This document shows positions 1 through 64,000 of a DNA stretch of 64,000 nucleotides, in pieces. Both the position numbers and the translations under genes were made by a program. The notes beneath the pieces are model-generated. The model searched no databases and was not told the DNA's origin. It worked only from the letters and a program-made list of their open reading frames with translations. Positions within the stretch are counted from its first letter, which is position 1. Every line of letters begins with the position of its first letter. The stretch is from the NCBI GenBank assembly GCA_044349155.1, contig JBIKRQ010000001.1, positions 6,418-70,417 of the forward strand, written 5' to 3'. Source of the stretch: Myxococcota bacterium. Its GTDB lineage: Bacteria; Myxococcota; UBA727; VGSZ01.

Positions 1-421
1 GCAACGCCGCCGACTTCGGCAGCTCCTTGTGCGCGCGACGCACGCGCGGCGGTGACGACGACGGCGTGTGGTCGCGCAGGTGTGCGCCCAGCGGCAAGCC
101 GGTGTCGGCATCAATGATGCGCACACCGCCGACAACGCCTGCACCATCAAACGCGCCCATCAGGGTTTCGCGCAACAGCTCGTCAACGAGTTCGTCGTCC
201 GCCGCGTTGTCGCCGCGAAAGAAGCTGCCGCGCACCACGACGGTGTCCTCGTCGATGTCGACGATCTCGAGATCGGCCGGCACCAGCTGCGCGCCGTCGG
301 GGCCGCGCGGACCATCGGTCCCCAGGGCGACCAGCACGTTGGCGGCGCGCTCGGCGGGCGATGCCAGCGCGTGCGACGAGAGAAGCAGCAACGACAAAAA
401 CGCACCGCAGATGTGACGCAT
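1..421 (-). CDS. hypothetical secreted protein, 5'-partial in window (N-terminal ~140 aa present; continues beyond position 1)
   Basis: ATG at 421..419 on the minus strand. Manual translation gives MRHICGAFLSLLLLSSHALASPAERAANVLVALGTDGPRGPDGAQLVPADLEIVDIDEDTVVVRGSFFRGDNAADDELVDELLRETLMGAFDGAGVVGGVRIIDADTGLPLGAHLRDHTPSSSPPRVRRAHKELPKSAAL, which has a clear signal peptide. Third codon positions are strongly G/C, as expected for a coding frame in this genome. The gene is missing from the ORF track because it has no stop in the window. Confidence 0.6.
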   Translation of the reverse strand, partial: MRHICGAFLSLLLLSSHALASPAERAANVLVALGTDGPRGPDGAQLVPADLEIVDIDEDTVVVRGSFFRGDNAADDELVDELLRETLMGAFDGAGVVGGVRIIDADTGLPLGAHLRDHTPSSSPPRVRRAHKELPKSAAL

Positions 422-804
422 GCGCCCACTGTGACCGACGATGACGCGCTGCAAAAGTGTTGAATGTGCGTTGTGGTGCGCTCCGGTTCTCTTCGAGGCT
501 CGGCGAGATCTGCGGCGTTTTCCGTGCCCACGTCGGCGGTTCGTATGCTACGACCCACGTGTCTTCGCGTGTGTGTGTCGTCCGCGAAGGTCTCTTTCCT
601 CAGGTTCGTGCCTGCGCACGAAATCCGCTGCGACGGAAACGCCGGCAGTGGCACCCAACCAGAGGATGACGTCGACGTCGGGCCAACTGCCCGCCTGACG
701 ACCGGTTCCGGGGCTTGTCCCCGCGTTTGCGTACCTCACGGATGGTCATGCCCACACCACGTTCCCCACGTTCCTCTTCTGTCGGCGAGCCCGGCCGCGT
801 TCGC

Positions 805-1443
805 ATGGACGGCACCCGCGCTGAGCCTGGCGAGCCCGCCGCCCGCCCCGCCGCCAGCAGCTACGAGCGCTACAAGCAGCAGCTGCACGCGTTCTTCAAC
901 GGCGACAAACCGCTGCCTGAAAACCTGCGCGACATGCTCGCCACGCGCCCCGGTGCAAGCCAGCACGGCTTCGACGAAGACGAGGTCGCTGCCGCCGACG
1001 CCGCTGCCGCCGATGCTGCTGCTGCTGCTGCACCAAAGAAGCCGAAGAAGGCCTCGGTCACCCGCAGCGGGCGCCCTGCACCTGCTGCTGACGACGACGC
1101 CACGCGCCGTCGGGTTGGCGCGACGTCGTCTGCCGACGATCTCCTGCTCATCGAAGCCATCCGCAAAGCCACCAGCCCGCGCGAAGTGCAGGCCTCGGTC
1201 GATGCCTTGCTGGCTGCCGGTTTGCCGCTGCCCAAAGATGCCGAGGTCCTCGGTAAAGCGCTGGGCCACGCCGACGACAGTGTCCTTGAGCAAGCACTCA
1301 GTGGGCTTCGTGATCTCGTGCTCGAGGGCGCCTTTCGCGGCAATGCGACGTTGCTCAAGACCCGCTTGAAAAACGTGGCGCTCTTGTCGTCGTCGTCTTC
1401 TGTGCGCGAACTCTGCACTGAGGTCAGTGGTCGGCTGCAGTAG
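805..1443 (+). CDS. hypothetical protein (Ala/Lys-rich low-complexity segment, C-terminal helical region)
   Basis: The in-frame ORF 715..1443 takes on protein-like composition from about MDGTRAEPG onward, with high GC3. The first 30 codons of the track ORF have poor GC3. The start (ATG 805) is uncertain and no clear SD was seen. Confidence 0.4.
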   Translation: MDGTRAEPGEPAARPAASSYERYKQQLHAFFNGDKPLPENLRDMLATRPGASQHGFDEDEVAAADAAAADAAAAAAPKKPKKASVTRSGRPAPAADDDATRRRVGATSSADDLLLIEAIRKATSPREVQASVDALLAAGLPLPKDAEVLGKALGHADDSVLEQALSGLRDLVLEGAFRGNATLLKTRLKNVALLSSSSSVRELCTEVSGRLQ

Positions 1444-1596
1444 CCCTCCTTGACGTCGTCGATTCGCCTTCCGTCGATTCGTTTTCGCTTCGTCGATTCG
1501 CTTCGTCGATGTGCTTCGCGGTCCGCTTCACGTCGCCGCGTCAGGCGATGGTCGTTGATCAGTGCGTCCCAACTTTGCGCTACGCCTTCGGCGCGA

Positions 1597-1627
1597 GTCA
1601 GGGGGCGCTCGCGCTGCGCCCCCTGAC
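1597..1627 (+). terminator. perfect 12-bp stem / 7-nt loop hairpin downstream of CDS 805..1443; TTTTT follows 13 nt later
   Basis: gtcagggggcgc-tcgcgct-gcgccccctgac read directly from the sequence. It lies in a 500-bp gap between convergent genes. Confidence 0.4.
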
Positions 1628-1948
1628 AACCCCCCGCGCTTTTTGTGGTCTGTGCGTCGCTCCCCGTGCACTTTGAGCGTCGGCGCCGAAGGTTGCTCCG
1701 TCGTCGATCGGGCTGGCGCCTCCTGGTTCAAAGTGCATCGGCCAGGCGCCCCTCCGGCCAGCCATGTGCGTCTTCGCGTTCGCGTTGCACTCATTCCTGG
1801 GCGTGCTCGCGTTCGCGTTGTTCGCGTGCGTGCTCGCGCGTCCGGCCGCGTCGTGCGGGCTCGTTTGTTGGCGTTTTCGCCGGCCTGAAATGCAACGCGC
1901 GCAGCGTCGTGATGACGTGCGCGCGCTGTGTGCTGTGGTGTGGACAGC

Positions 1949-2083
1949 TCAGGCTGAGTAGCCGTCGTCGTCCTCGGTGACGAAGCGGTCGGGATTGTCG
2001 GTCGACATCGGCGGGGCATCCTCGTCGAGGGCCTTCAGCAACAAGGTGGCGAGGGTCGGCTTCAGCGTCGGGTCGGAACCCAT
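1949..2083 (-). CDS. small acidic protein (44 aa) of unknown function
   Basis: MGSDPTLKPTLATLLLKALDEDAPPMSTDNPDRFVTEDDDGYSA. There is a perfect Shine-Dalgarno AGGAGA 5 nt upstream of the ATG (mRNA sense ...caccAGGAGAaacccATG). An alternative start 7 codons upstream (MNHQEKP) would place the SD inside the coding sequence. Confidence 0.35.
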   Translation of the reverse strand: MGSDPTLKPTLATLLLKALDEDAPPMSTDNPDRFVTEDDDGYSA

Positions 2084-2302
2084 GGGTTTCTCCTGGTGAT
2101 TCATCGCTGAAACCATGAGCAATGGTCGGGCCAATCCCGGACACGTCGCGGACACCTGTGGCGCTGTGCCGCTTTGTCGACGTCGAACGGGTCGCGGACG
2201 CCCAAAACACACACTTCCAACACGCGTGTGGCTTCGCCCTCACACAGACGCGCTGCAGCATCTGCCCGCTGTCGTTTGCCAACGCCGCCACGTCGGCCAA
2301 AG

Positions 2303-2974
2303 ATGCGCGCCGTGAGCCACTCCCACGACGCAGACGACCGCGAACCTTCTGACGCAGCGGAACCTGGACAACGCACCTCTCGACGGTGGGCGTTGCTGCT
2401 GTTGCTGCTGTGCGTCGTCGCGGGCGTGCTCGTGGTGGTGCTGCGTGAAGAACCGCCACCACCTCCACCGCCGCCGTCGCTGCCGGCGCCTGAGCCGCCG
2501 CCACCTCCTCCGCCCGAGCCGCTGCCGCCCCCCGTGGTCGTCGAGCCGCCGAAGCCGAAGCCCGCCAAAGCCGCCGCGCCCACCCCTGCTGCGCCGCGTA
2601 AAACGGCCGCTGCTGCGTTGGGCGCGACCGTCGCGGTCGGCGGTGCGGTGGGCGGCGATCCCCACGTGCGCAAGGCCATGGAGCGCGCGCTGCGCGGTCG
2701 CCTGGGCGCTGCTGAAGTGCCCATGAGCGAGGCCACCTACAGCGTCACCGTCCAGGTCGACGACCAAAAGGCCAACGCCAACGAGGTCACCGTGCGCTGC
2801 GCCTTGAGCATCGCGCTGCTGCCGAAAAAGAACATCGTGGCGTCGTTGAAAGCGCGCGCCGACGCTGCGGGCGAAGGCACGCCCACCGAGGAACTGCTCG
2901 ACGACGCGGCCACCGCGTGCGGCCAAAGCCTTGCCAGCGACTTGCGCAGCTGGCTCAAGAGCCATCCCGGGTAG
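2303..2974 (+). CDS. membrane-anchored protein with a TonB-like proline-rich spacer and a C-terminal periplasmic domain (function unknown)
   Basis: MRAVSHSHDADDREP... is followed by a hydrophobic helix, WALLLLLLCVVAGVLVVVL. A Pro-rich linker EPPPPPPPPSLPAPEPPPPPPPEPLPPPVVVEPPKPKP follows, then a globular C-terminal region with high GC3. The 129 nt upstream in the same frame (track start 2174) has poor GC3 and is rejected. Confidence 0.55.
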   Translation: MRAVSHSHDADDREPSDAAEPGQRTSRRWALLLLLLCVVAGVLVVVLREEPPPPPPPPSLPAPEPPPPPPPEPLPPPVVVEPPKPKPAKAAAPTPAAPRKTAAAALGATVAVGGAVGGDPHVRKAMERALRGRLGAAEVPMSEATYSVTVQVDDQKANANEVTVRCALSIALLPKKNIVASLKARADAAGEGTPTEELLDDAATACGQSLASDLRSWLKSHPG

Positions 2975-2982
2975 CGTTGTCG

Positions 2983-3034
2983 CACGTCGTCACGGCGCGT
3001 CGTCGTTGCCGCGCACGCGCGCCACAAGTGCGCG
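2983..3034 (+). repeat. 52-bp GC-rich repeat element, copy 1 (intergenic, immediately 3' of CDS 2303..2974); contains hairpin GCGCGC-CACAAGT-GCGCG
   Basis: cacgtcgtcacggcgCgtcgtcgTtgccgcgcacgcgcgccacaagtgcgcg matches 7841..7892 at 50 of 52 positions, in the same orientation. Confidence 0.7.
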
Positions 3035-3153
3035 TCGGCTGTTGGCAAGGTGAGCGCTGCACACGTACCCGACGAAGTGAGCGGAACGACCGCGACGTCC
3101 TCGGTGTTGTCACGTCTTGAGCGACGCGAGCGTGCAGCCCTGTGGAGGTCGAA

Positions 3154-4545
3154 GTGGTGTCATTGCTGGTACGGTGCTGGTCGTTGGTTGCGGTTGTCCT
3201 GTTCGCCTCGACAACGCGCGCGCAGTCTACCGACGACGAGCGACACGAGCGTGTTCGGTGCGTCACCCAGGCGTTCTCGGCGGCGGTCGCGTTTCCATTG
3301 CACTGCCGAAACAACGACACCGTGAAGGAGCCACCCCGCTGCAAAGGGCCGACGTGCGTCGTCGACGTCGAATCGTGCTGCCACTCGGGCCGCCCAATCT
3401 ACGCAACGTGGTTGCGCGGGCCCGACGGCGCCATCGTGGAGATCGCAGAGGCAAATCTCATGGCGCCCGTCGCCGTTGCCTTCGACGCCAGCGGCCACTT
3501 CGTACGCGACGACACCTCACACCGTTGGATGCCGCCGTCCCCCGAGGCGAGCGCATCGTCGGCGGCACCGAGCGACACACAGCAGCAGCAGGCCATTGGC
3601 GCTTGTCGACGCCACGCCCCGACGTGCGCCAAAGCGTACACGTCGGTCACCGGCGGGAACTGTGGACACAAGGGCTGCTTCCTTGTGGTGAAGGATGGCG
3701 AAGAAAAGGGCGGCGCCTTCTGCACTGTGTGGGTCCCACGACGTGGACCGGCCCAGGTTGTCAGCGCTGGCGACGACGCCGAGCCGCCGTCCTCGATGGC
3801 GTTCGTGCCGCCCGACCAGCTCACGATCGAGTGGCCCGACAGCAAAGGGCTGGTGAGCAACGAGAAATTCTTCACGTTCGGTGGGCCGCTTCGCCGCGCG
3901 GCGGTTGGCGGCGAAGTGCCCGTCGTCGATGTCGACACGTGGCAGCAGGTCTTACAGCGGGAGCGCAGAACGATTGTCCCTACCGAGACCAACGGCATCA
4001 CGAGCATGGTCAGCGGCGCGATGCCGTGGAGCGGCAACGGCGACGTCGACATGCTTGTGCGCACTGCTGTCGGCGACGACGTGTTCGCCTTTGAAGCGAT
4101 GCTGGCCGACAACGTGATCGTGTTTCCGGGAGCGAACGTCGCTGCTGTCGATGCCGATCATCTTGAGTTGCTCACGGGCAAGGGCCTGCTTGCGTTTGTC
4201 CCGCGCGATGCGCGCCGCGTCGACGTCGAGCGGTGGCGCACGGCCGACGGCGTCGAGGTGCGCGAGCCCTTGCCCGGCGCGAGCTGCATGATCCGCGCGG
4301 CGCGGGCGACCGACGACACAGCACCCCAGCAAGCGTTGCAGACCGTGCGCGTGCTCGCGTGCGTTGTGCCGCGTGCGCTCCTTGGGATCGATCCGACGAA
4401 GGAAGCAATAAGCCTGCGCATCTCAGACGGCGATGGCGCGGGGCAAAAGACATTGAGCGCGGTGGCGATCGGTCCGCTGCGTCCCACGGCGATCTTCCCT
4501 CCCGTCGCCGCGCTGCCGGCCACTGGCACATGCCGGCCGCGGTAG
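3154..4545 (+). CDS. secreted Cys-rich protein of unknown function (463 aa)
   Basis: The ORF runs to the stop at 4545. A GTG at 3154 is preceded by a perfect GGAGG (3144..3148) with a 5-nt spacer. The signal peptide reads MVSLLVRCWSLVAVVLFASTTRAQS. The mature part has many Cys residues and high GC3. Confidence 0.6.
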   Translation: MVSLLVRCWSLVAVVLFASTTRAQSTDDERHERVRCVTQAFSAAVAFPLHCRNNDTVKEPPRCKGPTCVVDVESCCHSGRPIYATWLRGPDGAIVEIAEANLMAPVAVAFDASGHFVRDDTSHRWMPPSPEASASSAAPSDTQQQQAIGACRRHAPTCAKAYTSVTGGNCGHKGCFLVVKDGEEKGGAFCTVWVPRRGPAQVVSAGDDAEPPSSMAFVPPDQLTIEWPDSKGLVSNEKFFTFGGPLRRAAVGGEVPVVDVDTWQQVLQRERRTIVPTETNGITSMVSGAMPWSGNGDVDMLVRTAVGDDVFAFEAMLADNVIVFPGANVAAVDADHLELLTGKGLLAFVPRDARRVDVERWRTADGVEVREPLPGASCMIRAARATDDTAPQQALQTVRVLACVVPRALLGIDPTKEAISLRISDGDGAGQKTLSAVAIGPLRPTAIFPPVAALPATGTCRPR

Positions 4546-4603
4546 TCGCGTGACGACGTCGCCGTGAGCCCAATGTCGCTTCTGCGATAGTGGCAACGAG
4601 CGG

Positions 4604-6778
4604 TCACCAGTAGATGGGCGTTTTCCTGGTCCAGGTCGACGACGACCACTGCTGGTGCAGCAACGTGAACGCCGCCTTGGTGTCGGCACCGCCGCTCGTG
4701 TAGCGACTGTGATGCACCGCCAGATGCAGCAATTCGGGCGACAACGCGTGCGTCGGGTTCGCCTTCGCAAACGCGATGGCGGCGCGTGCGTAGGCGATGC
4801 TTGAACCTGGCGCGATCGCGCTGTCTTCGATGGCTGCTGACGACGTCGCCCACGGTGGCGTTGGCACGCTGCCCTCCGTTGGATTCCAGCCGTTGCGCGT
4901 GGATTCGCAGCCGTAGCGGTAGTGCTCGGCGGCCGCGATCGCCCCGACGGCGCGGTCGTTGACGAACAACAGGTTCGCCGAAGCACCGGGGTGCTCCATG
5001 GCTGCGCGCAGGGCAAGGCCGCGGGCGGTGGGGTCGTCGACGGTGTCGCGGACGGCCACCAGATCGGTGGCTCGTTCATCGAGGGCCAGCACTGCTTGTG
5101 CGGCTGCTTTGACGTTGCCACCGAACAGTGCTGCGCGGACAAAAGCCGACCACGCCAACGACTGCCGCAGCGGGACCGGCAGTGTGGTCGTCGACGACAA
5201 CGACAGCATCGTTGCCCCATCGAGGCCGCTGCTGCCAACGCGCCAGCTCAGGGTTTCATCGATGTGGTGCGAGTCGATGACGACGTTGTAGTTGGTGGCC
5301 GCCTTCTTCGGCCAGATGAAGGCGAGGGCGTCGACGGCGGTCTCGGCGAGCAACACCCGTTCGCTGTCGAAGAAGTTCTGCGCCGACGTTGACCACTTCG
5401 ACGTGGGCAGTTCTGCCAGACGTGCGCGCGCTTCGGCGCGTTTGCCCGACAGGCGCAGCAAGCGCACCTCGTGCACGGCCACGGTGGGGCCCACGACCTC
5501 GGCGGGGTCGATCGCGCGTGCGGCCGCCAACAACGCCGGCAGCTCGGGCTCGGTGCCGTCGGCAGCGGTGAGGGCTGCGAGCAGCCACGGCTTCGTGGGC
5601 GTCTTTGTCCACTGTGCGAGTGCTTGCTTCTTCGCCTGTGCAGCACCTGCAAGCAGCCGCCTGTGCTCGGGGCTCCAGGAAGCGACGGCCTCGCTGTTCC
5701 ATCCGGGCACGACGAGCTGGCGAAACACCGACACCCACTGCTGCAGGGCGGGCAGCGCGTCGCAGGCGATGGTGAAGCCGGGCGCTCTCTCTCCGATGTA
5801 GCCCTCGTTGTTGACGGGAGGGACGGCGGCCTCAAATGCCTCCAGGAGGTTCGGCAGCGCGTCGCCCCGGGTACGTCTCATCAAGTCCGGGATCGCCTCG
5901 CACAGGCCGCCACGTTCGCGCAGCGCCAGCAGCAGCAACGACTGCACCGCACCCGCGATGCGTTCGTCTTTCGCGGTGATGGCGCGCAGGCGGCGCTCGG
6001 CGTCGGCAAAGTACGCCGCGCGTTGTTCGGGGGTGGTGGCGTCGAGGGTGGCCTGCCGCAGACGTGCCCGTGCCGCGTTGATGCCGGCCCACGCGGCGTC
6101 ATCGCCGGTGGTGATCGCGTCAAACGCCGTGACGGCGTCTTCGTGGCGGCCGTCGTAAAACGCCTCGAGCGCGCTGAGCAGGGCGACATCGGCAGCGACG
6201 TCGGCGGCGAGCTTTGGCGGTACGGTTGCCGGCAAGGTGGTGGGCGCGTCGAAGTCGACGCTGAGGATTCTGCTCTGCCACGCCGTCCACGCCTTGAGCA
6301 GCTCGGGATACTCGGCGTAGCGCTGCTGGCGCACCTTCAGGCGGTGTTGCGCGCGTCGAAACGCGTCGGGGTTGATGCGCTGGTAGTACGCGGTGCCGCC
6401 AAAGACCTCGCCACGGCCTGACGGCTGCATGCCCAGCACGCGCGACGCCGCCTTCTCCCAGAGCAGTTGCGCAGCTTCTGCTTCTACCCGGCCGTCGACG
6501 TCATCGTAGGAGCGGGCCCACGAGCGCTCGAGGGCAGAAAGCTCCAGCGGTGTGATGGGCACCCCCGAGGCGGTGCGAAACAAGAGCGCCAGATTCCGCA
6601 CAGCAAAGTCGGGCGTGACGACGGTATGCAGTGCTGACGTCGCGTACGGGGCGGCGTGGACGCGCAGGAAGTACCCATCGCCTCGGAAGTAACAGCACGC
6701 TTGCGCCGGCGTGGAGAGACCCGCGATCACTGTCGCGATCATGGCGGTGGTCGCCATCGTCTTGATGCTCATCGCCAT
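4604..6778 (-). CDS. secreted protein of unknown function, 724 aa, largely helical repeats
   Basis: The real start is the internal MAMSIKTMATTAMIATVIAGLSTPAQA signal peptide (ATG 6778..6776) with GAGGTG upstream. The 209-aa N-terminal extension in the ORF track (to 7405) is low-complexity Arg-rich and overlaps the upstream lipoprotein gene in another frame. The start overlaps the stop of the upstream lipoprotein gene by 10 nt. Confidence 0.6.
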   Translation of the reverse strand: MAMSIKTMATTAMIATVIAGLSTPAQACCYFRGDGYFLRVHAAPYATSALHTVVTPDFAVRNLALLFRTASGVPITPLELSALERSWARSYDDVDGRVEAEAAQLLWEKAASRVLGMQPSGRGEVFGGTAYYQRINPDAFRRAQHRLKVRQQRYAEYPELLKAWTAWQSRILSVDFDAPTTLPATVPPKLAADVAADVALLSALEAFYDGRHEDAVTAFDAITTGDDAAWAGINAARARLRQATLDATTPEQRAAYFADAERRLRAITAKDERIAGAVQSLLLLALRERGGLCEAIPDLMRRTRGDALPNLLEAFEAAVPPVNNEGYIGERAPGFTIACDALPALQQWVSVFRQLVVPGWNSEAVASWSPEHRRLLAGAAQAKKQALAQWTKTPTKPWLLAALTAADGTEPELPALLAAARAIDPAEVVGPTVAVHEVRLLRLSGKRAEARARLAELPTSKWSTSAQNFFDSERVLLAETAVDALAFIWPKKAATNYNVVIDSHHIDETLSWRVGSSGLDGATMLSLSSTTTLPVPLRQSLAWSAFVRAALFGGNVKAAAQAVLALDERATDLVAVRDTVDDPTARGLALRAAMEHPGASANLLFVNDRAVGAIAAAEHYRYGCESTRNGWNPTEGSVPTPPWATSSAAIEDSAIAPGSSIAYARAAIAFAKANPTHALSPELLHLAVHHSRYTSGGADTKAAFTLLHQQWSSSTWTRKTPIYW

Positions 6779-7620
6779 GCTGCCACCACCTCGTCGAAGG
6801 CCTGCGGGGTCCAGGCACCAGGATGAAAGACATAGACCCGTTTCGCGCCGGGCACGGGGCCGTGGGCCTCGTCTGTCGACACGCCGACGCTGTCGCCGCA
6901 ACCGCGCAGGGCGTTGTCGTTGGCGTAGCGGGCGCGCCAGATGTCGGCGTCTTTGCCCAGCCGAAACAGCTGCGGCACCACTTCGCTCACGGGGGCGTCT
7001 GTGAACCACGGCGTGTCTTCTGTGCACCACGATGCGAGCCCTGTCATCGACAACGTCTGCTGCGGCGCGAGCCGTTGACGCAAGCGTTGAAGCACGCGCA
7101 CGGCGTCGGCGCGTTCGGACACGCGGGCGTCGAAGTCGATCATCACGCCGCTGGCGTGCAGGGCGTTCATGCGTTCGGCGATCGCCGTCGTCAGCATGTC
7201 GTCGAGGATCGCGGGAATGCCGCTGCCGTGGGTCTCCAAACGCACGACGGCGATCGGCGCTCGATGCTGCTGCGGGAGCTGCACTGGTTGTCGTCGTCGC
7301 TGGACGTCGATTGTGCCGCCCTCGATGCGGATGTCGGCCACCAACACCGCAATGTCGACGTCGTTGGGCACGAAGCGCAGGTCTTGTTCGGCGTGCCAGG
7401 CCCACAGCGTGAACTGCGGGCGTCCCTTCGGCGGCGCCTTCAACGGGTCGCTGCAGCCGCCCAACTGCAGCAGCGTGAGCAAGAGTGCCAACCAGCCGCC
7501 AGTCGATTGGGGAAGTTTCCCCGCCCGCCCTTCATGCAGCACGCTTCGATGTCGCTGCGCGCGCATCGTCGAGGCGAACAGGCCGATCAACGCGACCACC
7601 GACCAACGCTGCACCTGCAT
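6769..7620 (-). CDS. lipoprotein of unknown function (lipobox LLQLGGC)
   Basis: The coding signal is strongest from MQVQRWSVVALIGLFASTMRAQRHR... onward; an alternative start is MRAQ at 7566. WLALLLTLLQLGGCSDP is a lipoprotein signal. It appears co-transcribed with the downstream 724-aa gene. Confidence 0.5.
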   Translation of the reverse strand: MQVQRWSVVALIGLFASTMRAQRHRSVLHEGRAGKLPQSTGGWLALLLTLLQLGGCSDPLKAPPKGRPQFTLWAWHAEQDLRFVPNDVDIAVLVADIRIEGGTIDVQRRRQPVQLPQQHRAPIAVVRLETHGSGIPAILDDMLTTAIAERMNALHASGVMIDFDARVSERADAVRVLQRLRQRLAPQQTLSMTGLASWCTEDTPWFTDAPVSEVVPQLFRLGKDADIWRARYANDNALRGCGDSVGVSTDEAHGPVPGAKRVYVFHPGAWTPQAFDEVVAAWR

Positions 7621-7840
7621 CGACCGCACTTTGACCTCCACAGCCGTCGAGCGCTCGCGTGTCTTGAGGGTGGGCGGGGAGCCTTCCCCCGATGGTTGAG
7701 GTGGGGAATCGTTGCGTCGGACGAACATCTTCAATTTGCAATTCATTTCGGGCGCAGATCCCTGCGTCGACGAGCGCGCGGCACGCACCGACGAAGCGAG
7801 CGGAAGGGCGAGCCGCTTGAGCAGCACGAGCGGCTCATGT

Positions 7841-7892
7841 CACGTCGTCACGGCGTGTCGTCGATGCCGCGCACGCGCGCCACAAGTGCGCG
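7841..7892 (+). repeat. 52-bp GC-rich repeat element, copy 2; overlaps the C-terminal 15 codons and stop of minus-strand CDS 7848..8378
   Basis: cacgtcgtcacggcgTgtcgtcgAtgccgcgcacgcgcgccacaagtgcgcg. Confidence 0.7.
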
Positions 7893-8378
7893 CAGATCGT
7901 CGGGGCCCTTCAGCTGCCCGCGCCACTGTTCGGTGCTGACCGCACGCAACGACTTCGGCGACCCCGGCGTGCCGACCACCTCGACAACGTCGGTGCTGAG
8001 CGCGGCGAGTGCGGCTTTCGCTTCTTTCGCTTTGCGAATCGCGATCCGTTGCGCGCGTCCCCGTTGCCACTCGGCGAGGTGTTCGCGGCGCACAGTGAGC
8101 CACTCGGCCTCGTCGTCGCTGATGGTGCCGTCGAGTTCGCGTTGCCGCAGCTCCACACCGCAGGCGATGCGCTGCAGGCGCCCGCCACGACGACGACCCA
8201 GCGGATCGGGCAATGGTGGAACTTCGCCGCGCTCGCGCATCGCGGTGCGTTCAAGCACCACTTCGTCGACGAGCCGCTGCTGCTCGGCCTTGTCGATTCG
8301 CACCGGCGGCGTGCGTGGTCGCCGGCCTCGTTGTGGTGTCTTGTGTCCTGGTGGCGCGAGCTGTGCGGTGGCGTTCAT
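7848..8378 (-). CDS. hypothetical protein with basic N-terminus (176 aa)
   Basis: ATG at 8378 and high GC3 throughout, with no recognisable motif. The last 15 codons are supplied by the 52-bp repeat element. Confidence 0.4.
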   Translation of the reverse strand: MNATAQLAPPGHKTPQRGRRPRTPPVRIDKAEQQRLVDEVVLERTAMRERGEVPPLPDPLGRRRGGRLQRIACGVELRQRELDGTISDDEAEWLTVRREHLAEWQRGRAQRIAIRKAKEAKAALAALSTDVVEVVGTPGSPKSLRAVSTEQWRGQLKGPDDLRALVARVRGIDDTP

Positions 8379-8482
8379 CGTGATCCCCCGTGATCGATCT
8401 GTGGCACTGCGTGTTTCAACACTTTGAAAAGAAACAGGAATTTACGATCGGCTCTGCCTCGGGAACCTGACGTGCAGGGCCC

Positions 8483-8866
8483 ATGTCGGAGCAACACACG
8501 CCCGCAGCGCAGGCTGCGGCGCAGTACCTGGAGGTCTGTATGCAGCTCGTCCTCGAAGCCGGCGCGGTCGGCATCGTCATCGTCGTGGTATTTGTGGCCG
8601 CTCTTGCCGCACGGGTGACGGGGCGCGCGTCGTCGTCGACGCCGTGGGTGCTCGGCCTCTTGTCGCTCGGTGCTGTGGGGCAGGGGCTGGCACAACGCGC
8701 GGTGCGCGACGCCGTGCTGGGCCTCGAGAGCATCGACGTCGACGTCGCCCGCATCGTTGCCGTGGGCAGCGCCGAAGCGAGTGCCAACCTGCTGCTGGCT
8801 GGCAGCGCGGCGTTGGTGGTGCTGCTGGTGGGTCTGGCCCGCGACCGCGCGTCGACGTCTCCCTGA
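8483..8866 (+). CDS. small membrane protein (127 aa, ~3 hydrophobic helices)
   Basis: High GC3, with hydrophobic segments IVIVVVFVAALAA, WVLGLLSLGAV and LLLAGSAALVVLLVGLA. The antisense alternatives are S/T/A/R-rich junk frames. Confidence 0.4.
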   Translation: MSEQHTPAAQAAAQYLEVCMQLVLEAGAVGIVIVVVFVAALAARVTGRASSSTPWVLGLLSLGAVGQGLAQRAVRDAVLGLESIDVDVARIVAVGSAEASANLLLAGSAALVVLLVGLARDRASTSP

Positions 8867-9149
8867 CGTCGAGCACACGAACGTTGTCGGCTTCCTGAAC
8901 ACATGTTTCCCCCTGGTCGGTGTGGGCCCTGACCCCACGCCTGTACCGCCGCAACGCCTCGGCAATTCGTGCACAGGTGGCGCAGGTGTCGTTGTCAGCT
9001 GCGCAGATCCGGCTCGCCGGCATCAGCAGCACCGCGGCGCAGACGCGGCCTGTGGAACGATCTGCGGGAAGACGCGCCTCGGCGACAAAGGCCAGGGCGT
9101 CTCGCTTCGAGACTCAAACTGTCGGGGGCCATTTCTGCGCGGTCCTGCT

Positions 9150-11126
<1,977 letters not shown>

Positions 11127-11249
11127 CCTCGCTGCTGCGGGAACACGCACGTCGGCGGAGACGTTTCACCGCCCGCCGGCAAGAGACTCACGTCGTCGTC
11201 ACACCCCGCAGCGGGGTTCTCGTCGAGACGCACACACAAGAGGCAGCCC

Positions 11250-12203
11250 ATGACCCGTCGTGACCGCATCGTGTTGAACAAGGCTTCGTTGCGCGGCGTG
11301 TGGACCGCGTTGGTGACACCATTCACCGCCGACGACCGTGTCGACGTCGACGCGCTGCGGGCGTTGGTGCGTGAGCAGTTGGCGGCGGGTGTGGCGGGCC
11401 TCGTGCCGTGCGGCACCACGGGCGAGACGGCCACGATGAGCACCGCCGAGCAGGACCTCGTGATCACCACGGTGCTCGACGAGGTGAAGGGGGCGATTCC
11501 GATCGTTGCTGGTGCTGGTGCCAACGACACGAAGAAGGCCATCGAGCGGCACCAGCAGGTGCAGGGCCTCGTGAGCAGCGGCGGCTTCGTCGTCGACGGC
11601 GCGTTGCACGTCACGCCCTGGTACAACAAGCCCACACAAGACGGTTTGTTCGCGCACTTCATGGCCGTGGCGACGTCGGCCGAGCTGCCCATCATTCTGT
11701 ACAACGTGCCCGGCCGTACCGGTGTCGACATGCTGCCCGACACGGTGCTCAAGCTCGTCGTCGCCGACCGCCGCTTCGTGGGCATCAAGGAAGCCACGGG
11801 TTCGGTGCAGCGCAGCCAGGATCTGCTCAACGCATTTCATGCAGCAGGCAAGGGCAACGACGTCGCCATCTTGTCGGGCGACGACGGCCACATCCTCAGC
11901 CTGCTCGCCCTTGGTGGCGATGGCGTGATCAGCGTGACCTCGCACCTGTGCGCGCGCGAACTCGCCCAGATGGTGAAGGCGTTCGACGCTGGCGACATGG
12001 CCACAGCGCAGGCGTTGTCGCGTCGCACGTCGCCACTGTCGAACCACATGTTCTTTCGCAGCAACCCCATCCCCGTGAAAACCGCCCTCGCCATGCGTGG
12101 TCAGGCAGGCATCGCCGCACGGTTCCGCTTGCCGCTGGTGCCGCTGTCGGAGAGCGAGACCGCGGAGTTGAAGCAGCGTTTGACGTCGTCGGGCTGGCTG
12201 TAG
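11250..12203 (+). CDS. dapA: 4-hydroxy-tetrahydrodipicolinate synthase
   Basis: Conserved DapA motifs GVWTALVTPF, PCGTTGE, YNVPGRTG and IKEATG. SD AAGAGG is 6 nt upstream of the ATG. Confidence 0.9.
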   Translation: MTRRDRIVLNKASLRGVWTALVTPFTADDRVDVDALRALVREQLAAGVAGLVPCGTTGETATMSTAEQDLVITTVLDEVKGAIPIVAGAGANDTKKAIERHQQVQGLVSSGGFVVDGALHVTPWYNKPTQDGLFAHFMAVATSAELPIILYNVPGRTGVDMLPDTVLKLVVADRRFVGIKEATGSVQRSQDLLNAFHAAGKGNDVAILSGDDGHILSLLALGGDGVISVTSHLCARELAQMVKAFDAGDMATAQALSRRTSPLSNHMFFRSNPIPVKTALAMRGQAGIAARFRLPLVPLSESETAELKQRLTSSGWL

Positions 12204-12230
12204 CCGCTGACCTGCACTCCGGAGGGGACC

Positions 12231-13022
12231 ATGACTCGCTTGTTTGTCGTCGTTGTTGGCGCGCGTGGTCGCCTTGGTCGGCTGGTGCTCGACGAGGTGC
12301 AGCTGCGCACCGACGTCGACCTCGCTGGTGCCGTGAACCGCTCGGGCCTCGTGTCTGACCCCGACGCGGTCGTGGTGGTGGGCCCCGACATGGTCGATGT
12401 GTTGGCGCGCTGTCCACAGCGGCCGTTGGTGGTGGTCGACGTCGCCACGCCGGGGGCCACGGCCGTGCACGCAGCGGCGTGTGCAGCGGCAGGTGTTCCG
12501 TACGTGTGCGCCACCACGGGCCTGTCGGTCGACGACAAAGCAGCGCTCGTCGCAGCGGCCACGAAGGTGCCGGTGTTGGTGGCGGCGAACCTCTCGCCCG
12601 GTGCGCACCTGGTGGCCTTGCTCGCGCAGCAGGCGGCCCAGGCGATGCCCGAGGCCGACGTCGAGCTCGTCGAGGTGCACCACAAAAAGAAGGTCGATGC
12701 GCCGTCGGGCACGGCCCTCATGCTCGCGGAGGCAGTTGCTGCGGGGCGTGCCTCGAGCAGCATTGTGAGTGGTCGACATGGCGCGAGCGCGCGTCAGCCC
12801 GGCGAGATTGGCATCGCTGCCGTGCGCGGTGGCGACGTCGTGGGCGAACACACCGTCACGTTCTTCGCCGACGGCGAACGCGTCGAACTCGTGCACAAGG
12901 TCTCTGACCGCCGCATCTTCGCCAAAGGGGCCCTCGACGCCGCGACGTGGCTCGTGGGCCGAAGCCCTGGCACCTGGGGCATGCAAGACGTGCTCAAGAG
13001 TCGGTTGTCGTCGACGCTGTGA
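12231..13022 (+). CDS. dapB: 4-hydroxy-tetrahydrodipicolinate reductase
   Basis: Conserved DapB signature VELVEVHHKKKVDAPSGTA, plus EHTVTF. SD GGAGG is 5 nt upstream. It lies 27 nt downstream of dapA. Confidence 0.85.
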   Translation: MTRLFVVVVGARGRLGRLVLDEVQLRTDVDLAGAVNRSGLVSDPDAVVVVGPDMVDVLARCPQRPLVVVDVATPGATAVHAAACAAAGVPYVCATTGLSVDDKAALVAAATKVPVLVAANLSPGAHLVALLAQQAAQAMPEADVELVEVHHKKKVDAPSGTALMLAEAVAAGRASSSIVSGRHGASARQPGEIGIAAVRGGDVVGEHTVTFFADGERVELVHKVSDRRIFAKGALDAATWLVGRSPGTWGMQDVLKSRLSSTL

Positions 13023-13027
13023 GCGCG

Positions 13028-13056
13028 GCCGCTCGTTGATCCATCCAACGAGCGGC
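13028..13056. terminator. bidirectional hairpin (11-bp stem, 7-nt loop) between convergent dapB and the PilX-N gene
   Basis: gccgctcgttg-atccatc-caacgagcggc read from the sequence. There is no U-tract, which is common in high-GC genomes. Confidence 0.45.
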
Positions 13057-13073
13057 GCGGCCCACGCCCATGT

Positions 13074-16000
13074 TCAGCGACGCACCCAGCGCAAGCGGTC
13101 CGTGTCGACCACCAGCGGCGCACCGGGGGCAAGACCGCCCGGGCCGTCGTTGCTCGGGTCGTAGGTGATCGAGCGGCGTGCCGACTCCCAGGCGTATTCA
13201 AATCCGGGATTCAAGCGGCAATCTCGAGATCTTGTTTGTTGGAGGTCCTGGCCACCACAAGCAGAGAACATGTTGGGCATAAAGCCCTGATTCAGGATGT
13301 GCTTGCCGTTGGCTTCTCTGCTGTAGAACATGGCAACCACGCTGCCATTGACAAAGAAGTCGATGTAGGCGGCGTTCGACAGCTGCGCCCAGCTCTCCTG
13401 GAAGCGAAAAATGCCGTAGATACCTTCATCAAGCGACGCATATGTCCAATTGGCGTTGTTGCCAGTGACCGTGTATGAGTCGTTTTTGATGTGATTTACG
13501 CCATAAGATGGATACGCTTGGTCTTGTGGACAGCTCCAGGTCGTGCCGGTCAAAATCGAGAGATTGATGGCCAATTGGTCGCCATTGGCTGCCTGTGGAA
13601 GGTTTGCCAACGCCGGGTCAATCACCGACGGCACGCCCTGGCCATTCGGGTCGATCAAGGCACTGCGGTCGCGGGTGAAGATGACGTCGCTGCCGGTGGT
13701 GAACAGCGCTGTGGTGTCGACAGGAGCGAAACCATTGCTGCCAAGGATGCTCCTGTAGGTGACGTCGAACGCGGCACCACCTGATGCCAGCATGCCGCTC
13801 ACCATGGCGTTGCCGGCGCCCACGGTGCCGCGCTGCGGCTGGACGGGCGGCATGAGCACGGCGGTGGGCGACAGCGTGCCGCTGTACGTGATCGCGGCGA
13901 CGCTGTTGTTGTCGGCGAGGTGGTGGCGGCTGTTGAGCGTGCAGCGCATCCAGTCACGCACCGCTTCGCGATCGTTGCGCGCGGTGGGGGTGTTGCGCGT
14001 CGAGAACGCCGCGTTGCTCGTGTTGAAGTCGAGGAACAGGTCGAGGTCGACGAACGACTCCAGCGGTGCGTACGCGACGAAGGCATTCATCAGCCTGTCG
14101 GCCGTGAGTGCCGTTTCAGCGCCGTCGAGGACGCCGTTGCGGCTGTCGTCGTCAAACAGCGCTGTAGGTGCTGCGGCTCGCAGATCCACTCGCCAATCGC
14201 GCGCCACGGCAGCCGGGGCGTACACGTGCGGGAAGTTGTCGGCAGCGTTGGGAACCGTCGTGCGACGGCGCAGCAAAAGCTCACGGAGCAGGTTGCTGCA
14301 CGGCGCCGGTGATGCGGGCTGCGAGCCAGCCGTGACGACGTAGTCGGTGTCGACCGCACCCCAGGTTTGATTGCCCGGCAAGATCTCGTTGCCGGCAGCG
14401 ACGTTCACCGTCGCGAGCTGCCCCACGGGGGCAAATGGATTGCCCGCGAGCGTGTTGAACTTGTCCGACAGGAACGTGACCGCGTCGCCCGCCACCGACG
14501 CAGGCACCTTGCCCACGGTGTAGCCAGCGCGCGAGGCGTTGAAGCCGCCAACGAGGGTGTTCACGTCGCCTTGCAGGTAGAGCGGGGCGTTGGTCGCAAA
14601 CGTAAAGCCCCGCTCACGACCGCCGGCAAACACCGTCGGCAAACGTTGCGCGTCGCGCAGCAGCACACCGGTTTCGACGAGCTCGTTGCGGCCACGGTCG
14701 ATGACGCCGTCGCCATTGCCCTGGGGCAGGCGCAGCGGGCCATCGCCCAGACCCTGCACACGCGCGGCAGTGGGCGCGCAGAACGCCGACGACGGGTAGT
14801 AGGGATTGTCGAGGCGGGTGGCGCTCGTGACGTTGTCGTTGGCGAGCTGTGCTGGGCTGAGGGCGGAGAAGCCGTAGTTCGTCGACATCTGACCGCGGAG
14901 GTAGTGCGGCAGGTCGAGGAAGTCGGCGTTGCAGTTGCCACCACCATCGAGGGCGTAGAAGGCGGCGTCGGGGTTGAGGCCCCAGTTGTCGACGGGCGCG
15001 TTGAGGGTCTCGCCGAAAAAGATCACGCCATTGAAGCCCGCGGAGTCGAGAAACGGCAGGCAGCGCGTGAGGCGGTGCACGTCGACCACCTGCACGCGAC
15101 GCATGCGTCGATCCTGGAAGTCCCAGAAGCGCTCGTCCTGGATGGCCGGCACGCCATCGCTGTTGGCGACGCTGTTGTCGGTGCCTGGGGCGTAGCCGTA
15201 GTAGACGCACTGGGTCTCGATCGACGTCGGGTCCGACTGCGAGAACCACGGGTCGTAGCTGCCGCTGGCGTTTCTGCGGGTCCACACCCCGTCGACGACG
15301 CGGATGCCGGCGCGGTGCGCGAACTTCACCTGCTTGAGCGCGCCGGTGTCGGCGGGGCGCGGCAGATCGATGACCTGCCAGTCGGGCGAGAGCGGCACGC
15401 CAGCCAGAGGCGTGTTGACGGTGTTGCCGGTGCTCTCGTCGATGCCGCAGGTATCAGGCACGCCCACCACCTTCGCTGTGAACGAGGCGGCGTCGACACC
15501 GGTGGGCAAGCTGAGCTTCTGTGTGCCGTGGGCCTCGTCGCGAATGAACGGCAGGTTCGTCGTCGTGTAGCTGAGCCACGACAGGCCACCGGGGCACGTG
15601 ACCCTGTTCGTTGGAGCGTTGTCGCACGGCAGGGTGACGTCGACGCCACCAGCGTTGTTGGTATCAAGCCCGGGCGCACGACCAGAGACCTGCGACGCTG
15701 TCTGCGAGATCGCGCGCAGGTGCACGTGGCCCGGCGTGGTGAGCAACGGCTTGAGGAACTCGATGTCGTTGGCACCGTCGCCGAAGAAGAAGCCGGTGTT
15801 GCTGTGGATGCGCCCGCTCACCGCTGAGGCTTCGGGGAGGTAGTACTCGATGGGCCCATCCATGAAGAGCGCGAACTGAAACACCGGGATGAGGTTGACC
15901 TGCACCGCGTCGGCGACGGTGGCGCGCGCGTTGCCCACCGACGACGACGCGAGCACCTGTATCGGCAGCTGACTGGCGATGAGGCCGCGATATGGGCCCG

Positions 16001-16379
16001 TGGTCAGCGGTGTTGGCGTGGGCGTTGGTGAAGGTGGCAGCGTCGACGTGGCGCCGGTGTCTTTGTCGAGCAGGTACTTGATGCTGTACTCGGGAAACGA
16101 CGCCGTGGGTGCTGCTGTCGCCAGCTGGGCCAGGGCCGTGGCGGTGAGCGTGGTGACGTCGGGCGTGGGGTTGATGCGCAGCGCTTCGCTGACGAGGCTG
16201 GTGCCCACCGCAACACCCGCTTCTGCTGCGTACAACGCGCGTACCGCGTTCTCCTGCTGACGCCCTTCATCGCGATCGCGCGACGTGGCGTACAGCAAGA
16301 TGCCCGACAACGCCGCGAGGACGATGCCAAACACGAGCACGAAGATGATGGCGTACCCACGAGGTGTGCTGCGGTTCAT
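13074..16379 (-). CDS. large (1,101 aa) type IV pilus protein with a PilX-type pseudopilin N-terminus and a long secreted C-terminal region (possible PilX/PilY1-like tip-associated protein)
   Basis: The start is the internal MNRSTPRGYAIIFVLVFGIVLAALSGILLYATSRDRDEG, which matches the PilX N-terminal pattern. It forms an ATGA stop/start overlap with pilW (16376..16379). The 210-codon upstream extension in the ORF track is Arg/His-rich junk. Confidence 0.7.
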   Translation of the reverse strand: MNRSTPRGYAIIFVLVFGIVLAALSGILLYATSRDRDEGRQQENAVRALYAAEAGVAVGTSLVSEALRINPTPDVTTLTATALAQLATAAPTASFPEYSIKYLLDKDTGATSTLPPSPTPTPTPLTTGPYRGLIASQLPIQVLASSSVGNARATVADAVQVNLIPVFQFALFMDGPIEYYLPEASAVSGRIHSNTGFFFGDGANDIEFLKPLLTTPGHVHLRAISQTASQVSGRAPGLDTNNAGGVDVTLPCDNAPTNRVTCPGGLSWLSYTTTNLPFIRDEAHGTQKLSLPTGVDAASFTAKVVGVPDTCGIDESTGNTVNTPLAGVPLSPDWQVIDLPRPADTGALKQVKFAHRAGIRVVDGVWTRRNASGSYDPWFSQSDPTSIETQCVYYGYAPGTDNSVANSDGVPAIQDERFWDFQDRRMRRVQVVDVHRLTRCLPFLDSAGFNGVIFFGETLNAPVDNWGLNPDAAFYALDGGGNCNADFLDLPHYLRGQMSTNYGFSALSPAQLANDNVTSATRLDNPYYPSSAFCAPTAARVQGLGDGPLRLPQGNGDGVIDRGRNELVETGVLLRDAQRLPTVFAGGRERGFTFATNAPLYLQGDVNTLVGGFNASRAGYTVGKVPASVAGDAVTFLSDKFNTLAGNPFAPVGQLATVNVAAGNEILPGNQTWGAVDTDYVVTAGSQPASPAPCSNLLRELLLRRRTTVPNAADNFPHVYAPAAVARDWRVDLRAAAPTALFDDDSRNGVLDGAETALTADRLMNAFVAYAPLESFVDLDLFLDFNTSNAAFSTRNTPTARNDREAVRDWMRCTLNSRHHLADNNSVAAITYSGTLSPTAVLMPPVQPQRGTVGAGNAMVSGMLASGGAAFDVTYRSILGSNGFAPVDTTALFTTGSDVIFTRDRSALIDPNGQGVPSVIDPALANLPQAANGDQLAINLSILTGTTWSCPQDQAYPSYGVNHIKNDSYTVTGNNANWTYASLDEGIYGIFRFQESWAQLSNAAYIDFFVNGSVVAMFYSREANGKHILNQGFMPNMFSACGGQDLQQTRSRDCRLNPGFEYAWESARRSITYDPSNDGPGGLAPGAPLVVDTDRLRWVRR

Positions 16380-17407
16380 GTGCCGCTCCTGTTGCGTGCT
16401 GCGGCGGTGATGAAGCTGCCGCGGTACCGGCGCTTGCCCGGCAATGCAGCAGTGCTGTGGTTGGAGAACATCGACGGTGGCGGAACGACGAAGCCGTCGG
16501 ACGCGGCCTTGCCAAACGCAAGCAGGCCGATGTGCAGGCCGAGAAAATTGTTGGCGTTCGCGCCCGCGGGCAGCGTGCCACTCAGGCTGTCGGTGGAGGC
16601 GATCTCCGACGCAGCGACGACGCCGTCGCCGTTGATGTCGTACCAGCGCTCCACCTGCAGGTCGGCGATGTTCTCGGCGATGATGGCGCTCGCTCCACCG
16701 TTGACCGAACGTCGCAACGAAGGCGCATCGGTGGTGCCGGCAATCTCGTAGCGAAAGCTGGTGCCAAAGGCGAAGGCGATGGGGTTTATCTCGGTGAGCA
16801 CATCCGCGAGGTTCGTGTGCGTCGTGCCGTACTTGCCGTTGTAGGCGGTGACGGCCTGCGCCCCACCAGCGCCCACCGGCAACACGAGGTTGCAGCTGGC
16901 TGCATTCGAGAGATGCCCCGACACATCGATCGACCGTGAGGCACCGATGACGATGAGGCGGTGGCCGTCGATGTCGGAACTCGAGCACCCCGTGAGTCCG
17001 ATCGGACACACAGCGGGGCTGCCACGAAACGCAACGCTCGACGTGACGCCAGCGGTGCCGGTGATGCCCACGCTGCCACCGCAGACGGACTCGTCACGCT
17101 TGAAGAGTGTGAAGGCATCGGAGCCATCAAGGCCGTCGGCCTCCTCGACGATCACCAGGTCGCCGCTTTGCGACAGCTCGCCGCCGATGCCCTGACTGTC
17201 GCGCAAGATCGCGTGGCTCGCTTGCCGCAAGCGCACCTGCGCATCCGACACGTTCGTCTCTGAACTCAGCCGCGTGACCATCATGACGACGAGCGATGTG
17301 AGTGCCGCTATCAAGATGAGCGCGATGGTTTGGCTGACCATCACCTCGAGCAGCGTCATGCCGCGCGCTGTCGATCGGCGCTCAGCGAATGGTTTGCACG
17401 ATGACAT
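16376..17407 (-). CDS. pilW: type IV pilus assembly protein PilW-like minor pilin
   Basis: MSSCKPFAERRSTARG|MTLLEVMVSQTIALILIAALTSLVVMMVTRL carries the prepilin cleavage/N-methylation motif. GGGAG SD lies 6 nt upstream. Confidence 0.7.
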   Translation of the reverse strand: MSSCKPFAERRSTARGMTLLEVMVSQTIALILIAALTSLVVMMVTRLSSETNVSDAQVRLRQASHAILRDSQGIGGELSQSGDLVIVEEADGLDGSDAFTLFKRDESVCGGSVGITGTAGVTSSVAFRGSPAVCPIGLTGCSSSDIDGHRLIVIGASRSIDVSGHLSNAASCNLVLPVGAGGAQAVTAYNGKYGTTHTNLADVLTEINPIAFAFGTSFRYEIAGTTDAPSLRRSVNGGASAIIAENIADLQVERWYDINGDGVVAASEIASTDSLSGTLPAGANANNFLGLHIGLLAFGKAASDGFVVPPPSMFSNHSTAALPGKRRYRGSFITAAARNRSGT

Positions 17408-17846
17408 GGCGGCTCCCGTTGAGGACTGGGTAGAGCACGACGACGCGGATGTTCTTGAGGTCGGCCGAGGGGCTGCCGTCGGTGACGCGCCAACACAGGT
17501 CGTACACGCCGGCAGCATCGGGGTCGCCGAGCTCGTTGACGCGAAAGTGCTGTGGGCCAGTGGTCATCGTGCACAGCGCGTCGGCGGCAGTGCCGGCACC
17601 TGCGGCGCTGGCGGTGTTGGCGTCGAGGGTGGTGGAGTTCCTGGGGATCGCCGCCAACAACTCCATGCGCTGCTGCGCAATGCTGAAGGCGATCCACTCG
17701 TGCTTCGCGCTGGCCTGGTTCACGACGCTGTCGTGAAAGGCGACAACGGCGGTGCCAACGACGAGGCCACTCAACGCGAGGGCCACCATCACTTCCACCA
17801 GCGAGAACCCGCGACCGCGACGTCGAAACAGACTTCGGTGGTGCAT
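17382..17846 (-). CDS. pilV: type IV pilus minor pilin PilV-like
   Basis: MHHRSLFRRRGRG|FSLVEVMVALALSGLVVGTAVVAF prepilin-type N-terminus. GGGAG SD is present, and the start lies 1 nt after the stop of the upstream pseudopilin gene. Confidence 0.7.
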   Translation of the reverse strand: MHHRSLFRRRGRGFSLVEVMVALALSGLVVGTAVVAFHDSVVNQASAKHEWIAFSIAQQRMELLAAIPRNSTTLDANTASAAGAGTAADALCTMTTGPQHFRVNELGDPDAAGVYDLCWRVTDGSPSADLKNIRVVVLYPVLNGSRHVIVQTIR

Positions 17847-17847
17847 C

Positions 17848-18426
17848 TCAGCTCCCGCGCTTCAGGTCGATGGTGCCGAGTGCGGCGCGCACGCGGAGGT
17901 GGTAGGTGTCGTCGCCAGCCGTGAAGACGATGTCGGCGTCGCTCGACGCGAGGCTGCCCGCCGGACACGCCGTTGGTTCGCCGCCGCCCGCGAGGTGGTG
18001 GTAGCCGTCGCTCGACGCACAAAACCGCAGCACCGCCAACGGTCCCGCGGGGGTGCTGCTCAAGACCGTGCCCGCAGCGTCGAGCAGGTCGAGGCGCACG
18101 AACTTGCCGTTGCCCTGAATGAAGATGTCGCGCGCGGGCGTGAAGCTGTCGATCACCTTGCGAACGACTTCGGCTGGCGCTGTGGCGGGCGAGAAGGTGG
18201 CTGTGCCGAGGGTGACGTGGTCGGGCAGCACCTGCAGCTGCACCGGTGCGTTCTCACGCTGGCTCAGGCCTCGTGCTGCGGTGGTGGCGGCGAGGGCCGA
18301 GCGGGCTGCCTCGGCGGCGCGGTACTGGCGCGCCATCGATGTCAGATTGGGCACGGCGATCGTCGCCAAAATTCCGACGATCGCCACCACGATCATCAGC
18401 TCCAACAACGTCATCGCGCGCATCAT
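17848..18426 (-). CDS. FimT/GspH-like type IV pseudopilin
   Basis: The internal start MMRAMTLLELMIVVAIVGILATIAVPN is a prepilin-like N-terminus with Ala at -1 instead of Gly. The 20-codon upstream extension is rejected. Confidence 0.6.
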   Translation of the reverse strand: MMRAMTLLELMIVVAIVGILATIAVPNLTSMARQYRAAEAARSALAATTAARGLSQRENAPVQLQVLPDHVTLGTATFSPATAPAEVVRKVIDSFTPARDIFIQGNGKFVRLDLLDAAGTVLSSTPAGPLAVLRFCASSDGYHHLAGGGEPTACPAGSLASSDADIVFTAGDDTYHLRVRAALGTIDLKRGS

Positions 18427-18514
18427 CAGCTGACGCTGACAGGTCCGTTGTCGACACCGCGACTGATCCGTTGTGCTGTGGCTCACAACGTCTCGAAAAG
18501 CGGTGAGGTTTGCC

Positions 18515-19744
18515 TCACTTCACGGTGATGCGTGCCCATTTCGTCTTGCCGGCGCGCACTGCGTGGGTGCCGAGGGCGAGTTCGAACTTCACGTCCGACA
18601 CCTTCTCGCCGTTCACGTTCAGGCCGCCCTGCGTGATCAACGCGCGCGCTTTCGACTTGCTCTCCAGCAGACCGGTGTCGGTGAGCGCATCCACAACAGC
18701 GACGGCCGCACTGGTTTCGAGCGTGTAGCTCGGCGCGTCGTCGGGGATGGCGCCCTTGTTCTCCTTCGAGAACAGCCGCAGGAAGTCGGCCACCGCCTGG
18801 TCGCCTGCTTCTTTGCCGTGAAAGCGCGTGACGATTTCGCGCGCGAGCTCGACCTTGGCGTCGCGTGGATGGCCTGCCTTGAGGGCCGCGATCTCGTCGT
18901 CGGTCTTTGCCGACAGCAGCGTGTACATGCGCCACATGTGGGCATCACACACGCTCATCACCTTGCCGAACTGCATCTGCGGCTCGTCGAACACGGCGAT
19001 GGTGTTGCCGAGGGACTTCGACATCTTGGGGCCAACGACGACGCCGTTTTCTTCGCGCGCGTCAGTCCCCTCGAGGATCGGCAGCGTCATGATGCACTGC
19101 GGTTCCTGCCCGTAGCTGCGCATGAGGTCGCGGCCGACGAGGAGGTTGAACTTTTGGTCGGTGCCACCGAGCTCGACGTCGGCCTTGAGCGCGACAGAGT
19201 CGTAGCCCTGCGCGAGCGGGTACAAAAGCTCGTGGAGCGAGATGGGGCGGCCTTCGCTCAAGCGCTTGCTGAAGTCGTCGCGCTCGATCATGCGCGCCAC
19301 CGAGTACTTGCCGGCGAGGCGAATGACGTCGTCGAAGCTCATCTGCCCGAGCCACTCGGAGTTGAAGCGGATGACGGTCTTGCGCTCGTCGAGGATCTTG
19401 AAGACCTGCCGCTTGTAGGTGGCGGCGTTCTGCACGATTTCGTCTTCGGTCAGCGGCGGACGCGTGCTGTTTTTGCCCGTGGGGTCGCCGATGCGCGCGG
19501 TGAAGTCGCCGATGAGAAACACCACCGTGTGGCCGAGCTCTTGAAACTGGCGCAGCTTGTTGATGACGACGGTGTGGCCCAGATGCAGGTCGGGCGAGGT
19601 TGGGTCGGCACCGAGCTTGATGATGAGCGGCTTGTCTTTGGCACGGCTCTCGGTGAGCTTCTTTTTCAGCTCGGCCACCACTTCGACGTCGACACAACCA
19701 CGAGAGAGGATGGCCAACTGTTCTTCGACGGGCGCAAACGGCAT
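18515..19744 (-). CDS. tyrS: tyrosine--tRNA ligase
   Basis: Class I aminoacyl-tRNA synthetase HIGH motif ([10 protein letters not shown]) and KMSKS motif, plus a C-terminal S4-like domain. The start MPFAPVEEQ has GAGGT upstream. The 355-codon upstream extension in the ORF track is rejected. Confidence 0.9.
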
Positions 19745-19847
19745 CTCAAACCTCGACTCAAGCCGACAACCAGGCAGGCCACGCAGCACACGCGTGACGA
19801 CGCACGGCGTTAGCGCCCCGGATCGCAGTTGTCGACGCTGCGTGTGG

Positions 19848-20447
19848 TTAGCCGGTGTGCAGCAGGCCCGCTGCCGGCGAACACAGCCAGTGCAGGCGCA
19901 CGTCGTGGGGCTCGCGGGGGACGCGCGGCCACCACTGCTCGTCGCCCAGCACGCCGACGACGCGCTCGAGGTCGACGCCCAACAGGGCGCGGTCGTAAAA
20001 GCCGCGGCCGTAGCCGAGGCGGGAGCCGTCGACGCTGAAGAGCACGCCGGGGACCACCACCAGCGCGCACGCCGACAACGCAATCGTTGGTGACGACGAC
20101 GACGGCGTGGGAATGCCGAAGCGGTCGAGGGGCAAGCCGTGGATGTCGCCGTCGACGACGTGAAACACGAGTTCGTCGCCGTGGATGCGCGGGACGGCCA
20201 CCGCACAGCCTGCTGAGCGCGCCGCACGCTCGAGGGGACGCACGTCGAGTTCGTCGGCGCGCGAGGCAAACAGGGCGATCGTCGTCGAGGTCGTGACCGC
20301 TGTCGGCCACAACGACGAACGCACCAGATGCTGCGCGACCTGGTGGCCCGCGTCGATGAACGTCGAAGGTGCGAGGGCCGCACGTGCAGCGCGTTGATCG
20401 CGGCGCAGGCGCTGCTTCTCGGCGCTGACGTCGTCGTGCGCGGACAT
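19848..20447 (-). CDS. 5-formyltetrahydrofolate cyclo-ligase
   Basis: The GYGRGFYDR motif is diagnostic of the MTHFS/YgfA family. The start is immediately adjacent to the stop of the upstream adenosyltransferase gene. Confidence 0.75.
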
Positions 20448-21017
20448 TCAGTGCTTCTTCTTGGCCTGCCACGGCACATCGCCATGGCCGTTGCTGTGCG
20501 CCGACAAGCGCGCCCAGGCGAACAGCACGTCGGAGAGGCGGTTGATGTACGTGATCGCCAGCGGTCGCACCGGCGTGTGCCGCGCCAGCGTGACGAGCTC
20601 GCGCTCGGCTCGACGCACCACCGTGCGCGCCAGGTGCAAGCGCGCGGCAGCATCGCCACCGGTGGGCAGCACGAACGTGGTGAGCGGCGGCACGCGGGCC
20701 GTGGCGTCGTCGATGGCGGCTTCGAGCTCGGCGATGCGCGCTGCATCGATGCGGCTGTCGAGGCGTTCGGCGAGGGCACCATCTTTGTTGGGCGGGGTGG
20801 CGAGTTCGGCACCGAGGTCGAACAGGTCGCTCATCACGTGCACCAACGGCTCCCGCAACATCGGCGGCAGGTCGGTGGCGGCGTGGGCGAGACCAATGGT
20901 GGCGTTGGCCTCGTCGACGGTGCCGTAGGCCGACACACGCTCGTGGTCTTTGCCAACGCGTTCGCCACCAAACAGGGCCGTGCCGCCGTCGTCGCCAGTG
21001 CGGGTGTAGAGCTTCAT
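20448..21017 (-). CDS. cob(I)yrinic acid a,c-diamide / cob(I)alamin adenosyltransferase, PduO type
   Basis: [21 protein letters not shown] matches the PduO/MMAB N-terminal signature. GAGGA SD is 5 nt upstream of MKLY; the 5-codon upstream extension is rejected. Confidence 0.75.
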
Positions 21018-21131
21018 CGAATCCTCGTTCAAAAGAGTGCAGGCATCGCAGACAGCAGTGAGATGTCAGTGGTGCCGTCGACGTCTCATCCCGAATGGGA
21101 GGTCATTCGGGATGACGCGCGGAGCGGCGGA

Positions 21132-23054
21132 TCACTCGAGGGTGGTGTGTACCGTCGGCACGTCGTCGGTGTGCAGGCTCGTGAAGAACTCCGTCACGAG
21201 TGCTTGCGCGACGGGGTTGTCGAACACGGCGAAGTGGCCGTCGACGGGGTACTGCACGACCGCAGCGGTGAGCGGCGCGTCGTCGTCGGTGCGCAGGTTG
21301 CCGCTCACGGTGGTGTCGCCCACGTCGTCAATACCCAGCAGCGACAGCACTGGCAGCGGTGCTGCAATCGGGCTGGCGAGCGGCACGCTGTACGAGCCCG
21401 CCAGGCCCGCGTGGTTGCGCGGCGGCGTGAACGTGTCGAGCTGCCCCGACGTGACGACGAGGTGCGGCGTATGTCGACCTTCACGATGACGCCACAGCGG
21501 TCCGTAGTTCAGCGGGTCGGCAGGATCGACGAAGGTCTGCAGCAGCGACGGGATCGGATGGAAGGTGTCGATGACGTCGTCAGACGGCATGAGCAGTGCG
21601 GTCTTCAGCACGTCGGCGATCACAATCGGTTCGGTCTTTTCGATCAAGCTCGGCGCGAGGCCCGCACCAGCACCCGACAACAAGGCACCCGTGATGCGGT
21701 CTTCGAGGGCCACAAACAACGCGCCGACAATGCCGCCTTGCGAGTGGCCGAAGTAGGAAAGATGCTCGGCGTCGAAGTGGTGTTCGACGTCGTCAACACC
21801 GCGCACGCGCAGCGTCTGCAGGGCGGTGACCTGCTGCACTTTTTCGAGCGCGCTTTGGCGCCAGTTGTCGCGGCCCGCGAAGGGGTTGAAGAAGTTGAAC
21901 GTGAGGATTTCTTCCTGGCCTGCGCGGTGGCCCAGACGCGTGCGGTGCAGCGGTTCGCTGATGGCCAACATCGCCGAGCCCGCCGCCGTCACGCGCACCG
22001 CTTCGGAGCCAGCACTTCGGCCGAGGCCACTCTCGAGGTCACCGCCGGTGCCGTGCCCGTAGACCACCGCCGGCCACCCTGCAGCGGGCATGTCGCCGCG
22101 CGGGACGGTGAGCACGAACGGCACGACTTCTTCGCGCTGGATCGCCGGCACACCGTCGTCGTCGAAGACGAAGCCGCCGTTGACGCCGTCTTGCGTGTCG
22201 AACGGTGCTGTGCCCGCTTGAAACGCCGCAATCGTGATGGTGCCGTCGAAGACGAGGTACGACAGGCGCGCATCATCGGCGCGTTGCACGACGTCGCTGA
22301 CGGTCGGGACGTAGGCGCGAGCGACGTCGTAGGCCTTCACGAGCCCCGCGGTGCTCTGCTGCGGGGTCACCGATTGCACGAGGGCCACGTCGTAGATGGC
22401 GAGCCCGCTGTCGGTCAGCACCTGGGCCGCGGCGGTGCAGTCGACGTCGCGGTCGAGGGTGGCTGGCAGCGTGCACGACAGCAGCGCGCGCAGGTCGTCT
22501 GACGGGCCGAGGGGCACGCCGTCTGCGCGGTGCACAGTCGACGTCGCCACGAGGGCAAAGCGACCCTGGGGCACAGCGCCGAGCAGCAGGTTCACAGCGA
22601 CGGTCCCGGCGGGCAGAAACGAGGTGCCGTCGGGGTAGTGGCGCCACTCGATGGGGAGGCGGCGGCCGGCAAGCGGGCCATCGAGCTCGACGACAAACAG
22701 GCCGCTGTCGTCGTTCATGCTGGCGGCGGGTGTGGCGGGCAAAGTGCTTTCGTCCACACCGCCATCGACCTTGAAGTAGAGCGTGGACGACCCTGCGAAG
22801 CCGGGGGCGTGGGCGAAGATCGCGAGGTAGTCCTCGAGGGCGGCGGAGTCGTAGGGGTTGGGGAAGGCGCGGAAGTCGAGGGTGCCGTCGTCTTTGACGA
22901 GGAGGTCGGAGGGGTAGGGCGTGTCGAGGAATGCTGTGCGCTCACCGGTGGGGAGCACGAAGGTGACAGGCGCGCGCTCGGGCTCGGGCTCGGGGGTGCA
23001 CGCGATCGCGGGCAGGAGCAGGAACGAAGCGGCAGCAAGCGAGGGGCGCAGCAT
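21132..23054 (-). CDS. secreted lipoprotein with an alpha/beta-hydrolase (GxSxG: GHSQGG) domain, 640 aa
   Basis: The internal start MLRPSLAAASFLLLPAIAC carries a lipobox. The nucleophile-elbow motif GHSQGG is present. The 22-codon upstream extension is rejected. Confidence 0.65.
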   Translation of the reverse strand: MLRPSLAAASFLLLPAIACTPEPEPERAPVTFVLPTGERTAFLDTPYPSDLLVKDDGTLDFRAFPNPYDSAALEDYLAIFAHAPGFAGSSTLYFKVDGGVDESTLPATPAASMNDDSGLFVVELDGPLAGRRLPIEWRHYPDGTSFLPAGTVAVNLLLGAVPQGRFALVATSTVHRADGVPLGPSDDLRALLSCTLPATLDRDVDCTAAAQVLTDSGLAIYDVALVQSVTPQQSTAGLVKAYDVARAYVPTVSDVVQRADDARLSYLVFDGTITIAAFQAGTAPFDTQDGVNGGFVFDDDGVPAIQREEVVPFVLTVPRGDMPAAGWPAVVYGHGTGGDLESGLGRSAGSEAVRVTAAGSAMLAISEPLHRTRLGHRAGQEEILTFNFFNPFAGRDNWRQSALEKVQQVTALQTLRVRGVDDVEHHFDAEHLSYFGHSQGGIVGALFVALEDRITGALLSGAGAGLAPSLIEKTEPIVIADVLKTALLMPSDDVIDTFHPIPSLLQTFVDPADPLNYGPLWRHREGRHTPHLVVTSGQLDTFTPPRNHAGLAGSYSVPLASPIAAPLPVLSLLGIDDVGDTTVSGNLRTDDDAPLTAAVVQYPVDGHFAVFDNPVAQALVTEFFTSLHTDDVPTVHTTLE

Positions 23055-23166
23055 GCGGGGGATGATGGCAGAGCCACGGCACGACGCCAGCCGCACAAAA
23101 CGCAGGTGCCGACGCAACAAACGCTGGACAAGCCCAACAGGTTTGCTAAGAGCACGTCCAGACTTC

Positions 23167-23241
23167 GGGCTCGTAACTCAGCGGTAGAGTATTACCTTCA
23201 CACGGTAGGAGTCACAGGTTCGAATCCTGTCGGGCCCACCA
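23167..23241 (+). tRNA. tRNA-Val (anticodon CAC), CCA encoded
   Basis: Folded by hand. The 7-bp acceptor stem GGGCTCG/CGGGCCC has one G-U pair. The D arm is ACTC/GAGT. The anticodon stem TTACC/GGTAG carries the loop TTCACAC. The T arm is ACAGG-TTCGAAT-CCTGT. The discriminator is A and CCA follows. Confidence 0.9.
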
Positions 23242-23252
23242 AGTCGGCAAGA

Positions 23253-23278
23253 ACCCAGCGGCAACGCTGGGTTTTTTG
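23253..23278 (+). terminator. rho-independent terminator after tRNA-Val (8-bp stem, GCAA tetraloop, T-tract)
   Basis: acccagcg-gcaa-cgctgggt followed by tttttgtt. Confidence 0.8.
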
Positions 23279-23371
23279 TTGCCACCACGTCTACGTGAGC
23301 GGCTTTCACGATACGGCAGGTGGGCAGTCAACAGAGTTGCGGTGCCTGATCGCGGGTGCTATCGACCGAAC

Positions 23372-24157
23372 ATGCTACGGGGGGGCCCAGCACTCGCGCT
23401 TTGTGCGCTCACATTGTTCGGCTGCGACCGGTCGGTTGCGCCCGACCAGCGTCGTGCAGCCGAAAACGTCATTGGCAAGCTGCCCGCACCGATCCGCGAG
23501 CGGTTCGCCACCGCTGCCGGCCGCCGCGAGATGGAGCGCGCCCTCGACGACAAAGCGCTGCTTGTCGCCGAGGCTCGACGACACGAGTTTCACGAACGTC
23601 CAGACATTCGGACGGCCGTGCAAGAACTTGAGAACAAGTTGATTGTGCAAGCGCTGCTCGAACAAGAGCGCGCCACCGTTTCATCGACAGAGCCAGAACT
23701 TCGGGCGTACTACGACGCCCACCGCGCTGACTTTCGCTTGCCCGCGCGGCGTGAAACCTCGCGCATCCTCGTCGCTGACGCTGACCCAACCGCGGCGCAA
23801 CAGCGGATCGATGGCTTGAAGAAGCGCCTTGCTGCTGGTGAGCCGTTCGCGGTTGTGGCTGCTGCCGGAGACGGTGCCGAGCGCATCACATCGGGGCGCC
23901 TCGGGCACGTGAACCAAGCGCAGGAGGATCGCGCGCTCGCCGACGCTGTCTTCGCCGCCGAGGTGGGCAAGGTGGTTGGCCCGGTGCGCGTCCGCGACGG
24001 CCAGGCCCTGCTGCTGGTCACCGCCGTGCTGCCGGCGTCTGAGCAAGCTTTCGAGGCCGTCCGCGGCGTCGTCGAGAACAAGCTGCAGCCGACGCTGCAG
24101 CGTCGGTCGTTTGAACGTCTGGTGGAACGTCTGCGGACGGAGGCTGACCGTGAGTGA
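23372..24157 (+). CDS. parvulin-type peptidyl-prolyl cis-trans isomerase lipoprotein (SurA/PrsA-like), copy 1
   Basis: MLRGGPALALCALTLFGCDRS carries a lipobox. A SurA-N-like helical segment is followed by a parvulin-like core (RRETSRILV...GDGAERITSGRLGHV...VGKVVGPVRVRDGQALLLV). Its stop TGA at 24155..24157 overlaps the start of the giant gene. Confidence 0.65.
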   Translation: MLRGGPALALCALTLFGCDRSVAPDQRRAAENVIGKLPAPIRERFATAAGRREMERALDDKALLVAEARRHEFHERPDIRTAVQELENKLIVQALLEQERATVSSTEPELRAYYDAHRADFRLPARRETSRILVADADPTAAQQRIDGLKKRLAAGEPFAVVAAAGDGAERITSGRLGHVNQAQEDRALADAVFAAEVGKVVGPVRVRDGQALLLVTAVLPASEQAFEAVRGVVENKLQPTLQRRSFERLVERLRTEADRE

Positions 24158-27100
24158 TCGCCACGCAGGCCGGGGGGCCCTCGCGACGTTTGTGACGACG
24201 ACCATCGTTGCTGTTCTGTGTTGCTTCAGCAGCGCCACGTCGGCGGAGCCTGTCGGCGTCTCTGTTCGCCAACCGATACGCGTCGGTTCTTCCACCACCG
24301 TCGAGTTGAGCATCACCAGCAGCGGTGCCCAGGTCGCGGTGAGCGCGCACGGCGTCGACGCCGGTGGCGCCTTTGCCCAGGTTGATGGCGTGACCACCGC
24401 CGTCGACGCCAGCGGCGTGGCACGCCTCTCGTTGCCGTTGCTGCGTGCGTTTCCTGAAGGTGGGCGCCTCGATGTCGACATCGTCGATATCGATACCAGC
24501 GGTACCCGGAGCCCGGCTGTTCGGCGCACCTTCGACGCGAAGGCTGCTGGGCCCCGCTTCGACGCAGAGCCCGCCGTCGAGATCAGTGCCGGTGGTGTCG
24601 GCGTACGCTTGAGCCACCCTACCGACGTGGTCCTCAGTGACGTGCGCATTATCCTCGCCAGCGCCGAAGCGCTTCGTGGCGTCAATGGCGACTTGCAGCG
24701 CGCCGCCGCGTTGTCGGTGTTGTCCGTCGGCCGCGTCACGACCCCAACGCGCGTTGGCGCGACGTCGACATCGTCGTTCTTTCCGCTGCTCGAGAGCCGA
24801 TCGCTGCCTGCTGATGGTGTGGCGCTGGTAGAGGCGACGTTGAGCGACGCCTTTGGTCGCACGTCGAGCCGCTCGCTGGTGTCGTTCGTCGATACGGGGG
24901 CACTCGACCAGTTGCTCAGCTTGTCGATTGGTCAGGGTCCTGTGCTGCTGTCGGCGGGGTTTGGCCAGCGGCTCGCGCTGCCGGTGACGGGGCACTTTCT
25001 CATCGCCGGCGATGTCGACCTGCGCGGCGCCGAGTCGGGCGTCGTGTACACGTCGAGTGACATTGAGGTTGTCGCCGTCACCAGCGACGGCACCCTGGTC
25101 GCACGCAACAACGGCACAGCGACGGTGACGGCGCGGTTCGGCAGCGTTGAAGCCAGTGTCGACGTGATCGTGGACAGCACAGCAGAACTCGTGTCGTTGG
25201 CGATCGCCGCCGCAGACGGCGGGCCAGGCGCAACGATTGAGCTGCCACGAGCCGATGTCTCGCAACGCGTTCGACTGTTGGCGACCCTCAGCGACGACCG
25301 CATTGTCGACGTCAGCGACGCCAGCACCATCTGGGCCAGCAGCGCGCCGGGCATCGTTCGCGCCGATCCTGGAGCGTTGTTGGTGGCGCGTGCGCCAGGC
25401 GAGGCAACGGTCACCGCCACACTCGGGACGCTGCAGGGGAGTGCCCGCGTGGTCGTTCGCGACGGCGAGCCCACCATCACCGTGAGTGCCGCGCAAGCTG
25501 TGGCTGGTGAAGCCTTCGAAGTCACCGCCTACCCCGCCGACGACATTGGCGTCGAGCGCGTCACCTTCTTCATCAACGGCGTCCCTGCCAACGTGCTCGA
25601 AGCCGCCCCATGGACGATTCAGCTGCAAGCGCCACCACGGCCCGGTGCGCAGATCACCGTGGCCGCCGTCGTGACCGACACGGCGCAACAGCCGACCCGC
25701 AGCAGCGACGTCAATGTGTCTGTTGTTGCTGCTCCGGTACCGAGCGCCGTTGCTCTGTCGTTTGTGAAGCCGACGACCTCGAGCTTCCTGGTCGCGGGGC
25801 AGGGCACCACGCTGACGGTATCGGGGGGCTCGCAGCGCGGATTGCAGGCGGTCCGCTTCTACGCCGACGGGACACTCATTGGGACGTCGACAGCGGCACG
25901 TGTGGTCCTCGAGCCCGGCGTTGCAACCGCCGAACCGGTTCAACGGGTGCTGTGGGAAGTGGGCTACACGCCAGCGACGTCGTTGGCTGGTCGCGGCGTC
26001 GTGCTGCGCGCCGTTGGCGTGGAAGCGAGTGGTGCCGAGACTGCAGCGGCCGTCGTCGCTGTTCGCGTTCAGGCAGACACAACCGCGGCGATCGTGATGG
26101 CGGCGCCGCTGGCTTCGCCAGTGCAGGCAACCGTTGGGCGCGTGATGACCTTTAGCGGCACCATCGTCGACGACACGTTGGCGCTGGGGGCCCAACTCAC
26201 CCTTGTTGTCGATGAGCGCGACATCGCGTCGACGAACATCGTGGCGACGACAACAGATGGCAGCATCGCTGGCACGGCTCCGTTCGCTGTTCGCTTTGTT
26301 CCAACAGCGATCCGTCACGAGGTGAGCATCCGTGTCACCGACACGAACAACAAAGTGACATCGCGATCGTTCGTGGTGCTGACGACGACAGAACTCCCGC
26401 CCGAGGTGTTGATCCTGACGCCGGTTGTGGGTGCTTCGTTTGCTGTCGGGCAGCTGGTGCAACTCAGTGCGGCGATCGTCGACGAGAGCGCATCGACGAC
26501 GACGGTGCAGTGGTTCGTCAACGGCAGCCCTGTCGCCACCACAGACCCCACCGGCCTGACCGCGTCATTCCGCGCCGGCGTTGCGCAGGTTGGCGGACCG
26601 GTGACCATCGAGGCGCTCGCCACCGACGACACCGGCAACCCGCGACGTGCTGCGCGCGATATCAGCGTCGTGCCCGACACCAAGGTGCCGGTCGTGAACA
26701 TCGACAGCAGCCTTTCGCCCAGCGTTGTCGTCAACAACGACCTGTTGGTGACGGTCACCGGACAGGACGAAGGCGGCATCGACCGCTTTGAGTTGCTCGT
26801 CGACGACGTGCTGGTCGCGAGCACCAATGCCCCGGGTCAGGCTGGCGACCTCGACGTGGCGCATCTCCTCGTCCCCCGGGCGCAACTGGCTCGCCTCGGA
26901 GCGCACACGCTCAAGGCCCGTGCCTTCGACAAGGCGCAGAACCCGGGCGCATCCCCAGACGTGGCCATCTCGGTCGTCGCTGATGGCCCCCCTTCGGTGG
27001 CAATCGCCAACAACCGTCGGGTTGTCACCGGCAGCACCTTTACGCTGGAAGCAACAGCAAGCGACGACACCCGGGTCGTCGAGGTTGAACTCCAGTGCAA

Positions 27101-30100
27101 CGGCGTGACCACCGTTCGCACGGCGCCGCCCTACACGGCACCTTGCACAGCACCGCTTGCGCCAGGACCGCTCGAGGTTGTGGTCACGGCGCGCGATGCG
27201 ACGCATGCGACGACGGCGTCGAAGACGCTCGCGGTCGTTGCCGACACCAAAGAACCGTTGGTCTCGATCGCGCCCACATCGCTGTCGCCCCACTTCGTTG
27301 GGCGTCCGCTCACGGTTGAAGTGACTGCGAGCGACGACACCGCGGTCGCATCGATATCGCTCACCCTCGATGATGTTGTTCTTGGCCCGCCCCTCCGTCG
27401 TCGCATCGGTTTGTACGAGGTGGCGTCGTGGTCCTTGCCTGGCGCCACTTTCGCGAACGCCGGCCAGCGGCTGCTGGTCGCGAAGGTCGTCGACAGCAGC
27501 GGCAACCCCACCGAGCGGAGTTCGACGCTGTTGGTGGTGACTGATCGGGCGCCTGTCGTGACCATCACAGAGCCGGCGGGGCGGAGCATCCACAAGGAAG
27601 GCGACGACGTCACGATCGCCTGGAGTGCCAGCGACGATGACGGTCTCGTTGGTGCCGTCGGCGTCTCGGGCGGCGTTTTTCAGGGGGTTTTGCCAACCAC
27701 GACGACGCCGACCTCGTTGCGTGGTCAGCAGGTGACCGTGGTGCAAGGGCCGACACGCAGCGCCGAAGCGAGCGTCGGGATCGCTGCGAAGGACACCGCT
27801 GGTCAGGTCACGATCAAGACTGTTGACCTCACCATTCGCGCAGACCTGGAACCGCCGCAGGCCACGCTCGTGCAGCCTGCACTCAGCGCAACGCCGATCG
27901 TTGTCTACGCCGGTGGCGCCCTGGGCATGCGTGTTGAGGGCACCGACGACGTGCGCATCCAGCGGGTTGAGGTCGCCATCGACGGCGTGCCGCTGGCCTC
28001 GCTCGATCGCATTTCCGAAGTTCTCGAGACAACGCGCTTCCCCGACCCGTTTCAGCCGGGTCAGACGACGACGTCGAAGCTGCGTCGGAGCGTGTTTGGC
28101 GAAGTGGTCTCGCTCGCTGGGGTTGCGCAGGGGCCGCACACCCTCAAGACGACCGTCTACGACCTCGCGAACCCCGTGACGCTGCGCGAAGTGCAGATCG
28201 ATGTTCGTCCGTTCACCGACGACCAAAAGCCGGTGGCCACAATCGTGTTGTCGCCCACGCCCGACACCTGCGTTATCAACGCCACGATCGATGTTCGTGT
28301 GACCGCGACCGACAATGTTCGTGTCAGCAGCATGACTGCAACAATCGGCGGGGAACAACGCGAGGTCATCGGGGGAGATGCAACCTTCCCCTACGTCGTC
28401 GCCGGCCCCGTTGGTGCGCGCCGCTCGTTTTCACTGGTGGCTCGCGACGCTGCAGGAAATCAGGGCACCGCCTCGGCGTCGTGCCTCGTTGTCGCCGACG
28501 CCGCGCCGACGGTCGCTGTGACCACGCCGGCATCGGGCGACGTGGTGTACCCAATGGAGACCGTGAACGTCTCCAGCCGCGTGTTCGACGACCGTGGTGG
28601 CACTCGTACGTTTGCGTTCGCGGCGACGGCACTGCCGAGCGTGGTTGGTGGCGCCGTGGCGGTGGGGATCAGCAGCGCACAGCGGTCGCTTGCGATCGAC
28701 GCGGGCGGGGGCGGCGCCGACGTGTCGGTGAGCGCCGGCGTCGTGACGGTGGTGCCGCGTGGCGCCGTTGGGGAAGCGCCCCTGCGCGTGACGTTCGATG
28801 CACCGTCGCGGTGTTCGATCCACAGCGTGTGGCGTACGCGCCTTGGCGCTGACTCCAGTGCTTTGGCGACATTCGTTGAGCAAGCCGAAGCGCTCGCTGT
28901 CGAACACGATTGCCGTGGGTCTGTTGAACTCGACGTTCCCCACAACGACATCGACGTCGTTGCAGTGCAGGTCGACTTTAAAGACGGCGCGCAAGTAGAG
29001 GTTGGCTACGTCGATCGTGTTCCAAGCAGTGTTTCGTACGCCGATGGTGCGGACGCGTTGGCCGTGGCGCTGCGTGGGGCAACGGTGCTGGCGCCGACGA
29101 CGACGACCGTGTCGGCTCCGCTGCGCATCCCCGCAGCAGTCAGCCTGTTTGTTGGCACCGTGGCCATCGACGTTGTTGGTCAGAGCACGCTTGGGGTCAG
29201 CAGCATCTTCGTCGAAGAAGACGAGACCGCTCCGACCGTGACGATCGGCTCGCCGGTTGCGGGGCGCTCGTTCGTCGAGGGCTACGAGCTGCCGATCGAG
29301 GTGTCGTCGGTCGACCGGCTCGCCACAATTGACGTTAGCGTCCTCGTCAACAGCACCATCGAGTTGCCCGCTCGTTTCACAGCAGGCTCGGCCTGGGCGG
29401 CTGTGCATCTGCCATCGGTGCTCAAGCAGGAGCGCACACTGTCGATGGTCGCCACGGCCGTCGACGAAGCTGGCAACCGCAGCACATCGGCGCCTGTCGT
29501 CGTCAACATCGTTCCCGATGCGCGCCCCGCCATCGCATTCACCGAGCTGCGTTCGCCGGTTCAGAGCTATGATGAAGCGGCCTTGTCAGGTGGCGTCGTC
29601 GACATCTTGCAGGGGCAGCGTGTCGCAGTCGCTGCAACCTGTACGGACGACATCGGTGTGCAAACGGTGTCGGCCACGATCGACGGCACCGACCTGCCGC
29701 TGACCCGCTCGGGTTCGTCGGTGCAGATGGCGTGGGATGTGCCGCTGGGCGCTGACGGGACGCCTCACGTCCTCGTGGTCCGTGCAGGTGACGGCACGGC
29801 GTTCACAGAGCGTTCGCTGGTCCTCGTTGCCTTGGTGCCGAAGGCGCCAGTCCTTGGCATCGTCGCTCCGGCGGCCGAGCAGCCGTTGCCCGAAGGCAGC
29901 ATCCGCTTCGTCGTTGACGCGATCGCTGCCGACGACACCGAAGTCGCGGCGGTCGACGTGCTGCTCGACGGTCAGCTCGCGCTCACCATCGATCGCGGCG
30001 AGGCACTGTCGATCGGTGAGGTCGACGATGCGGGCGTCGCCAAAGCGACAGACGCCGCGACGCAAATGGTGCTCAACGAGATGGACCCGGAGCACCGCGA

Positions 30101-33100
30101 TGCGCGTTCGGTCCTGAGGTTTGGTGGCACCATCGACCTGCTGCCCGGCTTTCTCGTCGCTGGCGAGCGCAGCAGTTTTGTTGTCACCGTTGTTGCGCGC
30201 GACATCGAAGGCTACGAAACGAGCGCCGAGCGCACCGTGGTGTTGGTCGATGATCAGACCCCGCCCCACGTCGTGGTGTATCGCCCCGGGCTGGCCGCCG
30301 CGGTTCACGAGAACGCCCTGCTCGAGGTCAACTTCGATGCACGCGACGACGTGTTTGTTGCCGCTGTTGAAGTGCGCGCCGGTGACCTGACCGCCGCCTT
30401 TGATGACCTGGAGATCGTCGAAACGATCGGCGGCTTTGACCTCGACAGCGTGAGAACTGCCGAAGGCAACGACGTTGTCTTCGGCCCGTTCACCGTCGAT
30501 GTGCCGGCACCTGCGAAAGCACCAGACGTCGAGGACTTTGTTGTCGCGATCGTGGCCACCGACGTGAACGGCTTGCGCAGTGCCCCCGAGTACATTGTGG
30601 TGAGCCTGAAGCCCGACACCAGACCAAACCTCTCGCTCGATGTGTCGACCACGGCCGTTGTGGGAACGACACTCCCCGTGCACGCCGACGCGTTCGACGA
30701 CGTCGGTGTTACCCAGGTCGAGCTCACCGTGAATGGGCTGTCGTTTCAGGTGTTGCAGCGTCCGCCGTGGACGTTCCTGGTGCCGCTCACAGCGGTGGGC
30801 ACGATCAGCCTCGATGCGACCGCGATGGATTCCGCTGGCCACGTCACCCCGCTCGCTGCACCCGTTGCTGTCGAGGTGAAAGAAGACACGGCTCCAGCGG
30901 TGCGGGTGTCTTCGCCACAGAACCACGACATTCGCGTCGAAGGTCGACCGCTGCTGGTGCAGGTTGCAGCGAACGACGATGTCGAGGTCGCCGGTGTCAG
31001 CCTCAACGTCGTTGGCCTGCCACAACCGCTTCGTTTGGCGAGTGCCGCAGCACCGTGGGTGTTTTCGATTCCGCTGCCGTTTGGCTCGGCGGGACGGCAA
31101 CTTTTGCTGACGCCAACTGCAACCGATAGCCACGGCACGTCGACGACAGGCGAGACGATTCAGGTCGACGTTGTGGCCGACCGCGCAGCGCCCAGCGTCG
31201 CGTTCCTCGCACCCGCCGACAACTCGCGCCTCGTTGGTGGTCGGCCTTTTGAAATCGACATCGACGCCGACGACAACGTGGGTGTGCAGCGCGTCGAGGT
31301 CGTGGCTCTGATCGGCGGGACGCCAACGCCACTCCCCAGCATTGCCGCTCCGCCGTGGCGCACCGTGTGGATGGTGCCCACCGCCGTCGGTCCGGTGGTA
31401 CTGCGTGCGACGGCGTTCGATGCCTCAAACAACGCGACACCGACGGAAGTCCTTGTGACCGTCGACGACGATACCAAGCCGCTCGTCTCGCTCGTTGGTC
31501 CTGCGAAGGTCACCGCCGGCGTGCCGTTTTCTCTGACCGCAGAACCAAAGGACGACACCGGCATCGCCTACGTTTCGTTCCGCGCCGCCTATGGCACTGC
31601 TGAACCCGTCGAGATTGGTCGGCGCTACCAGCAGCCCCACACGTTGATTCACACCGTGCCGAAGGCACTCATCGGCACCGCGGTGACCTTCTCGGTGGTG
31701 GCGATCGACGACGCACAGCAGCCGGGCGATGCGGCGATTGAGCCATTGGTCGTGCAGGCGGACACGCCCCCGACCGTCGCTGTCAGGCGCCCCCAGAGGG
31801 ACACCTTCGTCTTTTCCGGTCGGAGCATGCAGCTCGAGGTGGATGCCTCCGACCTCGAGACCAACGTCGCCGAGGTCAGCTTCTTCGTGAATGGTCGTCG
31901 CGTTGCGACCCGTACCGCGCCAGCGGGGCTGCCGGGGTTGTCCCACACCTACGTCGCGCCCTTCATGGTTCCGGTCGGCGTTGGCAATCGGCAGTTCAGC
32001 ATGTGGGCGACGGCGACCGACTCGTCTGGCAATCCTGCGATGTCAGAAGTCGTCACCTTTGGAAGCATCGTCGACACCGTACGCCCCGATGCTGCGCTCG
32101 TGAGCCCAGCGTCCCTCGACGTGCTCACCGCTGGGACACCCACCACGTTGCAGGCCACGGCCCTCGACAACGCGTCAATTCAGAAGGTCGCCTTCGAAGT
32201 CGGTGGCTCGCTTGTGGGCGAAGCGACGGTGCCCGTCGTCAGCGTTGCCGGGCAGCCGCAATATGAGTTCGATTGGCGCGTGCCGACGCAGCCGGGCCAG
32301 CTCGTCGAGGTCGTCGCTGACGCCAGCGATCCGACGGGCAACCACCGCCGCACGGCACCGGTTTCGTTTGAGGTTGGCCTCGCGCCCGCCACCTCGGTGC
32401 CGATGAACTCGGTGTCCGTTGCTGCGATCACCCGCGATGGGTTCGTCGCAGCGTTCAACACGGTTCCGCGACCAACCATCGAGCTGAAGCGTGTTGGCAC
32501 CTCGACGACGACATCGCTTGCGTCCATCGCCCTTGGTGACCAAGAGACCGTGCAAGCACTCGCGACCGATGGCCGCCTGCTGGCTGCCGCTGTTGCTGTT
32601 GCAGGCACGACCACCTTGCGCGTGTACGATGTTGGTCTGCCGACGGTGCCCGTGCTGCGCTCGACGCTGGCTTTGAACGAAGCCGACGTCGCCGGCATGC
32701 TCCTCGACGACGGCATCCTCCACATTGCGTCGCCTTCTCGTGGCGTGACGCGTGTGTCGCTGCGTACCCCCAGCGCCCCGCTGCGGCTCGACACGACCCC
32801 GACGGTCGGCAGTGCCCATGCGCTCGCGATTGCCGCCAACCGCTGGCTCCTCGTTGCCAGTGATGGCGGGCTGCGCATCCACGATCTGCGTCATCCACGT
32901 CTGCTCGAGGTTGCCTTCGTTCCGGTGCCTGGCGGCGCGCGCTCTGTCGCGGTTGATGGCAACCGCGCCTACGTCGGTGGTGCTGATGTTTCTGGATCGC
33001 TGTGCGCGATCGACCTCGCCGATATCAACGTCCCGTACATCGTCAGCATCGGCACGCATCGCCCGCGTCGGGCGGACCACCTGTCGAAGGGGTTGGCGTT

Positions 33101-36100
33101 TGTTGATGTCGAGGGGCAGCTCGTCATCTCGGTCGCCGACGTCATCGATCAAGACGCCCGCGCGGTGAAGGGCCTCGTGAACGTCGCCACGACGAACAAT
33201 CCGACGGCGGTCTTGTACCGCGCGAACCAACCGCGATCGCTGACGGAAGCGGCGACGTCGCACGCCCGCCCCGTGGGGATCGCCAACGGCCGCATTGTCA
33301 GTTTCGCTGGCGACAGCCTGCAAACGTTCGTTGTTCCGGCGCTGACCATTGTGGGCACAACGCCAGGCGACACAGCGTTGGCCGCAACAGACGCGGTGGT
33401 CTCGGTCCGCTTCAACACTGCTGTGGTGTCGTCGTCGGTGACCGCGACCTCGTTTGCGGTGCACGCTGGCGATCTCACGGGGCCAACCGTGCCGGGTGAG
33501 GTGCGTGTTGTTGGTGACCTGGTCACCTTCACGCCTGCGTCAACACTCGACGAAGCCGCCGGCTACACCGTCGTGCTCAAGGGCGGTGCGAGCGGCATCT
33601 CAGGTGAGCAGACGCACCTCCTCGCCGACCACAGCTTCCGTTTCCAGACCGCCACGTCGTCATCAGACGCCCCGACCATCGCACTCGTCAGCCCAGCGGC
33701 AGGCACGGTGCTTGGCGGGACCGAAGTCATGATCGCCGGCGCTGGCTTTCAACCGGGGGCCACCGTCGCGTTTGGCGTCGAAGCGTCGCCGGCTGTTCGC
33801 TTTGTGTCGCCTGGCGAGCTGCGCGCTGTGACGCCGCCCGGGCCGAGCGGCCCCGTCGCGATCACCGTCGTGAATCCCGACCAACAAGAAGACTCCGTTT
33901 TGGCAGGGTGGCTCTACCTCGACGGCGTTTCGGTCGGCGGGGTCGCGCCCAGCAGCGGGCACCTCGCAGGCGGCGATGATGTTGAGCTGACCGGCAGTGG
34001 CTTTGCTCCAGGCATGGCGGTGTGGTTCGACGACCAGCAGGCCTCAAACGTGCGCGTCGAATCAAGCGGCCGCGCGCTGGTCACCACGCCCCCGCACGCG
34101 TTTGGCCCGGCAGACATCGTCGTCGTGGTGGAGGGTGAGCAAGCGGTGCAGCCTGCTGGCTTCTTCTACTCAGACCTCAGCGTGAGCGCCCGCGTCTCGC
34201 GCTACGAGCCGGCGATCGATGGCTCGGTCCGCCCTGTCAACAAGCTGCCAGGGCGGTCCCTCGCGCTGACTGCTGGCCCCGCCGACGACGTCGTCGTGCT
34301 GGGAGCGGCTGCCATCAACACCGCCGCAGCAAACATCGCAACGTTGTTGTCGACGAGCCGCGCCGGCGCGGTCAACATCGTCGACCCCGCCGGTCCGGTC
34401 ATCGTCGGCGGCATCGATCTGCCGTTGCCATATGCGCCAACATCGATCGCAGTCTCGCGCGACGGCAGTACGGCGTGGGTGCTCGCAACGGGGGCCACCC
34501 TCGTCGATCTCGAGCTTGCTGGAGAAGGTCGCACGGCGCTGTTTGTGTTCGATCTCACCATGCCCACTGCGCCACAACTGGCGACGTCGTTGCAGGTGAG
34601 CCGCACTGGCACTGGCGCGGGCACGCTTGCGCTGATCGACGACGTGCTCTTTGCGGCACTCGGCTCTGACGGCGTCGGCGTGTTCAGCACCGCTGTGCCC
34701 ACGTCACCGACGTATCTTGGTGCTGTGCAAGGCTTCGTGGTCGCGGGGCGCTCCCGTGATCTTGTGGTCGACCACGTTGCTGCCGACGGTCCGCGCTTGC
34801 TTGCGGCGGACGCGCTCGCCGCCGTGTCGGTGGTGCTCGACACGACGCGCGCCGGCCTGCCTGTCCTGCGCGCCACCGGTGCGTCGTTCACTGCTGCAGC
34901 CTCGCGCGCAGACTTCATCTGGCGGGTTGTGCCCGCGGGACGCGACGCCACGCTCCTGCAGCGCCTCGCTGGCCAGCCAACATGGGCTGTGCAGGACACG
35001 CGCGGAGCGGCAATCGCAGGCACGCGTGCGAGTCACGCGAATCTGCTGGCGTCGACGAGTGCTGTGGCGTCGTCTGGTGAAGGAGGCGGAGCTCTCGAGC
35101 TCTTTGGCGCGCCAGATGCTGCCATGAAGCACATCGACGCCGTGTCGCTGTATCCGGCAGCGATGTTGACCGGCGTCCAGATTGCTGGCGGTCGCGCCGT
35201 CGTTGCCGTGCAGTCGTCGGTCACAGCCAATGAGCGCGAGTTGAGCAACGACGCACTCGTGATCGTCGACTTGCCCTTCCCGCTCGTGGTGGCCACAAGC
35301 CCCGCCGCGAACGCAACTTCGGTGTCGCCGGCGACATCGATCGACCTCACGTTCTCGCGCGACATCGACAACGTTGTTGCGACCCTGGTCGCACGCGATG
35401 GTTCTACCGATGGCCAGGCCGTCGATGTGTCGGTCTCGACCAGCGGCAAAGTCGTCCACCTGCAGCCACTGCAGTCGCTCGCGACCTCAACGAACTACGA
35501 GGTCAAGCTCACGTCGGCCATGTGCTGTGCGCGCGCGACATTGCCGGCTCCGTTCACGTTCCGCTTCACGACTGGCACTGTGGCGACGTCGAGCGAGCCG
35601 GTGATCGCGGCGCTCGCGCCACGCACGGGCAGCGTCGATGGCGGTGCTGCCGTCACCATCACGGGTCTTGGCTTCGAAGTCGGCGCCGTCGTCACCGTCG
35701 GTGGCGAGGTCGCGACCGTCGAGCATGTTGATGCCACGCAGATGCGCTTTGTGACTCCGCGCGGTGTTGCTGGGGCCGCAACTGTTGTTGTGACCAACCC
35801 GTCGGGGGCGCAGGCGACGCGAGTTGGCGGCCATATCTACCTCGACAACCTCGCGATCGACGCCCTCGAGCCCGCTCGTGGCTCTGTTGAAGGTGGCACC
35901 GAAGTGCTCGTGCGTGGGCGTGGTTTCGCGCTTGATAGCGACGTGACGGTGCATTTTGGTGCAACGCCGGCGCGCACGGTGCGAGTGCTCGGGCCGACCC
36001 TGCTGCGGGTCGTCACACCCGGCGGCACGCTCGGCTCTGTCGACGTCACGGTCGACAGTGGCGGCCAACGCGCCATTGCTGCCGCGGCCTTCACGTACGA

Positions 36101-39100
36101 CGCACCCACCGCCAACAGTGTCGAAGTCGGTGGCGTCGTGAGCGACATGGCGCTGGTGGGAGACTACCTCGTCGTTGCCGCGGGCACCGAAGGTCTCAAG
36201 GTGCTCGACACGACGGGGCGCTATCGCTTTGGGCCATTGGCAGGCACGTTGATTCCCCCCGAGCGACGCAGCCGTCTCGTCGACGAGAACGGCGATCGCA
36301 TCGACGACCGCGTTGTCGGGACGTGGTCAAGTGCTTCGCATGCAGTGCGACGTCTCGCGCGTGCGCCGGGGCATGGTGGCGATCGCCTGCTCGTCGGTGC
36401 GACCGCTGACTCGCTCGTGCGCGTGTTCGAACTCGATCTGAGTGCACCCGAAGCGCCGGCGCTGCAGCACGAAGAACTGGTCACCGGTGCGAAGGTGCTC
36501 GGAGACATCGACCTCGACGGCGAGCGCCTGCTCGTGGCGACGGATGTCGGCGTCGTTTCCTACGATGTCAGCGGCGCACCATTTGAAGTGGCACGCACAG
36601 CGACCTCGACGACGGCGCTGGCCGTGACCGGTGGCGTCGGCGCTTTCGGCAACAGCGCCGGCGCGACGCTGTTTGACGGGCACGCACCAGTCCCCAACGG
36701 CGGAACAGCATTTGCCGTCAACACGCGTGCGCTCGACGTTGCCGCAGACGGCTCGGTGGTCGCAGCGACCCCAACCGGCGTCGCCGTCTTCGGCTTCGGC
36801 ATGCCCCTGACGTCGTCGTTGTTCGCGACCGGCGCGTACGACATCGACCTCGTCAACGGGATCGCGCACGTGGCGAGCGGTTCCGATGGCGTTCGCGTGT
36901 TTGCCGTCGATCGCGGCAGGCTTGAGTCGCTCTATGCGATCGCCCCAGCGTCGAGCGGATCGGTTGAGGTCGTTGCCACCGACGGCCACCAGATTGCTTC
37001 GGCGCGTCGTGCCGACGGGCGCTGGTTCATCGACTGGACCCTGCACGGCGACCTCATGCTCACCAGCAGCAGCATCGCTCCCGATGCGGTGCTCGAGCAC
37101 GACCCCAGTCCCATCACCCTGTCGTTCTCGCGCCCCCTCGACGCCTCGACCGTGCCGTTGTCGACGACGTTGACCATCGGCAACGAGCGCATTTCCATCG
37201 CTGTCGCCGGTGGCAGCCTCGCTGCACCGGTGAGCACGCTCAGCATCGTCGCCGGCACGTTGCCATCCGGCGGTGTTGGTGAGCTTCGCATCGCGGGCTT
37301 GCGCTCCGTCGACGGTCGCACGCTCCGCCACGACATCGTCATCCCGGTGACCACGGCGCGCAGGGCAGGCGTGGCTCCCGTCCTCTCCACCGTCTCGCCC
37401 CGCCTGATTTCCACGAAAGGCGACACCGTCGTCGTCTTGTCAGGTCAGGCATTCGATGAGCCCGTCGTCACCATCGGCGGCTTCGAAGCAACAGTTGTGT
37501 CGTCGGAAGCGCGCGAGATCGTTGTGCAAGCGCCCGAGGGACCGCGTGGGCTCGCCGATGTTCAGGTGACAAATGCCAGCGGCCTGCACGACGAGCTTGT
37601 TGGTGGCTGCGTCTACGTCGAGCCAATCGCCGTCGACAGCGCAACGCCGCGGTTCCTGAATCCCCTCGGCGGTACGTTGGTGACCATCCGCGGCCATGGC
37701 TTCATGCGCGCGGGCCTTGAAGCTCCGACTGGGCCGACTGTGTTCTTCCGCGGCGTCCCTGCGGTGCAGGTGATCACGCGCTCCGACACGCTGCTGCAAG
37801 CTGTCGCTCCCGCAGGGACGTTCGGTCCTGTTCCCGTCGTGGTTCGCGACGCGGCTTCGAAGCGAGCCGAGGGCCCCGTGCTTGGCTACGGCCTGACCAG
37901 CACCCACAGCGAGCGCGTCAGCGGCACGACGGTGTCGTCGATCGATATCGACGAGAGTCAGCCTGGCTACGCCTTCGCCGCAGGCGGTGCGAGCAACGGT
38001 GGCAACCGCACACCACGCCCGTTCGTTGGTCCGCTCATGGGGGCAGGCACCATCCCGACGACGACGAGCGCCATTGGCTTTGACATCAGTGGCAGCAACG
38101 GCCCGAAGACAGCCCTCGCGGCATTCAGCGCGCTGTCGGACAATCCGGCGGAAGAAAACCTGCTCGCTGACCTCGTCATCGCGGTGCTGAGCTTCCGCAC
38201 GCCAAGAACCGTGGCGTTGCCTGATGTCGACCTCATGCCTGACAGCCACGACACGCTCGTCACCGGCGACCGCGTCCTGGTGGCGAATGGTGAAGCTGGG
38301 CTGGTGAGCCTGGCGATGACCGGCGAGGGCACCACGGCGTCGTTCTTCCGAGAGAGCTCGACGCAAGCACAGCTCGCCCGACGCGTGGCGCTCCGTGGGC
38401 ACACGGCACTGGTGACGGGCATCGAGATGGGCGTCGACCCACCACCTGACGACCAGGACGGCTGCAACGGAACGAAGCCTGCAAAGAATCAGGACGGGAC
38501 TGTTCAGATCGTCGATCTGCGCCAAGCCAACGACCCGGTCACCGTTGGTGCGCTCGCTGGCGGTAACGCCATCGACGTCGCCGTGGCCCGCGCAGGCCAT
38601 GCCGCAGTCTTGTCATCGTCGCTGAAGGGGGTGCTGTACTGCCCACCGAGTGCGGCGCAGATCGCCTCGGGCAACCCGCTGCCACAACCGCCAGAGTGGT
38701 CGCTCGACGTGCTCCCCGGTCACAACACCTGGAACCAGTCGTGGGCACGCATCGATGTGCTCGGCGCTGTGTCAACAAACGCCGTGCTCAAGGCGCAACT
38801 GTCGCTGACCGAAGACGCCGCAGACGTGGTGTGGATCACCGATCGCGTGCTTGCTGTCGCCGTCGAAAGCGGCGTTCGCTTCTACGACGTTGGCGCGCGA
38901 CTCACACAGGTCGCCTTCGTGCCCTTCGACGAAACGCTGATGGCCGTACCCGGCAAACCAAACGCGCTCGAACTCGTTGGCGACGTCCTGTTTGTCGCCT
39001 CGCGCGGTGGCGGCGTGGTCTTGATCGACGTGCGCAAGCCGACCGTTCCTGACGTGCTCTCGGCGGGCAACACGGAAAACGCCATCGACGTCGATGTGTT

Positions 39101-42100
39101 TGGCGACCGAGCCTACGTCGCTGGTGGGGCCTCGCTCGTTGAACTCGCAATGCCGTTCATGCTCGCCACCGGGAGCGCGCCGGCGCGCGACGAACGCGTT
39201 GCGCCCACGGCGGCACCGCTGCGCGTGTATCTCAACCGGCCCGTTGCGGGCTTCGCGCCGTCGACGGTGGTGCTCACAGGACCTGCAGGGCGCGTTGAAA
39301 TCGATGTCACCACCGAGCGCGACAATGCGCGCGAGCGCCACGCCGTGGTGGCAACGCCCAGAGCGCCGCTTGCCCCAGAGACCAGCTACGAACTCACAGT
39401 CGGCACCACGTTGACCGATACCCAGGGTGGGCGCCTGCTTCTCCCCTGGACGACGTCGTTCACGACCGGCCCTGCGGGCACGTTGCAGCCCTCGATCGAC
39501 GAGGTCAGGCCGCTGTTTGCGAGCGCTGGCGACGTCGTGACCGTGTCAGGCACCAACTTGACCGGCGTCAAGCACGTTCGCATCGGCGGTGTTGCTGCGT
39601 CGTTCGATATCGTCGACGGCGCGCTTGCGGTTGTTGTGCCGCAGCTTGCTGCCGGCTCCCACGATGTCGAAGTCGTCGACGCCGGTGGCCCGACCGCTAC
39701 CGAACCCCAGGGCCTGTTGGTGCTGGCGCCACTTGAGCCGGCCACCGTTTCTCCTGCGCATGGCCCGCTCGCTGGTGGCACCAGGGTGACACTCACGTTC
39801 CCGCGCGCGAGTCTCGCACCGGGGAGTTCGATCACGATCGGGGACGTTGCTGGCGTCGCCGTCGATGTCGACACGTTGATGGTGGTGACGTTCGCGACGC
39901 CGCAGAGAGACCTCGCAGGGCTTGTCCGCGTCGCTGTCACGCGGCCGGGCGAAGCGCCCGTCGTCGTGGGCTCCTTTGCGTACGAGACGCCCGAACAGCT
40001 GAGCATCGACCTCCCTGGCTACCCAGATCGCGTGGCCAGCGACATCGCGTTGCGCGCAACGCGGCTGTTCGTCGCCTCGGATGCGAGCGGCTACTTCGGC
40101 GCCGACATCATGGATATCTCGCTGCCGGAGCGCCCGCTGCGTCGCGGCTCACTTGTGACGACGGCACCCGTGCACGGCCTCGACGTGCGCGACGACCTGT
40201 TGGCCCTTGCTGTTGACGAGCGCGGCGTCCAACTGGTCGACGTGTTCGACGAAAACGCCCCATTTGTTGTGCGGGAGGTGCCGGTCTTTGGTCGCGCCAC
40301 CGACGTGCGTTTCCGCGAACAATCGCTGTGGGTCACCACCAGCGTCGACGGCGCTGCTGGCGGGTTCTTGCAGGAGGTCTCGCTGACCTCACAGCCAACC
40401 ACATTGCGCGCGATCGAATTTGACGAGGACGTTCTCGCTGTCGATGAAGGACTCGACGGCCTCGCGGTCCTCACGTCTGACATCACCGCAACGGGTGCTG
40501 ATGGGCTGACGCTTCGTCTGTTGGATGCAAACGGTGCGACGACGAACTCGATCGCCGTCGACGCAGGCGTCGCGAGTGTGGCGGACCGCGTCCGCAGCCG
40601 TCTGCTGCTGCTGCCGGGGCGCGCCTACGTCACGATTGGCAACCAGGTGCAGGTCTACTCGACCAGCCCATTGACGCTGCTCGAGACCAAGGTGGTCGGC
40701 GTGCGCACCGCTGGCCTCACGCGACAGGGAGCGCTCGTCTACGTCGCCTCGGCAGCAGAGGCGACACTCACCGCCCTCGAGGTCTCGCGCTTCCAGGTGT
40801 TCAACGTCGCGCCACGTGGGCTTGCACAGGCAAGCACCGCTGTGAGTGCCGAGGTAAGCCAACCCATCAGCGCACGGAGCCTGTCGCCCACATCGATGCC
40901 GGTGACGAGCGCGTTTGGTGCCGTCGATGGAACGCACGAGGTCACGTTCGACGTGCGCGGCGCCGTCGCCACCTTCACACCGCAAGGTCTGCTGCCGGCG
41001 CGTGTGACGGCGTCACTCACGACCGACCTGCGCTCGTTCAGCGCGGAACCGCTCGCAACGCCTGTCTCGTGGTCGTTCACCACGGTCGACGGCGACCAAC
41101 CAACGATCACGTCGGTGACACCGCACACCGTGTCGATCGATGCGCCGTTTCTCCTCGCGATTGACGGCAGCGGCTTCAACGAAGCGTCGCGCGTGTTCAT
41201 CGGCGACCAGGAGTGGCCGGCCACGCTCGTTGGCGACGGGCACCTCGAGGTCGACCTCGAAGGACTCGGCAACGAAGGCCTGTACGCTGTCGAGGTGGTC
41301 GATGCCTCGGGGCTTCGCGCTCGGCGCGACGCTGCGATCCGCGTCGACGACAACCTCACGCTGATTGCGTTGTCGCCCACCAGCGGTCCGCTGATGGGTA
41401 CAAACACCGTCACGCTGACGGGCCGTGGCTTCCGACCTGGTATGGCCGTGGTGTTCGGCGCGACGGCTTCCTTCCTGGTGAGCGTCGATTCGAGCCGCAG
41501 CGCGCGCGCCATCGTCCCGCCGGGCACAAGCGGCCTCGTCGACGTCACCGTGCAGGTCACGCAGGAGCAGGCGCAGTTGCCGGCGGCCTACCGCTACGGG
41601 TCTGGTGCGGTTGCCACGGTCACGTCTCCACCGCTTGCTGACGTTGCGCTTCACGGCACCGACATCTGGACTGCAGCGGGCGGTGCGCTCACCCGCGAAG
41701 GCGTCACGATTGGTCAGCCGCGCGGCATGATCGTCGGTTGGGATGCGTCGGAACCAAACGCACTTCGTCAGTACCAGGGCGTCATCGACGTTGGCGGTAG
41801 CGGTGTCGAGCACCTCGTCGTCGTCGACGACCTCCTCTACGCAGCTGCGGGGACCGCCGGTGTTCAGCTGGTCGACATCAGTGTGACCGACCGCGCTGCT
41901 GTCGTGGCGACGGCTGCTGGCGACGGTGCTGTGCACGACGTCGTGGTTCGCGATGACATCGTTCTCGCTGCTGACGACGCTGGCATCAGCCAGTTGCTGC
42001 GAACGCCCGCAGGGCTTGTTGCGCTTGGTCGTGTCAGCATTGCTGGCGGTGTTCGTCGCCTCGCGGTTGCGCGCAATCTTGTTGTGGCGTCGGCAGCCGA

Positions 42101-45100
42101 TGGAACGCTGCTCGTCGTCGACGCCCGTCGTGGCGATCTTCGCGTGCTTGGGCGCCTCCCGCTCGGCAGCGCCGCCACCGACATCGAGGTTGATGGCAAC
42201 CGGGCGTTCGTGGCACTCGGTGCACAAGGCATGGTGCAGATCGTCGATCTCACCGAGCCCACCGCACCAGCGCCCATCGGCACCGTCGTGTTGCAGGGTG
42301 ACGCCGAGGCCTGGGACGTCGACGTCACGATGGACACGATCCTCGTCGCCGCGGGCGCAGGTGCCATCCAGCGCTTCAGTGTGCCCGTTGGGGCGCAGCC
42401 GGCGTGGGTCGAAACGTTGTCGCTCAACGACGACGTCCGCAGCTTCGAACGTCGCGGACAACGTTTGTTCGCAGCAACGGTCTACCCGCTGCGCGCCGGC
42501 GAGCGGCTCGCCGCTGGAACGCCGTTGACGGTGAGCGACAAACTCAGCGGTGCCGTCGTCACCGTCAGCACCGAACATCTCGAAGTGCTCGAACTCAACC
42601 CCACCACCATCGACCCCATTGCTCCGAATGCGGCGTTGACGGTCGCGCTCGGAGAGCAGCTCAGTCCCTCGTCGCGTGCTGGCATCAGTCTGCACACCGA
42701 CGCTGGCGCGCTTGAGCCGCTGCGAACCCAACGCGTCGATGCGACGCGCATCCTTGTCGACGTGTCGACGGGCTCGACACTTCCAGCAGGGCAGGCCGTG
42801 CAACTCACCCTTGCTGGTCTCAAAGGTTTGTCGACGTCGACACAGCCGGTCACCCAGCGGGCCACGTGGCAGACTGGTACGCGTCCCAACGAGAGCGCGC
42901 CCGCCATCACCGAGGTCTCCCCCGCGGTCGCCCCGCTCGCCGGCGCACCGTTGCACATTCGTGGCGCAGCGTTGCCCGCAGACGCCACGGTGACAATTGG
43001 TGGCGCCGTAGCCGTCGCGATGTCGTCGTCGAGAGCTGACGACCTGGTGGTGCTTGCACCGGCTGGTGTTGAAGGCGCCGCGACGGTCGAGGTGACCACG
43101 CCCGGTGGTCTCGTCGCGCGCCGCTGGGGCGGCGTGCGTTACCTGCGTTCACCCACCATCACGACGGTGCAGCCGACGTCGCAGCCGTTCAACAGCCGCG
43201 GCGCGGTCGTGGTGAAAGGCACGGGCTTGTCGAGTGCTTCGGTCGTGCGCTTTGGCGCAGTGCCGGCGCGCACCACGTCGCAGCAGGCTGATGGCTCGTT
43301 GCTGGTCACCATCCCTGACGACGTCATCGGTGATGTGAGCGTGACGGTTGCGAACCCTGGCGATGTTGCCATCGCAACCGCCGCAACCGCGTTCACGTTT
43401 ACGCTCACGTCGCACAGCACGATCCCGGTGGATGGTCAGCGCGTGGCCGCCCGTGGCCGCCGTCTTGCCATCGCAGACGCCACCCGCGTTCATCTCTACG
43501 ACACGACTGTTCCAACAGCAGTGCGCGAACTCGCAACCGTGACGTTGGGCGCATCGGCGCTCGACCTTGAGCTCGACGACGACTCGATCGTCGCAGTCAC
43601 GTCGTCTGCGCTCTACCGCTGGTCCCTTGCGCGTTGCACACCATCGTCGTGCATACTCGGTGCACCAGAAGTCACGACGTACGTTGGTGGCAATCACGTG
43701 GCCGTCGGCACCGCAGACGATCGCCTCGTGATGGCCGTTACCGATGGAGATGAGGCGACCCTCTTTGCCTCGATCGATGGTGTCTTCGACGTCGTCGCCA
43801 GCACCGTGCTCGAAGCGCCGATCGCCGAACTCGCCGTCACCACCGCTGGCATCGTGGCGTTGACCGACGCAACGCCGGCTTCGTTGTTGCTCCTCGATAG
43901 CACCAATGGCTTGCTCGACGTGATCGAACGCCGTGAACTCACCGGTGATGCCGTCGCGCTCAGCACGTTTGGCACCCAGGTGGCCGCGCTCACGACGACG
44001 GGCTTCGTCGTGGTCGATGTCGACGGCGCCATTGCTCCTGTGAGTGCTGGTACCGCAGTGGGCGGATCGATTGCGTTGCACGGACCAGTGCTGGCGATCG
44101 CTGGCGCCAACACCAGCCTGTTCGACGTCACGACCTCCACGGCGCGGCATTTGTCATTCACACCGACCTGGTCGCGCGGTGTTGCCTTCAGCAACGGCAC
44201 CCTCGTGGCGCTGAGCAGCACCGCTGCTGTCCTGGCGCTGCCGTACGCCGTCCCCGCGTCTTCGACACCGTTGCCTGGTGGCGCGCTCGTCGTTGGTGAG
44301 CCCGTGACCATTGCACTCGGTACCGAGGCACCTGTCACCACCGTGTTGGGCGGCTTCGTCAACCTCGGTGTGGCACAGCACCAACTCACCACGGCGTCGT
44401 CGTTCGGCGCTGTCGCCAATGTACCCGTGGTCGGATCGTTCGCGGCATCGGTGCAGTTCGGGGCCTGGCCAGTCAACAACAGTGCCTTCGGCAGCCCCTG
44501 GCGCTTTGGCTGGCACGCCGTCGACGGTGTGCCGCACACGCTGACGTCGGTCACTCCCGATCATGGTCCGCAGGCTGGCGGCACCGTCGTCGCACTCAGC
44601 GGGCAGGGGATCGGCACGGCCACGCGGCTCGAGGTCGGCGGCGACGTCGTCGCCTTCACGCCCACCCTCGAAGGCATCGAGTTCGTCACGCCGGCAGCGC
44701 GCGCCGCGGGCCCGGTTGACATCGTCGTCACGACGCCGACCGGCACGCTTCGCGCCGATGCCGCGTTTGCGTACATCGCGCCGCTCACGCTCTCCACCAT
44801 CACGCCCGCTGTCGTCGACAACCTCGGTGGGTCGGTGGAACTGCGCGGCAGCGGCTTCACCCGCGGTGCCAGGGTCACCATCGACAATGTTGCTGTCGCC
44901 GCTACCTTCGTGTCGTCGACCGCACTGCAGGTTGCAGTGCCTGCCGGGCCGAACGCAGCGCTCGCCGTGACGGTGACGCAACCGGGCGTCGCCAGTGTCA
45001 CACGCAGCGATCTGCTGCAGCGCGACGACCGCCACGGTCCTGTCGTCGTCAACCTCCTGCCTGCCGACCGGCCCGTGTCGCCGACGTCGTCGTTGCAGCT

Positions 45101-48100
45101 CGTGTTCGACGAACCCGTCGGCGTGCCGCTGTCACCGATCGTCCTTGCGGGCGTCAGCCTTGCGCCACAGCGGTCAAGCGTCGACCCGCGCGTCGTCGAA
45201 CTCAACAACGCAACGCTGCCATCGTCTGGCTCGATGAACCTCGTTGTTCGGGCGCAGCGCGACCTGCTTGGCAACGCCGGCACCGAGAAGGCGATCGTCT
45301 TCCGCGTTCAGGACGTCGAGAAGCCAACACTGTCATTGCGTCGCCAAGGCGCCGCCGTCGTTGACGGCACGCCGTTTGCGCGCGGCCTGCCGTGGACGTT
45401 CAGCCTGAATGTGAACGACGACAGCCACGTCGTCAGCAGCCTCGTCGTCACCATCGACGGCGTGGTTGTCGCCAACCGCACTGGGGTCTCCGATCAGACC
45501 CTGGAGTTCACCTGGGCGTGGCCGCAAGCGACCATCGCCGACTCCACGAGCCACATTGCCATCACGGCGATCGACGCTGCACACAACCAGCGCGACCTCG
45601 GCGTCAACGTCCGCGTCACCGCCGACAATCCGCCCGCCGCCCCCACGATCGTGTTCTCCACCGCGAGCCCGCAGGACGCTGAACCAGTCGTCGTCGACGT
45701 CGCGTCTATCGATGACATCGCGATTGCCCGATTGGTGCTCACGGTCGACGGTCAGGTTGTTTCCGACGGCTCCAACCAGACCACGTCGGTGCGCCAGCGC
45801 TTCAGTGCGGGCGACCACGTGATCACCGCACGAGCAACGGACAACGGTGGTCAAACCAGTCCGCTGGCGTCGCGCACCATCTCGGTGTCCGCCGACACCA
45901 CCCCGCCGCAGATTTCGCTGCTCGCGCCGGTGGCGACGGCACGTCTGCCAAAGGATCGGCAGGTCACCATCGACCTCGACGTCACCGATACCGGAGGCGT
46001 TGGCTCGGTCGAGCTGCGCACTGCCGGGGTCAGTCGCACCCTCTCGGCGCCGCCGTGGCGCTTCGACGTCATGCCAGACAGCTCAACGCTCCAGGTCGAC
46101 GTCACTGCCCTCGACACGCGCGGCAACCACAACACGCGCCAGTTCACCTGGCAGACCACAGAAGCTCCTGGCTCGCTGCGTCTCACCTCGCCCGCCGGCG
46201 ATGCGCGCATCAACGAGCACAGCACGCTGACCATCGCCGGTACGGCGAGTGCCGCGACGGTGAGGGTTGATGCGTTTGGCGAAACGGTTGAGGTCGCTGT
46301 TGACGGTGGTCGGTTTGCCACCACGCGCCTGGCGCCAACGGTCGTCGAGGACGAAGTTGCTGTCATCTCTGTCGGCGATGGTCGCAACACTGCCGCGCGC
46401 ACGGTTCGCATCGTGAACGTCGACGAGGCCACCGGCGAACTCCACGTCCTTCGCTGGCCCAATGGCGCGCCGCTGTTGGCCGGCACGCGCCTCGACGTCG
46501 CTCAAACCGTGTCGGTTCCCGCCACGCCGTCGACGAGCATCGTGCAGGACGCTGTCGTGATCGGCAGCGGCGACAGCACGGCCTCGGCGACCACGACATC
46601 GGATGCGCACGACGTCACCATCGTCGCCGCTGCCATCACGACGGCCGCAGGCACCGCGCTGTCAGCGGCCGAAAACGTCGCCGTCACGCCATGGCTCACC
46701 ACTGAGAGCAACAACGTCATCGAGTTCGACGACCGCACAGCAGAAGTGGTCACCGTCGATGCCGACACCTCGGGAGCCACCACGCTGGCGCTCGGGCGGA
46801 CCTCGGGAGGTCGCGCGCTGCTCGCGAACGCCAGCGCGCACATCGACTTCGCCGGCGACCCTGTTGGCCTCGTCTCCGCGGGCGACGCCGTGCTCGTTGT
46901 CATCAATCACCAGGGCAGCACCCAGGTGCAGCGTCGTCGACGCGACACGCTTGCCCTCACCGGCACCACGACCATCGCCGGCACCACCAACGCGGTGGTC
47001 GAGGCGGTTGGCCTGGTTGCGCTTGGGCAGGATGACGGTCTCGTTGTCATTCGCCCTGACGGCACGGAGCTTCAACGTCACGTGTTGGGGGCGATCACCG
47101 CCCTCGCCAGCACAGGCAACAAGGTCACCGCGGTCGTTGACGCCGCAGATGTTGTCGACCTCGACGTCCTCACCGGCACCGTGAGCGCCGTTGCGCCGGC
47201 AACAGCGACATGGCCACAGCCGATCGATGCCGTCGCCGGTGCAGGCACAACGTTGTGCGTCCTCGGCGGTGCCAACGCCACTGACATCGTCTGCGCCGAC
47301 AACGCTGCGGTCGAGTTGCCGCTCCCAGCGCGATCGCTCTCGCGCTTTGGGCCACACCTGTTGGTGCACGGTCTGGCCGACACATCGTTGTTGGTTGGTG
47401 GGGCTGCGGTGTTCTCCACTGAAGACGAAGGCGTCGTCGTCAGCGGCGATCGCTGGTTCTTCACGCGCAACAACACCGTGCACATGCGCCGCCTGCACCG
47501 CGCCGCTCCGGCGTCGGTGGAACTCTCGGGAACAATCCCAACGACGATGGCAGCGACCACCACCGCCGCCAGCGGCCTGACCGTCAGCAGCAACAGCGAT
47601 GTTGTCGATGTCGTCACCGTTGATGTGTTCGTCGATGGCGGCCGCGTCGCTCGCGCCTTCAACGGCGTTCCGGCGCTGCCATCGATCGCCGCTGGCGCGC
47701 ACGAGGTCACCATCTGCGCGACGTCGGTGTCGGGCGCTCAGAGCTGCCGCAACAGCACCACCACGTTTGAGCCCACCGCGCCCGCCATCACCGCGTGGCG
47801 CGTAGCGACAACGGCCACAGCCGGCGGCGTCGTCAACCTCGAGTTCGTGCTGCAGGGCGCCGTCGCGGCCGTCGTTGTCGACGTCAACGGTGTCGACCAG
47901 GGCACGGGCACACCATTGCAGCAACGCGAAGTTGTCATGCCGTCTGCTGCGGGCTCGGTCGTGGTCGGCGCGGTCCCTGTGGCTGCCGATGGCACCCGCG
48001 GCGCGCGGGTCACGTCCACGATCGCGGTGGTCGCAGCAACGTCTGCCCCAACGTTCGAGCTCGTGCGCGACGGGAGCGGAGCCATCGCCGAAGGCACGCC

Positions 48101-51100
48101 GATAGGCGTGAAAGCCGTGGACGTCAGCGCCGACATCGTCGAGATCGCGTTCGAGGCCGTTGTTGGCACCGTCGTTGGCGATCGCCGCAGCAGCATTGCA
48201 GCGCCGTGGCGCGTCGACCTGCGCGCTCCGGCGACCACCGGCGCATCCACGGTCGTCATCCAGGCGACCGCCACCAGCCGCTCTGGTCAACAGCTGCGCC
48301 GCACACTCAACCTCACCGTTGTCGACGACCTCACAAACCCATCGCTCTCGCTGCTCGTGCTGCCTGATGGTCCAGTCGCTCCCGGCGCGCTCGTCACAAC
48401 CCGTGCGGTCAGCGATGCAGGCGCGGTCGAGGTCACCACCACCATCGCGATTGACGACGTGGTGCAGCTGACCGGCGGTGCCGAAACGGCCTTCGTTGTT
48501 CCCACGGTTGCCGCGGGCGCGCTGCTCCGTGTCGACGCCGTGGCGACCGACGCGGCGGGCAACCGTCGTCAGGCCACGGCGTCGCGCCGCATTGCCCCTG
48601 CCGACAGCACAACCACAACGTTGACCACCACGCCCGTCCGCCGCCTTGTCGCCGAGGCTGGTGTGCTCGTGGCGCACACCGCGAACGGTGCGCAGCAGCT
48701 CCTGCCGACGTCGTCGTCGTCGCAGCCAGGCGATGTCCTGGCGTTGTGGCGCGGCCAACGTGTGATCCGTGCGGCCAACGGGCTCGTCATCGGCGGCGTG
48801 CCGGTGGCGGTCGGCGCTGTCGACGACGTCAAAACGGGTCACGGGCGACTGCTCGCGCACACGTCGACTGGCCTTGTGGTTGAGATCGATCAAACCCTGA
48901 CCAGCACCGCGATCATCGATGCGAGCGCGCTGCTCGACGTTGGCGTCACCAGCATCCTCGTTGTGCGCGGCGGTCGCGTGCAGCGTGTGGTCGCGGGTGG
49001 CGTCACCACGCTGTTCACCACCACCGAAACGATCCGCGCAGGAGCGGCCATCGACGCCTCACGCGTGCTTGTGGTGACCGACACCTCGACAAGCCTCGTC
49101 GACGTCAGCGAAGGCGTTCTCGCCCGTGTCGACGTCGGTGGCGATCGGATCGTGACCGCGGGGGCGCGCGCCTTCGTGCTTGGCGATGCCTTGTATGAAC
49201 TCGACTTGCGTCGTCGCGCAGCGCTTGGCGTCCGCGCGGTTCGTGAAGCCGACAACATCAGCGACATCGCGGCGTTCGGCGACACCGTGTACTTCGCAGG
49301 CTCGACTGGCGTTCGCGCGCTCAAGTCGGCAGCGACAGACCACGACGTGTATGCGACCGTCTCGACCACAGCCCTCGGCGATGTTCCCGAGCAGATCGTC
49401 GACGTCGCCGGCGACCTGATCGTCCGCGGTGCGAAGTCGCAGCGGCTCGACATTGTCGGTGCGTCTCTTTCGGTGAGCGCCACCAACCTTCCCGTTGGCG
49501 TCGTCTCTTCGTCGACCGACCACGTCGTGTTCCTCACGAGCGAGGGCCGCTTGTCAGCCTGGCGTGCTGCGAGCAGCACCACGTGGACGCCGCTGTCACT
49601 GCCGGGTGTTGCCGCCACGACCACAGGCATCACAACGATGTCGTCGGGCCGTGGACGCGTCTGGTGGGGGCGCGGCAACGAACTCGGCACGGCGGCGTTT
49701 TCGACCTCGATCGCCTCGTTGACCACGCTGGACGGTACAATCGTCGACGTCGCGGCTGCTGGTGCGCAAGCGGCAGTGCTGTTGTCGTCGGGACGCGTCC
49801 TACTGATGGGCGTCGATCCGCGTGGTGCACCGCAGGTGCTCGCGTCAACAGCCGTGCCTGTGGGAACACGCGTGGCCTTCAATGGTGACGACGTGGTGGT
49901 CGCCAGCACTGGCACGCTCACCATCGTGCGCAACGTGAACAATGCACTGCAGCTCGCGACATCGGTGGCCCTCGTCGGCACGCCGCGTCGTGTGCGTCTG
50001 GCCGGGCATCAGGTCCTCGTTGCCGCAGGCAGCGCGGGTTTGCACGTCGTCGACACCGACACGTTCGCGGTCACCACCTTTGCAACGCCGCGCGCCCTCG
50101 ATGCCGCTGTCGTTGGCGATTCGCTCGTGGTGCTCGACGCCCTCGACGGCGTAACAGTGCGCCAGGCGCAGGTGGCCCGTGCGGCCGTGGCGGTCGTGGC
50201 GCCGTCGTCGGCCGACGTTCTCGCCGGCAGCATCGTGTCGGTGTTGGCCGACGCCCAACGCGCCGACGTCACGTCTGTCGAGCTGGTCATGGGGGCGACC
50301 CGTCAGTTGCTCGGCGACGCCGACGATGGCGACCTGCGTTTCAACGTGACCTTGCCGTCGTCGTTGAGCGTGGGCGCGCCGTTGCAGTTCGCGGTCACGA
50401 GCCAGAGTGCTGGCGGCACGAGCACGGCGTTGTCACCGGTACTCTACGTCGCAGCACCGCCGTCCACGCTCAGCGCGAGCTGGGTGGCGCCCGGCGACAC
50501 CGCCGTGCGACCTGGTGCCGACGTCGGGATCGCCATCGACGTCATTGGTGCTGCAGGCGTCGCCACGGGCCTCGTGACGGTCGATGACGTCGCAGTTGGT
50601 GAACTCGTCGACACCACAACGGCGGGCACCACGCGTCGCCTTGTCTCCACGATCACCGTACCGAGCGACGCCGTCGACACCATCGACGTTGATGTCGTCG
50701 TCACCGATGGAGCAGGGCGCTCGGCACAGGTCCGCCGTACCTGGAACGTCATCGCCGACACGGCGCCACCGTTCTCGCTCACGGGCTTGCCGAGCACGCT
50801 CAAAGCGGGGCCCGCCATCAACCTCGTGCAGCTCTCGGCGAGCGACGATGGCGTGTTCGCGTTGGAACTCGCGATGGGCTCGTCGGAGGCCGCGCTCACC
50901 ACGCTCACCCGTGTTGATGGCGTCGGCTCGGCGTCGTTGACTTGGGCGTTGGTGTTGCCGGCGAACAGCGATGGTCGAACAGTGGTCTTGCAGGGACGCG
51001 CGATCGACAGCGCCGGCCATGCGGCAACGCCAATCACCCGCAGCTACGTGGTGGCACCCGACGGTGTGGCTCCGGTTCCAACCGCAGGCGCGCCGTTGTT

Positions 51101-53726
51101 TGCGCGTGCTGGTGCCACGGTCACCCTGACGGCGTCGGCGTTCGACGAAGACGGCGACCTCTTGTCGCTCGACCTGTTCGCCAACGGCAGCCTCGTGAAA
51201 CACACCAACGGCGCCGCCATCGCCGAGCCATACACAGTCGGAAGCGACGACATCGTGGTCACTGTTGTCGCCACCGACCGTCGCACGCGTCCCGCACAGG
51301 TCACGCGCACCATCGATGTTCGCAGCTGCCCCGACCGCACGCTCACCGGCGCTGCGCCGTTGTCTGTGGAAGGCACCGTGCCCGCAGGCGACATCGTGTC
51401 GTCGAGCCGCTGCAGTCTTGGCGGGCTCGCCGACGAGACCTGGTCGTGGACCGTACCCCGCACCGGTCGCTACACGTTCGCGGCAGTGAACGCCCTCGGC
51501 GTCGTCGTTCGCGACGGTGGTTGTGGCGGCGCCGAGTTGGCCTGCAGCGGTCCCTCGAGCAGCAATCGCACGAGCCTGGCGCTCACGGCAGGCAGCGTGG
51601 TTGCGATCACCGTCGAGGACTTCGCCGGTGAGCGGTACACGCTCGACATCACGCGCACCGCAGAGTGCGGCGACGGGCTCGACAACGACAGCGACGGCGA
51701 GGCCGACTTCCCACGCGAGCCGGGCTGCATCGACCTGAACGACGACGACGAACTTGACCCGATCCCGCTGCCCGACTGCAGTGACGGCAACGACAACGAC
51801 AACGATGGTCACACCGACTTCGGGAGCGACCCGAGCTGTGTTGCTGCCAGCGGCACCGAGCACACCCCAGGCGACGTCTGTGCAGATGCACTGGTCATCG
51901 AGCCAAACGCGGTCACGCCAGCCGTGGTGCAGCTGTCACGAGCCGTCATGTCGTCGACCTTGTGTGAACCGGGACCCGACGCGTTTGTGCGGCTCGAACT
52001 GCCTGAGCAGTACCGCGCGAGGGTCGGCGTCGAGGCCTACCTGCCGGGTGGGGCGCAGGCTGACGTTGCGGTGTCCCTGGTGGAGACGTGCGGCACCACC
52101 GCGACGTGTCCTGCCGAGACCTTCGAGGTCAGCGGGTCACAGCTGATCGGCATCACGGGGACTGAAGACGTGAACCTGATCGTCGACGGCGTGCTGCTTG
52201 AAAACAGCCGCTGCGACAAGTTCAACGCGCTCGCGGCTCTTGCAGGCAACAGCAGCAACGTCGATGTGCGCCTCGCTTGCGACGAGGAGCTCGTCTGCCA
52301 AAACGACGGGCAAGGTGTCGACCGCTGCATCAAACCCGCGTGCAACGACGGCAAAGACAACGACCTCGACGGACTTACCGACTCGCCGAATGATCCAGGG
52401 TGCACCGGGCCTGACGACCTCGACGAGGGCGACCCGTGCGAGGCGGCCTACGCTGCACCCACGGTCACCATCACGGGCCAAACGACGACGGGCGGCTACG
52501 AAAACAGCGCAACGTTCACGATGAGCACGTCAGTGCCGGGCGCGTACCCGCAGTACGTGCTCGAGGTCAACGGCGTCGCGCAGCGCCCGCAGCGCTACAC
52601 CATGCCCGTGCGTCTCACGCAGTCCACAACAGTGCGCGGGCAGCTGTTGGTCGGCAGTCGCCTCGCATGCGCCGAGCACATCGAAGATGTCGTCGTCGTC
52701 GACACCAAGGCACCCACCGTGGTTTCAACGCTGCCGCGCAATGGCGCCATCGAGGCCGTTGCTCCGCAGCAGGTGGCGGCGCTCTCCGTCGCGTACTCCG
52801 AGTCGGTGCGCACGACTGGTGCGAGCACGTCCATTGTCGAAGCGGGCACAGACGGAGTCTTCAATACCGGCGACGACGTCACGCTCGAGCCATGTAACGC
52901 CACCGCCGCGGCCGCCGACGTGTTGCTTGCTCCATGCGACGTTGGTCCGGGGCGCTATCGGGCGACGGTGGCGGGTGTGACCGATGCGGCAGGGAACGTC
53001 GCTTCGAGCATTGAGTGGACGTTCACGGTCTCGCTCGACAGCGACGACGACGGCGTTCCGGACACGTATGAAGCGCTTCTCGGCCTTCAGCCCAACAACC
53101 CCGACAGCAACGGCAATGGCAAGCTCGACGGTCGCGAAGACTTCGACGGCGACGGCATCAGCAACGAGAGCGAGCTGGCGCTTGGCACCAACCCCGCCGT
53201 GGCAGACAGCGACGGCGACGGCAAGCCTGACGGCGACGAAGACAGTGACGGCGACGCACTCTCCGACGCTGCGGAACTCCTGGCAGGCACCAGGATCGAC
53301 GACCCCGACAGCGACAACGACGGCTTCCGCGACGGCATCGAGGTGGAGATGAAGTCCTCGCCCAACCTCGCGGCCAGCTACCCCAGCGGCTTCGTCGCTG
53401 CGAACGACCAGCCCACGGTGGTGCGCTTCGTCAACGAGTCAGGCGCTGCAGGCCTCGGCACGTTCGCTTCAACGGCGCAGCCAACGATTGTGCGATTCGT
53501 GGCCGATCCAAGTGCAGCCAACATGGGCACGTTCGCCTCTCGGCAGCAGCCAACGGTGGTGCGCTTCAGTTACGAACTCGGCGCTGCAGATACGGGCACA
53601 TTTGGCTCGCGTGCGCAGCCAACAGTGGTGCGGTTTGTCGTCGACGCAGCGGGGACGGGCAGTTTCGTGGCAACGCCACCGGTATGTGTAAACGGCAGCA
53701 ATCTCGACGGATTGCAGTGTAAATAA
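24150..53726 (+). CDS. giant secreted multidomain surface protein, ~9,858 aa
   Basis: Single uninterrupted frame. A GTG at 24150 is preceded by GGAGG (24137..24141) with a 6-nt spacer, and is followed by signal peptide ALATFVTTTIVAVLCCFSSATSA. Domains read by eye: two Big_2 (~25.0-25.5 kb), ~27 Ig-like ~100-aa repeats (25.5-33.6 kb), six to seven [IPT/TIG x2 - LVIVD propeller - SbsA-like Ig] super-modules (33.6-45.3 kb), more Ig-like and propeller-like regions (45.3-51.3 kb), three Cys-framed DxDxDG motifs inside pre-peptidase-C-terminal-like domains (51.3-52.4 kb), thrombospondin-type-3 repeats (53.0-53.3 kb), and four ~22-aa C-terminal repeats ending in a Cys-x10-Cys terminus. TAA stop. Confidence 0.8.
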   Translation: MSDRHAGRGALATFVTTTIVAVLCCFSSATSAEPVGVSVRQPIRVGSSTTVELSITSSGAQVAVSAHGVDAGGAFAQVDGVTTAVDASGVARLSLPLLRAFPEGGRLDVDIVDIDTSGTRSPAVRRTFDAKAAGPRFDAEPAVEISAGGVGVRLSHPTDVVLSDVRIILASAEALRGVNGDLQRAAALSVLSVGRVTTPTRVGATSTSSFFPLLESRSLPADGVALVEATLSDAFGRTSSRSLVSFVDTGALDQLLSLSIGQGPVLLSAGFGQRLALPVTGHFLIAGDVDLRGAESGVVYTSSDIEVVAVTSDGTLVARNNGTATVTARFGSVEASVDVIVDSTAELVSLAIAAADGGPGATIELPRADVSQRVRLLATLSDDRIVDVSDASTIWASSAPGIVRADPGALLVARAPGEATVTATLGTLQGSARVVVRDGEPTITVSAAQAVAGEAFEVTAYPADDIGVERVTFFINGVPANVLEAAPWTIQLQAPPRPGAQITVAAVVTDTAQQPTRSSDVNVSVVAAPVPSAVALSFVKPTTSSFLVAGQGTTLTVSGGSQRGLQAVRFYADGTLIGTSTAARVVLEPGVATAEPVQRVLWEVGYTPATSLAGRGVVLRAVGVEASGAETAAAVVAVRVQADTTAAIVMAAPLASPVQATVGRVMTFSGTIVDDTLALGAQLTLVVDERDIASTNIVATTTDGSIAGTAPFAVRFVPTAIRHEVSIRVTDTNNKVTSRSFVVLTTTELPPEVLILTPVVGASFAVGQLVQLSAAIVDESASTTTVQWFVNGSPVATTDPTGLTASFRAGVAQVGGPVTIEALATDDTGNPRRAARDISVVPDTKVPVVNIDSSLSPSVVVNNDLLVTVTGQDEGGIDRFELLVDDVLVASTNAPGQAGDLDVAHLLVPRAQLARLGAHTLKARAFDKAQNPGASPDVAISVVADGPPSVAIANNRRVVTGSTFTLEATASDDTRVVEVELQCNGVTTVRTAPPYTAPCTAPLAPGPLEVVVTARDATHATTASKTLAVVADTKEPLVSIAPTSLSPHFVGRPLTVEVTASDDTAVASISLTLDDVVLGPPLRRRIGLYEVASWSLPGATFANAGQRLLVAKVVDSSGNPTERSSTLLVVTDRAPVVTITEPAGRSIHKEGDDVTIAWSASDDDGLVGAVGVSGGVFQGVLPTTTTPTSLRGQQVTVVQGPTRSAEASVGIAAKDTAGQVTIKTVDLTIRADLEPPQATLVQPALSATPIVVYAGGALGMRVEGTDDVRIQRVEVAIDGVPLASLDRISEVLETTRFPDPFQPGQTTTSKLRRSVFGEVVSLAGVAQGPHTLKTTVYDLANPVTLREVQIDVRPFTDDQKPVATIVLSPTPDTCVINATIDVRVTATDNVRVSSMTATIGGEQREVIGGDATFPYVVAGPVGARRSFSLVARDAAGNQGTASASCLVVADAAPTVAVTTPASGDVVYPMETVNVSSRVFDDRGGTRTFAFAATALPSVVGGAVAVGISSAQRSLAIDAGGGGADVSVSAGVVTVVPRGAVGEAPLRVTFDAPSRCSIHSVWRTRLGADSSALATFVEQAEALAVEHDCRGSVELDVPHNDIDVVAVQVDFKDGAQVEVGYVDRVPSSVSYADGADALAVALRGATVLAPTTTTVSAPLRIPAAVSLFVGTVAIDVVGQSTLGVSSIFVEEDETAPTVTIGSPVAGRSFVEGYELPIEVSSVDRLATIDVSVLVNSTIELPARFTAGSAWAAVHLPSVLKQERTLSMVATAVDEAGNRSTSAPVVVNIVPDARPAIAFTELRSPVQSYDEAALSGGVVDILQGQRVAVAATCTDDIGVQTVSATIDGTDLPLTRSGSSVQMAWDVPLGADGTPHVLVVRAGDGTAFTERSLVLVALVPKAPVLGIVAPAAEQPLPEGSIRFVVDAIAADDTEVAAVDVLLDGQLALTIDRGEALSIGEVDDAGVAKATDAATQMVLNEMDPEHRDARSVLRFGGTIDLLPGFLVAGERSSFVVTVVARDIEGYETSAERTVVLVDDQTPPHVVVYRPGLAAAVHENALLEVNFDARDDVFVAAVEVRAGDLTAAFDDLEIVETIGGFDLDSVRTAEGNDVVFGPFTVDVPAPAKAPDVEDFVVAIVATDVNGLRSAPEYIVVSLKPDTRPNLSLDVSTTAVVGTTLPVHADAFDDVGVTQVELTVNGLSFQVLQRPPWTFLVPLTAVGTISLDATAMDSAGHVTPLAAPVAVEVKEDTAPAVRVSSPQNHDIRVEGRPLLVQVAANDDVEVAGVSLNVVGLPQPLRLASAAAPWVFSIPLPFGSAGRQLLLTPTATDSHGTSTTGETIQVDVVADRAAPSVAFLAPADNSRLVGGRPFEIDIDADDNVGVQRVEVVALIGGTPTPLPSIAAPPWRTVWMVPTAVGPVVLRATAFDASNNATPTEVLVTVDDDTKPLVSLVGPAKVTAGVPFSLTAEPKDDTGIAYVSFRAAYGTAEPVEIGRRYQQPHTLIHTVPKALIGTAVTFSVVAIDDAQQPGDAAIEPLVVQADTPPTVAVRRPQRDTFVFSGRSMQLEVDASDLETNVAEVSFFVNGRRVATRTAPAGLPGLSHTYVAPFMVPVGVGNRQFSMWATATDSSGNPAMSEVVTFGSIVDTVRPDAALVSPASLDVLTAGTPTTLQATALDNASIQKVAFEVGGSLVGEATVPVVSVAGQPQYEFDWRVPTQPGQLVEVVADASDPTGNHRRTAPVSFEVGLAPATSVPMNSVSVAAITRDGFVAAFNTVPRPTIELKRVGTSTTTSLASIALGDQETVQALATDGRLLAAAVAVAGTTTLRVYDVGLPTVPVLRSTLALNEADVAGMLLDDGILHIASPSRGVTRVSLRTPSAPLRLDTTPTVGSAHALAIAANRWLLVASDGGLRIHDLRHPRLLEVAFVPVPGGARSVAVDGNRAYVGGADVSGSLCAIDLADINVPYIVSIGTHRPRRADHLSKGLAFVDVEGQLVISVADVIDQDARAVKGLVNVATTNNPTAVLYRANQPRSLTEAATSHARPVGIANGRIVSFAGDSLQTFVVPALTIVGTTPGDTALAATDAVVSVRFNTAVVSSSVTATSFAVHAGDLTGPTVPGEVRVVGDLVTFTPASTLDEAAGYTVVLKGGASGISGEQTHLLADHSFRFQTATSSSDAPTIALVSPAAGTVLGGTEVMIAGAGFQPGATVAFGVEASPAVRFVSPGELRAVTPPGPSGPVAITVVNPDQQEDSVLAGWLYLDGVSVGGVAPSSGHLAGGDDVELTGSGFAPGMAVWFDDQQASNVRVESSGRALVTTPPHAFGPADIVVVVEGEQAVQPAGFFYSDLSVSARVSRYEPAIDGSVRPVNKLPGRSLALTAGPADDVVVLGAAAINTAAANIATLLSTSRAGAVNIVDPAGPVIVGGIDLPLPYAPTSIAVSRDGSTAWVLATGATLVDLELAGEGRTALFVFDLTMPTAPQLATSLQVSRTGTGAGTLALIDDVLFAALGSDGVGVFSTAVPTSPTYLGAVQGFVVAGRSRDLVVDHVAADGPRLLAADALAAVSVVLDTTRAGLPVLRATGASFTAAASRADFIWRVVPAGRDATLLQRLAGQPTWAVQDTRGAAIAGTRASHANLLASTSAVASSGEGGGALELFGAPDAAMKHIDAVSLYPAAMLTGVQIAGGRAVVAVQSSVTANERELSNDALVIVDLPFPLVVATSPAANATSVSPATSIDLTFSRDIDNVVATLVARDGSTDGQAVDVSVSTSGKVVHLQPLQSLATSTNYEVKLTSAMCCARATLPAPFTFRFTTGTVATSSEPVIAALAPRTGSVDGGAAVTITGLGFEVGAVVTVGGEVATVEHVDATQMRFVTPRGVAGAATVVVTNPSGAQATRVGGHIYLDNLAIDALEPARGSVEGGTEVLVRGRGFALDSDVTVHFGATPARTVRVLGPTLLRVVTPGGTLGSVDVTVDSGGQRAIAAAAFTYDAPTANSVEVGGVVSDMALVGDYLVVAAGTEGLKVLDTTGRYRFGPLAGTLIPPERRSRLVDENGDRIDDRVVGTWSSASHAVRRLARAPGHGGDRLLVGATADSLVRVFELDLSAPEAPALQHEELVTGAKVLGDIDLDGERLLVATDVGVVSYDVSGAPFEVARTATSTTALAVTGGVGAFGNSAGATLFDGHAPVPNGGTAFAVNTRALDVAADGSVVAATPTGVAVFGFGMPLTSSLFATGAYDIDLVNGIAHVASGSDGVRVFAVDRGRLESLYAIAPASSGSVEVVATDGHQIASARRADGRWFIDWTLHGDLMLTSSSIAPDAVLEHDPSPITLSFSRPLDASTVPLSTTLTIGNERISIAVAGGSLAAPVSTLSIVAGTLPSGGVGELRIAGLRSVDGRTLRHDIVIPVTTARRAGVAPVLSTVSPRLISTKGDTVVVLSGQAFDEPVVTIGGFEATVVSSEAREIVVQAPEGPRGLADVQVTNASGLHDELVGGCVYVEPIAVDSATPRFLNPLGGTLVTIRGHGFMRAGLEAPTGPTVFFRGVPAVQVITRSDTLLQAVAPAGTFGPVPVVVRDAASKRAEGPVLGYGLTSTHSERVSGTTVSSIDIDESQPGYAFAAGGASNGGNRTPRPFVGPLMGAGTIPTTTSAIGFDISGSNGPKTALAAFSALSDNPAEENLLADLVIAVLSFRTPRTVALPDVDLMPDSHDTLVTGDRVLVANGEAGLVSLAMTGEGTTASFFRESSTQAQLARRVALRGHTALVTGIEMGVDPPPDDQDGCNGTKPAKNQDGTVQIVDLRQANDPVTVGALAGGNAIDVAVARAGHAAVLSSSLKGVLYCPPSAAQIASGNPLPQPPEWSLDVLPGHNTWNQSWARIDVLGAVSTNAVLKAQLSLTEDAADVVWITDRVLAVAVESGVRFYDVGARLTQVAFVPFDETLMAVPGKPNALELVGDVLFVASRGGGVVLIDVRKPTVPDVLSAGNTENAIDVDVFGDRAYVAGGASLVELAMPFMLATGSAPARDERVAPTAAPLRVYLNRPVAGFAPSTVVLTGPAGRVEIDVTTERDNARERHAVVATPRAPLAPETSYELTVGTTLTDTQGGRLLLPWTTSFTTGPAGTLQPSIDEVRPLFASAGDVVTVSGTNLTGVKHVRIGGVAASFDIVDGALAVVVPQLAAGSHDVEVVDAGGPTATEPQGLLVLAPLEPATVSPAHGPLAGGTRVTLTFPRASLAPGSSITIGDVAGVAVDVDTLMVVTFATPQRDLAGLVRVAVTRPGEAPVVVGSFAYETPEQLSIDLPGYPDRVASDIALRATRLFVASDASGYFGADIMDISLPERPLRRGSLVTTAPVHGLDVRDDLLALAVDERGVQLVDVFDENAPFVVREVPVFGRATDVRFREQSLWVTTSVDGAAGGFLQEVSLTSQPTTLRAIEFDEDVLAVDEGLDGLAVLTSDITATGADGLTLRLLDANGATTNSIAVDAGVASVADRVRSRLLLLPGRAYVTIGNQVQVYSTSPLTLLETKVVGVRTAGLTRQGALVYVASAAEATLTALEVSRFQVFNVAPRGLAQASTAVSAEVSQPISARSLSPTSMPVTSAFGAVDGTHEVTFDVRGAVATFTPQGLLPARVTASLTTDLRSFSAEPLATPVSWSFTTVDGDQPTITSVTPHTVSIDAPFLLAIDGSGFNEASRVFIGDQEWPATLVGDGHLEVDLEGLGNEGLYAVEVVDASGLRARRDAAIRVDDNLTLIALSPTSGPLMGTNTVTLTGRGFRPGMAVVFGATASFLVSVDSSRSARAIVPPGTSGLVDVTVQVTQEQAQLPAAYRYGSGAVATVTSPPLADVALHGTDIWTAAGGALTREGVTIGQPRGMIVGWDASEPNALRQYQGVIDVGGSGVEHLVVVDDLLYAAAGTAGVQLVDISVTDRAAVVATAAGDGAVHDVVVRDDIVLAADDAGISQLLRTPAGLVALGRVSIAGGVRRLAVARNLVVASAADGTLLVVDARRGDLRVLGRLPLGSAATDIEVDGNRAFVALGAQGMVQIVDLTEPTAPAPIGTVVLQGDAEAWDVDVTMDTILVAAGAGAIQRFSVPVGAQPAWVETLSLNDDVRSFERRGQRLFAATVYPLRAGERLAAGTPLTVSDKLSGAVVTVSTEHLEVLELNPTTIDPIAPNAALTVALGEQLSPSSRAGISLHTDAGALEPLRTQRVDATRILVDVSTGSTLPAGQAVQLTLAGLKGLSTSTQPVTQRATWQTGTRPNESAPAITEVSPAVAPLAGAPLHIRGAALPADATVTIGGAVAVAMSSSRADDLVVLAPAGVEGAATVEVTTPGGLVARRWGGVRYLRSPTITTVQPTSQPFNSRGAVVVKGTGLSSASVVRFGAVPARTTSQQADGSLLVTIPDDVIGDVSVTVANPGDVAIATAATAFTFTLTSHSTIPVDGQRVAARGRRLAIADATRVHLYDTTVPTAVRELATVTLGASALDLELDDDSIVAVTSSALYRWSLARCTPSSCILGAPEVTTYVGGNHVAVGTADDRLVMAVTDGDEATLFASIDGVFDVVASTVLEAPIAELAVTTAGIVALTDATPASLLLLDSTNGLLDVIERRELTGDAVALSTFGTQVAALTTTGFVVVDVDGAIAPVSAGTAVGGSIALHGPVLAIAGANTSLFDVTTSTARHLSFTPTWSRGVAFSNGTLVALSSTAAVLALPYAVPASSTPLPGGALVVGEPVTIALGTEAPVTTVLGGFVNLGVAQHQLTTASSFGAVANVPVVGSFAASVQFGAWPVNNSAFGSPWRFGWHAVDGVPHTLTSVTPDHGPQAGGTVVALSGQGIGTATRLEVGGDVVAFTPTLEGIEFVTPAARAAGPVDIVVTTPTGTLRADAAFAYIAPLTLSTITPAVVDNLGGSVELRGSGFTRGARVTIDNVAVAATFVSSTALQVAVPAGPNAALAVTVTQPGVASVTRSDLLQRDDRHGPVVVNLLPADRPVSPTSSLQLVFDEPVGVPLSPIVLAGVSLAPQRSSVDPRVVELNNATLPSSGSMNLVVRAQRDLLGNAGTEKAIVFRVQDVEKPTLSLRRQGAAVVDGTPFARGLPWTFSLNVNDDSHVVSSLVVTIDGVVVANRTGVSDQTLEFTWAWPQATIADSTSHIAITAIDAAHNQRDLGVNVRVTADNPPAAPTIVFSTASPQDAEPVVVDVASIDDIAIARLVLTVDGQVVSDGSNQTTSVRQRFSAGDHVITARATDNGGQTSPLASRTISVSADTTPPQISLLAPVATARLPKDRQVTIDLDVTDTGGVGSVELRTAGVSRTLSAPPWRFDVMPDSSTLQVDVTALDTRGNHNTRQFTWQTTEAPGSLRLTSPAGDARINEHSTLTIAGTASAATVRVDAFGETVEVAVDGGRFATTRLAPTVVEDEVAVISVGDGRNTAARTVRIVNVDEATGELHVLRWPNGAPLLAGTRLDVAQTVSVPATPSTSIVQDAVVIGSGDSTASATTTSDAHDVTIVAAAITTAAGTALSAAENVAVTPWLTTESNNVIEFDDRTAEVVTVDADTSGATTLALGRTSGGRALLANASAHIDFAGDPVGLVSAGDAVLVVINHQGSTQVQRRRRDTLALTGTTTIAGTTNAVVEAVGLVALGQDDGLVVIRPDGTELQRHVLGAITALASTGNKVTAVVDAADVVDLDVLTGTVSAVAPATATWPQPIDAVAGAGTTLCVLGGANATDIVCADNAAVELPLPARSLSRFGPHLLVHGLADTSLLVGGAAVFSTEDEGVVVSGDRWFFTRNNTVHMRRLHRAAPASVELSGTIPTTMAATTTAASGLTVSSNSDVVDVVTVDVFVDGGRVARAFNGVPALPSIAAGAHEVTICATSVSGAQSCRNSTTTFEPTAPAITAWRVATTATAGGVVNLEFVLQGAVAAVVVDVNGVDQGTGTPLQQREVVMPSAAGSVVVGAVPVAADGTRGARVTSTIAVVAATSAPTFELVRDGSGAIAEGTPIGVKAVDVSADIVEIAFEAVVGTVVGDRRSSIAAPWRVDLRAPATTGASTVVIQATATSRSGQQLRRTLNLTVVDDLTNPSLSLLVLPDGPVAPGALVTTRAVSDAGAVEVTTTIAIDDVVQLTGGAETAFVVPTVAAGALLRVDAVATDAAGNRRQATASRRIAPADSTTTTLTTTPVRRLVAEAGVLVAHTANGAQQLLPTSSSSQPGDVLALWRGQRVIRAANGLVIGGVPVAVGAVDDVKTGHGRLLAHTSTGLVVEIDQTLTSTAIIDASALLDVGVTSILVVRGGRVQRVVAGGVTTLFTTTETIRAGAAIDASRVLVVTDTSTSLVDVSEGVLARVDVGGDRIVTAGARAFVLGDALYELDLRRRAALGVRAVREADNISDIAAFGDTVYFAGSTGVRALKSAATDHDVYATVSTTALGDVPEQIVDVAGDLIVRGAKSQRLDIVGASLSVSATNLPVGVVSSSTDHVVFLTSEGRLSAWRAASSTTWTPLSLPGVAATTTGITTMSSGRGRVWWGRGNELGTAAFSTSIASLTTLDGTIVDVAAAGAQAAVLLSSGRVLLMGVDPRGAPQVLASTAVPVGTRVAFNGDDVVVASTGTLTIVRNVNNALQLATSVALVGTPRRVRLAGHQVLVAAGSAGLHVVDTDTFAVTTFATPRALDAAVVGDSLVVLDALDGVTVRQAQVARAAVAVVAPSSADVLAGSIVSVLADAQRADVTSVELVMGATRQLLGDADDGDLRFNVTLPSSLSVGAPLQFAVTSQSAGGTSTALSPVLYVAAPPSTLSASWVAPGDTAVRPGADVGIAIDVIGAAGVATGLVTVDDVAVGELVDTTTAGTTRRLVSTITVPSDAVDTIDVDVVVTDGAGRSAQVRRTWNVIADTAPPFSLTGLPSTLKAGPAINLVQLSASDDGVFALELAMGSSEAALTTLTRVDGVGSASLTWALVLPANSDGRTVVLQGRAIDSAGHAATPITRSYVVAPDGVAPVPTAGAPLFARAGATVTLTASAFDEDGDLLSLDLFANGSLVKHTNGAAIAEPYTVGSDDIVVTVVATDRRTRPAQVTRTIDVRSCPDRTLTGAAPLSVEGTVPAGDIVSSSRCSLGGLADETWSWTVPRTGRYTFAAVNALGVVVRDGGCGGAELACSGPSSSNRTSLALTAGSVVAITVEDFAGERYTLDITRTAECGDGLDNDSDGEADFPREPGCIDLNDDDELDPIPLPDCSDGNDNDNDGHTDFGSDPSCVAASGTEHTPGDVCADALVIEPNAVTPAVVQLSRAVMSSTLCEPGPDAFVRLELPEQYRARVGVEAYLPGGAQADVAVSLVETCGTTATCPAETFEVSGSQLIGITGTEDVNLIVDGVLLENSRCDKFNALAALAGNSSNVDVRLACDEELVCQNDGQGVDRCIKPACNDGKDNDLDGLTDSPNDPGCTGPDDLDEGDPCEAAYAAPTVTITGQTTTGGYENSATFTMSTSVPGAYPQYVLEVNGVAQRPQRYTMPVRLTQSTTVRGQLLVGSRLACAEHIEDVVVVDTKAPTVVSTLPRNGAIEAVAPQQVAALSVAYSESVRTTGASTSIVEAGTDGVFNTGDDVTLEPCNATAAAADVLLAPCDVGPGRYRATVAGVTDAAGNVASSIEWTFTVSLDSDDDGVPDTYEALLGLQPNNPDSNGNGKLDGREDFDGDGISNESELALGTNPAVADSDGDGKPDGDEDSDGDALSDAAELLAGTRIDDPDSDNDGFRDGIEVEMKSSPNLAASYPSGFVAANDQPTVVRFVNESGAAGLGTFASTAQPTIVRFVADPSAANMGTFASRQQPTVVRFSYELGAADTGTFGSRAQPTVVRFVVDAAGTGSFVATPPVCVNGSNLDGLQCK

Positions 53727-53738
53727 GCAGGAGAGAAT

Positions 53739-54935
53739 ATGCTTGGAATCTTGTTGCTACACTTCAATCTCGCGGCGCAAGTCGTCCTCGTCGGCGGCAG
53801 CACCGGTGCAGATGGTGTTCTGAATAAGGACTATCTTGACGTGCACGACACCGATGGTCAATTTGGGAGCCCATATCTCCTCACGGTCCCGGCGGGTGGG
53901 CGATTTGAGTTTTCTACGATCAACATTCCAGCGAATGTCACTGTCGGGTTTAAAAGCAATGCAATGAATGACCCTGTCTATCTGCTGGCAACAGGCGATG
54001 TCACGATCGCAGGTCTCGTCCATGTCGACGGGCAACGGGGTCAAACCTCGGCCGGCGGGCGCGGTGGGCCTGGTGGCTACGATGGCGGCGAACCAGGTTT
54101 CGGCGCCACGCCCGGTGACGGCCACGGCCCTGGAGGCGGCCATTTCACTCCGGTAGCCGTTGAGGACAACAACTCACGAAGGGCCCTTTGGTCTGGCAGC
54201 TACTCGGCCGTCGGCCCCGACGGGACGGGTTGGGGTAGAAAGGGCACCGGATCCATCTATGGAAATCCATCATGCTTCCCCCTGACAGGTGGGTCGGGGG
54301 GAGCCGGTGGCTTCAATCAAGGCGGCGGTGGTGGTGGTGGTGGCGCGATCTTGATTGGGTCTGAAGGCAAGATTTCCATCTCGGGAGCTGTGCGCTCACT
54401 TGGCGGTATCTACCCGAACCAGCTGACAGCAGGTAGTGCCTCGGGCGGGTGCGTTCGGATCGTCGCACCGGCCGTGATTGTAACGGGCACGTTGGAGGCA
54501 ACCAGTGTGTTGCCAGGCGTCGACGGAACCGAGTACGGCGGTCGGGGCTTTGTCCGTATTGATACCATTGACCGCTCGGGTCTCGCTGGCATCTCCACCC
54601 CAAGATACAGCGTTGGATCTAATATGGTTGTGCGACTCCAAAGTATGCCACAAATTAGTACAATTTCGGCGGCTGGCCGCACCGTCATCAATGGTGAGAA
54701 GCTCTTCGTGACACTCACCAACGGCGAGCCCGCGCTGCAGGATGTTGTCGTCGAGGTCGCCAACTTCCCCGGGGCACCTGCCTGCGTGAACCTCAACGTC
54801 ATCACCGTGCCCGGCAGCGGCGCGGCCACGAAGACCTCGTTCCCCGCGAAGCCCAACGGCACCCACACGTTGTCCGTGAACATTCCGCAGAACACGGCGA
54901 CGTCGATCGAAGTCTACGGCACGGTGTGCCCGTGA
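53739..54935 (+). CDS. glycine-rich secreted protein, probable beta-helix fold (398 aa)
   Basis: Strong SD AGGAGA 5 nt upstream of the ATG. Signal peptide MLGILLLHFNLAAQVVLVGGSTG. Gly runs (GGRGGPGGYDGGEPG, GGGGGGGGAILIG) alternate with short hydrophobic rungs. The 5' half is ~50-55% GC, markedly below local background. Confidence 0.6.
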   Translation: MLGILLLHFNLAAQVVLVGGSTGADGVLNKDYLDVHDTDGQFGSPYLLTVPAGGRFEFSTINIPANVTVGFKSNAMNDPVYLLATGDVTIAGLVHVDGQRGQTSAGGRGGPGGYDGGEPGFGATPGDGHGPGGGHFTPVAVEDNNSRRALWSGSYSAVGPDGTGWGRKGTGSIYGNPSCFPLTGGSGGAGGFNQGGGGGGGGAILIGSEGKISISGAVRSLGGIYPNQLTAGSASGGCVRIVAPAVIVTGTLEATSVLPGVDGTEYGGRGFVRIDTIDRSGLAGISTPRYSVGSNMVVRLQSMPQISTISAAGRTVINGEKLFVTLTNGEPALQDVVVEVANFPGAPACVNLNVITVPGSGAATKTSFPAKPNGTHTLSVNIPQNTATSIEVYGTVCP

Positions 54936-55657
54936 AACGAGCGGCGCTGCTCGCCCTGCTGGCCGCGGTGGGCTGCTCGGGTTCGGGCGGTCCGAACGTC
55001 GCCGGCACGCCTGTCACCCCGGCAGACCTCGCCCTCGCCGAGGGCGCTTCGGCGCGCGCGTCCCTCGTCGACGACCTGCTGCTGCTCCGCCACGCCAAAG
55101 ACACCGACGCGCTTACCGACCCCGAGCTGCAGGCCCGCCTGCACCGTGCTGAACGCCAGCTCGTTGCCCAGCACGTCACCGACACGCTCGGCAAAGACCT
55201 CGACGACGCCACGCTCCGCAAGGCCTTCGAGAGCGAGCGCGCCTCGCTCACCAAGCGTCGCATCCATGTCGCCCACATCGTGCTGCCCGTGGGCAACGAC
55301 GGCGAACTCGTGCTGGCGCGCCTGCGCAGCGGGGCAGCCTTCGCCGACATCGCCCGCGAGGTCTCGCTCGACGGGGCCACGGCCGAGCGCGGCGGCGAGC
55401 TGCCCGAATTGCTCGAGGGGCAGGTCGACCCGGCGTTCTTCGAGGCCGCCGCGGCCCTCAAGGTCGGCGAGGTCAGCAACGTCGTCGTGGTGGGGCCACA
55501 ACGACACATCATCACAGCACTCGCGGAGGCCGACACCGCGACGCCAACTTTCGAAGCAGCCAAAGACGCTCTGCGCGCGCGGCTGCACCAGCAACGTCGA
55601 GCCGAGCTGCTGACGACGCTGCGTGAGCGCTACGGTGTGAAGGCGGGGGATTTGTGA
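54926..55657 (+). CDS. parvulin-type peptidyl-prolyl cis-trans isomerase lipoprotein, copy 2
   Basis: GTG start (54926, or 54932 giving MKRAALLALLAAVGCSGS with a lipobox). The parvulin-like core is KRRIHVAHIVL...VGEVSNVVVVGPQRHIITAL. It overlaps the preceding gene's stop, and its own stop overlaps the GTG start of the next giant gene (GTGA). Confidence 0.6.
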   Translation: MPVKRAALLALLAAVGCSGSGGPNVAGTPVTPADLALAEGASARASLVDDLLLLRHAKDTDALTDPELQARLHRAERQLVAQHVTDTLGKDLDDATLRKAFESERASLTKRRIHVAHIVLPVGNDGELVLARLRSGAAFADIAREVSLDGATAERGGELPELLEGQVDPAFFEAAAALKVGEVSNVVVVGPQRHIITALAEADTATPTFEAAKDALRARLHQQRRAELLTTLRERYGVKAGDL

Positions 55658-58600
55658 ACCGGTACGTGCTCCTGGTGGTGGTCGCATTGTTGGCAGGCTC
55701 GCGCGTCGAGGCTGCCGCGAACCCGTGTGTGCCCAACAACACCGCGCCGGCGTGCGATCGCGACGCCGACGGCCTGACCAACGCGCAGGAAGCCACGTTC
55801 GGTACGAACCCGGTCGTCGCCGACACCGACGGCGACGGCGTCAAAGACGGGGTCGAGGCCTGGAGCGACAACGACGGCGACGGCAAGAACAACGCAATCG
55901 AATCAAAGATCCTCGACGCTGACGGCGACACCACCGCCGACCAGTTCGACGCCGCCGACGCCAACCCATGCGCGCCTGCGCTGTCGGCACCCACCTGCGA
56001 TCGCGACAACGATGGGCTCACCAACGCACGCGAACTCACCTTCGGCACCAGCAGCACCAATCCCGACACCGACGGCGACGGCGAGCGCGACGGGATTGAA
56101 GCTCCGCTCGATACCGATGGCGACGGCAAAAACGACGCCCGCGAATCGTCGCTGCTCGACGCCGACAGCGACGGCGTGGCCGACGAGACCGACCCGCAAA
56201 ACACCAACGCCTGCGTGCCCTCAAACCGCGCTGGCACCTGCGACGCCGACGGCGACGGCCTCACGAACGCGCGCGAAGCCACCTACGGCACAAACCCCGA
56301 CAACGTCGACACCGACGGCGACGGCCAGCCCGATGGCTGGGAGGCCGCCAGCGACGACGACCAGGACGGCAAGAACAACGCCCTCGAGAGCCGCACGAGT
56401 GACGTCGACGGCGACGGCACTCCCGATCAATGGGACGCTGCCGATGCTGACGCCTGCTTCCCTGACGCGATCTCGTCGCCGACATGCGATGTCGACCTGG
56501 ATGGCCTCACGTGGCTGCAAGAGCAGACCTTCGGCACAAACCCCACGCTCGCCGATACCGACGCCGACGCCGAACTCGACGGCCTCGAAGCCGCCCTCGA
56601 CACCGACCACGACGGCATCAACGACGCGCTCGAGTCCTCGATGGTCGACGCCGACCAGGACGGCCTGAGTGCCGAGGCCGAGCTCGACGACGGCGATGCC
56701 TGCCACCCCTTCGACCTCGCGGGCACCTGCGACTTCGACATGGACAGCCTCACCAACGCCGAAGAAGCCCACTTCGGCACCGACCCCAGAAACCACGACA
56801 CCGACGGCGATGGCGGCTGGGACGGCGATGTGGGCGAAGCGTTCTCCGACGACGACACCGACGGCATCAATGGTGCCCTTGAGTCCGACGACGTCGACAC
56901 CGATGGCGACCTGTACGTCGACGAATACGACCACGACAACGTCGACCCCTGCGTGCCCGATGCTGGATCACTTGCATGCCTCACCCTGCGCGCCGACACC
57001 GACAACGACGGCCTCACCGACGCGCGCGAGGTGCAGCTCGGCACCGATCCCGCCCGCGCCGACACCGACGACGACGGCCTGGGCGACGCGTACGAAGTCA
57101 CCACTGCGGCCTCGCCCCCCGACCACGATGGCGATGGCCTGATCGACGCGCGCGATCCCGACGACGACAACGACGGCGTGCTCACGAGTGCGGAGCGCGG
57201 CCCCGACCCGCTGTCACCGCGCGACAGCAACGGCGACGGCGTGCTCGACCACCTCGACCCCTGCTTCCCGACGGCGTGCGCAGAACCACTGCAGCCGCTG
57301 GCGTGCGCGGGCTTTGGCGACGTGTGCGAGCAGTGCCTCACCGCCGAGCTCGATGCCGAAATCACCAGCGCCGCTGGTGCCGAAGCCGGCCGCACCGACG
57401 CCGTGCAGTGCTTGTGCCGCGACGCGCGTTTCGTCGTGCCACACACCTTCGGCGCCACCGCACCCGTCGCTGCGGGTTCCGAAGCATCGCTGCAGTTCGA
57501 CAACGGCAACACCCTCACGCGCTGCACGTACCGCGCGGCCGACGACGTGTTCGCGTTCGTGTCGTGCCTGAGCACCGCCCCGGGAGCGATCGCCGCCGGC
57601 GACGAAGTGCCTGCCGACGCCGTGGGCCTGCGCATCGTCGATGCGCCCACCACAACCACCGTGGGCCTGGCCCTCGTCGACGCCCTCGCCCCGCCACCCA
57701 CGCTCGCGTTGTCGGTGCAGAACCCCGCGGGCGCTGTGGCCGACGGCAGCATCGTGCAAGGCCCCGTCACCGTCGCGTTGTCGACGAGCGGCGAAGATGT
57801 CTCGACGTTCTCGCTCAATGGCGAGCCGTTTGCGGGCGGCACCATCAGTGCCGAGGGCACGTGGTTGCTCAAGGCGAAAGCTGGTTGCGGCGCCACCGTC
57901 GTCGACGCGACGCATGCCTTCACCATCGACAACACCGCCCCAACAATTGAGATCACGGGCGCTGTCGACGGCGAGATCCGTCGCACCGCTGCCACGATTA
58001 CCATCGCCGCGACTGACGCATCAGCCGTGGTGCTCGAGGCCAGCATCGACGCCGAGCTCGCGGGCACCTCCACCGTCGTCGACACCGACGGCGCGCACAC
58101 CGTGATCGCCACCGCGACCGACGCCGCGGGCAACGTCACCACACGCACCCTGCACTTCACGCTCGACCAGACAGCGCCCACCATCGATGTCATCGCGCCG
58201 CTCGGCGGCAACGTCAGCAGCGCCACCGTCGACGTCAACGTCATCGCCACCGACGCGTTTGGCATCGCCGACGTGAGCGTGTCGGGCACCTCGTTGTTGC
58301 GGAGCGACAACGACCACTACCGCGGCACGGTCACGCTGGTCGCCGGCGACAACCTGCTGACCTTCGACGCCGTCGACGTCGCGGGCCACCACACCACCGC
58401 CGTTCGTCACGTCTTCTTCACCGCGGGTGGTGAAGGTGAAGGCGAGGGCGAGGGCGAAGGTGAAGGCGAGGGCGAGGGCGAGGGTGAAGGCGAAGGCGAA
58501 GGCGAAGGCGAAGGTGAGGGCGAAGGCGAAGGTGAAGGCGAAGGTGAAGGAGAGGGCGAAGGTGAAGGTGAGGGCGAAGGCGAAGGCGAAGGTGAGGGCG

Positions 58601-61600
58601 AAGGCGAAGGTGAAGGTGAGGGCGAAGGACAGCTCCTCGTCTCGCTGAGCAGCCCAGCAGCGTCGTCGATTGTCGCCGATGCCACCATCACGGTCAGCGG
58701 TGCGATCAGCGGCGGTCGTGCGCCCTACACGGCGACCATCAACGGCTTGCCTGCCACCGTCGTGGGCAGGGGCTTTCAGCTCACGTTTGCACCGCCCGAG
58801 GGCCCACTGCATCTCGACGTCGAGGTGCGCAGCGGCACCGACACGGCCTCCGCCACGCGCGACCTCACCATCGACCGCACAGCACCCTCCGTCGAGGTCA
58901 CGAGCCCGATCGAGGGCGTTGTCGTGCAGAGCAATGTGCTGCTGGTCAACGCCACCGTGGGCGACTTGCATCTCGAGCGCGTGACGGTGAACGGTGACGA
59001 CGTCGTCGTGGTCGCCGGCACCGTCGCGCAGCAGGTGCTGTTGGTCCCGGGGCTCAACACCATCACGGTGCGCGCCGTCGATGTCGCCCACAACGTCACG
59101 CTCGTCGAGCGCCATGTGGTCTTCAGTCCGGTGCCGCCGCGCGTGCAGATCGTGGCACCCGCCCCCGATGCCACGCTGTACACCACGCCAACGCGCGTGC
59201 GCGCCACGGTGTCGTCGTCGTCGCCCATCGCCACAGTCACCATGAACGGTGTGGCCGCCGACAATGCTGGTGGTGTGTACGAGGCCGACGTTCCTCTCGT
59301 CGCGGGCAGCAACACCATCACCTTCGTCGCCACCGACAGCCTGGGCGCCCAAACCACGGCCACCACCACGGTCAGCTACGTCGATGGCAGCACCCAGCCC
59401 CTCACGGTGTCGCTGCTGTCGCCCGACGTCGACGCCGCCGACGTCGAGCCCGACACGTTGATCAGCCTCGGCTTCAGCAAGCCGGTCCTGTCGTCGTCGG
59501 TGGCCAGCGCTGTGCGCCTGTTGGTCAACGGCAACGCGGTTGATTTCAGCGTGTCGACGTCGCCCGACGGCTTGATGGCGTCGCTCATCCCGCAGCGTCC
59601 GCTCAGCGAGAAGGCGCGCGTCGTCGTGCGCGTCAGCGGGCTCGAGAGTGAAACCCCGCCGTCGCAGCAGGGTGGCTTCGAGGGCACGTTCACAGTGCGC
59701 GCGCCGCTCACCGGTGTGGTGGGCGTGGTGCTCGACGAAGACCTCCGGCCCGTGGTGGGCGCGCGCGTCGTCATCGAGGGCACAAGCCACACCGCGGTGA
59801 CGGGTTCTGACGGCCACTGGGGTGTGCTCGACCTCGAGGCCAACGCCTATCGTCTGCACATCTCGGCACCGGGCGAGGAGCAGCCGCTCACGGCGTTCCG
59901 TCCGCAGATCGTTGTCGAGCCCGAGCAGGTGAACACGGTTGGCCCGCACATCCTGCAGGTCATCGATCGCAGCTCAGCCGTGTTTGTCGACGCCACCGAG
60001 CCGCTCAACGCCAGCTTCGGCGGCGCGAGTGTGGGCTTCGGCGTGCACCAAACCGAGCCCCTCGGCATCGCCTTCACCGACGGCAGCACGCGCGGCCAGC
60101 TCACGGTCACAAAGGTGCCAACGCACTCGTTGCCACACGCCATCGACGGGCGCATCGGTTCGCCAGTGCTGTGGAGTGTGCAGCCGCAGGGCACGCAGTT
60201 CACAAAGCCCAGCACGCTGCACTTCCCGAACACCAGCGGTCTCGCGGCGGGTCACGTGGTGATTGTCTACGCCCTCGACGACGCCAGCGCGCGCATCGTG
60301 CCGCGTGTGTTGGCGCGCGTGAGTGCCGACGCGAGTCACATCGTCGCCGACAAGCCCATCACGGGCGTGCTCGACATCGTGGGCTACCAGCCGCTCACCA
60401 CCGAGCAAGAGCAGCAGGTGTTGGGCACAGCACCGGGCACGCAGGGCGCCTGGCTCGACGACGTGCGCAACGCCGTGCTGCCAAGTGCCCACGCACAGTT
60501 CCTCAACGGTCTCGACTTCACGATGCCGTCGCCACCATCGCCAACGCCCACAGCACTCACGGGCAGGGTGAAATACATCTCGCGCACAGCAGGCCAGGCG
60601 GGCGAGACGGGCATCGGAATTCCGAACGTCCTCGTCTCGGACGTGAACGACGATTCGCGCATCACGGGCCCGACGGGTGGCTTCGGCTTCGTCGTCAACC
60701 TCACCGGTCAGCTCACCGAAATCGTGACCGCGGAAATTGCCCTCGGCACGTTCCCGGTCGCGCACGTCGACGCCGAGGGCCGTCGCCGCATCGTCATGGT
60801 GCAGAGCCGCTTGTACGCGCGCTCACCGGTGTTCGACATGTTGCCGGGCGCCGTGTTCAACACGAGCGTTCTCGTCGACGCGCAGGTGTTGCGCGGCAAG
60901 GTCACCTTCGTCGACCACGAAGGCAAAGTGCTGCCACCGATCGTCACCGGCGGCGAGACCGCGCGCGACGAGCAGGGCGAGCTCACGGCCATCTCGAGTG
61001 CCGACGCTTCAACAACGGAAGTCCACTTCTTCAAAGCCGACGACCACACCCGCGCGATTGCGAAGTACTCGATCGTTGCCCCCGTCGTGGGCTCGACGAC
61101 AACCCATGGTTCTTACGCCCGTTTGCGCTTCGGGCCGCGCGACCTGGCGAAGGCCGAACGCGTGCGCGCCGGCATCGGCGATGCGCGTGTGATTCGCGAG
61201 GGTGACGAGGTCATGGTCTTCGCCATCAACCACGCCACCGGCTACGCGGGCATGACGACTGTGAAGGTGCCCGACTACGGCAACGAGGCGGCGCGTATCA
61301 CCGACATCGTCGAGATCGTGGGCGACATCAAGCTCTTCCCGCCCGAGATCGAAGTGGCCGTCGAACGTCAGTTCACCGCGCAAGGCGTGAAGTCGACGTT
61401 GCCGCCGTCGAAGGTTCGGCAAGGCGGGCTTGCAACACGTCAAGATGATTGGCTCAAGGTCGCGACGCGTTGGCGCGTGCGGCTCGCACCGGCAGTTGAA
61501 GATGACCTCGTCGATGGCGGGCTGCGCGGCCCGCTCGATCCGCGCATTGATGCCGGTGTGCTGACCACCGAGGTTCGCACCGATGCCGGCGAACCAACGG

Positions 61601-64000
61601 CATTGCTCGATGAAGGAGCCGCAGGCGGACTCCTCGAGCGGTCGTGTGCGGAACTTGGAGAAGACGCGTCGCTGCGCGAACAACTGGAATGTCTGAACGA
61701 TGAACGAACCTTGACGGCGGTGCCTGAAGGCGTGCCGCCGCTTGCTGCGCGTCTTGTGCATCTGTCGGCAGCAGCGTCGACGGACACGCTGTTTCACATC
61801 ACCGGTGGCACCACCCTGACACCACAGGTCTTTCATGCAGCCCGACGGCTCGAAAGCGGCTCACAGCTGCAGGTCACCGAAGGCGTTCACCTGGTGCATG
61901 TTGTTGGGCGACAGATGCAATTCGCCGACGCCGACAACGACGGCGAGTTGAGCGTCGCTGAATCCATCGTGGGTACGGCCTGTCGAGAAGTTGAAGGCGG
62001 GTTCGCGTGCAGCGCGCCAATTCAGCCGAGCGACGCAGTGCTCGTCACCGGTGCGCCAGACTTCCGCGACGACGCAACACTCCGGGGCTTCCCCAGGCAA
62101 GCGATTGCGGTGAAGGCCTTGTACGACGCGAACCTCCGTGACGAGGCCAAGGGCGCGCGAAAGGTGCAGGCCTACGATCGCGTTCGCGAACATCGTTTTC
62201 GCATCGCTTCGCTGATCGGCAACGACGTGCGCGCTGGCGCCAACGAGTCTTCAACGCGGAACCTGAGCGACGAGAAGGAGCCACAAGCGGACGACCAGGA
62301 TGCCTTCATCGGGCTTTCCCTGTTCTTGAACGACGTCGGACGAGGGGAGCGCGCCGGCGCGCGCTCCGACTTCGAGGTTCGTCTTGGCACTGACGCTTCG
62401 GGTGTTGAGTGCGATTGGCACATCGATCAGCAGTCGCAGGCCGTCACCGCCGATTGCGACAGCGAGTACCTGCCGGAGATCATCAGCGCGAACGACCTCG
62501 TCTACGTCGAGCTCTTTGAGCGCAGCAACAGCGCCAATGTGCTGTACCGCTTCAACTTTTACGGCGTCTCGACGCGCGTTGACCATGCGTCTGCCACGAC
62601 GACCCAAACGCTTGAACGTGCTGTCCCCGACGACCGGAGCCAGTTCGTGCGGTTGAACCGTGCGCCACACAGCAAGCTGAACAAAGCCATCTTTGCGATC
62701 AGCGAGCACCTGTTTACCGGCAACACGGCCGCGCTTGAGTTGCGCGCTGGCGACACCGTTGTCCGCCGCATCAACGTCACTCGCGCCAACGGCGAGGTTG
62801 CGATTGTCGGCGACCCGACCGACGGGTGGCAGGCACCCATCGTGCTTTTCAAGGAGCAAGTCGGTGCGACTCGCTACGCAGAAATGGACCTGCCAGCGTG
62901 GGTCACCTCGATGCTGGCGCGGGTGAACGCGCCGGCGTTGTCGCTCTCGGCGCGCTCGCCAACGGGAACAACAACGATCGCCATGGGTCGTGCGATGGGT
63001 CGCATCGAGAGTCGCGCAGCGCGGCCACCAGGTCACCGCGTCTTCAACGACCTCGACATGATCGACGGACGCTTGTCGTTCACCGATGTCGATATTGATG
63101 TGCCCGAGCGCGGCGCGCGCGTTCAGTTTGTGCGGACGTACAACAACCAGAACAACGAGGTGGGCAGCCTCGGCGTCGGGTTCACGCACAACCACGAAGC
63201 CTTCGTTGTCGAGGAGACACGGCTTGTCGAGGCCGCTGTCATTGGCCGCTACTCGGTTGTCGTCGGTGGGCAGCAGCTCACCTTCCCCGAATGTCAACAC
63301 AACACGCGCTGCGCCAGCGACAAGAGCATGGACGCGACGCTGACGGTGACCGACACCATCGTCGGTACCTTGAAGGCAACACTCGAGGACCACGGCTCTG
63401 GTCGGATTCTCACGTTCGAGCGGCCCGCAATGGCTGGCACAGACGAGCTGAAGGACAAGACCTGGTTGTCGTCGATCGACGACGGGCTCAACGGCAAGAT
63501 CCGCTACAGCTACAGCGGCCAGAACGAACTCGCATCGGTCGCGCGCGACAACGGCCTGGTCCGCATGGAGTTCACGTACGACACGCTCGACGTCTCTCCG
63601 CTGACACATTCGAAGCTCCGCGAGCAGATCGAACTGTTCGGCCTCAAACGCCTCGCGTCCGTCACGGTCAAGCATGGCGACACCGAGATTGAGAAGGTCG
63701 TTTTCTCGCACGACACGGGCGGCACCTCATGCGCGTCGTCGCTGTCGCGCGAACCGCAGGTGATGAAGCTGAACCTGCTGCTCGCTGCCTGTCGACCGCT
63801 ACGCGCCCCGATGCCGGAGTGGCACTTCGTGTACGAGCGCATTCCAGGCGATGTCACGCTGCCAACGAAGCAGCTCTTGCTGGCGAACGAGTTGAAGTCG
63901 CGCGAACTCCACGTCAATGGCGGTGCGCTTTACAGCAGCTGGAAGTACACCCACGCGACCGGCGACGAGTTCAAGGTTGTTCCCCACCTCACGCGCGGCG
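55654..64000 (+). CDS. second giant secreted protein, 3'-partial (>2,782 aa in window): TSP3-like Ca-binding repeats, Ig-like domains, (GE)n linker, CarboxypepD_reg-like domain, RHS/YD-repeat onset
   Basis: It is not in the ORF track because there is no stop before the window end. The frame was verified by hand at 55654, 57001, 58420, 59401, 60001, 61981, 63001 and 63961. GTG 55654 follows a TGA at 55624 in the same frame. Signal peptide MNRYVLLVVVALLAGSRVEAAA. There are seven repeats of C-x-P-x(4-6)-C-D-x-D-x-DGLTNA-x-E-x(3)-GTNP-x(3)-DTDGDG-x(2)-DG-x-E. Near the end are VQFVRTYNNQNNEVGSLGVGFTHNHE and IRYSYSGQNELASVARDNGLVRMEFTYD, which are the RHS/YD onset. Confidence 0.75.
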   Translation, partial: MNRYVLLVVVALLAGSRVEAAANPCVPNNTAPACDRDADGLTNAQEATFGTNPVVADTDGDGVKDGVEAWSDNDGDGKNNAIESKILDADGDTTADQFDAADANPCAPALSAPTCDRDNDGLTNARELTFGTSSTNPDTDGDGERDGIEAPLDTDGDGKNDARESSLLDADSDGVADETDPQNTNACVPSNRAGTCDADGDGLTNAREATYGTNPDNVDTDGDGQPDGWEAASDDDQDGKNNALESRTSDVDGDGTPDQWDAADADACFPDAISSPTCDVDLDGLTWLQEQTFGTNPTLADTDADAELDGLEAALDTDHDGINDALESSMVDADQDGLSAEAELDDGDACHPFDLAGTCDFDMDSLTNAEEAHFGTDPRNHDTDGDGGWDGDVGEAFSDDDTDGINGALESDDVDTDGDLYVDEYDHDNVDPCVPDAGSLACLTLRADTDNDGLTDAREVQLGTDPARADTDDDGLGDAYEVTTAASPPDHDGDGLIDARDPDDDNDGVLTSAERGPDPLSPRDSNGDGVLDHLDPCFPTACAEPLQPLACAGFGDVCEQCLTAELDAEITSAAGAEAGRTDAVQCLCRDARFVVPHTFGATAPVAAGSEASLQFDNGNTLTRCTYRAADDVFAFVSCLSTAPGAIAAGDEVPADAVGLRIVDAPTTTTVGLALVDALAPPPTLALSVQNPAGAVADGSIVQGPVTVALSTSGEDVSTFSLNGEPFAGGTISAEGTWLLKAKAGCGATVVDATHAFTIDNTAPTIEITGAVDGEIRRTAATITIAATDASAVVLEASIDAELAGTSTVVDTDGAHTVIATATDAAGNVTTRTLHFTLDQTAPTIDVIAPLGGNVSSATVDVNVIATDAFGIADVSVSGTSLLRSDNDHYRGTVTLVAGDNLLTFDAVDVAGHHTTAVRHVFFTAGGEGEGEGEGEGEGEGEGEGEGEGEGEGEGEGEGEGEGEGEGEGEGEGEGEGEGEGEGEGEGEGEGEGQLLVSLSSPAASSIVADATITVSGAISGGRAPYTATINGLPATVVGRGFQLTFAPPEGPLHLDVEVRSGTDTASATRDLTIDRTAPSVEVTSPIEGVVVQSNVLLVNATVGDLHLERVTVNGDDVVVVAGTVAQQVLLVPGLNTITVRAVDVAHNVTLVERHVVFSPVPPRVQIVAPAPDATLYTTPTRVRATVSSSSPIATVTMNGVAADNAGGVYEADVPLVAGSNTITFVATDSLGAQTTATTTVSYVDGSTQPLTVSLLSPDVDAADVEPDTLISLGFSKPVLSSSVASAVRLLVNGNAVDFSVSTSPDGLMASLIPQRPLSEKARVVVRVSGLESETPPSQQGGFEGTFTVRAPLTGVVGVVLDEDLRPVVGARVVIEGTSHTAVTGSDGHWGVLDLEANAYRLHISAPGEEQPLTAFRPQIVVEPEQVNTVGPHILQVIDRSSAVFVDATEPLNASFGGASVGFGVHQTEPLGIAFTDGSTRGQLTVTKVPTHSLPHAIDGRIGSPVLWSVQPQGTQFTKPSTLHFPNTSGLAAGHVVIVYALDDASARIVPRVLARVSADASHIVADKPITGVLDIVGYQPLTTEQEQQVLGTAPGTQGAWLDDVRNAVLPSAHAQFLNGLDFTMPSPPSPTPTALTGRVKYISRTAGQAGETGIGIPNVLVSDVNDDSRITGPTGGFGFVVNLTGQLTEIVTAEIALGTFPVAHVDAEGRRRIVMVQSRLYARSPVFDMLPGAVFNTSVLVDAQVLRGKVTFVDHEGKVLPPIVTGGETARDEQGELTAISSADASTTEVHFFKADDHTRAIAKYSIVAPVVGSTTTHGSYARLRFGPRDLAKAERVRAGIGDARVIREGDEVMVFAINHATGYAGMTTVKVPDYGNEAARITDIVEIVGDIKLFPPEIEVAVERQFTAQGVKSTLPPSKVRQGGLATRQDDWLKVATRWRVRLAPAVEDDLVDGGLRGPLDPRIDAGVLTTEVRTDAGEPTALLDEGAAGGLLERSCAELGEDASLREQLECLNDERTLTAVPEGVPPLAARLVHLSAAASTDTLFHITGGTTLTPQVFHAARRLESGSQLQVTEGVHLVHVVGRQMQFADADNDGELSVAESIVGTACREVEGGFACSAPIQPSDAVLVTGAPDFRDDATLRGFPRQAIAVKALYDANLRDEAKGARKVQAYDRVREHRFRIASLIGNDVRAGANESSTRNLSDEKEPQADDQDAFIGLSLFLNDVGRGERAGARSDFEVRLGTDASGVECDWHIDQQSQAVTADCDSEYLPEIISANDLVYVELFERSNSANVLYRFNFYGVSTRVDHASATTTQTLERAVPDDRSQFVRLNRAPHSKLNKAIFAISEHLFTGNTAALELRAGDTVVRRINVTRANGEVAIVGDPTDGWQAPIVLFKEQVGATRYAEMDLPAWVTSMLARVNAPALSLSARSPTGTTTIAMGRAMGRIESRAARPPGHRVFNDLDMIDGRLSFTDVDIDVPERGARVQFVRTYNNQNNEVGSLGVGFTHNHEAFVVEETRLVEAAVIGRYSVVVGGQQLTFPECQHNTRCASDKSMDATLTVTDTIVGTLKATLEDHGSGRILTFERPAMAGTDELKDKTWLSSIDDGLNGKIRYSYSGQNELASVARDNGLVRMEFTYDTLDVSPLTHSKLREQIELFGLKRLASVTVKHGDTEIEKVVFSHDTGGTSCASSLSREPQVMKLNLLLAACRPLRAPMPEWHFVYERIPGDVTLPTKQLLLANELKSRELHVNGGALYSSWKYTHATGDEFKVVPHLTRG
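58429..58629 (+). repeat. hexanucleotide (GGY GAR)n microsatellite encoding a perfect (Gly-Glu)~33 dipeptide run inside the second giant CDS
   Basis: ggtgaaggtgaaggcgagggcgag... read directly. The antisense frame reads (PS)n and the +1 frame reads (KVKA)n, which explains shadow ORFs 58407..58691- and 58427..58648+. Confidence 0.9.

Follow-up and report, generated by a model that had tools for sequence, protein, structure and literature searches.

A window of 64 kb from an uncultured myxobacterium (Myxococcota), by which we mean the whole stretch of DNA analysed, carries four translationally coupled genes on its minus strand (13074-18426). We consider it fairly probable that they form a stand-alone FimT-PilV-PilW-giant-PilX priming or tip set of the HpsA/ComZ type, where the cap pilin carries a bulky plug or adhesin module. 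The giant protein encoded by the last gene probably caps a pilus without a separate PilY1.

The four-gene cassette

The first-pass annotation had described a core minor-pilin operon with tight couplings, and the layout was found exactly so (Table 1): TGA-g-ATG joins the FimT-like and PilV-like genes, the PilV-like and PilW-position genes overlap by 26 nt (17382-17407), and the PilW-position and giant genes share ATGA (16376-16379). The four ORFs are genuine genes and not chance ORFs, because their GC3 of 0.81-0.87 in the read frame equals the normal GC3 of the genome, three of the four starts follow Shine-Dalgarno-like AGGAG/GGGAG motifs, the giant protein has homologues and the cassette recurs elsewhere. 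Upstream lies tyrS, and on the other side dapB is convergent. The stop codons of dapB (13022) and the giant gene (13074) are separated by a 51-nt gap with a perfect inverted repeat, which probably serves both genes as a terminator hairpin and lacks a T-run; it was absent from the output of a consensus terminator scan.

Table 1. Cassette genes, giant-protein regions and the downstream repeat, in window positions; a slash marks a putative processing site.
Feature	Position	Strand	Details
FimT/GspH-like gene	17848..18426	-	192 aa; N-terminus MMRA/MTLLELMIVV; alternative GTG start 18486
PilV-like gene	17382..17846	-	154 aa; ...GRG/FSLVEVMV
PilW-position gene	16376..17407	-	343 aa; ...TARG/MTLLEVMV
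Giant gene	13074..16379	-	1,101 aa; MNRSTPRG/YAIIFVLVFGIVLAALSGILLY
Giant protein residues 1-165, pilin-like fold (predicted)	15885..16379	-	short leader, putative prepilin-peptidase site G8/Y9
Residues 166-640, beta-rich core common to superfamily	14460..15884	-	many 3-9-residue strands
Residues 641-885, narrow-family-specific insertion	13725..14459	-	roughly 245 aa; occupancy 0.04-0.15 among 89 distant relatives
Residues 922-1101, HpsA-type C-terminal module	13077..13616	-	BLASTP vs P0013
Inverted repeat	13028..13056	.	perfect 11 bp, 7-nt loop; read directly from sequence

The narrow family of the giant protein is very rare, with seven sequences, every one inside the same four-gene cassette. 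The neighbourhoods of these seven cassettes are unrelated. All called cassettes have the ATGA overlap, and the 26-nt overlap is shared by the window, L001, L003/L004, L089 and L090 but not by the P0001 contig or L091. Analogous four-gene sets were found around distant relatives (L002, L085 and L086). No pilY1 accompanied these sets, the seven family cassettes or the other cassette copies examined, and none of the tested large ORFs in the window matched the PilY1 model at Pfam E <= 0.001, in agreement with the first description of the locus as having no separate pilY1.

A search of all six frames of the window gave just three Glu5-type prepilin N-termini, and Glu5 is present in all three smaller cassette proteins. 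The FimT-like protein has a putative processing site with Ala(-1), Met(+1) and Glu(+5). The Ala, pointed out earlier, is real, and Ala(-1)/Met(+1) is specific to the window, the orthologues having a canonical RG/FT site; it may impair processing. The GTG start would lengthen the leader to 24 aa. The best NCBIfam matches of this protein, all below the cut-offs, were the N-terminal part of Myxococcus PilA (E 4e-9), GspH TIGR01708 (E 6.8e-8, 32.7 bits) and Verru_Chthon cassette protein D (31 bits), and it passed the cut-off of 16.3 bits for the prepilin domain TIGR02532 with 25.4 bits. Its orthologues in L001 and L003 match GspH with E 4e-10 and 2.7e-12.

The PilV/GspI-like protein has the canonical site GRG/FSLVE, scores 23.1 bits with TIGR02532 and weakly matches PilV (E 0.0066) and GspI; its orthologues match PilV TIGR02523 with E 7e-7 and 9e-10. 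N_methyl, one of the Pfam models proposed for the operon, was matched by it at 31.8 bits (cut-off 21.2) and narrowly missed by the PilW/GspJ-position protein (site TARG/MTLLE) at 19.5 bits, and Pfam PilW, proposed alongside, gave no match for the latter. This protein weakly matches HpsC (E 0.012; the L001 orthologue E 5.7e-6), and its start is backed by a conserved MS[FS][SC]KP leader and the identical 26-nt overlap in L001, L003, L089 and L090. The names "PilW" and "FimT" are putative ones, based only on protein size, the order of the genes and weak matches below threshold.

Family and predicted structure of the giant protein

No Pfam or NCBIfam model was matched by the giant protein. For Pfam PilX_N, which the first-pass annotation had made the decisive profile for a PilX N-terminus, the outcome was formally negative, with no match even at E <= 1, and the HpsA model was likewise not reached at E <= 1. 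Six full-length homologues were found with 48-75% identity. Using the seven full-length family proteins as query, an exhaustive profile search gave 1,593 representative clusters of large proteins, 668 of them at E <= 1e-10, with matches falling in N-terminal, middle and C-terminal stretches. In Pfam and NCBIfam scans of 50 sampled relatives, PilX_N was N-terminal in 29 (best 8.5e-12, residues equivalent to about 9-68), GspK was matched by 15, and all 50 matched NCBIfam HpsA NF038301 in the C-terminal module (best 2.6e-25). The HpsA scores were 30-72 bits (cut-off 400), and these matches spanned only about 110 C-terminal positions. Several relatives bear source names such as "PilX N-terminal domain-containing pilus assembly protein" and "Tfp pilus assembly protein PilX". 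By BLASTP the C-terminus of the giant protein aligns with residues 844-1016 of the relative P0013 (E 4e-10), which cover HpsA profile positions 1333-1444 of 1503. Judged from these matches, the giant protein belongs, as a very divergent member, to a large superfamily with PilX_N at one end and an HpsA-type module at the other, which includes cyanobacterial HpsA ("PilX_EPS") and, by fold, Thermus ComZ; the link to PilX_N itself is only transitive, through the distant relatives.

What stands of the proposed PilX N-terminus is the cap position in the operon, the Gly(-1) and the missing Glu(+5). In an alignment of 96 sequences, 89 of them distant relatives, Gly(-1) is present in 90 (G8 of the giant protein), position +1 is F, Y, I or V, that is aromatic or aliphatic, and Glu(+5) occurs in none. 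By sequence, Gly(-1) without Glu(+5) is a class-III-type N-terminus, the GspK/PilX cap signature.

In an AF2 model from a deep alignment (pTM 0.74, with about 400 residues at pLDDT < 50), the chain begins with a pilin fold, continues with a large beta-rich insertion of many short strands and ends in a long strand. Within residues 1-165 the model places two helices, the hydrophobic alpha1 (9-69) and another at 75-89, and long beta-strands at 94-105, 134-148 and 151-165; pLDDT is 86-97 across most of residues 10-165, and a shallow-MSA model gave the same secondary structure. The core at 166-640 has an occupancy of 0.5-1.0 among distant relatives and nearly invariant columns, with the motifs LIPVFQF.F (163-172), GR[IV]H.N (189-194), T.A.N.P.Y..GD.N (593-607) and DAVT.LS (632-638); its pLDDT is mostly 72-97 over 166-460, low in 467-568 and high in most of 570-640. 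The insertion that follows (pLDDT < 50) is conserved within the seven-member family, as in NLLRELxLRR, NAFVAxAPLE and REAxRDWMRCTLN. In the C-terminal module G986, R992, E995, G1012, S1013, R1069, P1085 and P1088 are invariant or nearly so, and the final 12-residue strand 1089-1100 (nt 13080-13115) has a pLDDT around 90. Going by secondary structure only, this strand may complete the N-terminal pilin sheet, and the protein may have a solenoid geometry. Twelve Cys, which probably form disulfides, are invariant in the narrow family, and hundreds of other columns are conserved. The three best PDB matches by Foldseek were the three chains of the tip pilin ComZ, a weak match (E about 4e-3, about 690 aligned columns, probability 0.25-0.33, TM 0.12/0.20), and the next one had E 0.75.

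A candidate tip complex and its alternatives

In the stand-alone set that we favour, prepilin peptidase would cleave the giant protein after Gly8, and since Glu5 is missing, this subunit could only enter first, at the tip. The PilV-like and PilW-like subunits would dock beneath it, and the FimT-like subunit would connect all of these with the major pilin. The 64-kb window encodes neither an assembly machine nor a major pilin nor a prepilin peptidase; the machine would be encoded elsewhere in the genome and would most likely be type IVa. At the filament tip the bulky module would supply the plug and adhesin roles of PilY1/PilC in canonical sets, and the functional reading given before, a tip protein that dispenses with PilY1, is a reasonable one. 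The data show the gene set and its conservation, the N-terminal signature, the homology to the PilX_N/HpsA superfamily and the lack of PilY1 features; what we infer concerns the tip location, the machine used, the ligand and the replacement of PilY1. The build proposed for the superfamily is a pilin fold interrupted by a big beta-rich module, after which the chain returns as the last beta-strand. The same build is found in PilX homologues of cyanobacteria, HpsA among them, whose genes stand together with those of FimT-PilW-PilV and which have been proposed to replace the PilY1 plug (bioRxiv 10.64898/2026.02.12.705559).

A pseudopilus like that of type II secretion is unlikely. The four proteins would then be a GspH-I-J-K analogue working as a piston that exports polysaccharide or proteins, with no external adhesive pilus, a role originally suggested for hpsA-D of Nostoc. 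For the orthologues of the FimT-like protein GspH is the top-scoring family, and for the protein itself it is one of the top-scoring ones; GspI matches the PilV-like proteins and GspK the 15 relatives mentioned above, but no gspG, D, E or F lies in the window and no polysaccharide genes adjoin the cassette. More than 900 extra residues on the cap are hard to square with a short periplasmic piston, and in cyanobacteria long motility pili are now reported to be primed by the Hps-type set (bioRxiv 10.64898/2026.02.12.705559).

It is very unlikely that the set primes a pilus specialised for competence whose tip DNA receptor would be the giant subunit, the role proposed for ComZ/PilA2 of Thermus. 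The best PDB fold match, and the only notable one, is ComZ, which binds DNA and has been argued to be a tip pilin (PMC6561018), but the HpsA-type module of the relatives marks in cyanobacteria a motility/EPS and not a competence subfamily (bioRxiv 10.64898/2026.02.12.705559). No com genes are found near the cassette, and the Lys content of the giant protein, 1.0%, seems unlike that expected of a DNA binder.

The odd FimT-like site might reflect loss of function in a decaying cassette or an inactive spare set, which we find highly improbable. Ala(-1)/Met(+1) stands where orthologues have Gly/Phe, no Shine-Dalgarno motif precedes either candidate FimT-like start, and the nearest Myxococcales MAGs have the tyrS locus without the cassette. 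The four ORFs are nevertheless intact with normal GC3, the overlaps are kept exactly as in orthologues, and all 12 Cys and hundreds of further columns of the giant protein are conserved. Ala(-1) is the one substitution reported to permit some prepilin cleavage in Pseudomonas pilin.

Scarcely credible is the PilX/PilY1 fusion suggested in the first-pass annotation, a small PilX set end-to-end with a PilY1/PilC adhesin with a calcium-binding beta-propeller as its C-terminal half: the protein is PilY1-sized, in the PilX position and with no separate pilY1 nearby, but PF05567, proposed for its C-terminal region, gave no match at E <= 1, profile searches of PDB sequences (including PilY1 3HX6) gave none at E <= 10, none of the 82 Foldseek matches was a propeller or a PilY1/PilC structure, the conserved C-terminal module is of HpsA type, and the PilY1 domain was found in none of the roughly 50 sampled relatives. 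In canonical sets beta-strand complementation is the predicted way in which PilY1 binds PilX (PMC13190605), so that a pilin fold, big domain and last strand topologically resemble such a fusion; the predicted order of pilin fold, insertion and last strand is as in ComZ (PMC6561018) and disfavours an end-to-end fusion.

Comparison with known systems

With PilX (PF14341) and GspK (NF037980) the giant protein shares its operon position, a class-III-type N-terminus and the rank of largest subunit of the set, and the N-terminal roughly 50-75 residues of its relatives match these models, yet it fails both itself. Canonical PilX is about 20 kDa and GspK about 35 kDa with an alpha-helical insertion, whereas the extra mass here exceeds 900 residues and is mostly beta or coil.

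The Verru_Chthon cassette A-D (TIGR02596-TIGR02600) also has four genes, for three prepilin-type proteins and one very large protein. This layout is analogous, and the FimT-like protein and its orthologues score 30-34 bits with protein D (cut-off 70). We rejected family identity, as protein A was matched by none of 51 sequences (the query and 50 relatives) at E <= 0.01 and protein C reached E 0.06 only.

ComZ of Thermus thermophilus (PDB 6QVI) is the best fold match of the giant protein, for which a pilin fold at the N-terminus, an extended beta-rich middle and a long last strand are predicted. There is no detectable sequence similarity to go with this weak match, the giant protein is about twice as long, and ComZ is a DNA-binding competence protein, a link that the cassette lacks.

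The Myxococcus xanthus-type fimU-pilV-pilW-pilX-pilY1 clusters belong to the same host phylum, and PilY1/PilC is of similar size class with a probable tip role. Translational coupling of minor-pilin genes is found in Myxococcota pilY1 clusters also (PMC13190605, PMC7541494), and those described so far "each contain one pilY1 gene" (PMC13190605). In contrast, the present cassette has a giant cap pilin instead of pilY1, and this protein lacks the PilY1 propeller domain by sequence and by fold.

For HpsA and HpsB-D the comparison covered NCBIfam NF038301-NF038304, the Nostoc punctiforme hps locus and Synechocystis PilA9-PilA12. Unlike these, the cassette has a host in Myxococcota and not in cyanobacteria and no adjacent hps glycosyltransferase genes, and its giant protein, which does not reach the HpsA model, has the family insertion and the 12 invariant Cys. 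Both sets consist of three small pseudopilins and one very large PilX-position protein with no PilY1 present, the PilW-position protein weakly matches HpsC, and the C-terminal module is shared, with the relatives matching the HpsA profile at about 1330-1444 and the giant protein aligning there. For the large subunit of the HpsA type, a role as plug and adhesin at the tip has been proposed (bioRxiv 10.64898/2026.02.12.705559).

The minor-pilin cassette and its surroundings

The four coupled minus-strand genes all lie in the coding frame of the genome, with a GC3 of 0.81-0.87 (window G+C 63-69%), and constitute a minor-pilin operon as the first-pass annotation had stated. The junctions described there (TGA-g-ATG, a 26-nt overlap and ATGA) can be read directly from the sequence. 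The last three starts each have an AGGAG/GGGAG motif in front of them; no Shine-Dalgarno motif was found before either candidate start of the FimT-like gene (ATG 18426 and GTG 18486). Upstream of the cassette lies tyrS, itself preceded by the genes for 5-formyltetrahydrofolate cyclo-ligase and a cobalamin adenosyltransferase, and downstream the convergent dapB is followed by dapA. The hairpin between the convergent stops was not reported by the consensus promoter and terminator scan, which was uninformative.

Coordinates of the cassette genes and of other features in the window and in two related contigs (arrow, predicted cleavage site)
Feature	Sequence	Coordinates	Strand	Length	Remarks
Cassette	window	13074-18426	-		four ORFs
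FimT/GspH-like gene	window	17848..18426	-	192 aa	N-terminus MMRA↓MTLLELMIVV
PilV-like gene	window	17382..17846	-	154 aa	N-terminus GRG↓FSLVEVMV
PilW-position gene	window	16376..17407	-	343 aa	N-terminus TARG↓MTLLEVMV
Giant cap gene	window	13074..16379	-	1,101 aa	N-terminus MNRSTPRG↓YAIIFVLVFGIVLAALSGILLY
Hairpin	window	13028..13056			perfect 11-bp stem, 7-nt loop, no T-run; between the stops of the giant gene and dapB
Zinc-ribbon/TPR protein	window	9117..11126	+
Candidate serine hydrolase	window	21132..23120	-	662 aa
Probable giant surface adhesin	window	23976..53726	+	~9,916 aa	single ORF
DUF6531-containing ORF	window	55627..64000	+	at least 2,791 aa	runs past the window end
Homologous cassette	L001	2650..8225			FimT-like gene behind the giant gene, not first
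Two consecutive minor-pilin sets	L002 (forest soil)	8267..18708			three HpsA-like giant paralogues

In a six-frame scan of the 64-kb window, the prepilin N-terminus G/A↓[FM]xxxE was found only in the three small cassette proteins. The PilV-like protein scored above the cut-offs of both prepilin-motif models, with 31.8 bits for PF07963 (cut-off 21.2) and 23.1 bits for TIGR02532 (cut-off 16.3). On the same scales the FimT-like protein reached 25.4 bits for TIGR02532 and 20.5 bits for PF07963, and the PilW-position protein, in which the G↓[FM]xxxE motif is visible, reached 19.5 bits for PF07963, slightly under the cut-off. By this N_methyl PF07963/TIGR02532 motif test we classify the three small gene products as predicted type IV prepilin-type proteins. 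All three keep Glu5, and their sub-threshold matches are to GspH, PilV/GspI and HpsC. The 343-aa protein gave no match to PilW (PF16074) at E <= 1; the label 'PilW' is based on its size, the gene order and weak N-terminal matches to HpsC. The alanine noted earlier at position -1 of the FimT-like protein is indeed there, in the RA↓MT of the predicted cleavage site (18412..18426, -), whereas the orthologues in two contigs with a homologous cassette (L001 and L003) show RG↓FT, the canonical form, that is Gly/Phe against Ala(-1)/Met(+1) in the window. Genes for PilB/PilC/PilMNOPQ/PilT or a PilA major pilin were found neither in the 64-kb window nor in the flanks of related loci.

Among the other large ORFs of the window, the one of ~9,916 aa (the length of the open reading frame; the actual start codon may differ) contains the Ig-like modules Big_7 (five stretches), IPT/TIG (12 stretches) and Big_5 along with LVIVD and bacterial TSP3 repeats, and its C-terminus carries four tandem ~24-aa repeats containing QPT[VI]VRF; a role as giant surface adhesin is probable. 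The ORF at the window end combines TSP3 repeats, Glucodextran_B, CarboxypepD_reg, Ig-like domains and DUF6531, the last of which is typical of RHS/polymorphic-toxin proteins. The 662-aa protein has no Pfam match, and its GHSQGG motif is suggestive of a serine hydrolase. The zinc-ribbon/TPR protein has an N-terminal Zn_ribbon_4 domain, C-terminal TPR repeats and a long Ala/Pro/Thr-rich linker with repeated PTTPATP units.

Conservation of the cassette in a narrow family

A search of 5.8 billion protein clusters returned only six full-length homologues of the giant protein, 48-75% identical to it and all metagenome-derived. In 7/7 members of this narrow family the giant gene shares an operon with the H-, I- and J-type partners. 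The proteins of the homologous cassettes measure 188-194, 141-156, 326-354 and 1,101-1,193 aa, the 4-nt overlap is identical in all of these cassettes, and the 26-nt overlap in most. The gene order on L001 differs, hence the four-gene set can be permuted without losing any gene. The housekeeping neighbours are different each time, and no pilY1, major pilin or assembly machine adjoins the cassette in the flanks of the family members. Pattern scans found no further member in GTDB species genomes or JGI metagenome contigs; as they used family-specific peptides, they are uninformative on the wider superfamily. Taken together, the homologues, the conservation of the cassette and the scans indicate that the narrow family is real, constrained and rare.

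The TyrS encoded next to the cassette is closest to those of uncultured Myxococcales MAGs (83%, 76% and 63% identity), which assigns the window to an uncultured lineage of Myxococcales/Myxococcota. Downstream of tyrS, the nearest of these MAGs (loci L005 and L006) have no cassette, no dapB and no detectable gene in common with the window. The order tyrS-cassette-dapB is therefore lineage-specific, or the result of rearrangement or insertion.

Cap signature, superfamily membership and predicted fold of the giant protein

The giant protein gave no match at E <= 1 to any Pfam or NCBIfam model, PilX_N, PilY1, HpsA and GspK included, and nothing relevant among PDB sequences at E <= 10 with either a 7-sequence or a 96-sequence profile. 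Three runs of a word-indexed protein search found only 10-16 proteins, and an exhaustive search was needed to reach the superfamily. Run as an HMM search with the profile of the seven sequences, it detected 1,593 representative clusters at E <= 1e-3, of which 668 reached E <= 1e-10. The majority of these relatives are 550-1,200 aa long and match in their N-terminal 220-370 residues, in the middle and at the C-terminus; several carry source names such as 'PilX N-terminal domain-containing pilus assembly protein [Terriglobales]' or 'Tfp pilus assembly protein PilX'.

The PilX N-terminus proposed in the first-pass annotation did not hold as a direct match, failure against the PilX_N profile being formally one of the outcomes which that annotation had named as refuting its reading; it survives as a homology recovered through intermediates. 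PilX_N (PF14341), a 51-position N-terminal profile with a gathering score of 25.5 bits, is matched by 29 of 50 sampled relatives (best 8.5e-12, 43 bits) at about residues 9-68, a stretch homologous to residues 8-60 of the giant protein; with the query itself unmatched, the link is transitive only. GspK is matched by 15 of the 50, via their N-termini. The HpsA model (NF038301, 'hormogonium polysaccharide biosynthesis protein HpsA') is matched by all 50, with a best E-value of 2.6e-25. These matches score ~30-72 bits where this equivalog model demands at least 400 bits over its 1,503 positions, and they always fall on profile positions ~1330-1444, hence we read them as a common C-terminal module and not as equivalog membership, the query again being without a match. 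Residues 922-1101 of the giant protein align at E 4e-10 to the HpsA-matching stretch of P0013, one of the distant relatives, and TDRLRW[VF]RR ends both proteins; the N-terminal 230 residues align at E 5e-51. In all, 633 of its 1,101 residues are in columns shared with distant relatives. By this transitive sequence homology the giant protein belongs to the PilX_N/HpsA superfamily. Residues ~641-885 form an insertion confined to the narrow family. The invariance of all 12 cysteines in that family speaks for a protein that lies outside the cytoplasm and is disulfide-bonded.

The N-terminus substantiates the cap position assigned earlier. Gly(-1), here G8, is invariant in the narrow family and present in 90 of 96 sequences of the superfamily alignment, in which position +1 is F/Y/I/V; at +5 the giant protein has Phe and the commonest residues are A/T/V/L/M/I, with Glu not among them. 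Such features mark the GspK/PilX cap class: a class III signal with Gly(-1), a hydrophobic alpha1, no Glu(+5), in contrast to the other subunits of the set, and H-/I-/J-type partners in the operon.

AlphaFold gave an unusable model past residue 165 with 12 sequences (pLDDT 36). With 96 sequences the mean pLDDT was 68 and the pTM 0.74; residues 10-460, most of 570-640, ~930-1020 and ~1065-1101 are modelled confidently, and 467-568 and 645-906 are of low confidence. The predicted order is an alpha1 helix of 60 residues (9-69), a helix at 75-89, long strands at 94-105, 134-148 and 151-165, many strands of 3-9 residues mid-chain, and a final 12-residue strand at 1089-1100. The three best PDB fold matches found by Foldseek were the three ComZ chains of Thermus thermophilus (E ~4e-3 over ~690 aligned columns, next match E 0.75), a weak similarity with TM 0.12/0.20; a search of viral structures gave nothing. 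The modelled secondary structure, with long strands at 94-165, short ones mid-chain and a long last one, fits the ComZ-type pattern. As the fold match is weak and the agreement is one of secondary structure only, we go no further than to call a ComZ-type topology compatible with these data.

Proposed assembly, rival readings and the PilY1 question

A tip role for the giant protein, as suggested before, seems likely. Prepilin peptidase would cut it at the putative site G8↓Y9, and the giant subunit would assemble first, with the PilV-like, PilW-like and FimT-like subunits stacking under it on a type IVa machine whose genes lie elsewhere; its inserted module might then serve as both plug and adhesin. 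Alternatively the cassette could build a T2SS-like export pseudopilus, which we consider unlikely. That it encodes a competence pilus whose tip is a DNA receptor appears quite improbable, and that it is a decaying set more improbable still.

The first-pass annotation had read the giant protein as a PilX-PilY1 fusion. The hallmark of PilY1/PilC (PF05567, PDB 3HX6) is a beta-propeller of seven blades at the C-terminus, which includes a calcium-binding loop. The giant protein had no match to PF05567 at E <= 1, and no PilY1, PilC or propeller was among its Foldseek matches, residues 645-906 being poorly modelled. As neither its sequence nor its predicted fold resembles PilY1 in any part and its conserved C-terminal module is of HpsA type, we reject the fusion, the least probable of all the readings. 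The absence of a nearby pilY1 was rightly noted, since the tested large ORFs of the window gave no match to the PilY1 model (Pfam, E <= 0.001). The chain of pilin fold, big module and last strand might be likened to a strand-complemented PilX-PilY1 pair in a single chain, a resemblance that is not evidence of common origin.

Comparison with known systems

Capping and adhesion of type IV filaments without PilY1/PilC have been addressed only recently, for ComZ in 2019 and in a cyanobacterial preprint in 2026. To these the present locus adds, from an uncultured lineage of myxobacteria, a FimT–PilV–PilW set with a giant cap pilin that has a beta-rich module inserted and a C-terminus of HpsA type. 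The profile ties this protein to more than 1,000 large 'PilX_N' proteins of other phyla, mostly unnamed, and thereby provides a sequence handle for searching genomes without pilY1, one that combines the C-terminal module with the Gly(-1)/no-Glu5 signature and the conserved motifs. In practical terms the gain is improved annotation and a hypothesis open to test, and no new principle. Further, on the basis of the ~1,600 representative clusters, which include Terriglobales and a Zixibacteria MAG, we speculate, as a doubtful but possible reading, that PilY1-independent priming sets with a giant HpsA/ComZ-type cap pilin as plug and adhesin are a widespread second solution across many phyla and not a cyanobacterial or Thermus peculiarity, and that the Cys-rich ~245-aa insertion would be a new tip module for ligand binding, priming a second, specialised filament on a shared type IVa machine.

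The Zixibacteria MAG, the forest-soil contig and further metagenome contigs carry distant relatives in the same stand-alone four-gene layout. The giant paralogues of the forest-soil contig measure 733, 790 and 789 aa, and two of them are adjacent. The Verru_Chthon cassette (TIGR02596-02600) was considered and rejected: protein D reached 31 bits against a cut-off of 70, protein C an E-value of 0.06, and protein A had no match in any of 51 sequences (the query and 50 relatives).

In Myxococcota, the described minor-pilin clusters each have one pilY1, and docking of PilY1 on PilX via beta-strand complementation has been predicted; the pilY1 cluster is reported absent from a few genomes (PMC13190605), with Sandaracinus, Haliangium and Chondromyces crocatus among those reported to be without it. 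For ComZ, a place at the pilus tip has been argued on steric grounds (PMC6561018). A 2026 preprint classifying cyanobacterial pilins (bioRxiv 10.64898/2026.02.12.705559) describes all PilX homologues there as having a pilin-plus-solenoid build, with a PilX_EPS subfamily homologous to HpsA and a FimT-PilW-PilV-PilX core set often in one locus; PilY1 is generally absent, and its authors propose that the solenoid fills the plug role. Compared with these cyanobacterial PilX sets on the one hand and the pilY1-bearing Myxococcota clusters on the other, we read the locus in the window as a myxobacterial instance of the HpsA/ComZ-type design. Both gene set and architecture are thus of known kinds, and large PilX_N proteins are annotated as such in public data. 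New are a very divergent and rare family outside all curated models, its Cys-rich lineage-specific insertion, the presence of an HpsA/ComZ-type set in Myxococcota without pilY1, and signs that the design occurs widely beyond cyanobacteria.

What the first reader, a model, noticed from the sequence alone, without database searches (positions are those of the whole stretch)
23167..64000. Tandem [parvulin-lipoprotein -> giant secreted protein] modules, each translationally coupled, directly downstream of tRNA-Val
Two separate parvulin-type PPIase lipoproteins (23372..24157 and 54926..55657) each sit immediately upstream of a giant secreted protein, with overlapping stop/start codons. The first overlap is GTGAGTGA at 24150..24157 with a GGAGG SD. 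The second is GTGA at 55654..55657. A Gly-rich beta-helix-like protein lies between the two pairs.

A small periplasmic foldase fused in operon with a ~10,000-aa substrate, and the same arrangement repeated a second time, suggests dedicated chaperone/foldase-client pairs for export and folding of giant multidomain surface proteins. I am not aware of this being an established system.

The tRNA-Val with its own terminator marks the 5' boundary of the locus.
Basis: partly seen in the sequence, partly recalled or inferred. Interest (0 to 1): 0.8.

Follow-up and report, generated by a model that had tools for sequence, protein, structure and literature searches.

The report
Parvulin chaperone genes coupled to giant proteins
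A five-gene operon in a myxobacterial genome pairs two small membrane-anchored folding helpers with two enormous secreted proteins, and the pairing recurs across related bacteria, so each giant probably has its own chaperone; the idea has precedents and is untested here.

Summary
Downstream of tRNA-Val(CAC) and its terminator lie five tightly packed + strand genes:
- parvulin lipoprotein 1 (261 aa)
- a 9,858-aa Ig-domain protein
- a 398-aa Gly-rich beta-helix protein
- parvulin lipoprotein 2 (241 aa)
- an RHS-type protein (4,520 aa in public assemblies, cut off by the window end)

Both small proteins pass Pfam Rotamase thresholds and resemble PrsA/PEB4/SurA-like chaperones.

Both pairings are conserved:
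- Parvulin-1 relatives at 39-57% identity sit directly upstream of colinear orthologues of giant 1 in Myxococcota, while the flanking genes differ.
- Parvulin-2 relatives at 34-95% identity precede giant-2 relatives.
- Only 1 of 31 generic parvulin loci has a giant gene downstream, and that one is itself a parvulin-2 relative.

The two modules are not duplicates of each other. The parvulins share 24% identity and the giants are of different kinds. Parvulin 1 belongs to a subfamily that lacks both active-site histidines, so it is probably a holdase. The Gly-rich protein goes with giant 1.

The best reading is client-dedicated periplasmic chaperones. Function is inferred, not shown. Precedents exist: PrtM-PrtP in Lactococcus, and a conserved Rotamase_2 gene near Omnitrophota giant genes. 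I rate it a new variant of a known kind, of moderate interest.

The parts
23167..23241 (+). tRNA-Val (anticodon CAC)
   Evidence: ARAGORN. The same tRNA precedes the orthologous operon in L016 (two copies) and in the near-identical contigs L001 and L002. It is absent from the other relatives.
23246..23283 (+). Intrinsic terminator-like hairpin with T-run after the tRNA
   Evidence: RNA fold gives -24.5 kcal/mol, z = -4.3, and 0 of 200 shuffles fold as well. The consensus terminator scan missed it.
23372..24157 (+). Parvulin 1: a 261-aa PrsA/PEB4-like lipoprotein of a subfamily that lacks the active-site histidines
   Evidence: - Pfam Rotamase_2 5.6e-18.
- The family profile hits PEB4 (3rfw) at 1.2e-13, and also HP0175, PrsA and SurA.
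- The AF2 model has N-terminal helices, a parvulin domain and C-terminal helices. Foldseek's top hits are PEB4, HP0175 and PrsA.
- The signal peptide MLRGGPALALCALTLFGC carries a lipobox (read from sequence).
- Arg131 and Leu213 replace the two conserved histidines. The same holds in 54 of 56 family representatives.
24139..24143 (+). GGAGG Shine-Dalgarno, 6 nt before the giant 1 start
   Evidence: Read directly from the sequence.
24150..53726 (+). Giant 1: a 9,858-aa secreted array of Ig-like domains
   Evidence: - ORF listing and translation.
- Domain content: Big_7 in the N-terminal third, TIG and Big_5 in the middle, Big_5 plus TSP3 near the C-terminus, and CoaZ repeats.
- N-terminal signal-peptide-like sequence.
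- 581 prolines.
- Colinear orthologues (31-48% identity from residue 1) follow parvulin-1 relatives in L003, L007, L012-L016 and L018.
53397..53723 (+). C-terminal tail of giant 1: four QPTVVRF...GTFAS repeats, then ATPPVCVNGSNLDGLQCK
   Evidence: Translation. The tail is conserved in L021 and L022. An analogous repeat tail is present in the Verrucomicrobia protein that precedes a homologue of the Gly-rich protein.
53739..54935 (+). Gly-rich 398-aa protein: right-handed beta-helix plus a C-terminal Ig/FN3-like domain; probable partner of giant 1
   Evidence: - No Pfam or NCBIfam match.
- 968 homologues, all without a Pfam domain.
- AF2 model with pLDDT 86.6.
- It follows a giant-1-like C-terminus in Verrucomicrobia loci L019 and L020.
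54932..55657 (+). Parvulin 2: a 241-aa PrsA-like lipoprotein that keeps the active-site histidines
   Evidence: - Rotamase_3 3.3e-12 and Rotamase 1.8e-11.
- Best solved relatives are PrsA proteins (6vj4 at 4e-11), with AHIVL and RHII aligned to the PrsA histidines.
- H115 and H192 are invariant in the family alignments. One more distant parvulin-2-like gene, in L024, has Gln at the first position.
- Signal peptide MKRAALLALLAAVGC.
- The 241-aa product is the one on record.
- The start forms a GTGA overlap with the upstream stop.
55654..64000 (+). Giant 2, 5' part (2,782 of 4,520 aa): a secreted RHS-type protein
   Evidence: - Signal peptide, TSP3/CglD-like calcium-binding repeats, Glucodextran_B, CarboxypepD_reg and Big_5 domains.
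- Full length of 4,520 aa in GCA_041445565.1.
- Relatives follow parvulin-2 relatives in L021 (86% identity), L022 (53%) and L024 (30%).
63055..63216 (+). DUF6531 domain of giant 2 (residues 2468-2521), the domain that usually precedes an RHS repeat shell
   Evidence: Pfam PF20148 at 6.9e-7 and 2.5e-7. The same domain occurs in the L024 relative. YD-like repeats follow it.

Best explanation
This is one operon that starts after the tRNA-Val terminator. It encodes two giant Sec-exported proteins, and each is preceded by its own PrsA/PEB4-like parvulin lipoprotein.

The proposed mechanism has four steps, all inferred:
1. Each parvulin is made first from the same mRNA, through overlapping stop and start codons.
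2. It is lipid-anchored at a membrane facing the periplasm.
3. It engages the giant polypeptide as that emerges from SecYEG. This takes minutes for a 9,858-aa chain with 581 prolines.
4. It keeps the chain soluble and protease-resistant and helps domain-by-domain folding or hand-over to an unknown surface-export route.

Parvulin 1 has lost both active-site histidines, so it most likely acts as a holdase-type chaperone. Parvulin 2 keeps them and may also isomerise prolines in the RHS-type giant 2. The Gly-rich beta-helix protein belongs functionally with giant 1, and specifically with its C-terminal tail.

Shown here: the protein families, the gene coupling, conservation of both pairs, and their specificity compared with other parvulin genes. 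Inferred: lipidation, periplasmic location, binding, and chaperone dependence.
For: Family identity:
- Pfam and PDB matches for both parvulins.
- Structural architecture of parvulin 1.

Coupling:
- There are 4-8 nt overlaps or gaps of at most 29 nt at 16 of 16 parvulin-to-downstream-gene junctions across all loci.

Conservation of pair 1:
- Parvulin-1 relatives at 39-57% identity are followed by colinear orthologues of giant 1 in L003, L007, L012-L016 and L018. These include the complete genome CP120527.1.
- The upstream genes differ between loci: Mu transposase, HSP70, Fe-S protein, unknowns.

Conservation of pair 2:
- L021, L022 and L024 keep parvulin-2 relatives (95%, 58%, 34% identity) next to giant-2 relatives (86%, 53%, 30% identity).
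- In L024 a parvulin-1-like and a parvulin-2-like gene sit in tandem before a giant-2-like gene, so the linkage survives rearrangement.
- Nucleotide identity to L021 jumps from 42-75% to 93-98% close to the start of parvulin 2. This suggests that parvulin 2 plus giant 2 are exchanged as a unit.

Specificity:
- Only 1 of 31 generic parvulin loci (L024 itself) has a downstream ORF longer than 450 aa (Fisher test).

Precedents:
- PrtM is a parvulin lipoprotein chaperone specific for PrtP and encoded with it (PMC3307742).
- A Rotamase_2 PPIase is conserved upstream of Omnitrophota giant genes.
Against: - There is no experimental or expression evidence. No sigma-70-like promoter was found, and operon structure is inferred only from spacing.
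- Conserved adjacency among related Myxococcota partly reflects shared descent.
- A 30%-identical parvulin (L006) is not next to a giant gene.
- Parvulin 1 lacks the histidine pair. However, a Pin1 H59L/H157L mutant keeps activity (PMC2678132), so neither activity nor inactivity can be read from sequence.
- The best-studied parallel in a diderm argues for caution. Par27 binds FHA, yet FHA secretion is unaffected in a par27 mutant (PMC8151025).
- Translational coupling implies roughly equal synthesis, which is odd for one small chaperone serving about 100 domains.
- No outer-membrane export machinery is visible near the operon.
Confidence: 0.6

Rival explanations
1. The parvulin-like lipoproteins are structural adaptors rather than folding factors. 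They bind a terminus of the giant protein. They either tether it to the membrane or deliver it to an export or anchoring machine, having kept the PrsA/PEB4 scaffold only as a peptide-binding module.
For: - The parvulin-1 subfamily has lost both active-site histidines in 54 of 56 representatives.
- One-to-one translational coupling suits a stoichiometric partner better than a catalyst.
- Neither giant protein shows a recognisable membrane anchor or sorting signal of its own.
Against: - The whole-length similarity is to bona fide chaperones: PEB4, HP0175, PrsA and SurA.
- Parvulin 2 keeps the catalytic residues.
- No binding data exist.
Confidence: 0.15
2. They are general periplasmic chaperones with broad clientele. 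They are placed in this operon only so that chaperone supply rises when a very large secretory load is expressed. This would be co-regulation without client specificity.
For: - PrsA, SurA and PEB4 are broad-spectrum chaperones.
- Related Myxococcota loci carry an additional canonical parvulin lipoprotein, divergently oriented next to the operon. This suggests a local pool of paralogous chaperones.
Against: - Two different parvulin subfamilies each track a different giant-protein family over 30-95% sequence identity.
- Parvulin 2 plus giant 2 appear to have been exchanged together.
- The parvulin-1 type forms a distinct subfamily with its own sequence signature.
Confidence: 0.17
3. The adjacency has no functional meaning. 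It is inherited synteny within one bacterial lineage, and stop/start overlaps are common in compact high-GC operons.
For: - All loci with the pairing are Myxococcota or unclassified metagenome contigs related to them.
- 4-nt overlaps are frequent in bacterial operons (general knowledge).
Against: - Flanking genes are not conserved while the pair is.
- The pairing holds for two unrelated parvulin/giant families.
- It persists in the rearranged L024 locus.
- An independent phylum shows a Rotamase_2 gene conserved near giant genes.
Confidence: 0.06

Closest known systems
PrtM-PrtP of Lactococcus lactis (a PrsA-family maturation lipoprotein and its cell-envelope proteinase)
   Same: A parvulin-family lipoprotein chaperone that is specific for one large secreted protein and is encoded next to it (PMC3307742).
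   Different: - PrtM-PrtP is from a Gram-positive organism and plasmid-borne. My recollection that the two genes are divergent rather than translationally coupled was not checked here.
- The client is about 5 times smaller (from memory) and is a protease.
- Here the setting is a diderm periplasm, the clients are about 1 MDa and 0.5 MDa, and there are two different parvulin subfamilies, one without the histidine pair.
Rotamase_2 PPIase conserved upstream of Omnitrophota giant genes (West-Roberts et al., bioRxiv 10.1101/2023.11.21.568195)
   Same: A Rotamase_2-domain PPIase gene is conserved next to giant (>10,000 aa) genes.
   Different: - In Omnitrophota the PPIase is one member of a locus of more than 10 type II / type IV pilus-like secretion genes that precedes the giant gene.
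- Here the parvulin gene directly abuts the giant gene and no secretion locus is adjacent. There are only two prepilin-type genes about 5 kb upstream on the other strand.
- The phylum is different, and sequence relatedness was not tested.
PEB4/Cbf2 (Campylobacter), HP0175 (Helicobacter), PrsA (Firmicutes) and SurA: SurA-like parvulin chaperones
   Same: They share the architecture of helical chaperone domain, parvulin domain and C-terminal helix. They are the best sequence and fold matches.
   Different: - Those are general chaperones that are not linked to one client gene.
- Identity is only 13-16% in the structural alignments.
- Parvulin 1 lacks the histidine pair that those proteins keep (alignments).
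Par27 of Bordetella pertussis and filamentous haemagglutinin (FHA)
   Same: A periplasmic parvulin chaperone that binds a very large Sec-exported surface protein in a diderm (PMC8151025).
   Different: - That review does not describe par27 as genetically linked to fhaB.
- FHA secretion is unaffected in a par27 mutant.
- FHA uses a TpsB transporter. No such gene is seen here.
Sec-dependent RHS/YD-repeat polymorphic toxins (for giant 2)
   Same: An N-terminal signal peptide, a long decorated N-terminal region, then DUF6531 followed by YD-like repeats.
   Different: - The RHS shell, C-terminal toxin and immunity gene lie beyond the window and were not seen.
- A dedicated parvulin gene upstream is not a described feature of RHS loci, to my knowledge.

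Membership tests
Parvulin-type PPIase (Pfam Rotamase / Rotamase_2 / Rotamase_3) | HMM match above the curated gathering score | tested here: met
   Parvulin 1 scores Rotamase_2 66.3 bits (cut-off 27), Rotamase 32.5 (21.7) and Rotamase_3 28.2 (22.5). Parvulin 2 scores Rotamase_3 47.4, Rotamase 45.3 and Rotamase_2 36.2.
Parvulin-type PPIase (Pfam Rotamase / Rotamase_2 / Rotamase_3) | [quoted passage not shown] | tested here: not met
   This row refers to parvulin 1. It has Arg131 and Leu213 at the aligned positions, and the same substitutions occur in 54 of 56 family representatives. Parvulin 2 does meet this feature (H115 and H192).
Parvulin-type PPIase (Pfam Rotamase / Rotamase_2 / Rotamase_3) | Measurable cis-trans isomerase activity | not testable with these tools
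   This needs a protease-coupled Suc-AXPF-pNA assay on purified proteins.
PrsA/PEB4/SurA-like chaperone | Parvulin domain embedded between N-terminal helices and a C-terminal helix that together form the chaperone module | tested here: met
   - Full-length profile alignment to PEB4 and HP0175.
- The AF2 secondary structure shows helices 24-121, an alpha/beta parvulin domain at 126-220 and helices 227-260 (pLDDT 71.8).
- Foldseek gives probability 1.00 to PEB4, HP0175, LIC12922 and PrsA over about 250 columns. TM-scores are low (0.2-0.35) because the domain orientation is uncertain.
PrsA/PEB4/SurA-like chaperone | Lipoprotein signal peptide (PrsA/PrtM type) | tested here: inconclusive
   - Lipobox-like motifs LFGC (Cys18) and AVGC (Cys15) follow a basic N-region and a hydrophobic stretch.
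- The Cys is invariant in the parvulin-2 family (C15). The parvulin-1 relatives with a complete N-terminus each have a Cys near that position.
- No dedicated predictor was available and lipidation is untested.
Dedicated foldase-client pair (PrtM-PrtP type) | Foldase gene conserved next to the client gene | tested here: met
   against the background measured.
Dedicated foldase-client pair (PrtM-PrtP type) | Client maturation or stability depends on the foldase | not testable with these tools
   This needs gene deletion and proteomics in a cultivable carrier.
RHS/YD-repeat toxin (giant 2) | DUF6531 domain preceding the repeat shell | tested here: met
   PF20148 at residues 2468-2521. It is also present in the L024 relative.
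RHS/YD-repeat toxin (giant 2) | RHS repeat shell, RHS core motif and variable C-terminal toxin with an immunity gene | tested here: inconclusive
   Only about 260 aa follow DUF6531 inside the window. No Pfam RHS_repeat hit was found at E <= 0.1, although YD-like repeats can be seen by eye. The remaining 1,738 aa could not be fetched.
Type I-secreted RTX giant adhesin (considered for giant 1) | No N-terminal signal peptide; C-terminal RTX repeats; adjacent ABC transporter, MFP and TolC genes | tested here: not met
   - Giant 1 has an N-terminal signal-peptide-like sequence.
- No RTX or HemolysinCabind hits were found.
- No transporter genes are present in the window.
Omnitrophota-type giant-gene locus | Type II / type IV pilus-like secretion locus directly preceding the giant gene, together with a Rotamase_2 PPIase | tested here: not met
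   The Rotamase_2 gene is present. The upstream genes, however, are a lipase-like lipoprotein, a cobalamin adenosyltransferase, a 5-FTHF cyclo-ligase and tyrS. Only two prepilin-type genes lie about 5 kb away on the opposite strand.

The most novel reading that the evidence does not exclude
Myxococcota, and perhaps other phyla, may have evolved client-specific PrsA-like lipoprotein 'pilot chaperones' for megadalton secreted proteins. One lineage, the Arg-for-His parvulin-1 type with at least 54 clusters at 50% identity, would have given up isomerase chemistry to become a dedicated holdase. In addition, giant 1's repeated C-terminal tail and the Pfam-less Gly-rich beta-helix protein (about 970 homologues, also found in Verrucomicrobia next to a similar tail) would form a previously undescribed cross-phylum anchoring or export module for giant surface proteins.
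Probability: 0.25. Interest if true: 0.7.

Novelty: new variant of a known kind. Interest (0 to 1): 0.55.

Why it matters
How bacteria keep proteins of 5,000-10,000 residues soluble and correctly folded while they thread through the Sec channel into the periplasm is largely unknown. A conserved, translationally coupled chaperone gene in front of such proteins gives a concrete, genetically tractable handle on that question: delete one small gene and watch one giant protein. A complete-genome isolate that carries the parvulin-1/giant-1 pair already exists.

The finding also defines a histidine-less parvulin subfamily with a probable client. It suggests that RHS-type toxins can travel with their own foldase. 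It flags a large uncharacterised beta-helix family linked to the C-termini of giant proteins.

It is not a new principle. Dedicated parvulin chaperones (PrtM) and PPIase genes near giant genes (Omnitrophota) have already been described.

Tried and rejected
Ideas considered and rejected or left open:
- **Tandem duplication of one module.** Rejected. The parvulins share 24% identity (E = 0.12) and the giants belong to different families.
- **Giant 1 as a type I-secreted RTX adhesin.** Rejected. It has a signal peptide, no RTX repeats and no transporter genes nearby.
- **Genomic island integrated at tRNA-Val.** Not supported but not excluded. GC content is flat at 0.63-0.69 across the window. The upstream genes are housekeeping (dapA, dapB, tyrS). 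The 3' end of the locus lies outside the window. tRNA-Val recurs upstream only in L016.

Searches that gave little or nothing:
- The exact look-up of the 243-aa version of parvulin 2 found nothing, because public gene calls use the 241-aa start.
It was repeated with A4.
- A viral-contig scan for the Gly-rich family returned nothing.
- The AlphaFold-database fold library was unavailable.
- Promoter scans found no sigma-70-like sites. The terminator scan missed the tRNA terminator, which folding then confirmed.
- The C-terminal 1,738 aa of giant 2 and the 3' ends of the giant-1 orthologues could not be retrieved, because of sample-file size or the 10-kb flank limit.

Full report
**Anatomy**

The window has uniformly high GC content (0.63-0.69). 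tRNA-Val(CAC) lies at 23167-23241. A stable hairpin and T-run follow it. After a 90-nt gap, five + strand genes follow with almost no intergenic DNA:
- Parvulin 1, 23372-24157.
- Giant 1, 24150-53726. It overlaps parvulin 1 by 8 nt (GTGAGTGA), with GGAGG 6 nt upstream of its start.
- A Gly-rich gene, 53739-54935. It starts 12 nt after the giant 1 stop and has an AGGAG upstream.
- Parvulin 2, 54932-55657, overlapping the Gly-rich gene stop at GTGA.
- Giant 2, from 55654 (GTGA overlap) to beyond the window end.

Public gene calls on the same sequence agree with this layout. The source is a metagenome-assembled genome: JGI 3300059473 and GCA_041445565.1. Those calls give giant 2 a full length of 4,520 aa.

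The upstream genes are ordinary: a VolA/Pla-1-like lipase lipoprotein, a cobalamin adenosyltransferase, a 5-FTHF cyclo-ligase, tyrS, two prepilin-type genes, dapB and dapA.

**The small proteins**

Both pass the Pfam gathering scores for the three Rotamase families. Both start with a basic, hydrophobic, lipobox-Cys signal: LFGC in parvulin 1 and AVGC in parvulin 2.

Parvulin 2 aligns best with PrsA foldases. It keeps both active-site histidines and the S-x-D...GGEL segment. H115 and H192 are invariant in its family alignments, although one more distant relative, in L024, has Gln at the first position.

A profile of the parvulin 1 family aligns over its whole length with the SurA-like chaperones PEB4 and HP0175, then with PrsA and SurA. 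A medium-confidence AF2 model has the expected layout of helices, parvulin domain and helices. Foldseek returns the same proteins.

In parvulin 1 the two histidines are replaced by Arg131 and Leu213. This substitution holds:
- in all ten parvulin-1-type sequences aligned;
- in 54 of 56 single-module representatives found by an exhaustive HMMER search.

The literature describes these histidines as highly conserved. It also reports that a Pin1 double His-to-Leu mutant keeps activity (PMC2678132). I therefore infer, but cannot show, that parvulin 1 is mainly a chaperone.

The two parvulins are only 24% identical. They are old paralogues, not a recent duplication.

**The giant proteins**

Giant 1 (9,858 aa) has an N-terminal signal-peptide-like sequence and is essentially a chain of Ig-like domains:
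- Big_7 domains in the first third;
- TIG and Big_5 domains in the middle;
- Big_5 plus TSP3 calcium-binding repeats near the end.

There is no RTX, autotransporter or known sorting domain. It contains 581 prolines. It ends in four short QPTVVRF...GTFAS repeats and a Cys-x10-Cys motif.

Giant 2 also has a signal peptide. It then carries CglD-like TSP3 repeats, Glucodextran_B, CarboxypepD_reg and Big_5 domains, and DUF6531 at residues 2468-2521, followed by YD-like repeats. That is the N-terminal organisation of an RHS-type toxin. The shell and the toxin lie outside the window, so this assignment is incomplete.

**Conservation of pair 1**

The closest parvulin-1 homologues (55-57% identity) are each followed by a giant ORF with a 1-8 nt overlap. 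One of these loci has a Mu-like transposase upstream instead of the tRNA.

A scan of 185,579 species genomes found seven Myxococcota loci at 39-44% identity. They include a Hyalangium MAG and the complete genome of Myxococcaceae bacterium GXIMD 01537.
- Wherever downstream DNA exists, a giant ORF follows and runs off the 10-kb flank.
- These ORFs are colinear orthologues of giant 1 from the first residues, at 31-48% identity over 2,300-3,350 aa.
- The upstream genes differ between loci: HSP70, an Fe-S protein, unknowns.
- One locus has a trypsin-like protease gene inserted between the parvulin and the giant.
- A 30%-identical homologue lies in an unrelated context.

**Conservation of pair 2**

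Contigs carrying orthologues of the Gly-rich protein at 46-54% identity show the same order: giant 1 tail, Gly-rich gene, parvulin, giant 2. The parvulin is 58-95% identical to parvulin 2, the giant is 53-86% identical to giant 2, and the GTGA overlap is kept.

A metagenome scan returned 80 parvulin loci. Its second-best hit, L024 (34% identity), is followed by an ORF of at least 3,337 aa. That ORF is 30% identical to giant 2 over about 2,000 aa and contains DUF6531. In L024 a parvulin-1-like gene sits immediately upstream of the parvulin-2-like gene. A third, canonical parvulin lipoprotein is encoded divergently next to them. That third gene is also present in six of the Myxococcota loci.

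Of 31 loci from the same scan that have at least 2.5 kb of downstream DNA, the other 30 have a next ORF of at most 433 aa. Giant linkage is therefore a property of these two subfamilies and not of parvulin genes in general (with the caveat that the loci are not phylogenetically independent).

All 16 parvulin-to-downstream-gene junctions examined are overlaps or gaps of at most 29 nt.

**Modularity**

Nucleotide identity between the window and L021 follows this pattern:
- 42-75% across the giant 1 tail and the Gly-rich gene;
- 93-98% from about 54,800-55,000 through parvulin 2;
- lower across the repetitive start of giant 2;
- 85-95% over the rest of giant 2.

This looks like a recombination breakpoint at a module boundary. 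It implies that parvulin 2 and giant 2 travel together.

**The Gly-rich protein**

The Gly-rich protein groups with giant 1. It has 968 homologues, none with a Pfam domain. A confident AF2 model (pLDDT 86.6) shows a right-handed beta-helix plus an Ig/FN3-like domain. Its structural similarity to TPS domains, ice-binding proteins and bactofilin is only generic.

In a Verrucomicrobia MAG, a homologue follows a 1,596-aa protein. The last 300 residues of that protein align with giant 1 residues 9482-9780, and it ends in comparable short repeats.

**Interpretation**

The comparative evidence supports two chaperone-client modules in one operon. The function is inferred from the families involved and from precedent.

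Precedents in favour:
- PrtM is a parvulin lipoprotein chaperone specific for PrtP and encoded with it (PMC3307742).
- Omnitrophota giant genes are preceded by a conserved Rotamase_2 PPIase within a secretion locus.

Reasons for caution:
- Par27 binds FHA but is dispensable for its secretion (PMC8151025).
- No promoter, transcript or protein data exist here.
- No outer-membrane export route is visible near the operon.

**Verdict**

The finding is a real, conserved and specific gene linkage. It extends a known idea to megadalton periplasmic clients and to a histidine-less parvulin subfamily. I rate it a new variant of a known kind, with moderate interest (0.55).

Noticed in passing
window 53739-54935; L019 7064-8218; L020 3183-4337: The Gly-rich beta-helix protein belongs to a family of about 970 proteins with no Pfam domain. 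Members occur in Verrucomicrobia, Planctomycetota and other groups. In a Verrucomicrobia MAG it again follows a large protein whose C-terminal 300 aa and short repeat tail resemble those of giant 1. This may be a conserved two-gene module.
   Followed up: partly
window 53397-53723: Giant 1 ends in four QPTVVRF-x8-GTFAS repeats followed by ATPPVCVNGSNLDGLQCK. The tail is conserved in L021 and L022 and matches no known sorting signal.
   Followed up: partly
window about 54781-55013, compared with L021: Nucleotide identity jumps sharply from 42-75% to 93-98% at the boundary between the Gly-rich gene and parvulin 2. This suggests recombination or transfer of the parvulin 2 plus giant 2 block.
   Followed up: yes
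L016 8666-9640 (-); L024 7676-8653 (-); also L012, L013, L017, L018: A third, canonical parvulin lipoprotein that keeps the histidines is encoded divergently, immediately upstream of the parvulin-1-like gene, in several Myxococcota loci. It is absent from the window.
   Followed up: partly
L024 8706-20619: A parvulin-1-like gene and a parvulin-2-like gene sit in tandem directly upstream of a giant-2-like ORF of at least 3,337 aa that contains DUF6531.
   Followed up: yes
L013 7487-9106: A trypsin-like protease gene with a PPC domain is inserted between the parvulin-1 orthologue and the giant-1 orthologue.
   Followed up: no
L016 7908-8112: Two tRNA-Val(CAC) genes lie upstream of the orthologous operon in the complete genome CP120527.1. 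This echoes the tRNA-Val in the window. Other relatives lack it.
   Followed up: partly
window 13074-18486 (- strand): Two prepilin-type (GFxxxE) genes at 17382-17846 and 17848-18486 lie next to a 1,311-aa ORF with no family match (13074-17009). This could be a minor-pilin or pseudopilin cluster with a large tip protein.
   Followed up: partly
window 21132-23054 (- strand): A 640-aa lipobox-bearing protein with partial similarity to VolA/Pla-1 phospholipases lies divergent from the tRNA-Val and the operon.
   Followed up: no
Protein-representative hits, e.g. P0175, P0182, P0196: Proteins of 520-650 aa match the parvulin-1 profile in two or more stretches. They are either fused tandem parvulin-chaperone modules or merged gene calls.
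   Followed up: no
window 8670-11126: An 818-aa protein has an MJ0042-type zinc ribbon and C-terminal TPR repeats. It shows a weak GltJ-like (gliding motility) match, consistent with a myxobacterial origin.
   Followed up: no

Follow-up and report, generated by a model that had tools for sequence, protein, structure and literature searches.

The 64,000-nt stretch of DNA analysed here (the window) contains an open reading frame at 24150..53726 that is real and intact, and that encodes a 1.0-MDa acidic, almost all-β, multidomain protein (9,858 aa, 1,005 kDa, pI 4.58). By sequence comparison, the protein is an orthologue within a conserved giant-protein family of Myxococcota, members of which are already in the databases. 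All genes and domains described below lie on the + strand of the window.

The stop-to-stop frame around the giant ORF extends over 23976..53726, and its best start is the GTG at 24150, with GGAGG a few bases upstream. The orthologue on contig L090 has the same start (‘VSDR..GRGALA’) and overlaps its upstream gene by the same GTGAGTGA, and an NCBI gene call on a different, 49.4-kb contig (GCA_041445565.1) is exactly 9,858 aa long; GTG 24150 was therefore taken as the start, so that 9,858 aa plus the stop make up the 9,859 codons that the preliminary description had counted in a single frame. The JGI caller gave 9,844 aa for this ORF. The stop rate of random codons at 67% GC is ~2.3%, from which we calculated a probability of ~e^-228 for ~9,900 stop-free codons, and the codon-position GC stayed at 0.69/0.53/0.78 throughout the frame, in each of its 1.5-kb slices. 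To date internal duplications, a nucleotide self-comparison had been proposed: no 20-mer recurs within the ORF, and blastn of the ORF against itself returned only the 69-nt C-terminal repeats at 53395-53644 (~70% identical), with no match among the larger repeat units, the protein-level repeats being 30–45% identical. The notion that the ORF is an artefact, produced by chimeric or expanded assembly or left open by chance in a decaying pseudogene, could draw on the metagenomic origin of the assembly and on a GC3 (0.78) slightly below that of the housekeeping neighbours (0.82–0.87), but it is effectively refuted already by the lack of repeated DNA able to collapse or expand, by the uniform coding signature, by the identical 9,858-aa call from a differently bounded contig, and by collinearity with orthologues over >7,000 aa together with a relative's gene of at least 9,844 aa. 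The placement of the product among the largest bacterial proteins is a fair description at 1.0 MDa, although considerably larger ones are on record.

The family was recovered by exhaustive phmmer searching, whereas word-indexed searches missed it (five matches with module 5; one irrelevant match with the N-terminal alignment). Its members carry the RefSeq names ‘IPT/TIG domain-containing protein’ and ‘Ig-like domain-containing protein’, and include proteins of Corallococcus sicarius (WP_147443728.1 / RKH40976.1), Myxococcus virescens (GEL71664.1; UniRef A0A511HE18), Myxococcus sp. AB025B (WP_194869333.1), Corallococcus soli (WP_415835183.1) and a metagenome-assembled genome (MAG; MBS2024357.1). 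BLASTP gave single collinear alignments of residues 27-7327 with P0065 (32%, 2516 bits) and of residues 50-6646 with P0036 from C. sicarius (33%, 2346 bits), and shorter collinear alignments with P0031, P0064, P0073 (M. virescens), P0040 (MAG) and P0105. The listed relatives are 29–33% identical to the giant protein and share its N-terminal domain, its Ig array and all seven of its repeat units. Over the N-terminal 460 aa the identity is 36%. Fourteen TIG domains, in seven pairs and with the same uneven spacing, were found in all homologues that span the region (P0065, P0031, P0073 and P0040), and in the truncated proteins from Corallococcus and Myxococcus sp. AB025B the spacing matches as far as the sequence goes. 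When the units were compared one by one, the diagonal was the row maximum in seven of seven rows in each of four matrices, with mean scores of 407–455 for orthologous units and 86–96 off the diagonal. Judged from these alignments, all seven units are positionally orthologous, one-to-one. That each of them has been conserved over so deep a divergence speaks for seven different functions or contacts, and against simple length amplification.

At ~32% identity to the cultured and MAG members, the giant protein represents a distant lineage of the family; closer orthologues, with 46–48% identity, are encoded on L086 and L090. The orthologue of at least 9,844 aa in a related organism indicates that a size of ~1 MDa is a family trait. 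Most database entries for the family are partial and broken at contig ends, whereas the giant protein is complete. The C-termini vary: P0073 has Gly-rich repeats and P0031 has Cys-rich modules, while the giant protein ends in an acidic-disulfide block, a Big_5 domain, TSP3 repeats and ‘QPTVVRF’ repeats. The preliminary description saw in the architecture one found more often in surface receptors of archaea and eukaryotes; this view did not hold, as the same seven-unit architecture occurs in every spanning Myxococcota homologue. A literature search found no experimental study of any family member.

The N-terminus of the giant protein appears to be a Sec-type signal peptide (aa 1-32, 24150..24245; MSDRHAGRGALATFVTTTIVAVLCCFSSATSA|EP), as had been proposed: read from the sequence, the n-region is basic, the hydrophobic core spans 17 aa and the cleavage motif is T-S-A, signal peptides are also present at the N-termini of the orthologues, and no transmembrane segment was found after it. 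The following family-specific region (aa 33-440, 24246..25469) shares 36–37% identity with the N-terminal regions of P0036 and P0065 and contains a Big_2-like domain (Pfam Big_2, 29.3 bits at aa 387-435). An array of Ig-like domains occupies aa 441-2712 (25470..32285), and both Pfam and a local HMM map assign it to the Big_7 type (76–126 bits per 1,000-aa piece). The earlier estimate of ~27 N-terminal Ig domains is plausible from the spacing, which allows for ~23–27, whereas the profile search delimited 18 copies; the expected Big_2 type gave way to Big_7.

Downstream of the array, a region of repeats with a period of 1.8–2.0 kb had been described at 33.6-45.3 kb, with six to seven units of two TIG domains each. 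The Pfam scan that had been suggested bore this out for the TIG domains (PF01833): with a gathering cut-off of 20.9, they scored 46–164 bits per 1,000-aa piece, and 71.6–163.8 bits in the four pieces covering the units. They form seven pairs, starting at aa 3175, 3817, 4410, 5114, 5651, 6251 and 6796 and spanning nt 33672-44996. The number of units is thus seven, and the unit boundaries required revision: as the first Big_5/TIG pair already has a propeller in front of it, the unit is propeller-first and begins at ~nt 32286 (aa 2713), ~1.3 kb upstream of the start given before, and the repeat reads better as [β-propeller – Big_5/Ig – TIG – TIG] with n=7.

Unit 1 (aa 2713-3332, 32286..34145) comprises a propeller, a Big_5 domain (aa 3065-3167) and a TIG pair (aa 3175-3332), and unit 2 (aa 3333-3975, 34146..36074) has the same composition, with Big_5 at aa 3711-3808. 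In unit 3 (aa 3976-4572, 36075..37865) the propeller and the TIG pair are separated by an Ig-like domain with a CopC/Big_5-like hint. Unit 4 (aa 4573-5270, 37866..39959) has the longest propeller segment, followed by Big_5 (aa 5004-5106) and a TIG pair; unit 5 (aa 5271-5808, 39960..41573) has a propeller, a borderline Big_5 and a TIG pair. The best-preserved LVIVD-like propeller is that of unit 6 (aa 5809-6407, 41574..43370), which continues with an Ig-like domain and a TIG pair, and unit 7 (aa 6408-6949, 43371..44996) consists of a strongly diverged propeller, an Ig-like domain and the last TIG pair. The Big_5 domain that was thought to belong to each unit could be identified clearly in units 1, 2 and 4, as well as close to the C-terminus (PF13205; 86, 44 and 26 bits per piece in the clear cases, cut-off 23.6), is borderline in unit 5 (23.0 bits) and was undetected by Pfam in units 3, 6 and 7, where we infer that the propeller is likewise followed by an Ig-like β-domain.

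The propellers of units 1–6 are well supported. An AlphaFold2 model of aa 5651-6250 predicted ~27–28 strands within 290 aa, which makes ~7 blades, at a pLDDT of 85–94 in the core, and a Foldseek search with the propeller model returned 7–8-bladed propellers as the top matches (E = 3e-13). In unit 1, hhalign recognised the propeller at 93% (E = 3e-7) with the single sequence and at 97.4% (E = 1e-11) with orthologues. The assignment of these propellers to the LVIVD type, as proposed in the preliminary description, is supported only indirectly. Direct scores against LVIVD (PF08309) were 18.0 (unit 6), 15.8 and 11.3 (unit 4) bits, below the gathering cut-off of 20.2; yet the orthologous propellers exceed the cut-off in four of six family fragments (87.5, 27.9, 27.1 and 25.4 bits), the blade period is ~42 aa with the pattern ‘a-V-x-V-x-G-x-x-A-Y-V-A-x-x-x-x-G-L-x-V-V-D-V-S-x-P’, and a unit propeller aligned in several registers with the LVIVD-annotated proteins P0001-P0003, which carry PF08309 (29% identity, E = 5e-16). 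The best Foldseek matches were Tako8 and Ika8, the latter matched by phmmer as well. Both were rejected as LVIVD relatives: published work traces them to the WD40 propeller of Fbw7, so that the match means a generic propeller only.

The strongly diverged propeller of unit 7, the least conserved of the seven, is supported only via orthologue profiles and a low-confidence model: hhalign improved from E = 0.046 with the single sequence to 88.9% (E = 2.4e-6) with orthologues, and AlphaFold2 predicted a β-rich fold with a pLDDT of only 56. Beyond the units, aa 6950-8149 (44997..48596) are Ig-like, with hints of Big_7, Glucodextran_B and Big_3_3, and include a stretch at aa ~7400-7800 without family assignment. 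Extra propellers were considered at aa 7400-7800 and 6950-7164 and discarded, as the hhalign values (E = 0.6–0.9) were the same as those of Ig controls. For aa 8150-8690 (48597..50219), a degenerate eighth propeller is probable from transitive sequence evidence. Direct hhalign of this segment against a propeller was not significant (E = 0.05–0.2). However, aa 8494-9016 and 8530-9061 align to propeller-scoring regions of P0073 and P0031, and the equivalent regions in those two proteins were recognised as propeller by hhalign at 71–90%; the segment itself shows one LVIVD-like blade (aa 8611-8647) and sub-threshold RCC1, NHL and WD40 hints.

The C-terminal part begins with a Cys-rich block (aa 9051-9520, 51300..52709) that has three acidic double-disulfide-like repeats, ‘CxDGxDNDxDGxxD’, scoring 34.4 bits against NCBIfam acid_disulf_rpt (below the cut-off of 41); 22 of the 45 cysteines of the protein fall within aa 9060-9596. 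A C-terminal Big_5 domain (aa 9522-9629, 52713..53036; Pfam and HMM map) and bacterial TSP3 repeats, which are thrombospondin type-3-like and Ca-binding (aa 9630-9745, 53037..53384; TSP3_bac 49.6 bits in three stretches), are followed at 53397..53723 by four ~23-aa ‘QPTVVRF...GTFAS’ repeats and a terminal Cys pair (CVNGSNLDGLQCK). The QPTVVRF repeat matched no known family and is novel. Compared with the genome collection, the C-terminal 809 aa had no orthologue and matched only TSP3 and Cys-repeat domains from many phyla. In total, roughly 60–70 β-domains make up the giant protein, and its proline content is 5.9%.

The giant gene (giant 1) lies second in a run of five genes with translational coupling: PPIase1, giant 1, ORF398, PPIase2 and giant 2. 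PPIase1 (23372..24157) encodes a 261-aa lipoprotein-type parvulin peptidyl-prolyl isomerase with an N-terminal signal bearing the lipobox LFGC (Rotamase_2 66.3, Rotamase 32.5 and Rotamase_3 28.2 bits in Pfam), and its TGA stop overlaps the GTG start of the giant gene by 8 nt. It is called as a 261-aa gene in GCA_041445565.1, and an ORF on the opposite strand (23375-23680) is a shadow, as public gene calls and Pfam both back PPIase1. ORF398 (53739..54935) starts 12 nt past the giant stop with its own GGAG site and encodes a Gly-rich protein of 398 aa, with no family assigned and a GC3 of only 0.65; its similarity to the Gly-rich C-terminus of P0073 was compositional, as the 22.3 bits equalled the best shuffled control. 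PPIase2 (54932..55657), a 241-aa lipoprotein-type parvulin PPIase with the lipobox AVGC (Rotamase_3 47.4 and Rotamase 45.3 bits in Pfam; NCBIfam gave PrsA- and SurA-like hints, none of which reached its cut-off), has GTGA overlaps with both neighbouring genes. Giant 2 (55654..64000) continues past the end of the window, and the public gene call makes it 4,520 aa long. Its product shows a signal peptide and numerous TSP3 repeats, along with Glucodextran_B, Big_13, Big_5, a TrAA12-like domain and the Rhs-associated DUF6531. A sigma-70 promoter scan upstream of PPIase1, with a consensus that may not apply to the host organism, found nothing.

The PPIase–giant junction is kept on contigs L086, L087, L088 and L090 of one related lineage, and in the distant member L084 parvulin genes lie directly upstream. 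PPIase linkage was thus found in each of the few contexts inspected, namely the locus itself, the one lineage on four contigs, and L084; cultured Myxococcus and Corallococcus were not among them. Upstream synteny between this locus and L084 does not go beyond the PPIase genes. A PPIase of 30% identity, P0182, has no linked giant gene, so the linkage is specific to the closer PPIase orthologues and L084, and the upstream parvulin PPIase is a candidate family trait. PPIase1 and PPIase2 resemble foldases of the PrsA/SurA/PpiD type in that they are lipoprotein-anchored parvulin-domain proteins, and their genes adjoin, and are translationally coupled to, those of their presumed clients, but both score below all NCBIfam equivalog cut-offs. 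PrsA and SurA, in their housekeeping arrangement, are not dedicated to one giant client through gene pairing, and we infer a client relationship between the giant proteins and the PPIases. Coupling of each giant gene to its own lipoprotein parvulin PPIase offers a testable hypothesis for the folding of a 1-MDa β-rich protein after Sec export.

Surface proteins of giant size built from Ig repeats are widespread among bacteria, and homologues of this one had entered the databases under automatic names, so that the observation by itself does not surprise. What is new is an intact family member at full length, with its domain map, as against entries from cultured Myxococcus and Corallococcus that mostly stop at contig ends, together with the propeller-first start of the unit, the translationally coupled operon and the PPIase–giant pairing in relatives. 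As Myxococcus xanthus and Corallococcus can be manipulated genetically, a role of the family in adhesion, matrix, motility or predation can be tested directly.

With moderate confidence, we favour a joint explanation in which a genuine, exported 1.0-MDa member of the Myxococcota family forms a PPIase-aided fibre that is a probable adhesin or matrix scaffold. The signal peptide with no transmembrane segment after it, the pI of 4.58, the clustered cysteines and the TSP3 repeats all give the protein an extracytoplasmic character. The giant chain would be exported unfolded via Sec, and its β-domains would fold outside the cytoplasm with the aid of the co-translated, membrane-anchored PrsA/SurA-like PPIase. 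The product would be a fibre hundreds of nanometres long, with the Ig array as a stalk and the seven non-interchangeable propellers, spaced by three Ig-fold domains each, as ligand-binding heads, while the disulfide-rich, Ca-binding C-terminal part may provide attachment or matrix interaction. Adhesion or scaffolding of the extracellular matrix would be the most likely role, as suggested by the domain content alone.

It is doubtful that the giant protein is instead part of a contact-dependent antagonism or polymorphic-toxin apparatus, in which it would serve as a reach-and-recognition fibre with the Rhs-like giant 2. Giant 2 lies in the same coupled operon and carries DUF6531, which typically precedes Rhs/YD-repeat toxin cores, and Myxococcota are predators and use kin discrimination. 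Nevertheless, profile scans found no Rhs, DUF6531, toxin or immunity domain in the giant ORF, the putative Rhs core of giant 2 would fall beyond the window, and the linkage to giant 2 may not be conserved; in addition, the C-termini of P0065, P0031 and P0073 differ, and L084 has parvulin PPIase genes as upstream neighbours, besides a gene for a trypsin-like protease.

A structural role in the envelope, as an S-layer-like sheet or a periplasm-spanning element with self-associating propellers, is unlikely. The first description of LVIVD repeats in cell-surface proteins (PMC2447325) would agree with it, and the position-specific conservation of the seven units fits fixed intra- or intermolecular contacts. 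No T1SS, T5SS, MYXO-CTERM or other sorting signal was detected in the giant protein, a point against the exported fibre favoured above, and the lack of an outer-membrane export signal also speaks for an envelope location. However, S-layer proteins are normally abundant, of 40–200 kDa and with strong codon bias, whereas the GC3 of the giant gene is below that of its housekeeping neighbours; a size of 1 MDa suits a fibre better than a lattice, and SLH and other S-layer anchoring domains were absent from the giant protein in profile scans. Binding or processing of extracellular polysaccharide, with lectin-like or catalytic propellers and with Ig/TIG spacers as in large glycoside hydrolases, is very unlikely: carbohydrate-active enzymes often contain TIG and Big domains, and there are weak hints of Glucodextran_B (21.1 bits against a cut-off of 27) and PA14, but no catalytic or CBM family reached threshold in all 9,858 aa, and the flanks of the giant gene contain no glycan-utilisation genes.

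The adhesin or scaffold that we favour shares its megadalton size with the giant T1SS RTX adhesins, such as MpIBP of Marinomonas primoryensis, LapA and SiiE (PMC4083281, PMC8092209), as well as a long Ig-like extender bearing distal ligand-binding modules (putative in the giant protein), Ca-binding elements, an acidic pI and a probable role in adhesion. Unlike them, the giant protein carries a Sec signal at its N-terminus and lacks a T1SS signal at its C-terminus; none of its Pfam and NCBIfam scans found RTX/HemolysinCabind repeats, and the window contains no T1SS genes. The repeats of RTX adhesins are near-identical, whereas those of the giant protein are ancient and diverged, with 30–45% amino acid identity and no identity at the DNA level. 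TSP3-type Ca-binding repeats are also found in two surface proteins of Myxococcus, the gliding adhesin CglD (bioRxiv 10.1101/2023.10.19.562135) and MtsD, which acts in cell-cell cohesion; the giant protein differs from both in having no VWA or integrin-like domain, and only its TSP3 stretch of ~115 aa is common to them, in keeping with repeat-level NCBIfam matches of 36.9 (CglD) and 27.4 (MtsD) bits against cut-offs of 400 and 800.

The extracellular regions of metazoan plexin, semaphorin and MET receptors consist of a Sema seven-bladed propeller, PSI domains and IPT/TIG arrays, and thus share with the giant protein a β-propeller head followed by IPT/TIG domains. The IPT domains of plexin A1 appeared at rank 32 among the Foldseek matches, but no Sema or PSI match was found in the giant protein by Pfam; the giant protein has an LVIVD-type propeller and a bacterial architecture conserved in Myxococcota, and the resemblance, which to plexin is confined to the TIG-level fold, is best treated as an analogy at the level of domain class. 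The more far-reaching idea of a phylum-wide ~1-MDa ‘multi-receptor fibre’, with seven heads for different kin, prey or matrix partners and a dedicated, coupled PrsA-like foldase, which would be a convergent counterpart of plexins in multicellular or predatory behaviour, is speculative and improbable.

The original description of the LVIVD repeat came from cell-surface proteins of archaea and bacteria (Adindla et al., 2004, PMC2447325). LVIVD proteins and the giant protein have in common the ~42-aa blade pattern, a predicted β-propeller fold and an extracytoplasmic context; a search for a solved LVIVD structure for comparison found none. The copies in the giant protein have diverged below the Pfam gathering score, and instead of one long LVIVD run there are seven single propellers, split by three Ig-fold domains each. 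Other bacterial giant proteins, such as P0056 and P0127, also alternate LVIVD propellers with runs of Ig domains.

The plus-strand frame encoding giant 1, the 29.6-kb ORF at 24150–53726, is free of stops from 23976 to 53726 in the window. Translation most plausibly starts at GTG 24150, which has a GGAGG a few bases 5′ and yields 9,858 aa followed by a stop. This start is supported because the orthologue at L090, a separate metagenome contig, has the same N-terminal residues, VSDRQSAGRGALA..., and overlaps its upstream gene by GTGAGTGA, as at the giant 1 locus, and because the public annotation of a 49.4-kb contig with other boundaries, in NCBI GCA_041445565.1, independently calls a gene of exactly 9,858 aa; the JGI caller gives 9,844 aa. 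With stops at ~2.3% of random codons at 67% GC, we calculate P ~ e^-228 for ~9,900 open codons, and a frame open by chance is excluded. Every 1.5-kb slice of the frame has GC contents of 0.69/0.53/0.78 at the three codon positions. The single uninterrupted frame claimed in the preliminary description therefore stands, on the matching start, the public gene calls and the uniform codon-position GC. No 20-mer recurs inside the ORF, and blastn of giant 1 against itself returned only short C-terminal repeats (53395–53644, ~70% identity), the repeats otherwise being detectable only at the protein level, at 30–45% identity; thus assembly collapse or expansion is no longer a concern, and an artefactual ORF is effectively excluded. 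A copy of the locus is present in the Lake Mendota twenty-year co-assembly (IMG 3300059473 / GCA_041445565.1; PMC11374980), and exact copies of the window's neighbouring genes were found in metagenome assemblies only.

The domains of giant 1 were mapped by Pfam scans, local profile HMMs, profile-profile comparisons and one good AlphaFold model. A Sec-type signal peptide (aa 1–32) is followed by a family-specific N-terminal region that includes a Big_2-like domain (aa 33–440), an array of Big_7-type Ig domains (aa 441–2712; 18 detected, ~23 by spacing) and seven propeller-Ig-TIG-TIG units (aa 2713–6949). Beyond these lie Ig-like domains with a stretch lacking assignment at ~7400–7800 (aa 6950–8149), a probable degenerate propeller region detected by transitive evidence only (aa 8150–8690), further Ig-like domains (aa 8691–9050), a Cys-rich block with three acidic 'CxDGxDNDxDG' repeats (aa 9051–9520), a Big_5 domain (aa 9522–9629) and TSP3 repeats (aa 9630–9745). 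The mature protein has a mass of 1,005 kDa and a pI of 4.58, no transmembrane segment was predicted beyond the signal peptide, and 22 of the 45 cysteines fall within aa 9060–9596. The domain reading of the preliminary description was thus largely right, except that the N-terminal Ig array is Big_7 and not Big_2. The extreme C-terminus (aa 9750–9858; 53397–53723, plus strand) carries four tandem ~23-aa repeats, 'QPTVVRF(V)xxxxAAxxGTFASxx', then CVNGSNLDGLQCK, with a terminal Cys pair. These repeats matched no known family, were not found in the 83 other loci compared, and might represent a new element for anchoring or sorting.

Each unit opens with a β-propeller of ~300–430 aa, followed by an Ig-fold domain (Big_5 where detectable) and two TIG domains. 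A local profile HMM placed exactly 14 TIG domains, i.e., seven pairs, in giant 1. To the segment preceding the first Big_5/TIG pair (aa 2713–3064) we applied a propeller profile whose only inputs were the remaining units and an LVIVD protein from outside giant 1; the match probability was 93% (E = 3e-7) and increased to 97.4% (E = 1e-11) with orthologues added, compared to 0.1–0.3% for four control regions. The last inter-TIG segment (aa 6408–6700) was marginal alone (E = 0.046), reached 88.9% (E = 2.4e-6) with orthologues, and was modelled by AF2 as β-rich at low confidence (pLDDT 56). No propeller-like signal was found in the 215 aa beyond the last TIG pair. Since a propeller precedes the first TIG pair and none directly follows the last, the array reads as seven [propeller - Ig - TIG - TIG] units at nt 32286–44996. 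The repeats described earlier, six to seven units counted from the first TIG pair at 33.6 kb, are therefore real, with the count settled at seven and the register moved to propeller-first from nt 32286.

The assignment of these propellers to the LVIVD type is indirect. Within giant 1 itself, the Pfam LVIVD scores (18.0, 15.8 and 11.3 bits) all lie under the gathering score of 20.2. The best-preserved propeller aligns in several registers with PF08309 + PF09826 proteins (29% identity, E = 5e-16), and orthologous propellers exceed the Pfam cut-off in four of six family fragments (87.5, 27.9, 27.1 and 25.4 bits). The AF2 model of aa 5651–6250 shows two confident TIG domains, then ~27–28 strands in four-strand groups over ~290 aa, consistent with a propeller of about seven ~42-aa blades (core pLDDT 85–94). 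Foldseek ranked 7–8-bladed propellers highest for this model, Tako8 and Ika8 first; because both were derived from a WD40 protein (PMC6327176), the result is read as 'propeller' and nothing finer. We found no solved LVIVD structure. The LVIVD call made initially is thus below the Pfam standard in giant 1, and backed through its homologues and orthologues.

Word-indexed homologue searches did not recover the giant 1 family. An exhaustive phmmer search of 1.84 billion representatives with one 600-aa unit returned other giant proteins in single alignments spanning nearly the whole unit. By BLASTP, giant 1 aa 27–7327 aligns collinearly in one piece with residues 24–7510 of the homologue P0065 (32% identity, 2516 bits), as does aa 50–6646 with P0036 (33%, 2346 bits); seven more (P0031, P0064, P0073, P0040, P0105, P0049 and P0126) gave long collinear stretches at 29–33% (410–1677 bits). 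The homologues include Corallococcus sicarius RKH40976.1 / WP_147443728.1 ('IPT/TIG domain-containing protein, partial'), Myxococcus virescens GEL71664.1, Myxococcus sp. AB025B WP_194869333.1 ('Ig-like domain-containing protein, partial'), Corallococcus soli WP_415835183.1 and a Deltaproteobacteria MAG protein. All homologues covering the unit region share the 14 TIG domains, arranged as seven pairs, and their uneven spacing (642/593/704/537/600/545 aa in giant 1, 622/618/706/557/622/573 aa in P0065). In Smith-Waterman matrices of the seven units against P0065 and P0031, the diagonal was the row maximum in 7/7 rows, both for propeller+Ig segments and for TIG pairs, with mean propeller+Ig scores of 407–455 for orthologous and 86–96 for non-corresponding units. 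Thus the seven units predate the divergence of these lineages, each under its own constraint. This unit-by-unit orthology contradicts the earlier framing of the architecture as more typical of archaeal and eukaryotic surface receptors. Closer orthologues (46–48% identity) occur in other metagenomes, one of at least 9,844 aa running off its contig. We found no paper on any family member. On sequence evidence, giant 1 joins an existing Myxococcota family, so far unstudied, as a new and complete member; our additions are its domain map, the orthology of each unit and a conserved pairing with a PPIase. Two unrelated bacterial giants, P0056 (4,285 aa) and P0127 (2,297 aa), have many canonical LVIVD propellers alternating with Ig-like runs; the propeller-plus-Ig super-module is thus a design that recurs in bacteria.

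Giant 1 lies in an operon with two parvulin peptidyl-prolyl isomerases (PPIases); its genes, annotated by public callers, were confirmed in the window. PPIase1 (23372–24157; 261 aa, lipobox LFGC, Rotamase_2 66 bits) overlaps the giant 1 start by 8 nt. After giant 1, a 12-nt gap with a GGAG site leads to ORF398 (53739–54935, plus strand; 398 aa, Gly-rich), which overlaps PPIase2 (54932–55657; 241 aa, lipobox AVGC, Rotamase_3 47 bits) at GTGA. A second GTGA couples PPIase2 translationally to giant 2 (55654 onward, plus strand, past the window end at 64000; 4,520 aa in the public call), which thus has its own lipoprotein PPIase. ORF398 has a GC3 of 0.65, compared to 0.78–0.85 in its neighbours, and had no Pfam or NCBIfam match; its exact sequence lies on four public contig blocks, annotated there as a gene. 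The M. virescens homologue has a Gly-rich C-terminus that ORF398 resembles in composition only.

The PPIase-giant junction is conserved: on four other contigs (L086, L087, L088 and L090) a PPIase homologue (55–57% identity) immediately precedes the orthologous giant gene, and the codons of the two overlap. In L086 (572–3254) a Mu-transposase C-terminal-domain gene precedes the pair, where the window has housekeeping genes; the differing upstream context indicates that the pair travels together. For a PPIase only 30% identical, at L089, linkage to a giant gene was not found. At L084 (5508–9096), the giant gene of a distant family member has two genes directly upstream on its own strand, one for a 346-aa parvulin PPIase and one for a 560-aa trypsin-like protease with a PPC domain; a divergent SurA_N+parvulin gene (328 aa) lies beyond them. 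In some lineages, the giant-protein system may include a processing protease.

We propose that the giant 1 chain would leave through Sec unfolded, and that the membrane-anchored PrsA/SurA-like PPIase, made just before it from the same mRNA, could aid the folding of its ~60–70 β-domains outside the cytoplasm. Scans of giant 1 for sorting signals, T1SS, autotransporter and MYXO-CTERM among them, found none. The product would be a fibre, acidic and Ca-binding, whose C-terminal part is rich in disulfides; assuming ~4 nm per Ig-fold domain, we estimate a length of perhaps 0.3 µm for the fibre if extended. The Ig array may form a stalk, the seven distinct propellers may act as binding heads with three Ig-fold domains between each, and the C-terminal part may make attachment or matrix contacts. 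Our best guess is therefore a role in adhesion or as a matrix scaffold. Alternatively, giant 1 might provide reach and recognition in a contact-dependent antagonism system that also involves the Rhs-like giant 2, which carries a signal peptide, a long TSP3 run, Glucodextran_B, Big_13, Big_5, a TrAA12-like domain and the Rhs-associated DUF6531; any Rhs core or toxin tip would sit beyond the window. Giant 1 might also be an envelope or S-layer-like structural protein, or a glycan-binding or glycan-processing protein.

The remaining flanks, with dapA, dapB, tyrS, genes for 5-FTHF cyclo-ligase and cobalamin adenosyltransferase, and a pilin-like cluster, are probably unconnected with the giant 1 operon. 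The cluster (13074–18486, minus strand), ~5 kb from the operon and on the opposite strand, encodes two proteins with prepilin-type N-terminal methylation motifs (154 and 192–212 aa) and two of 343 and ~1,100 aa without Pfam match; it resembles either a minor-pilin/PilY1-like set or a T2SS pseudopilin set. An 818-aa protein (8670–11126, plus strand) joins an MJ0042-type zinc ribbon (Zn_ribbon_4, 52 bits) to C-terminal TPR repeats, a combination common in Myxococcota. Alongside the spread of the giant 1 homologues and the 67% GC, it is one of three hints that the source organism probably belongs to that phylum. Divergent from the operon, a 640–662-aa protein without Pfam match (21132–23120, minus strand) adjoins it in two independent assemblies.
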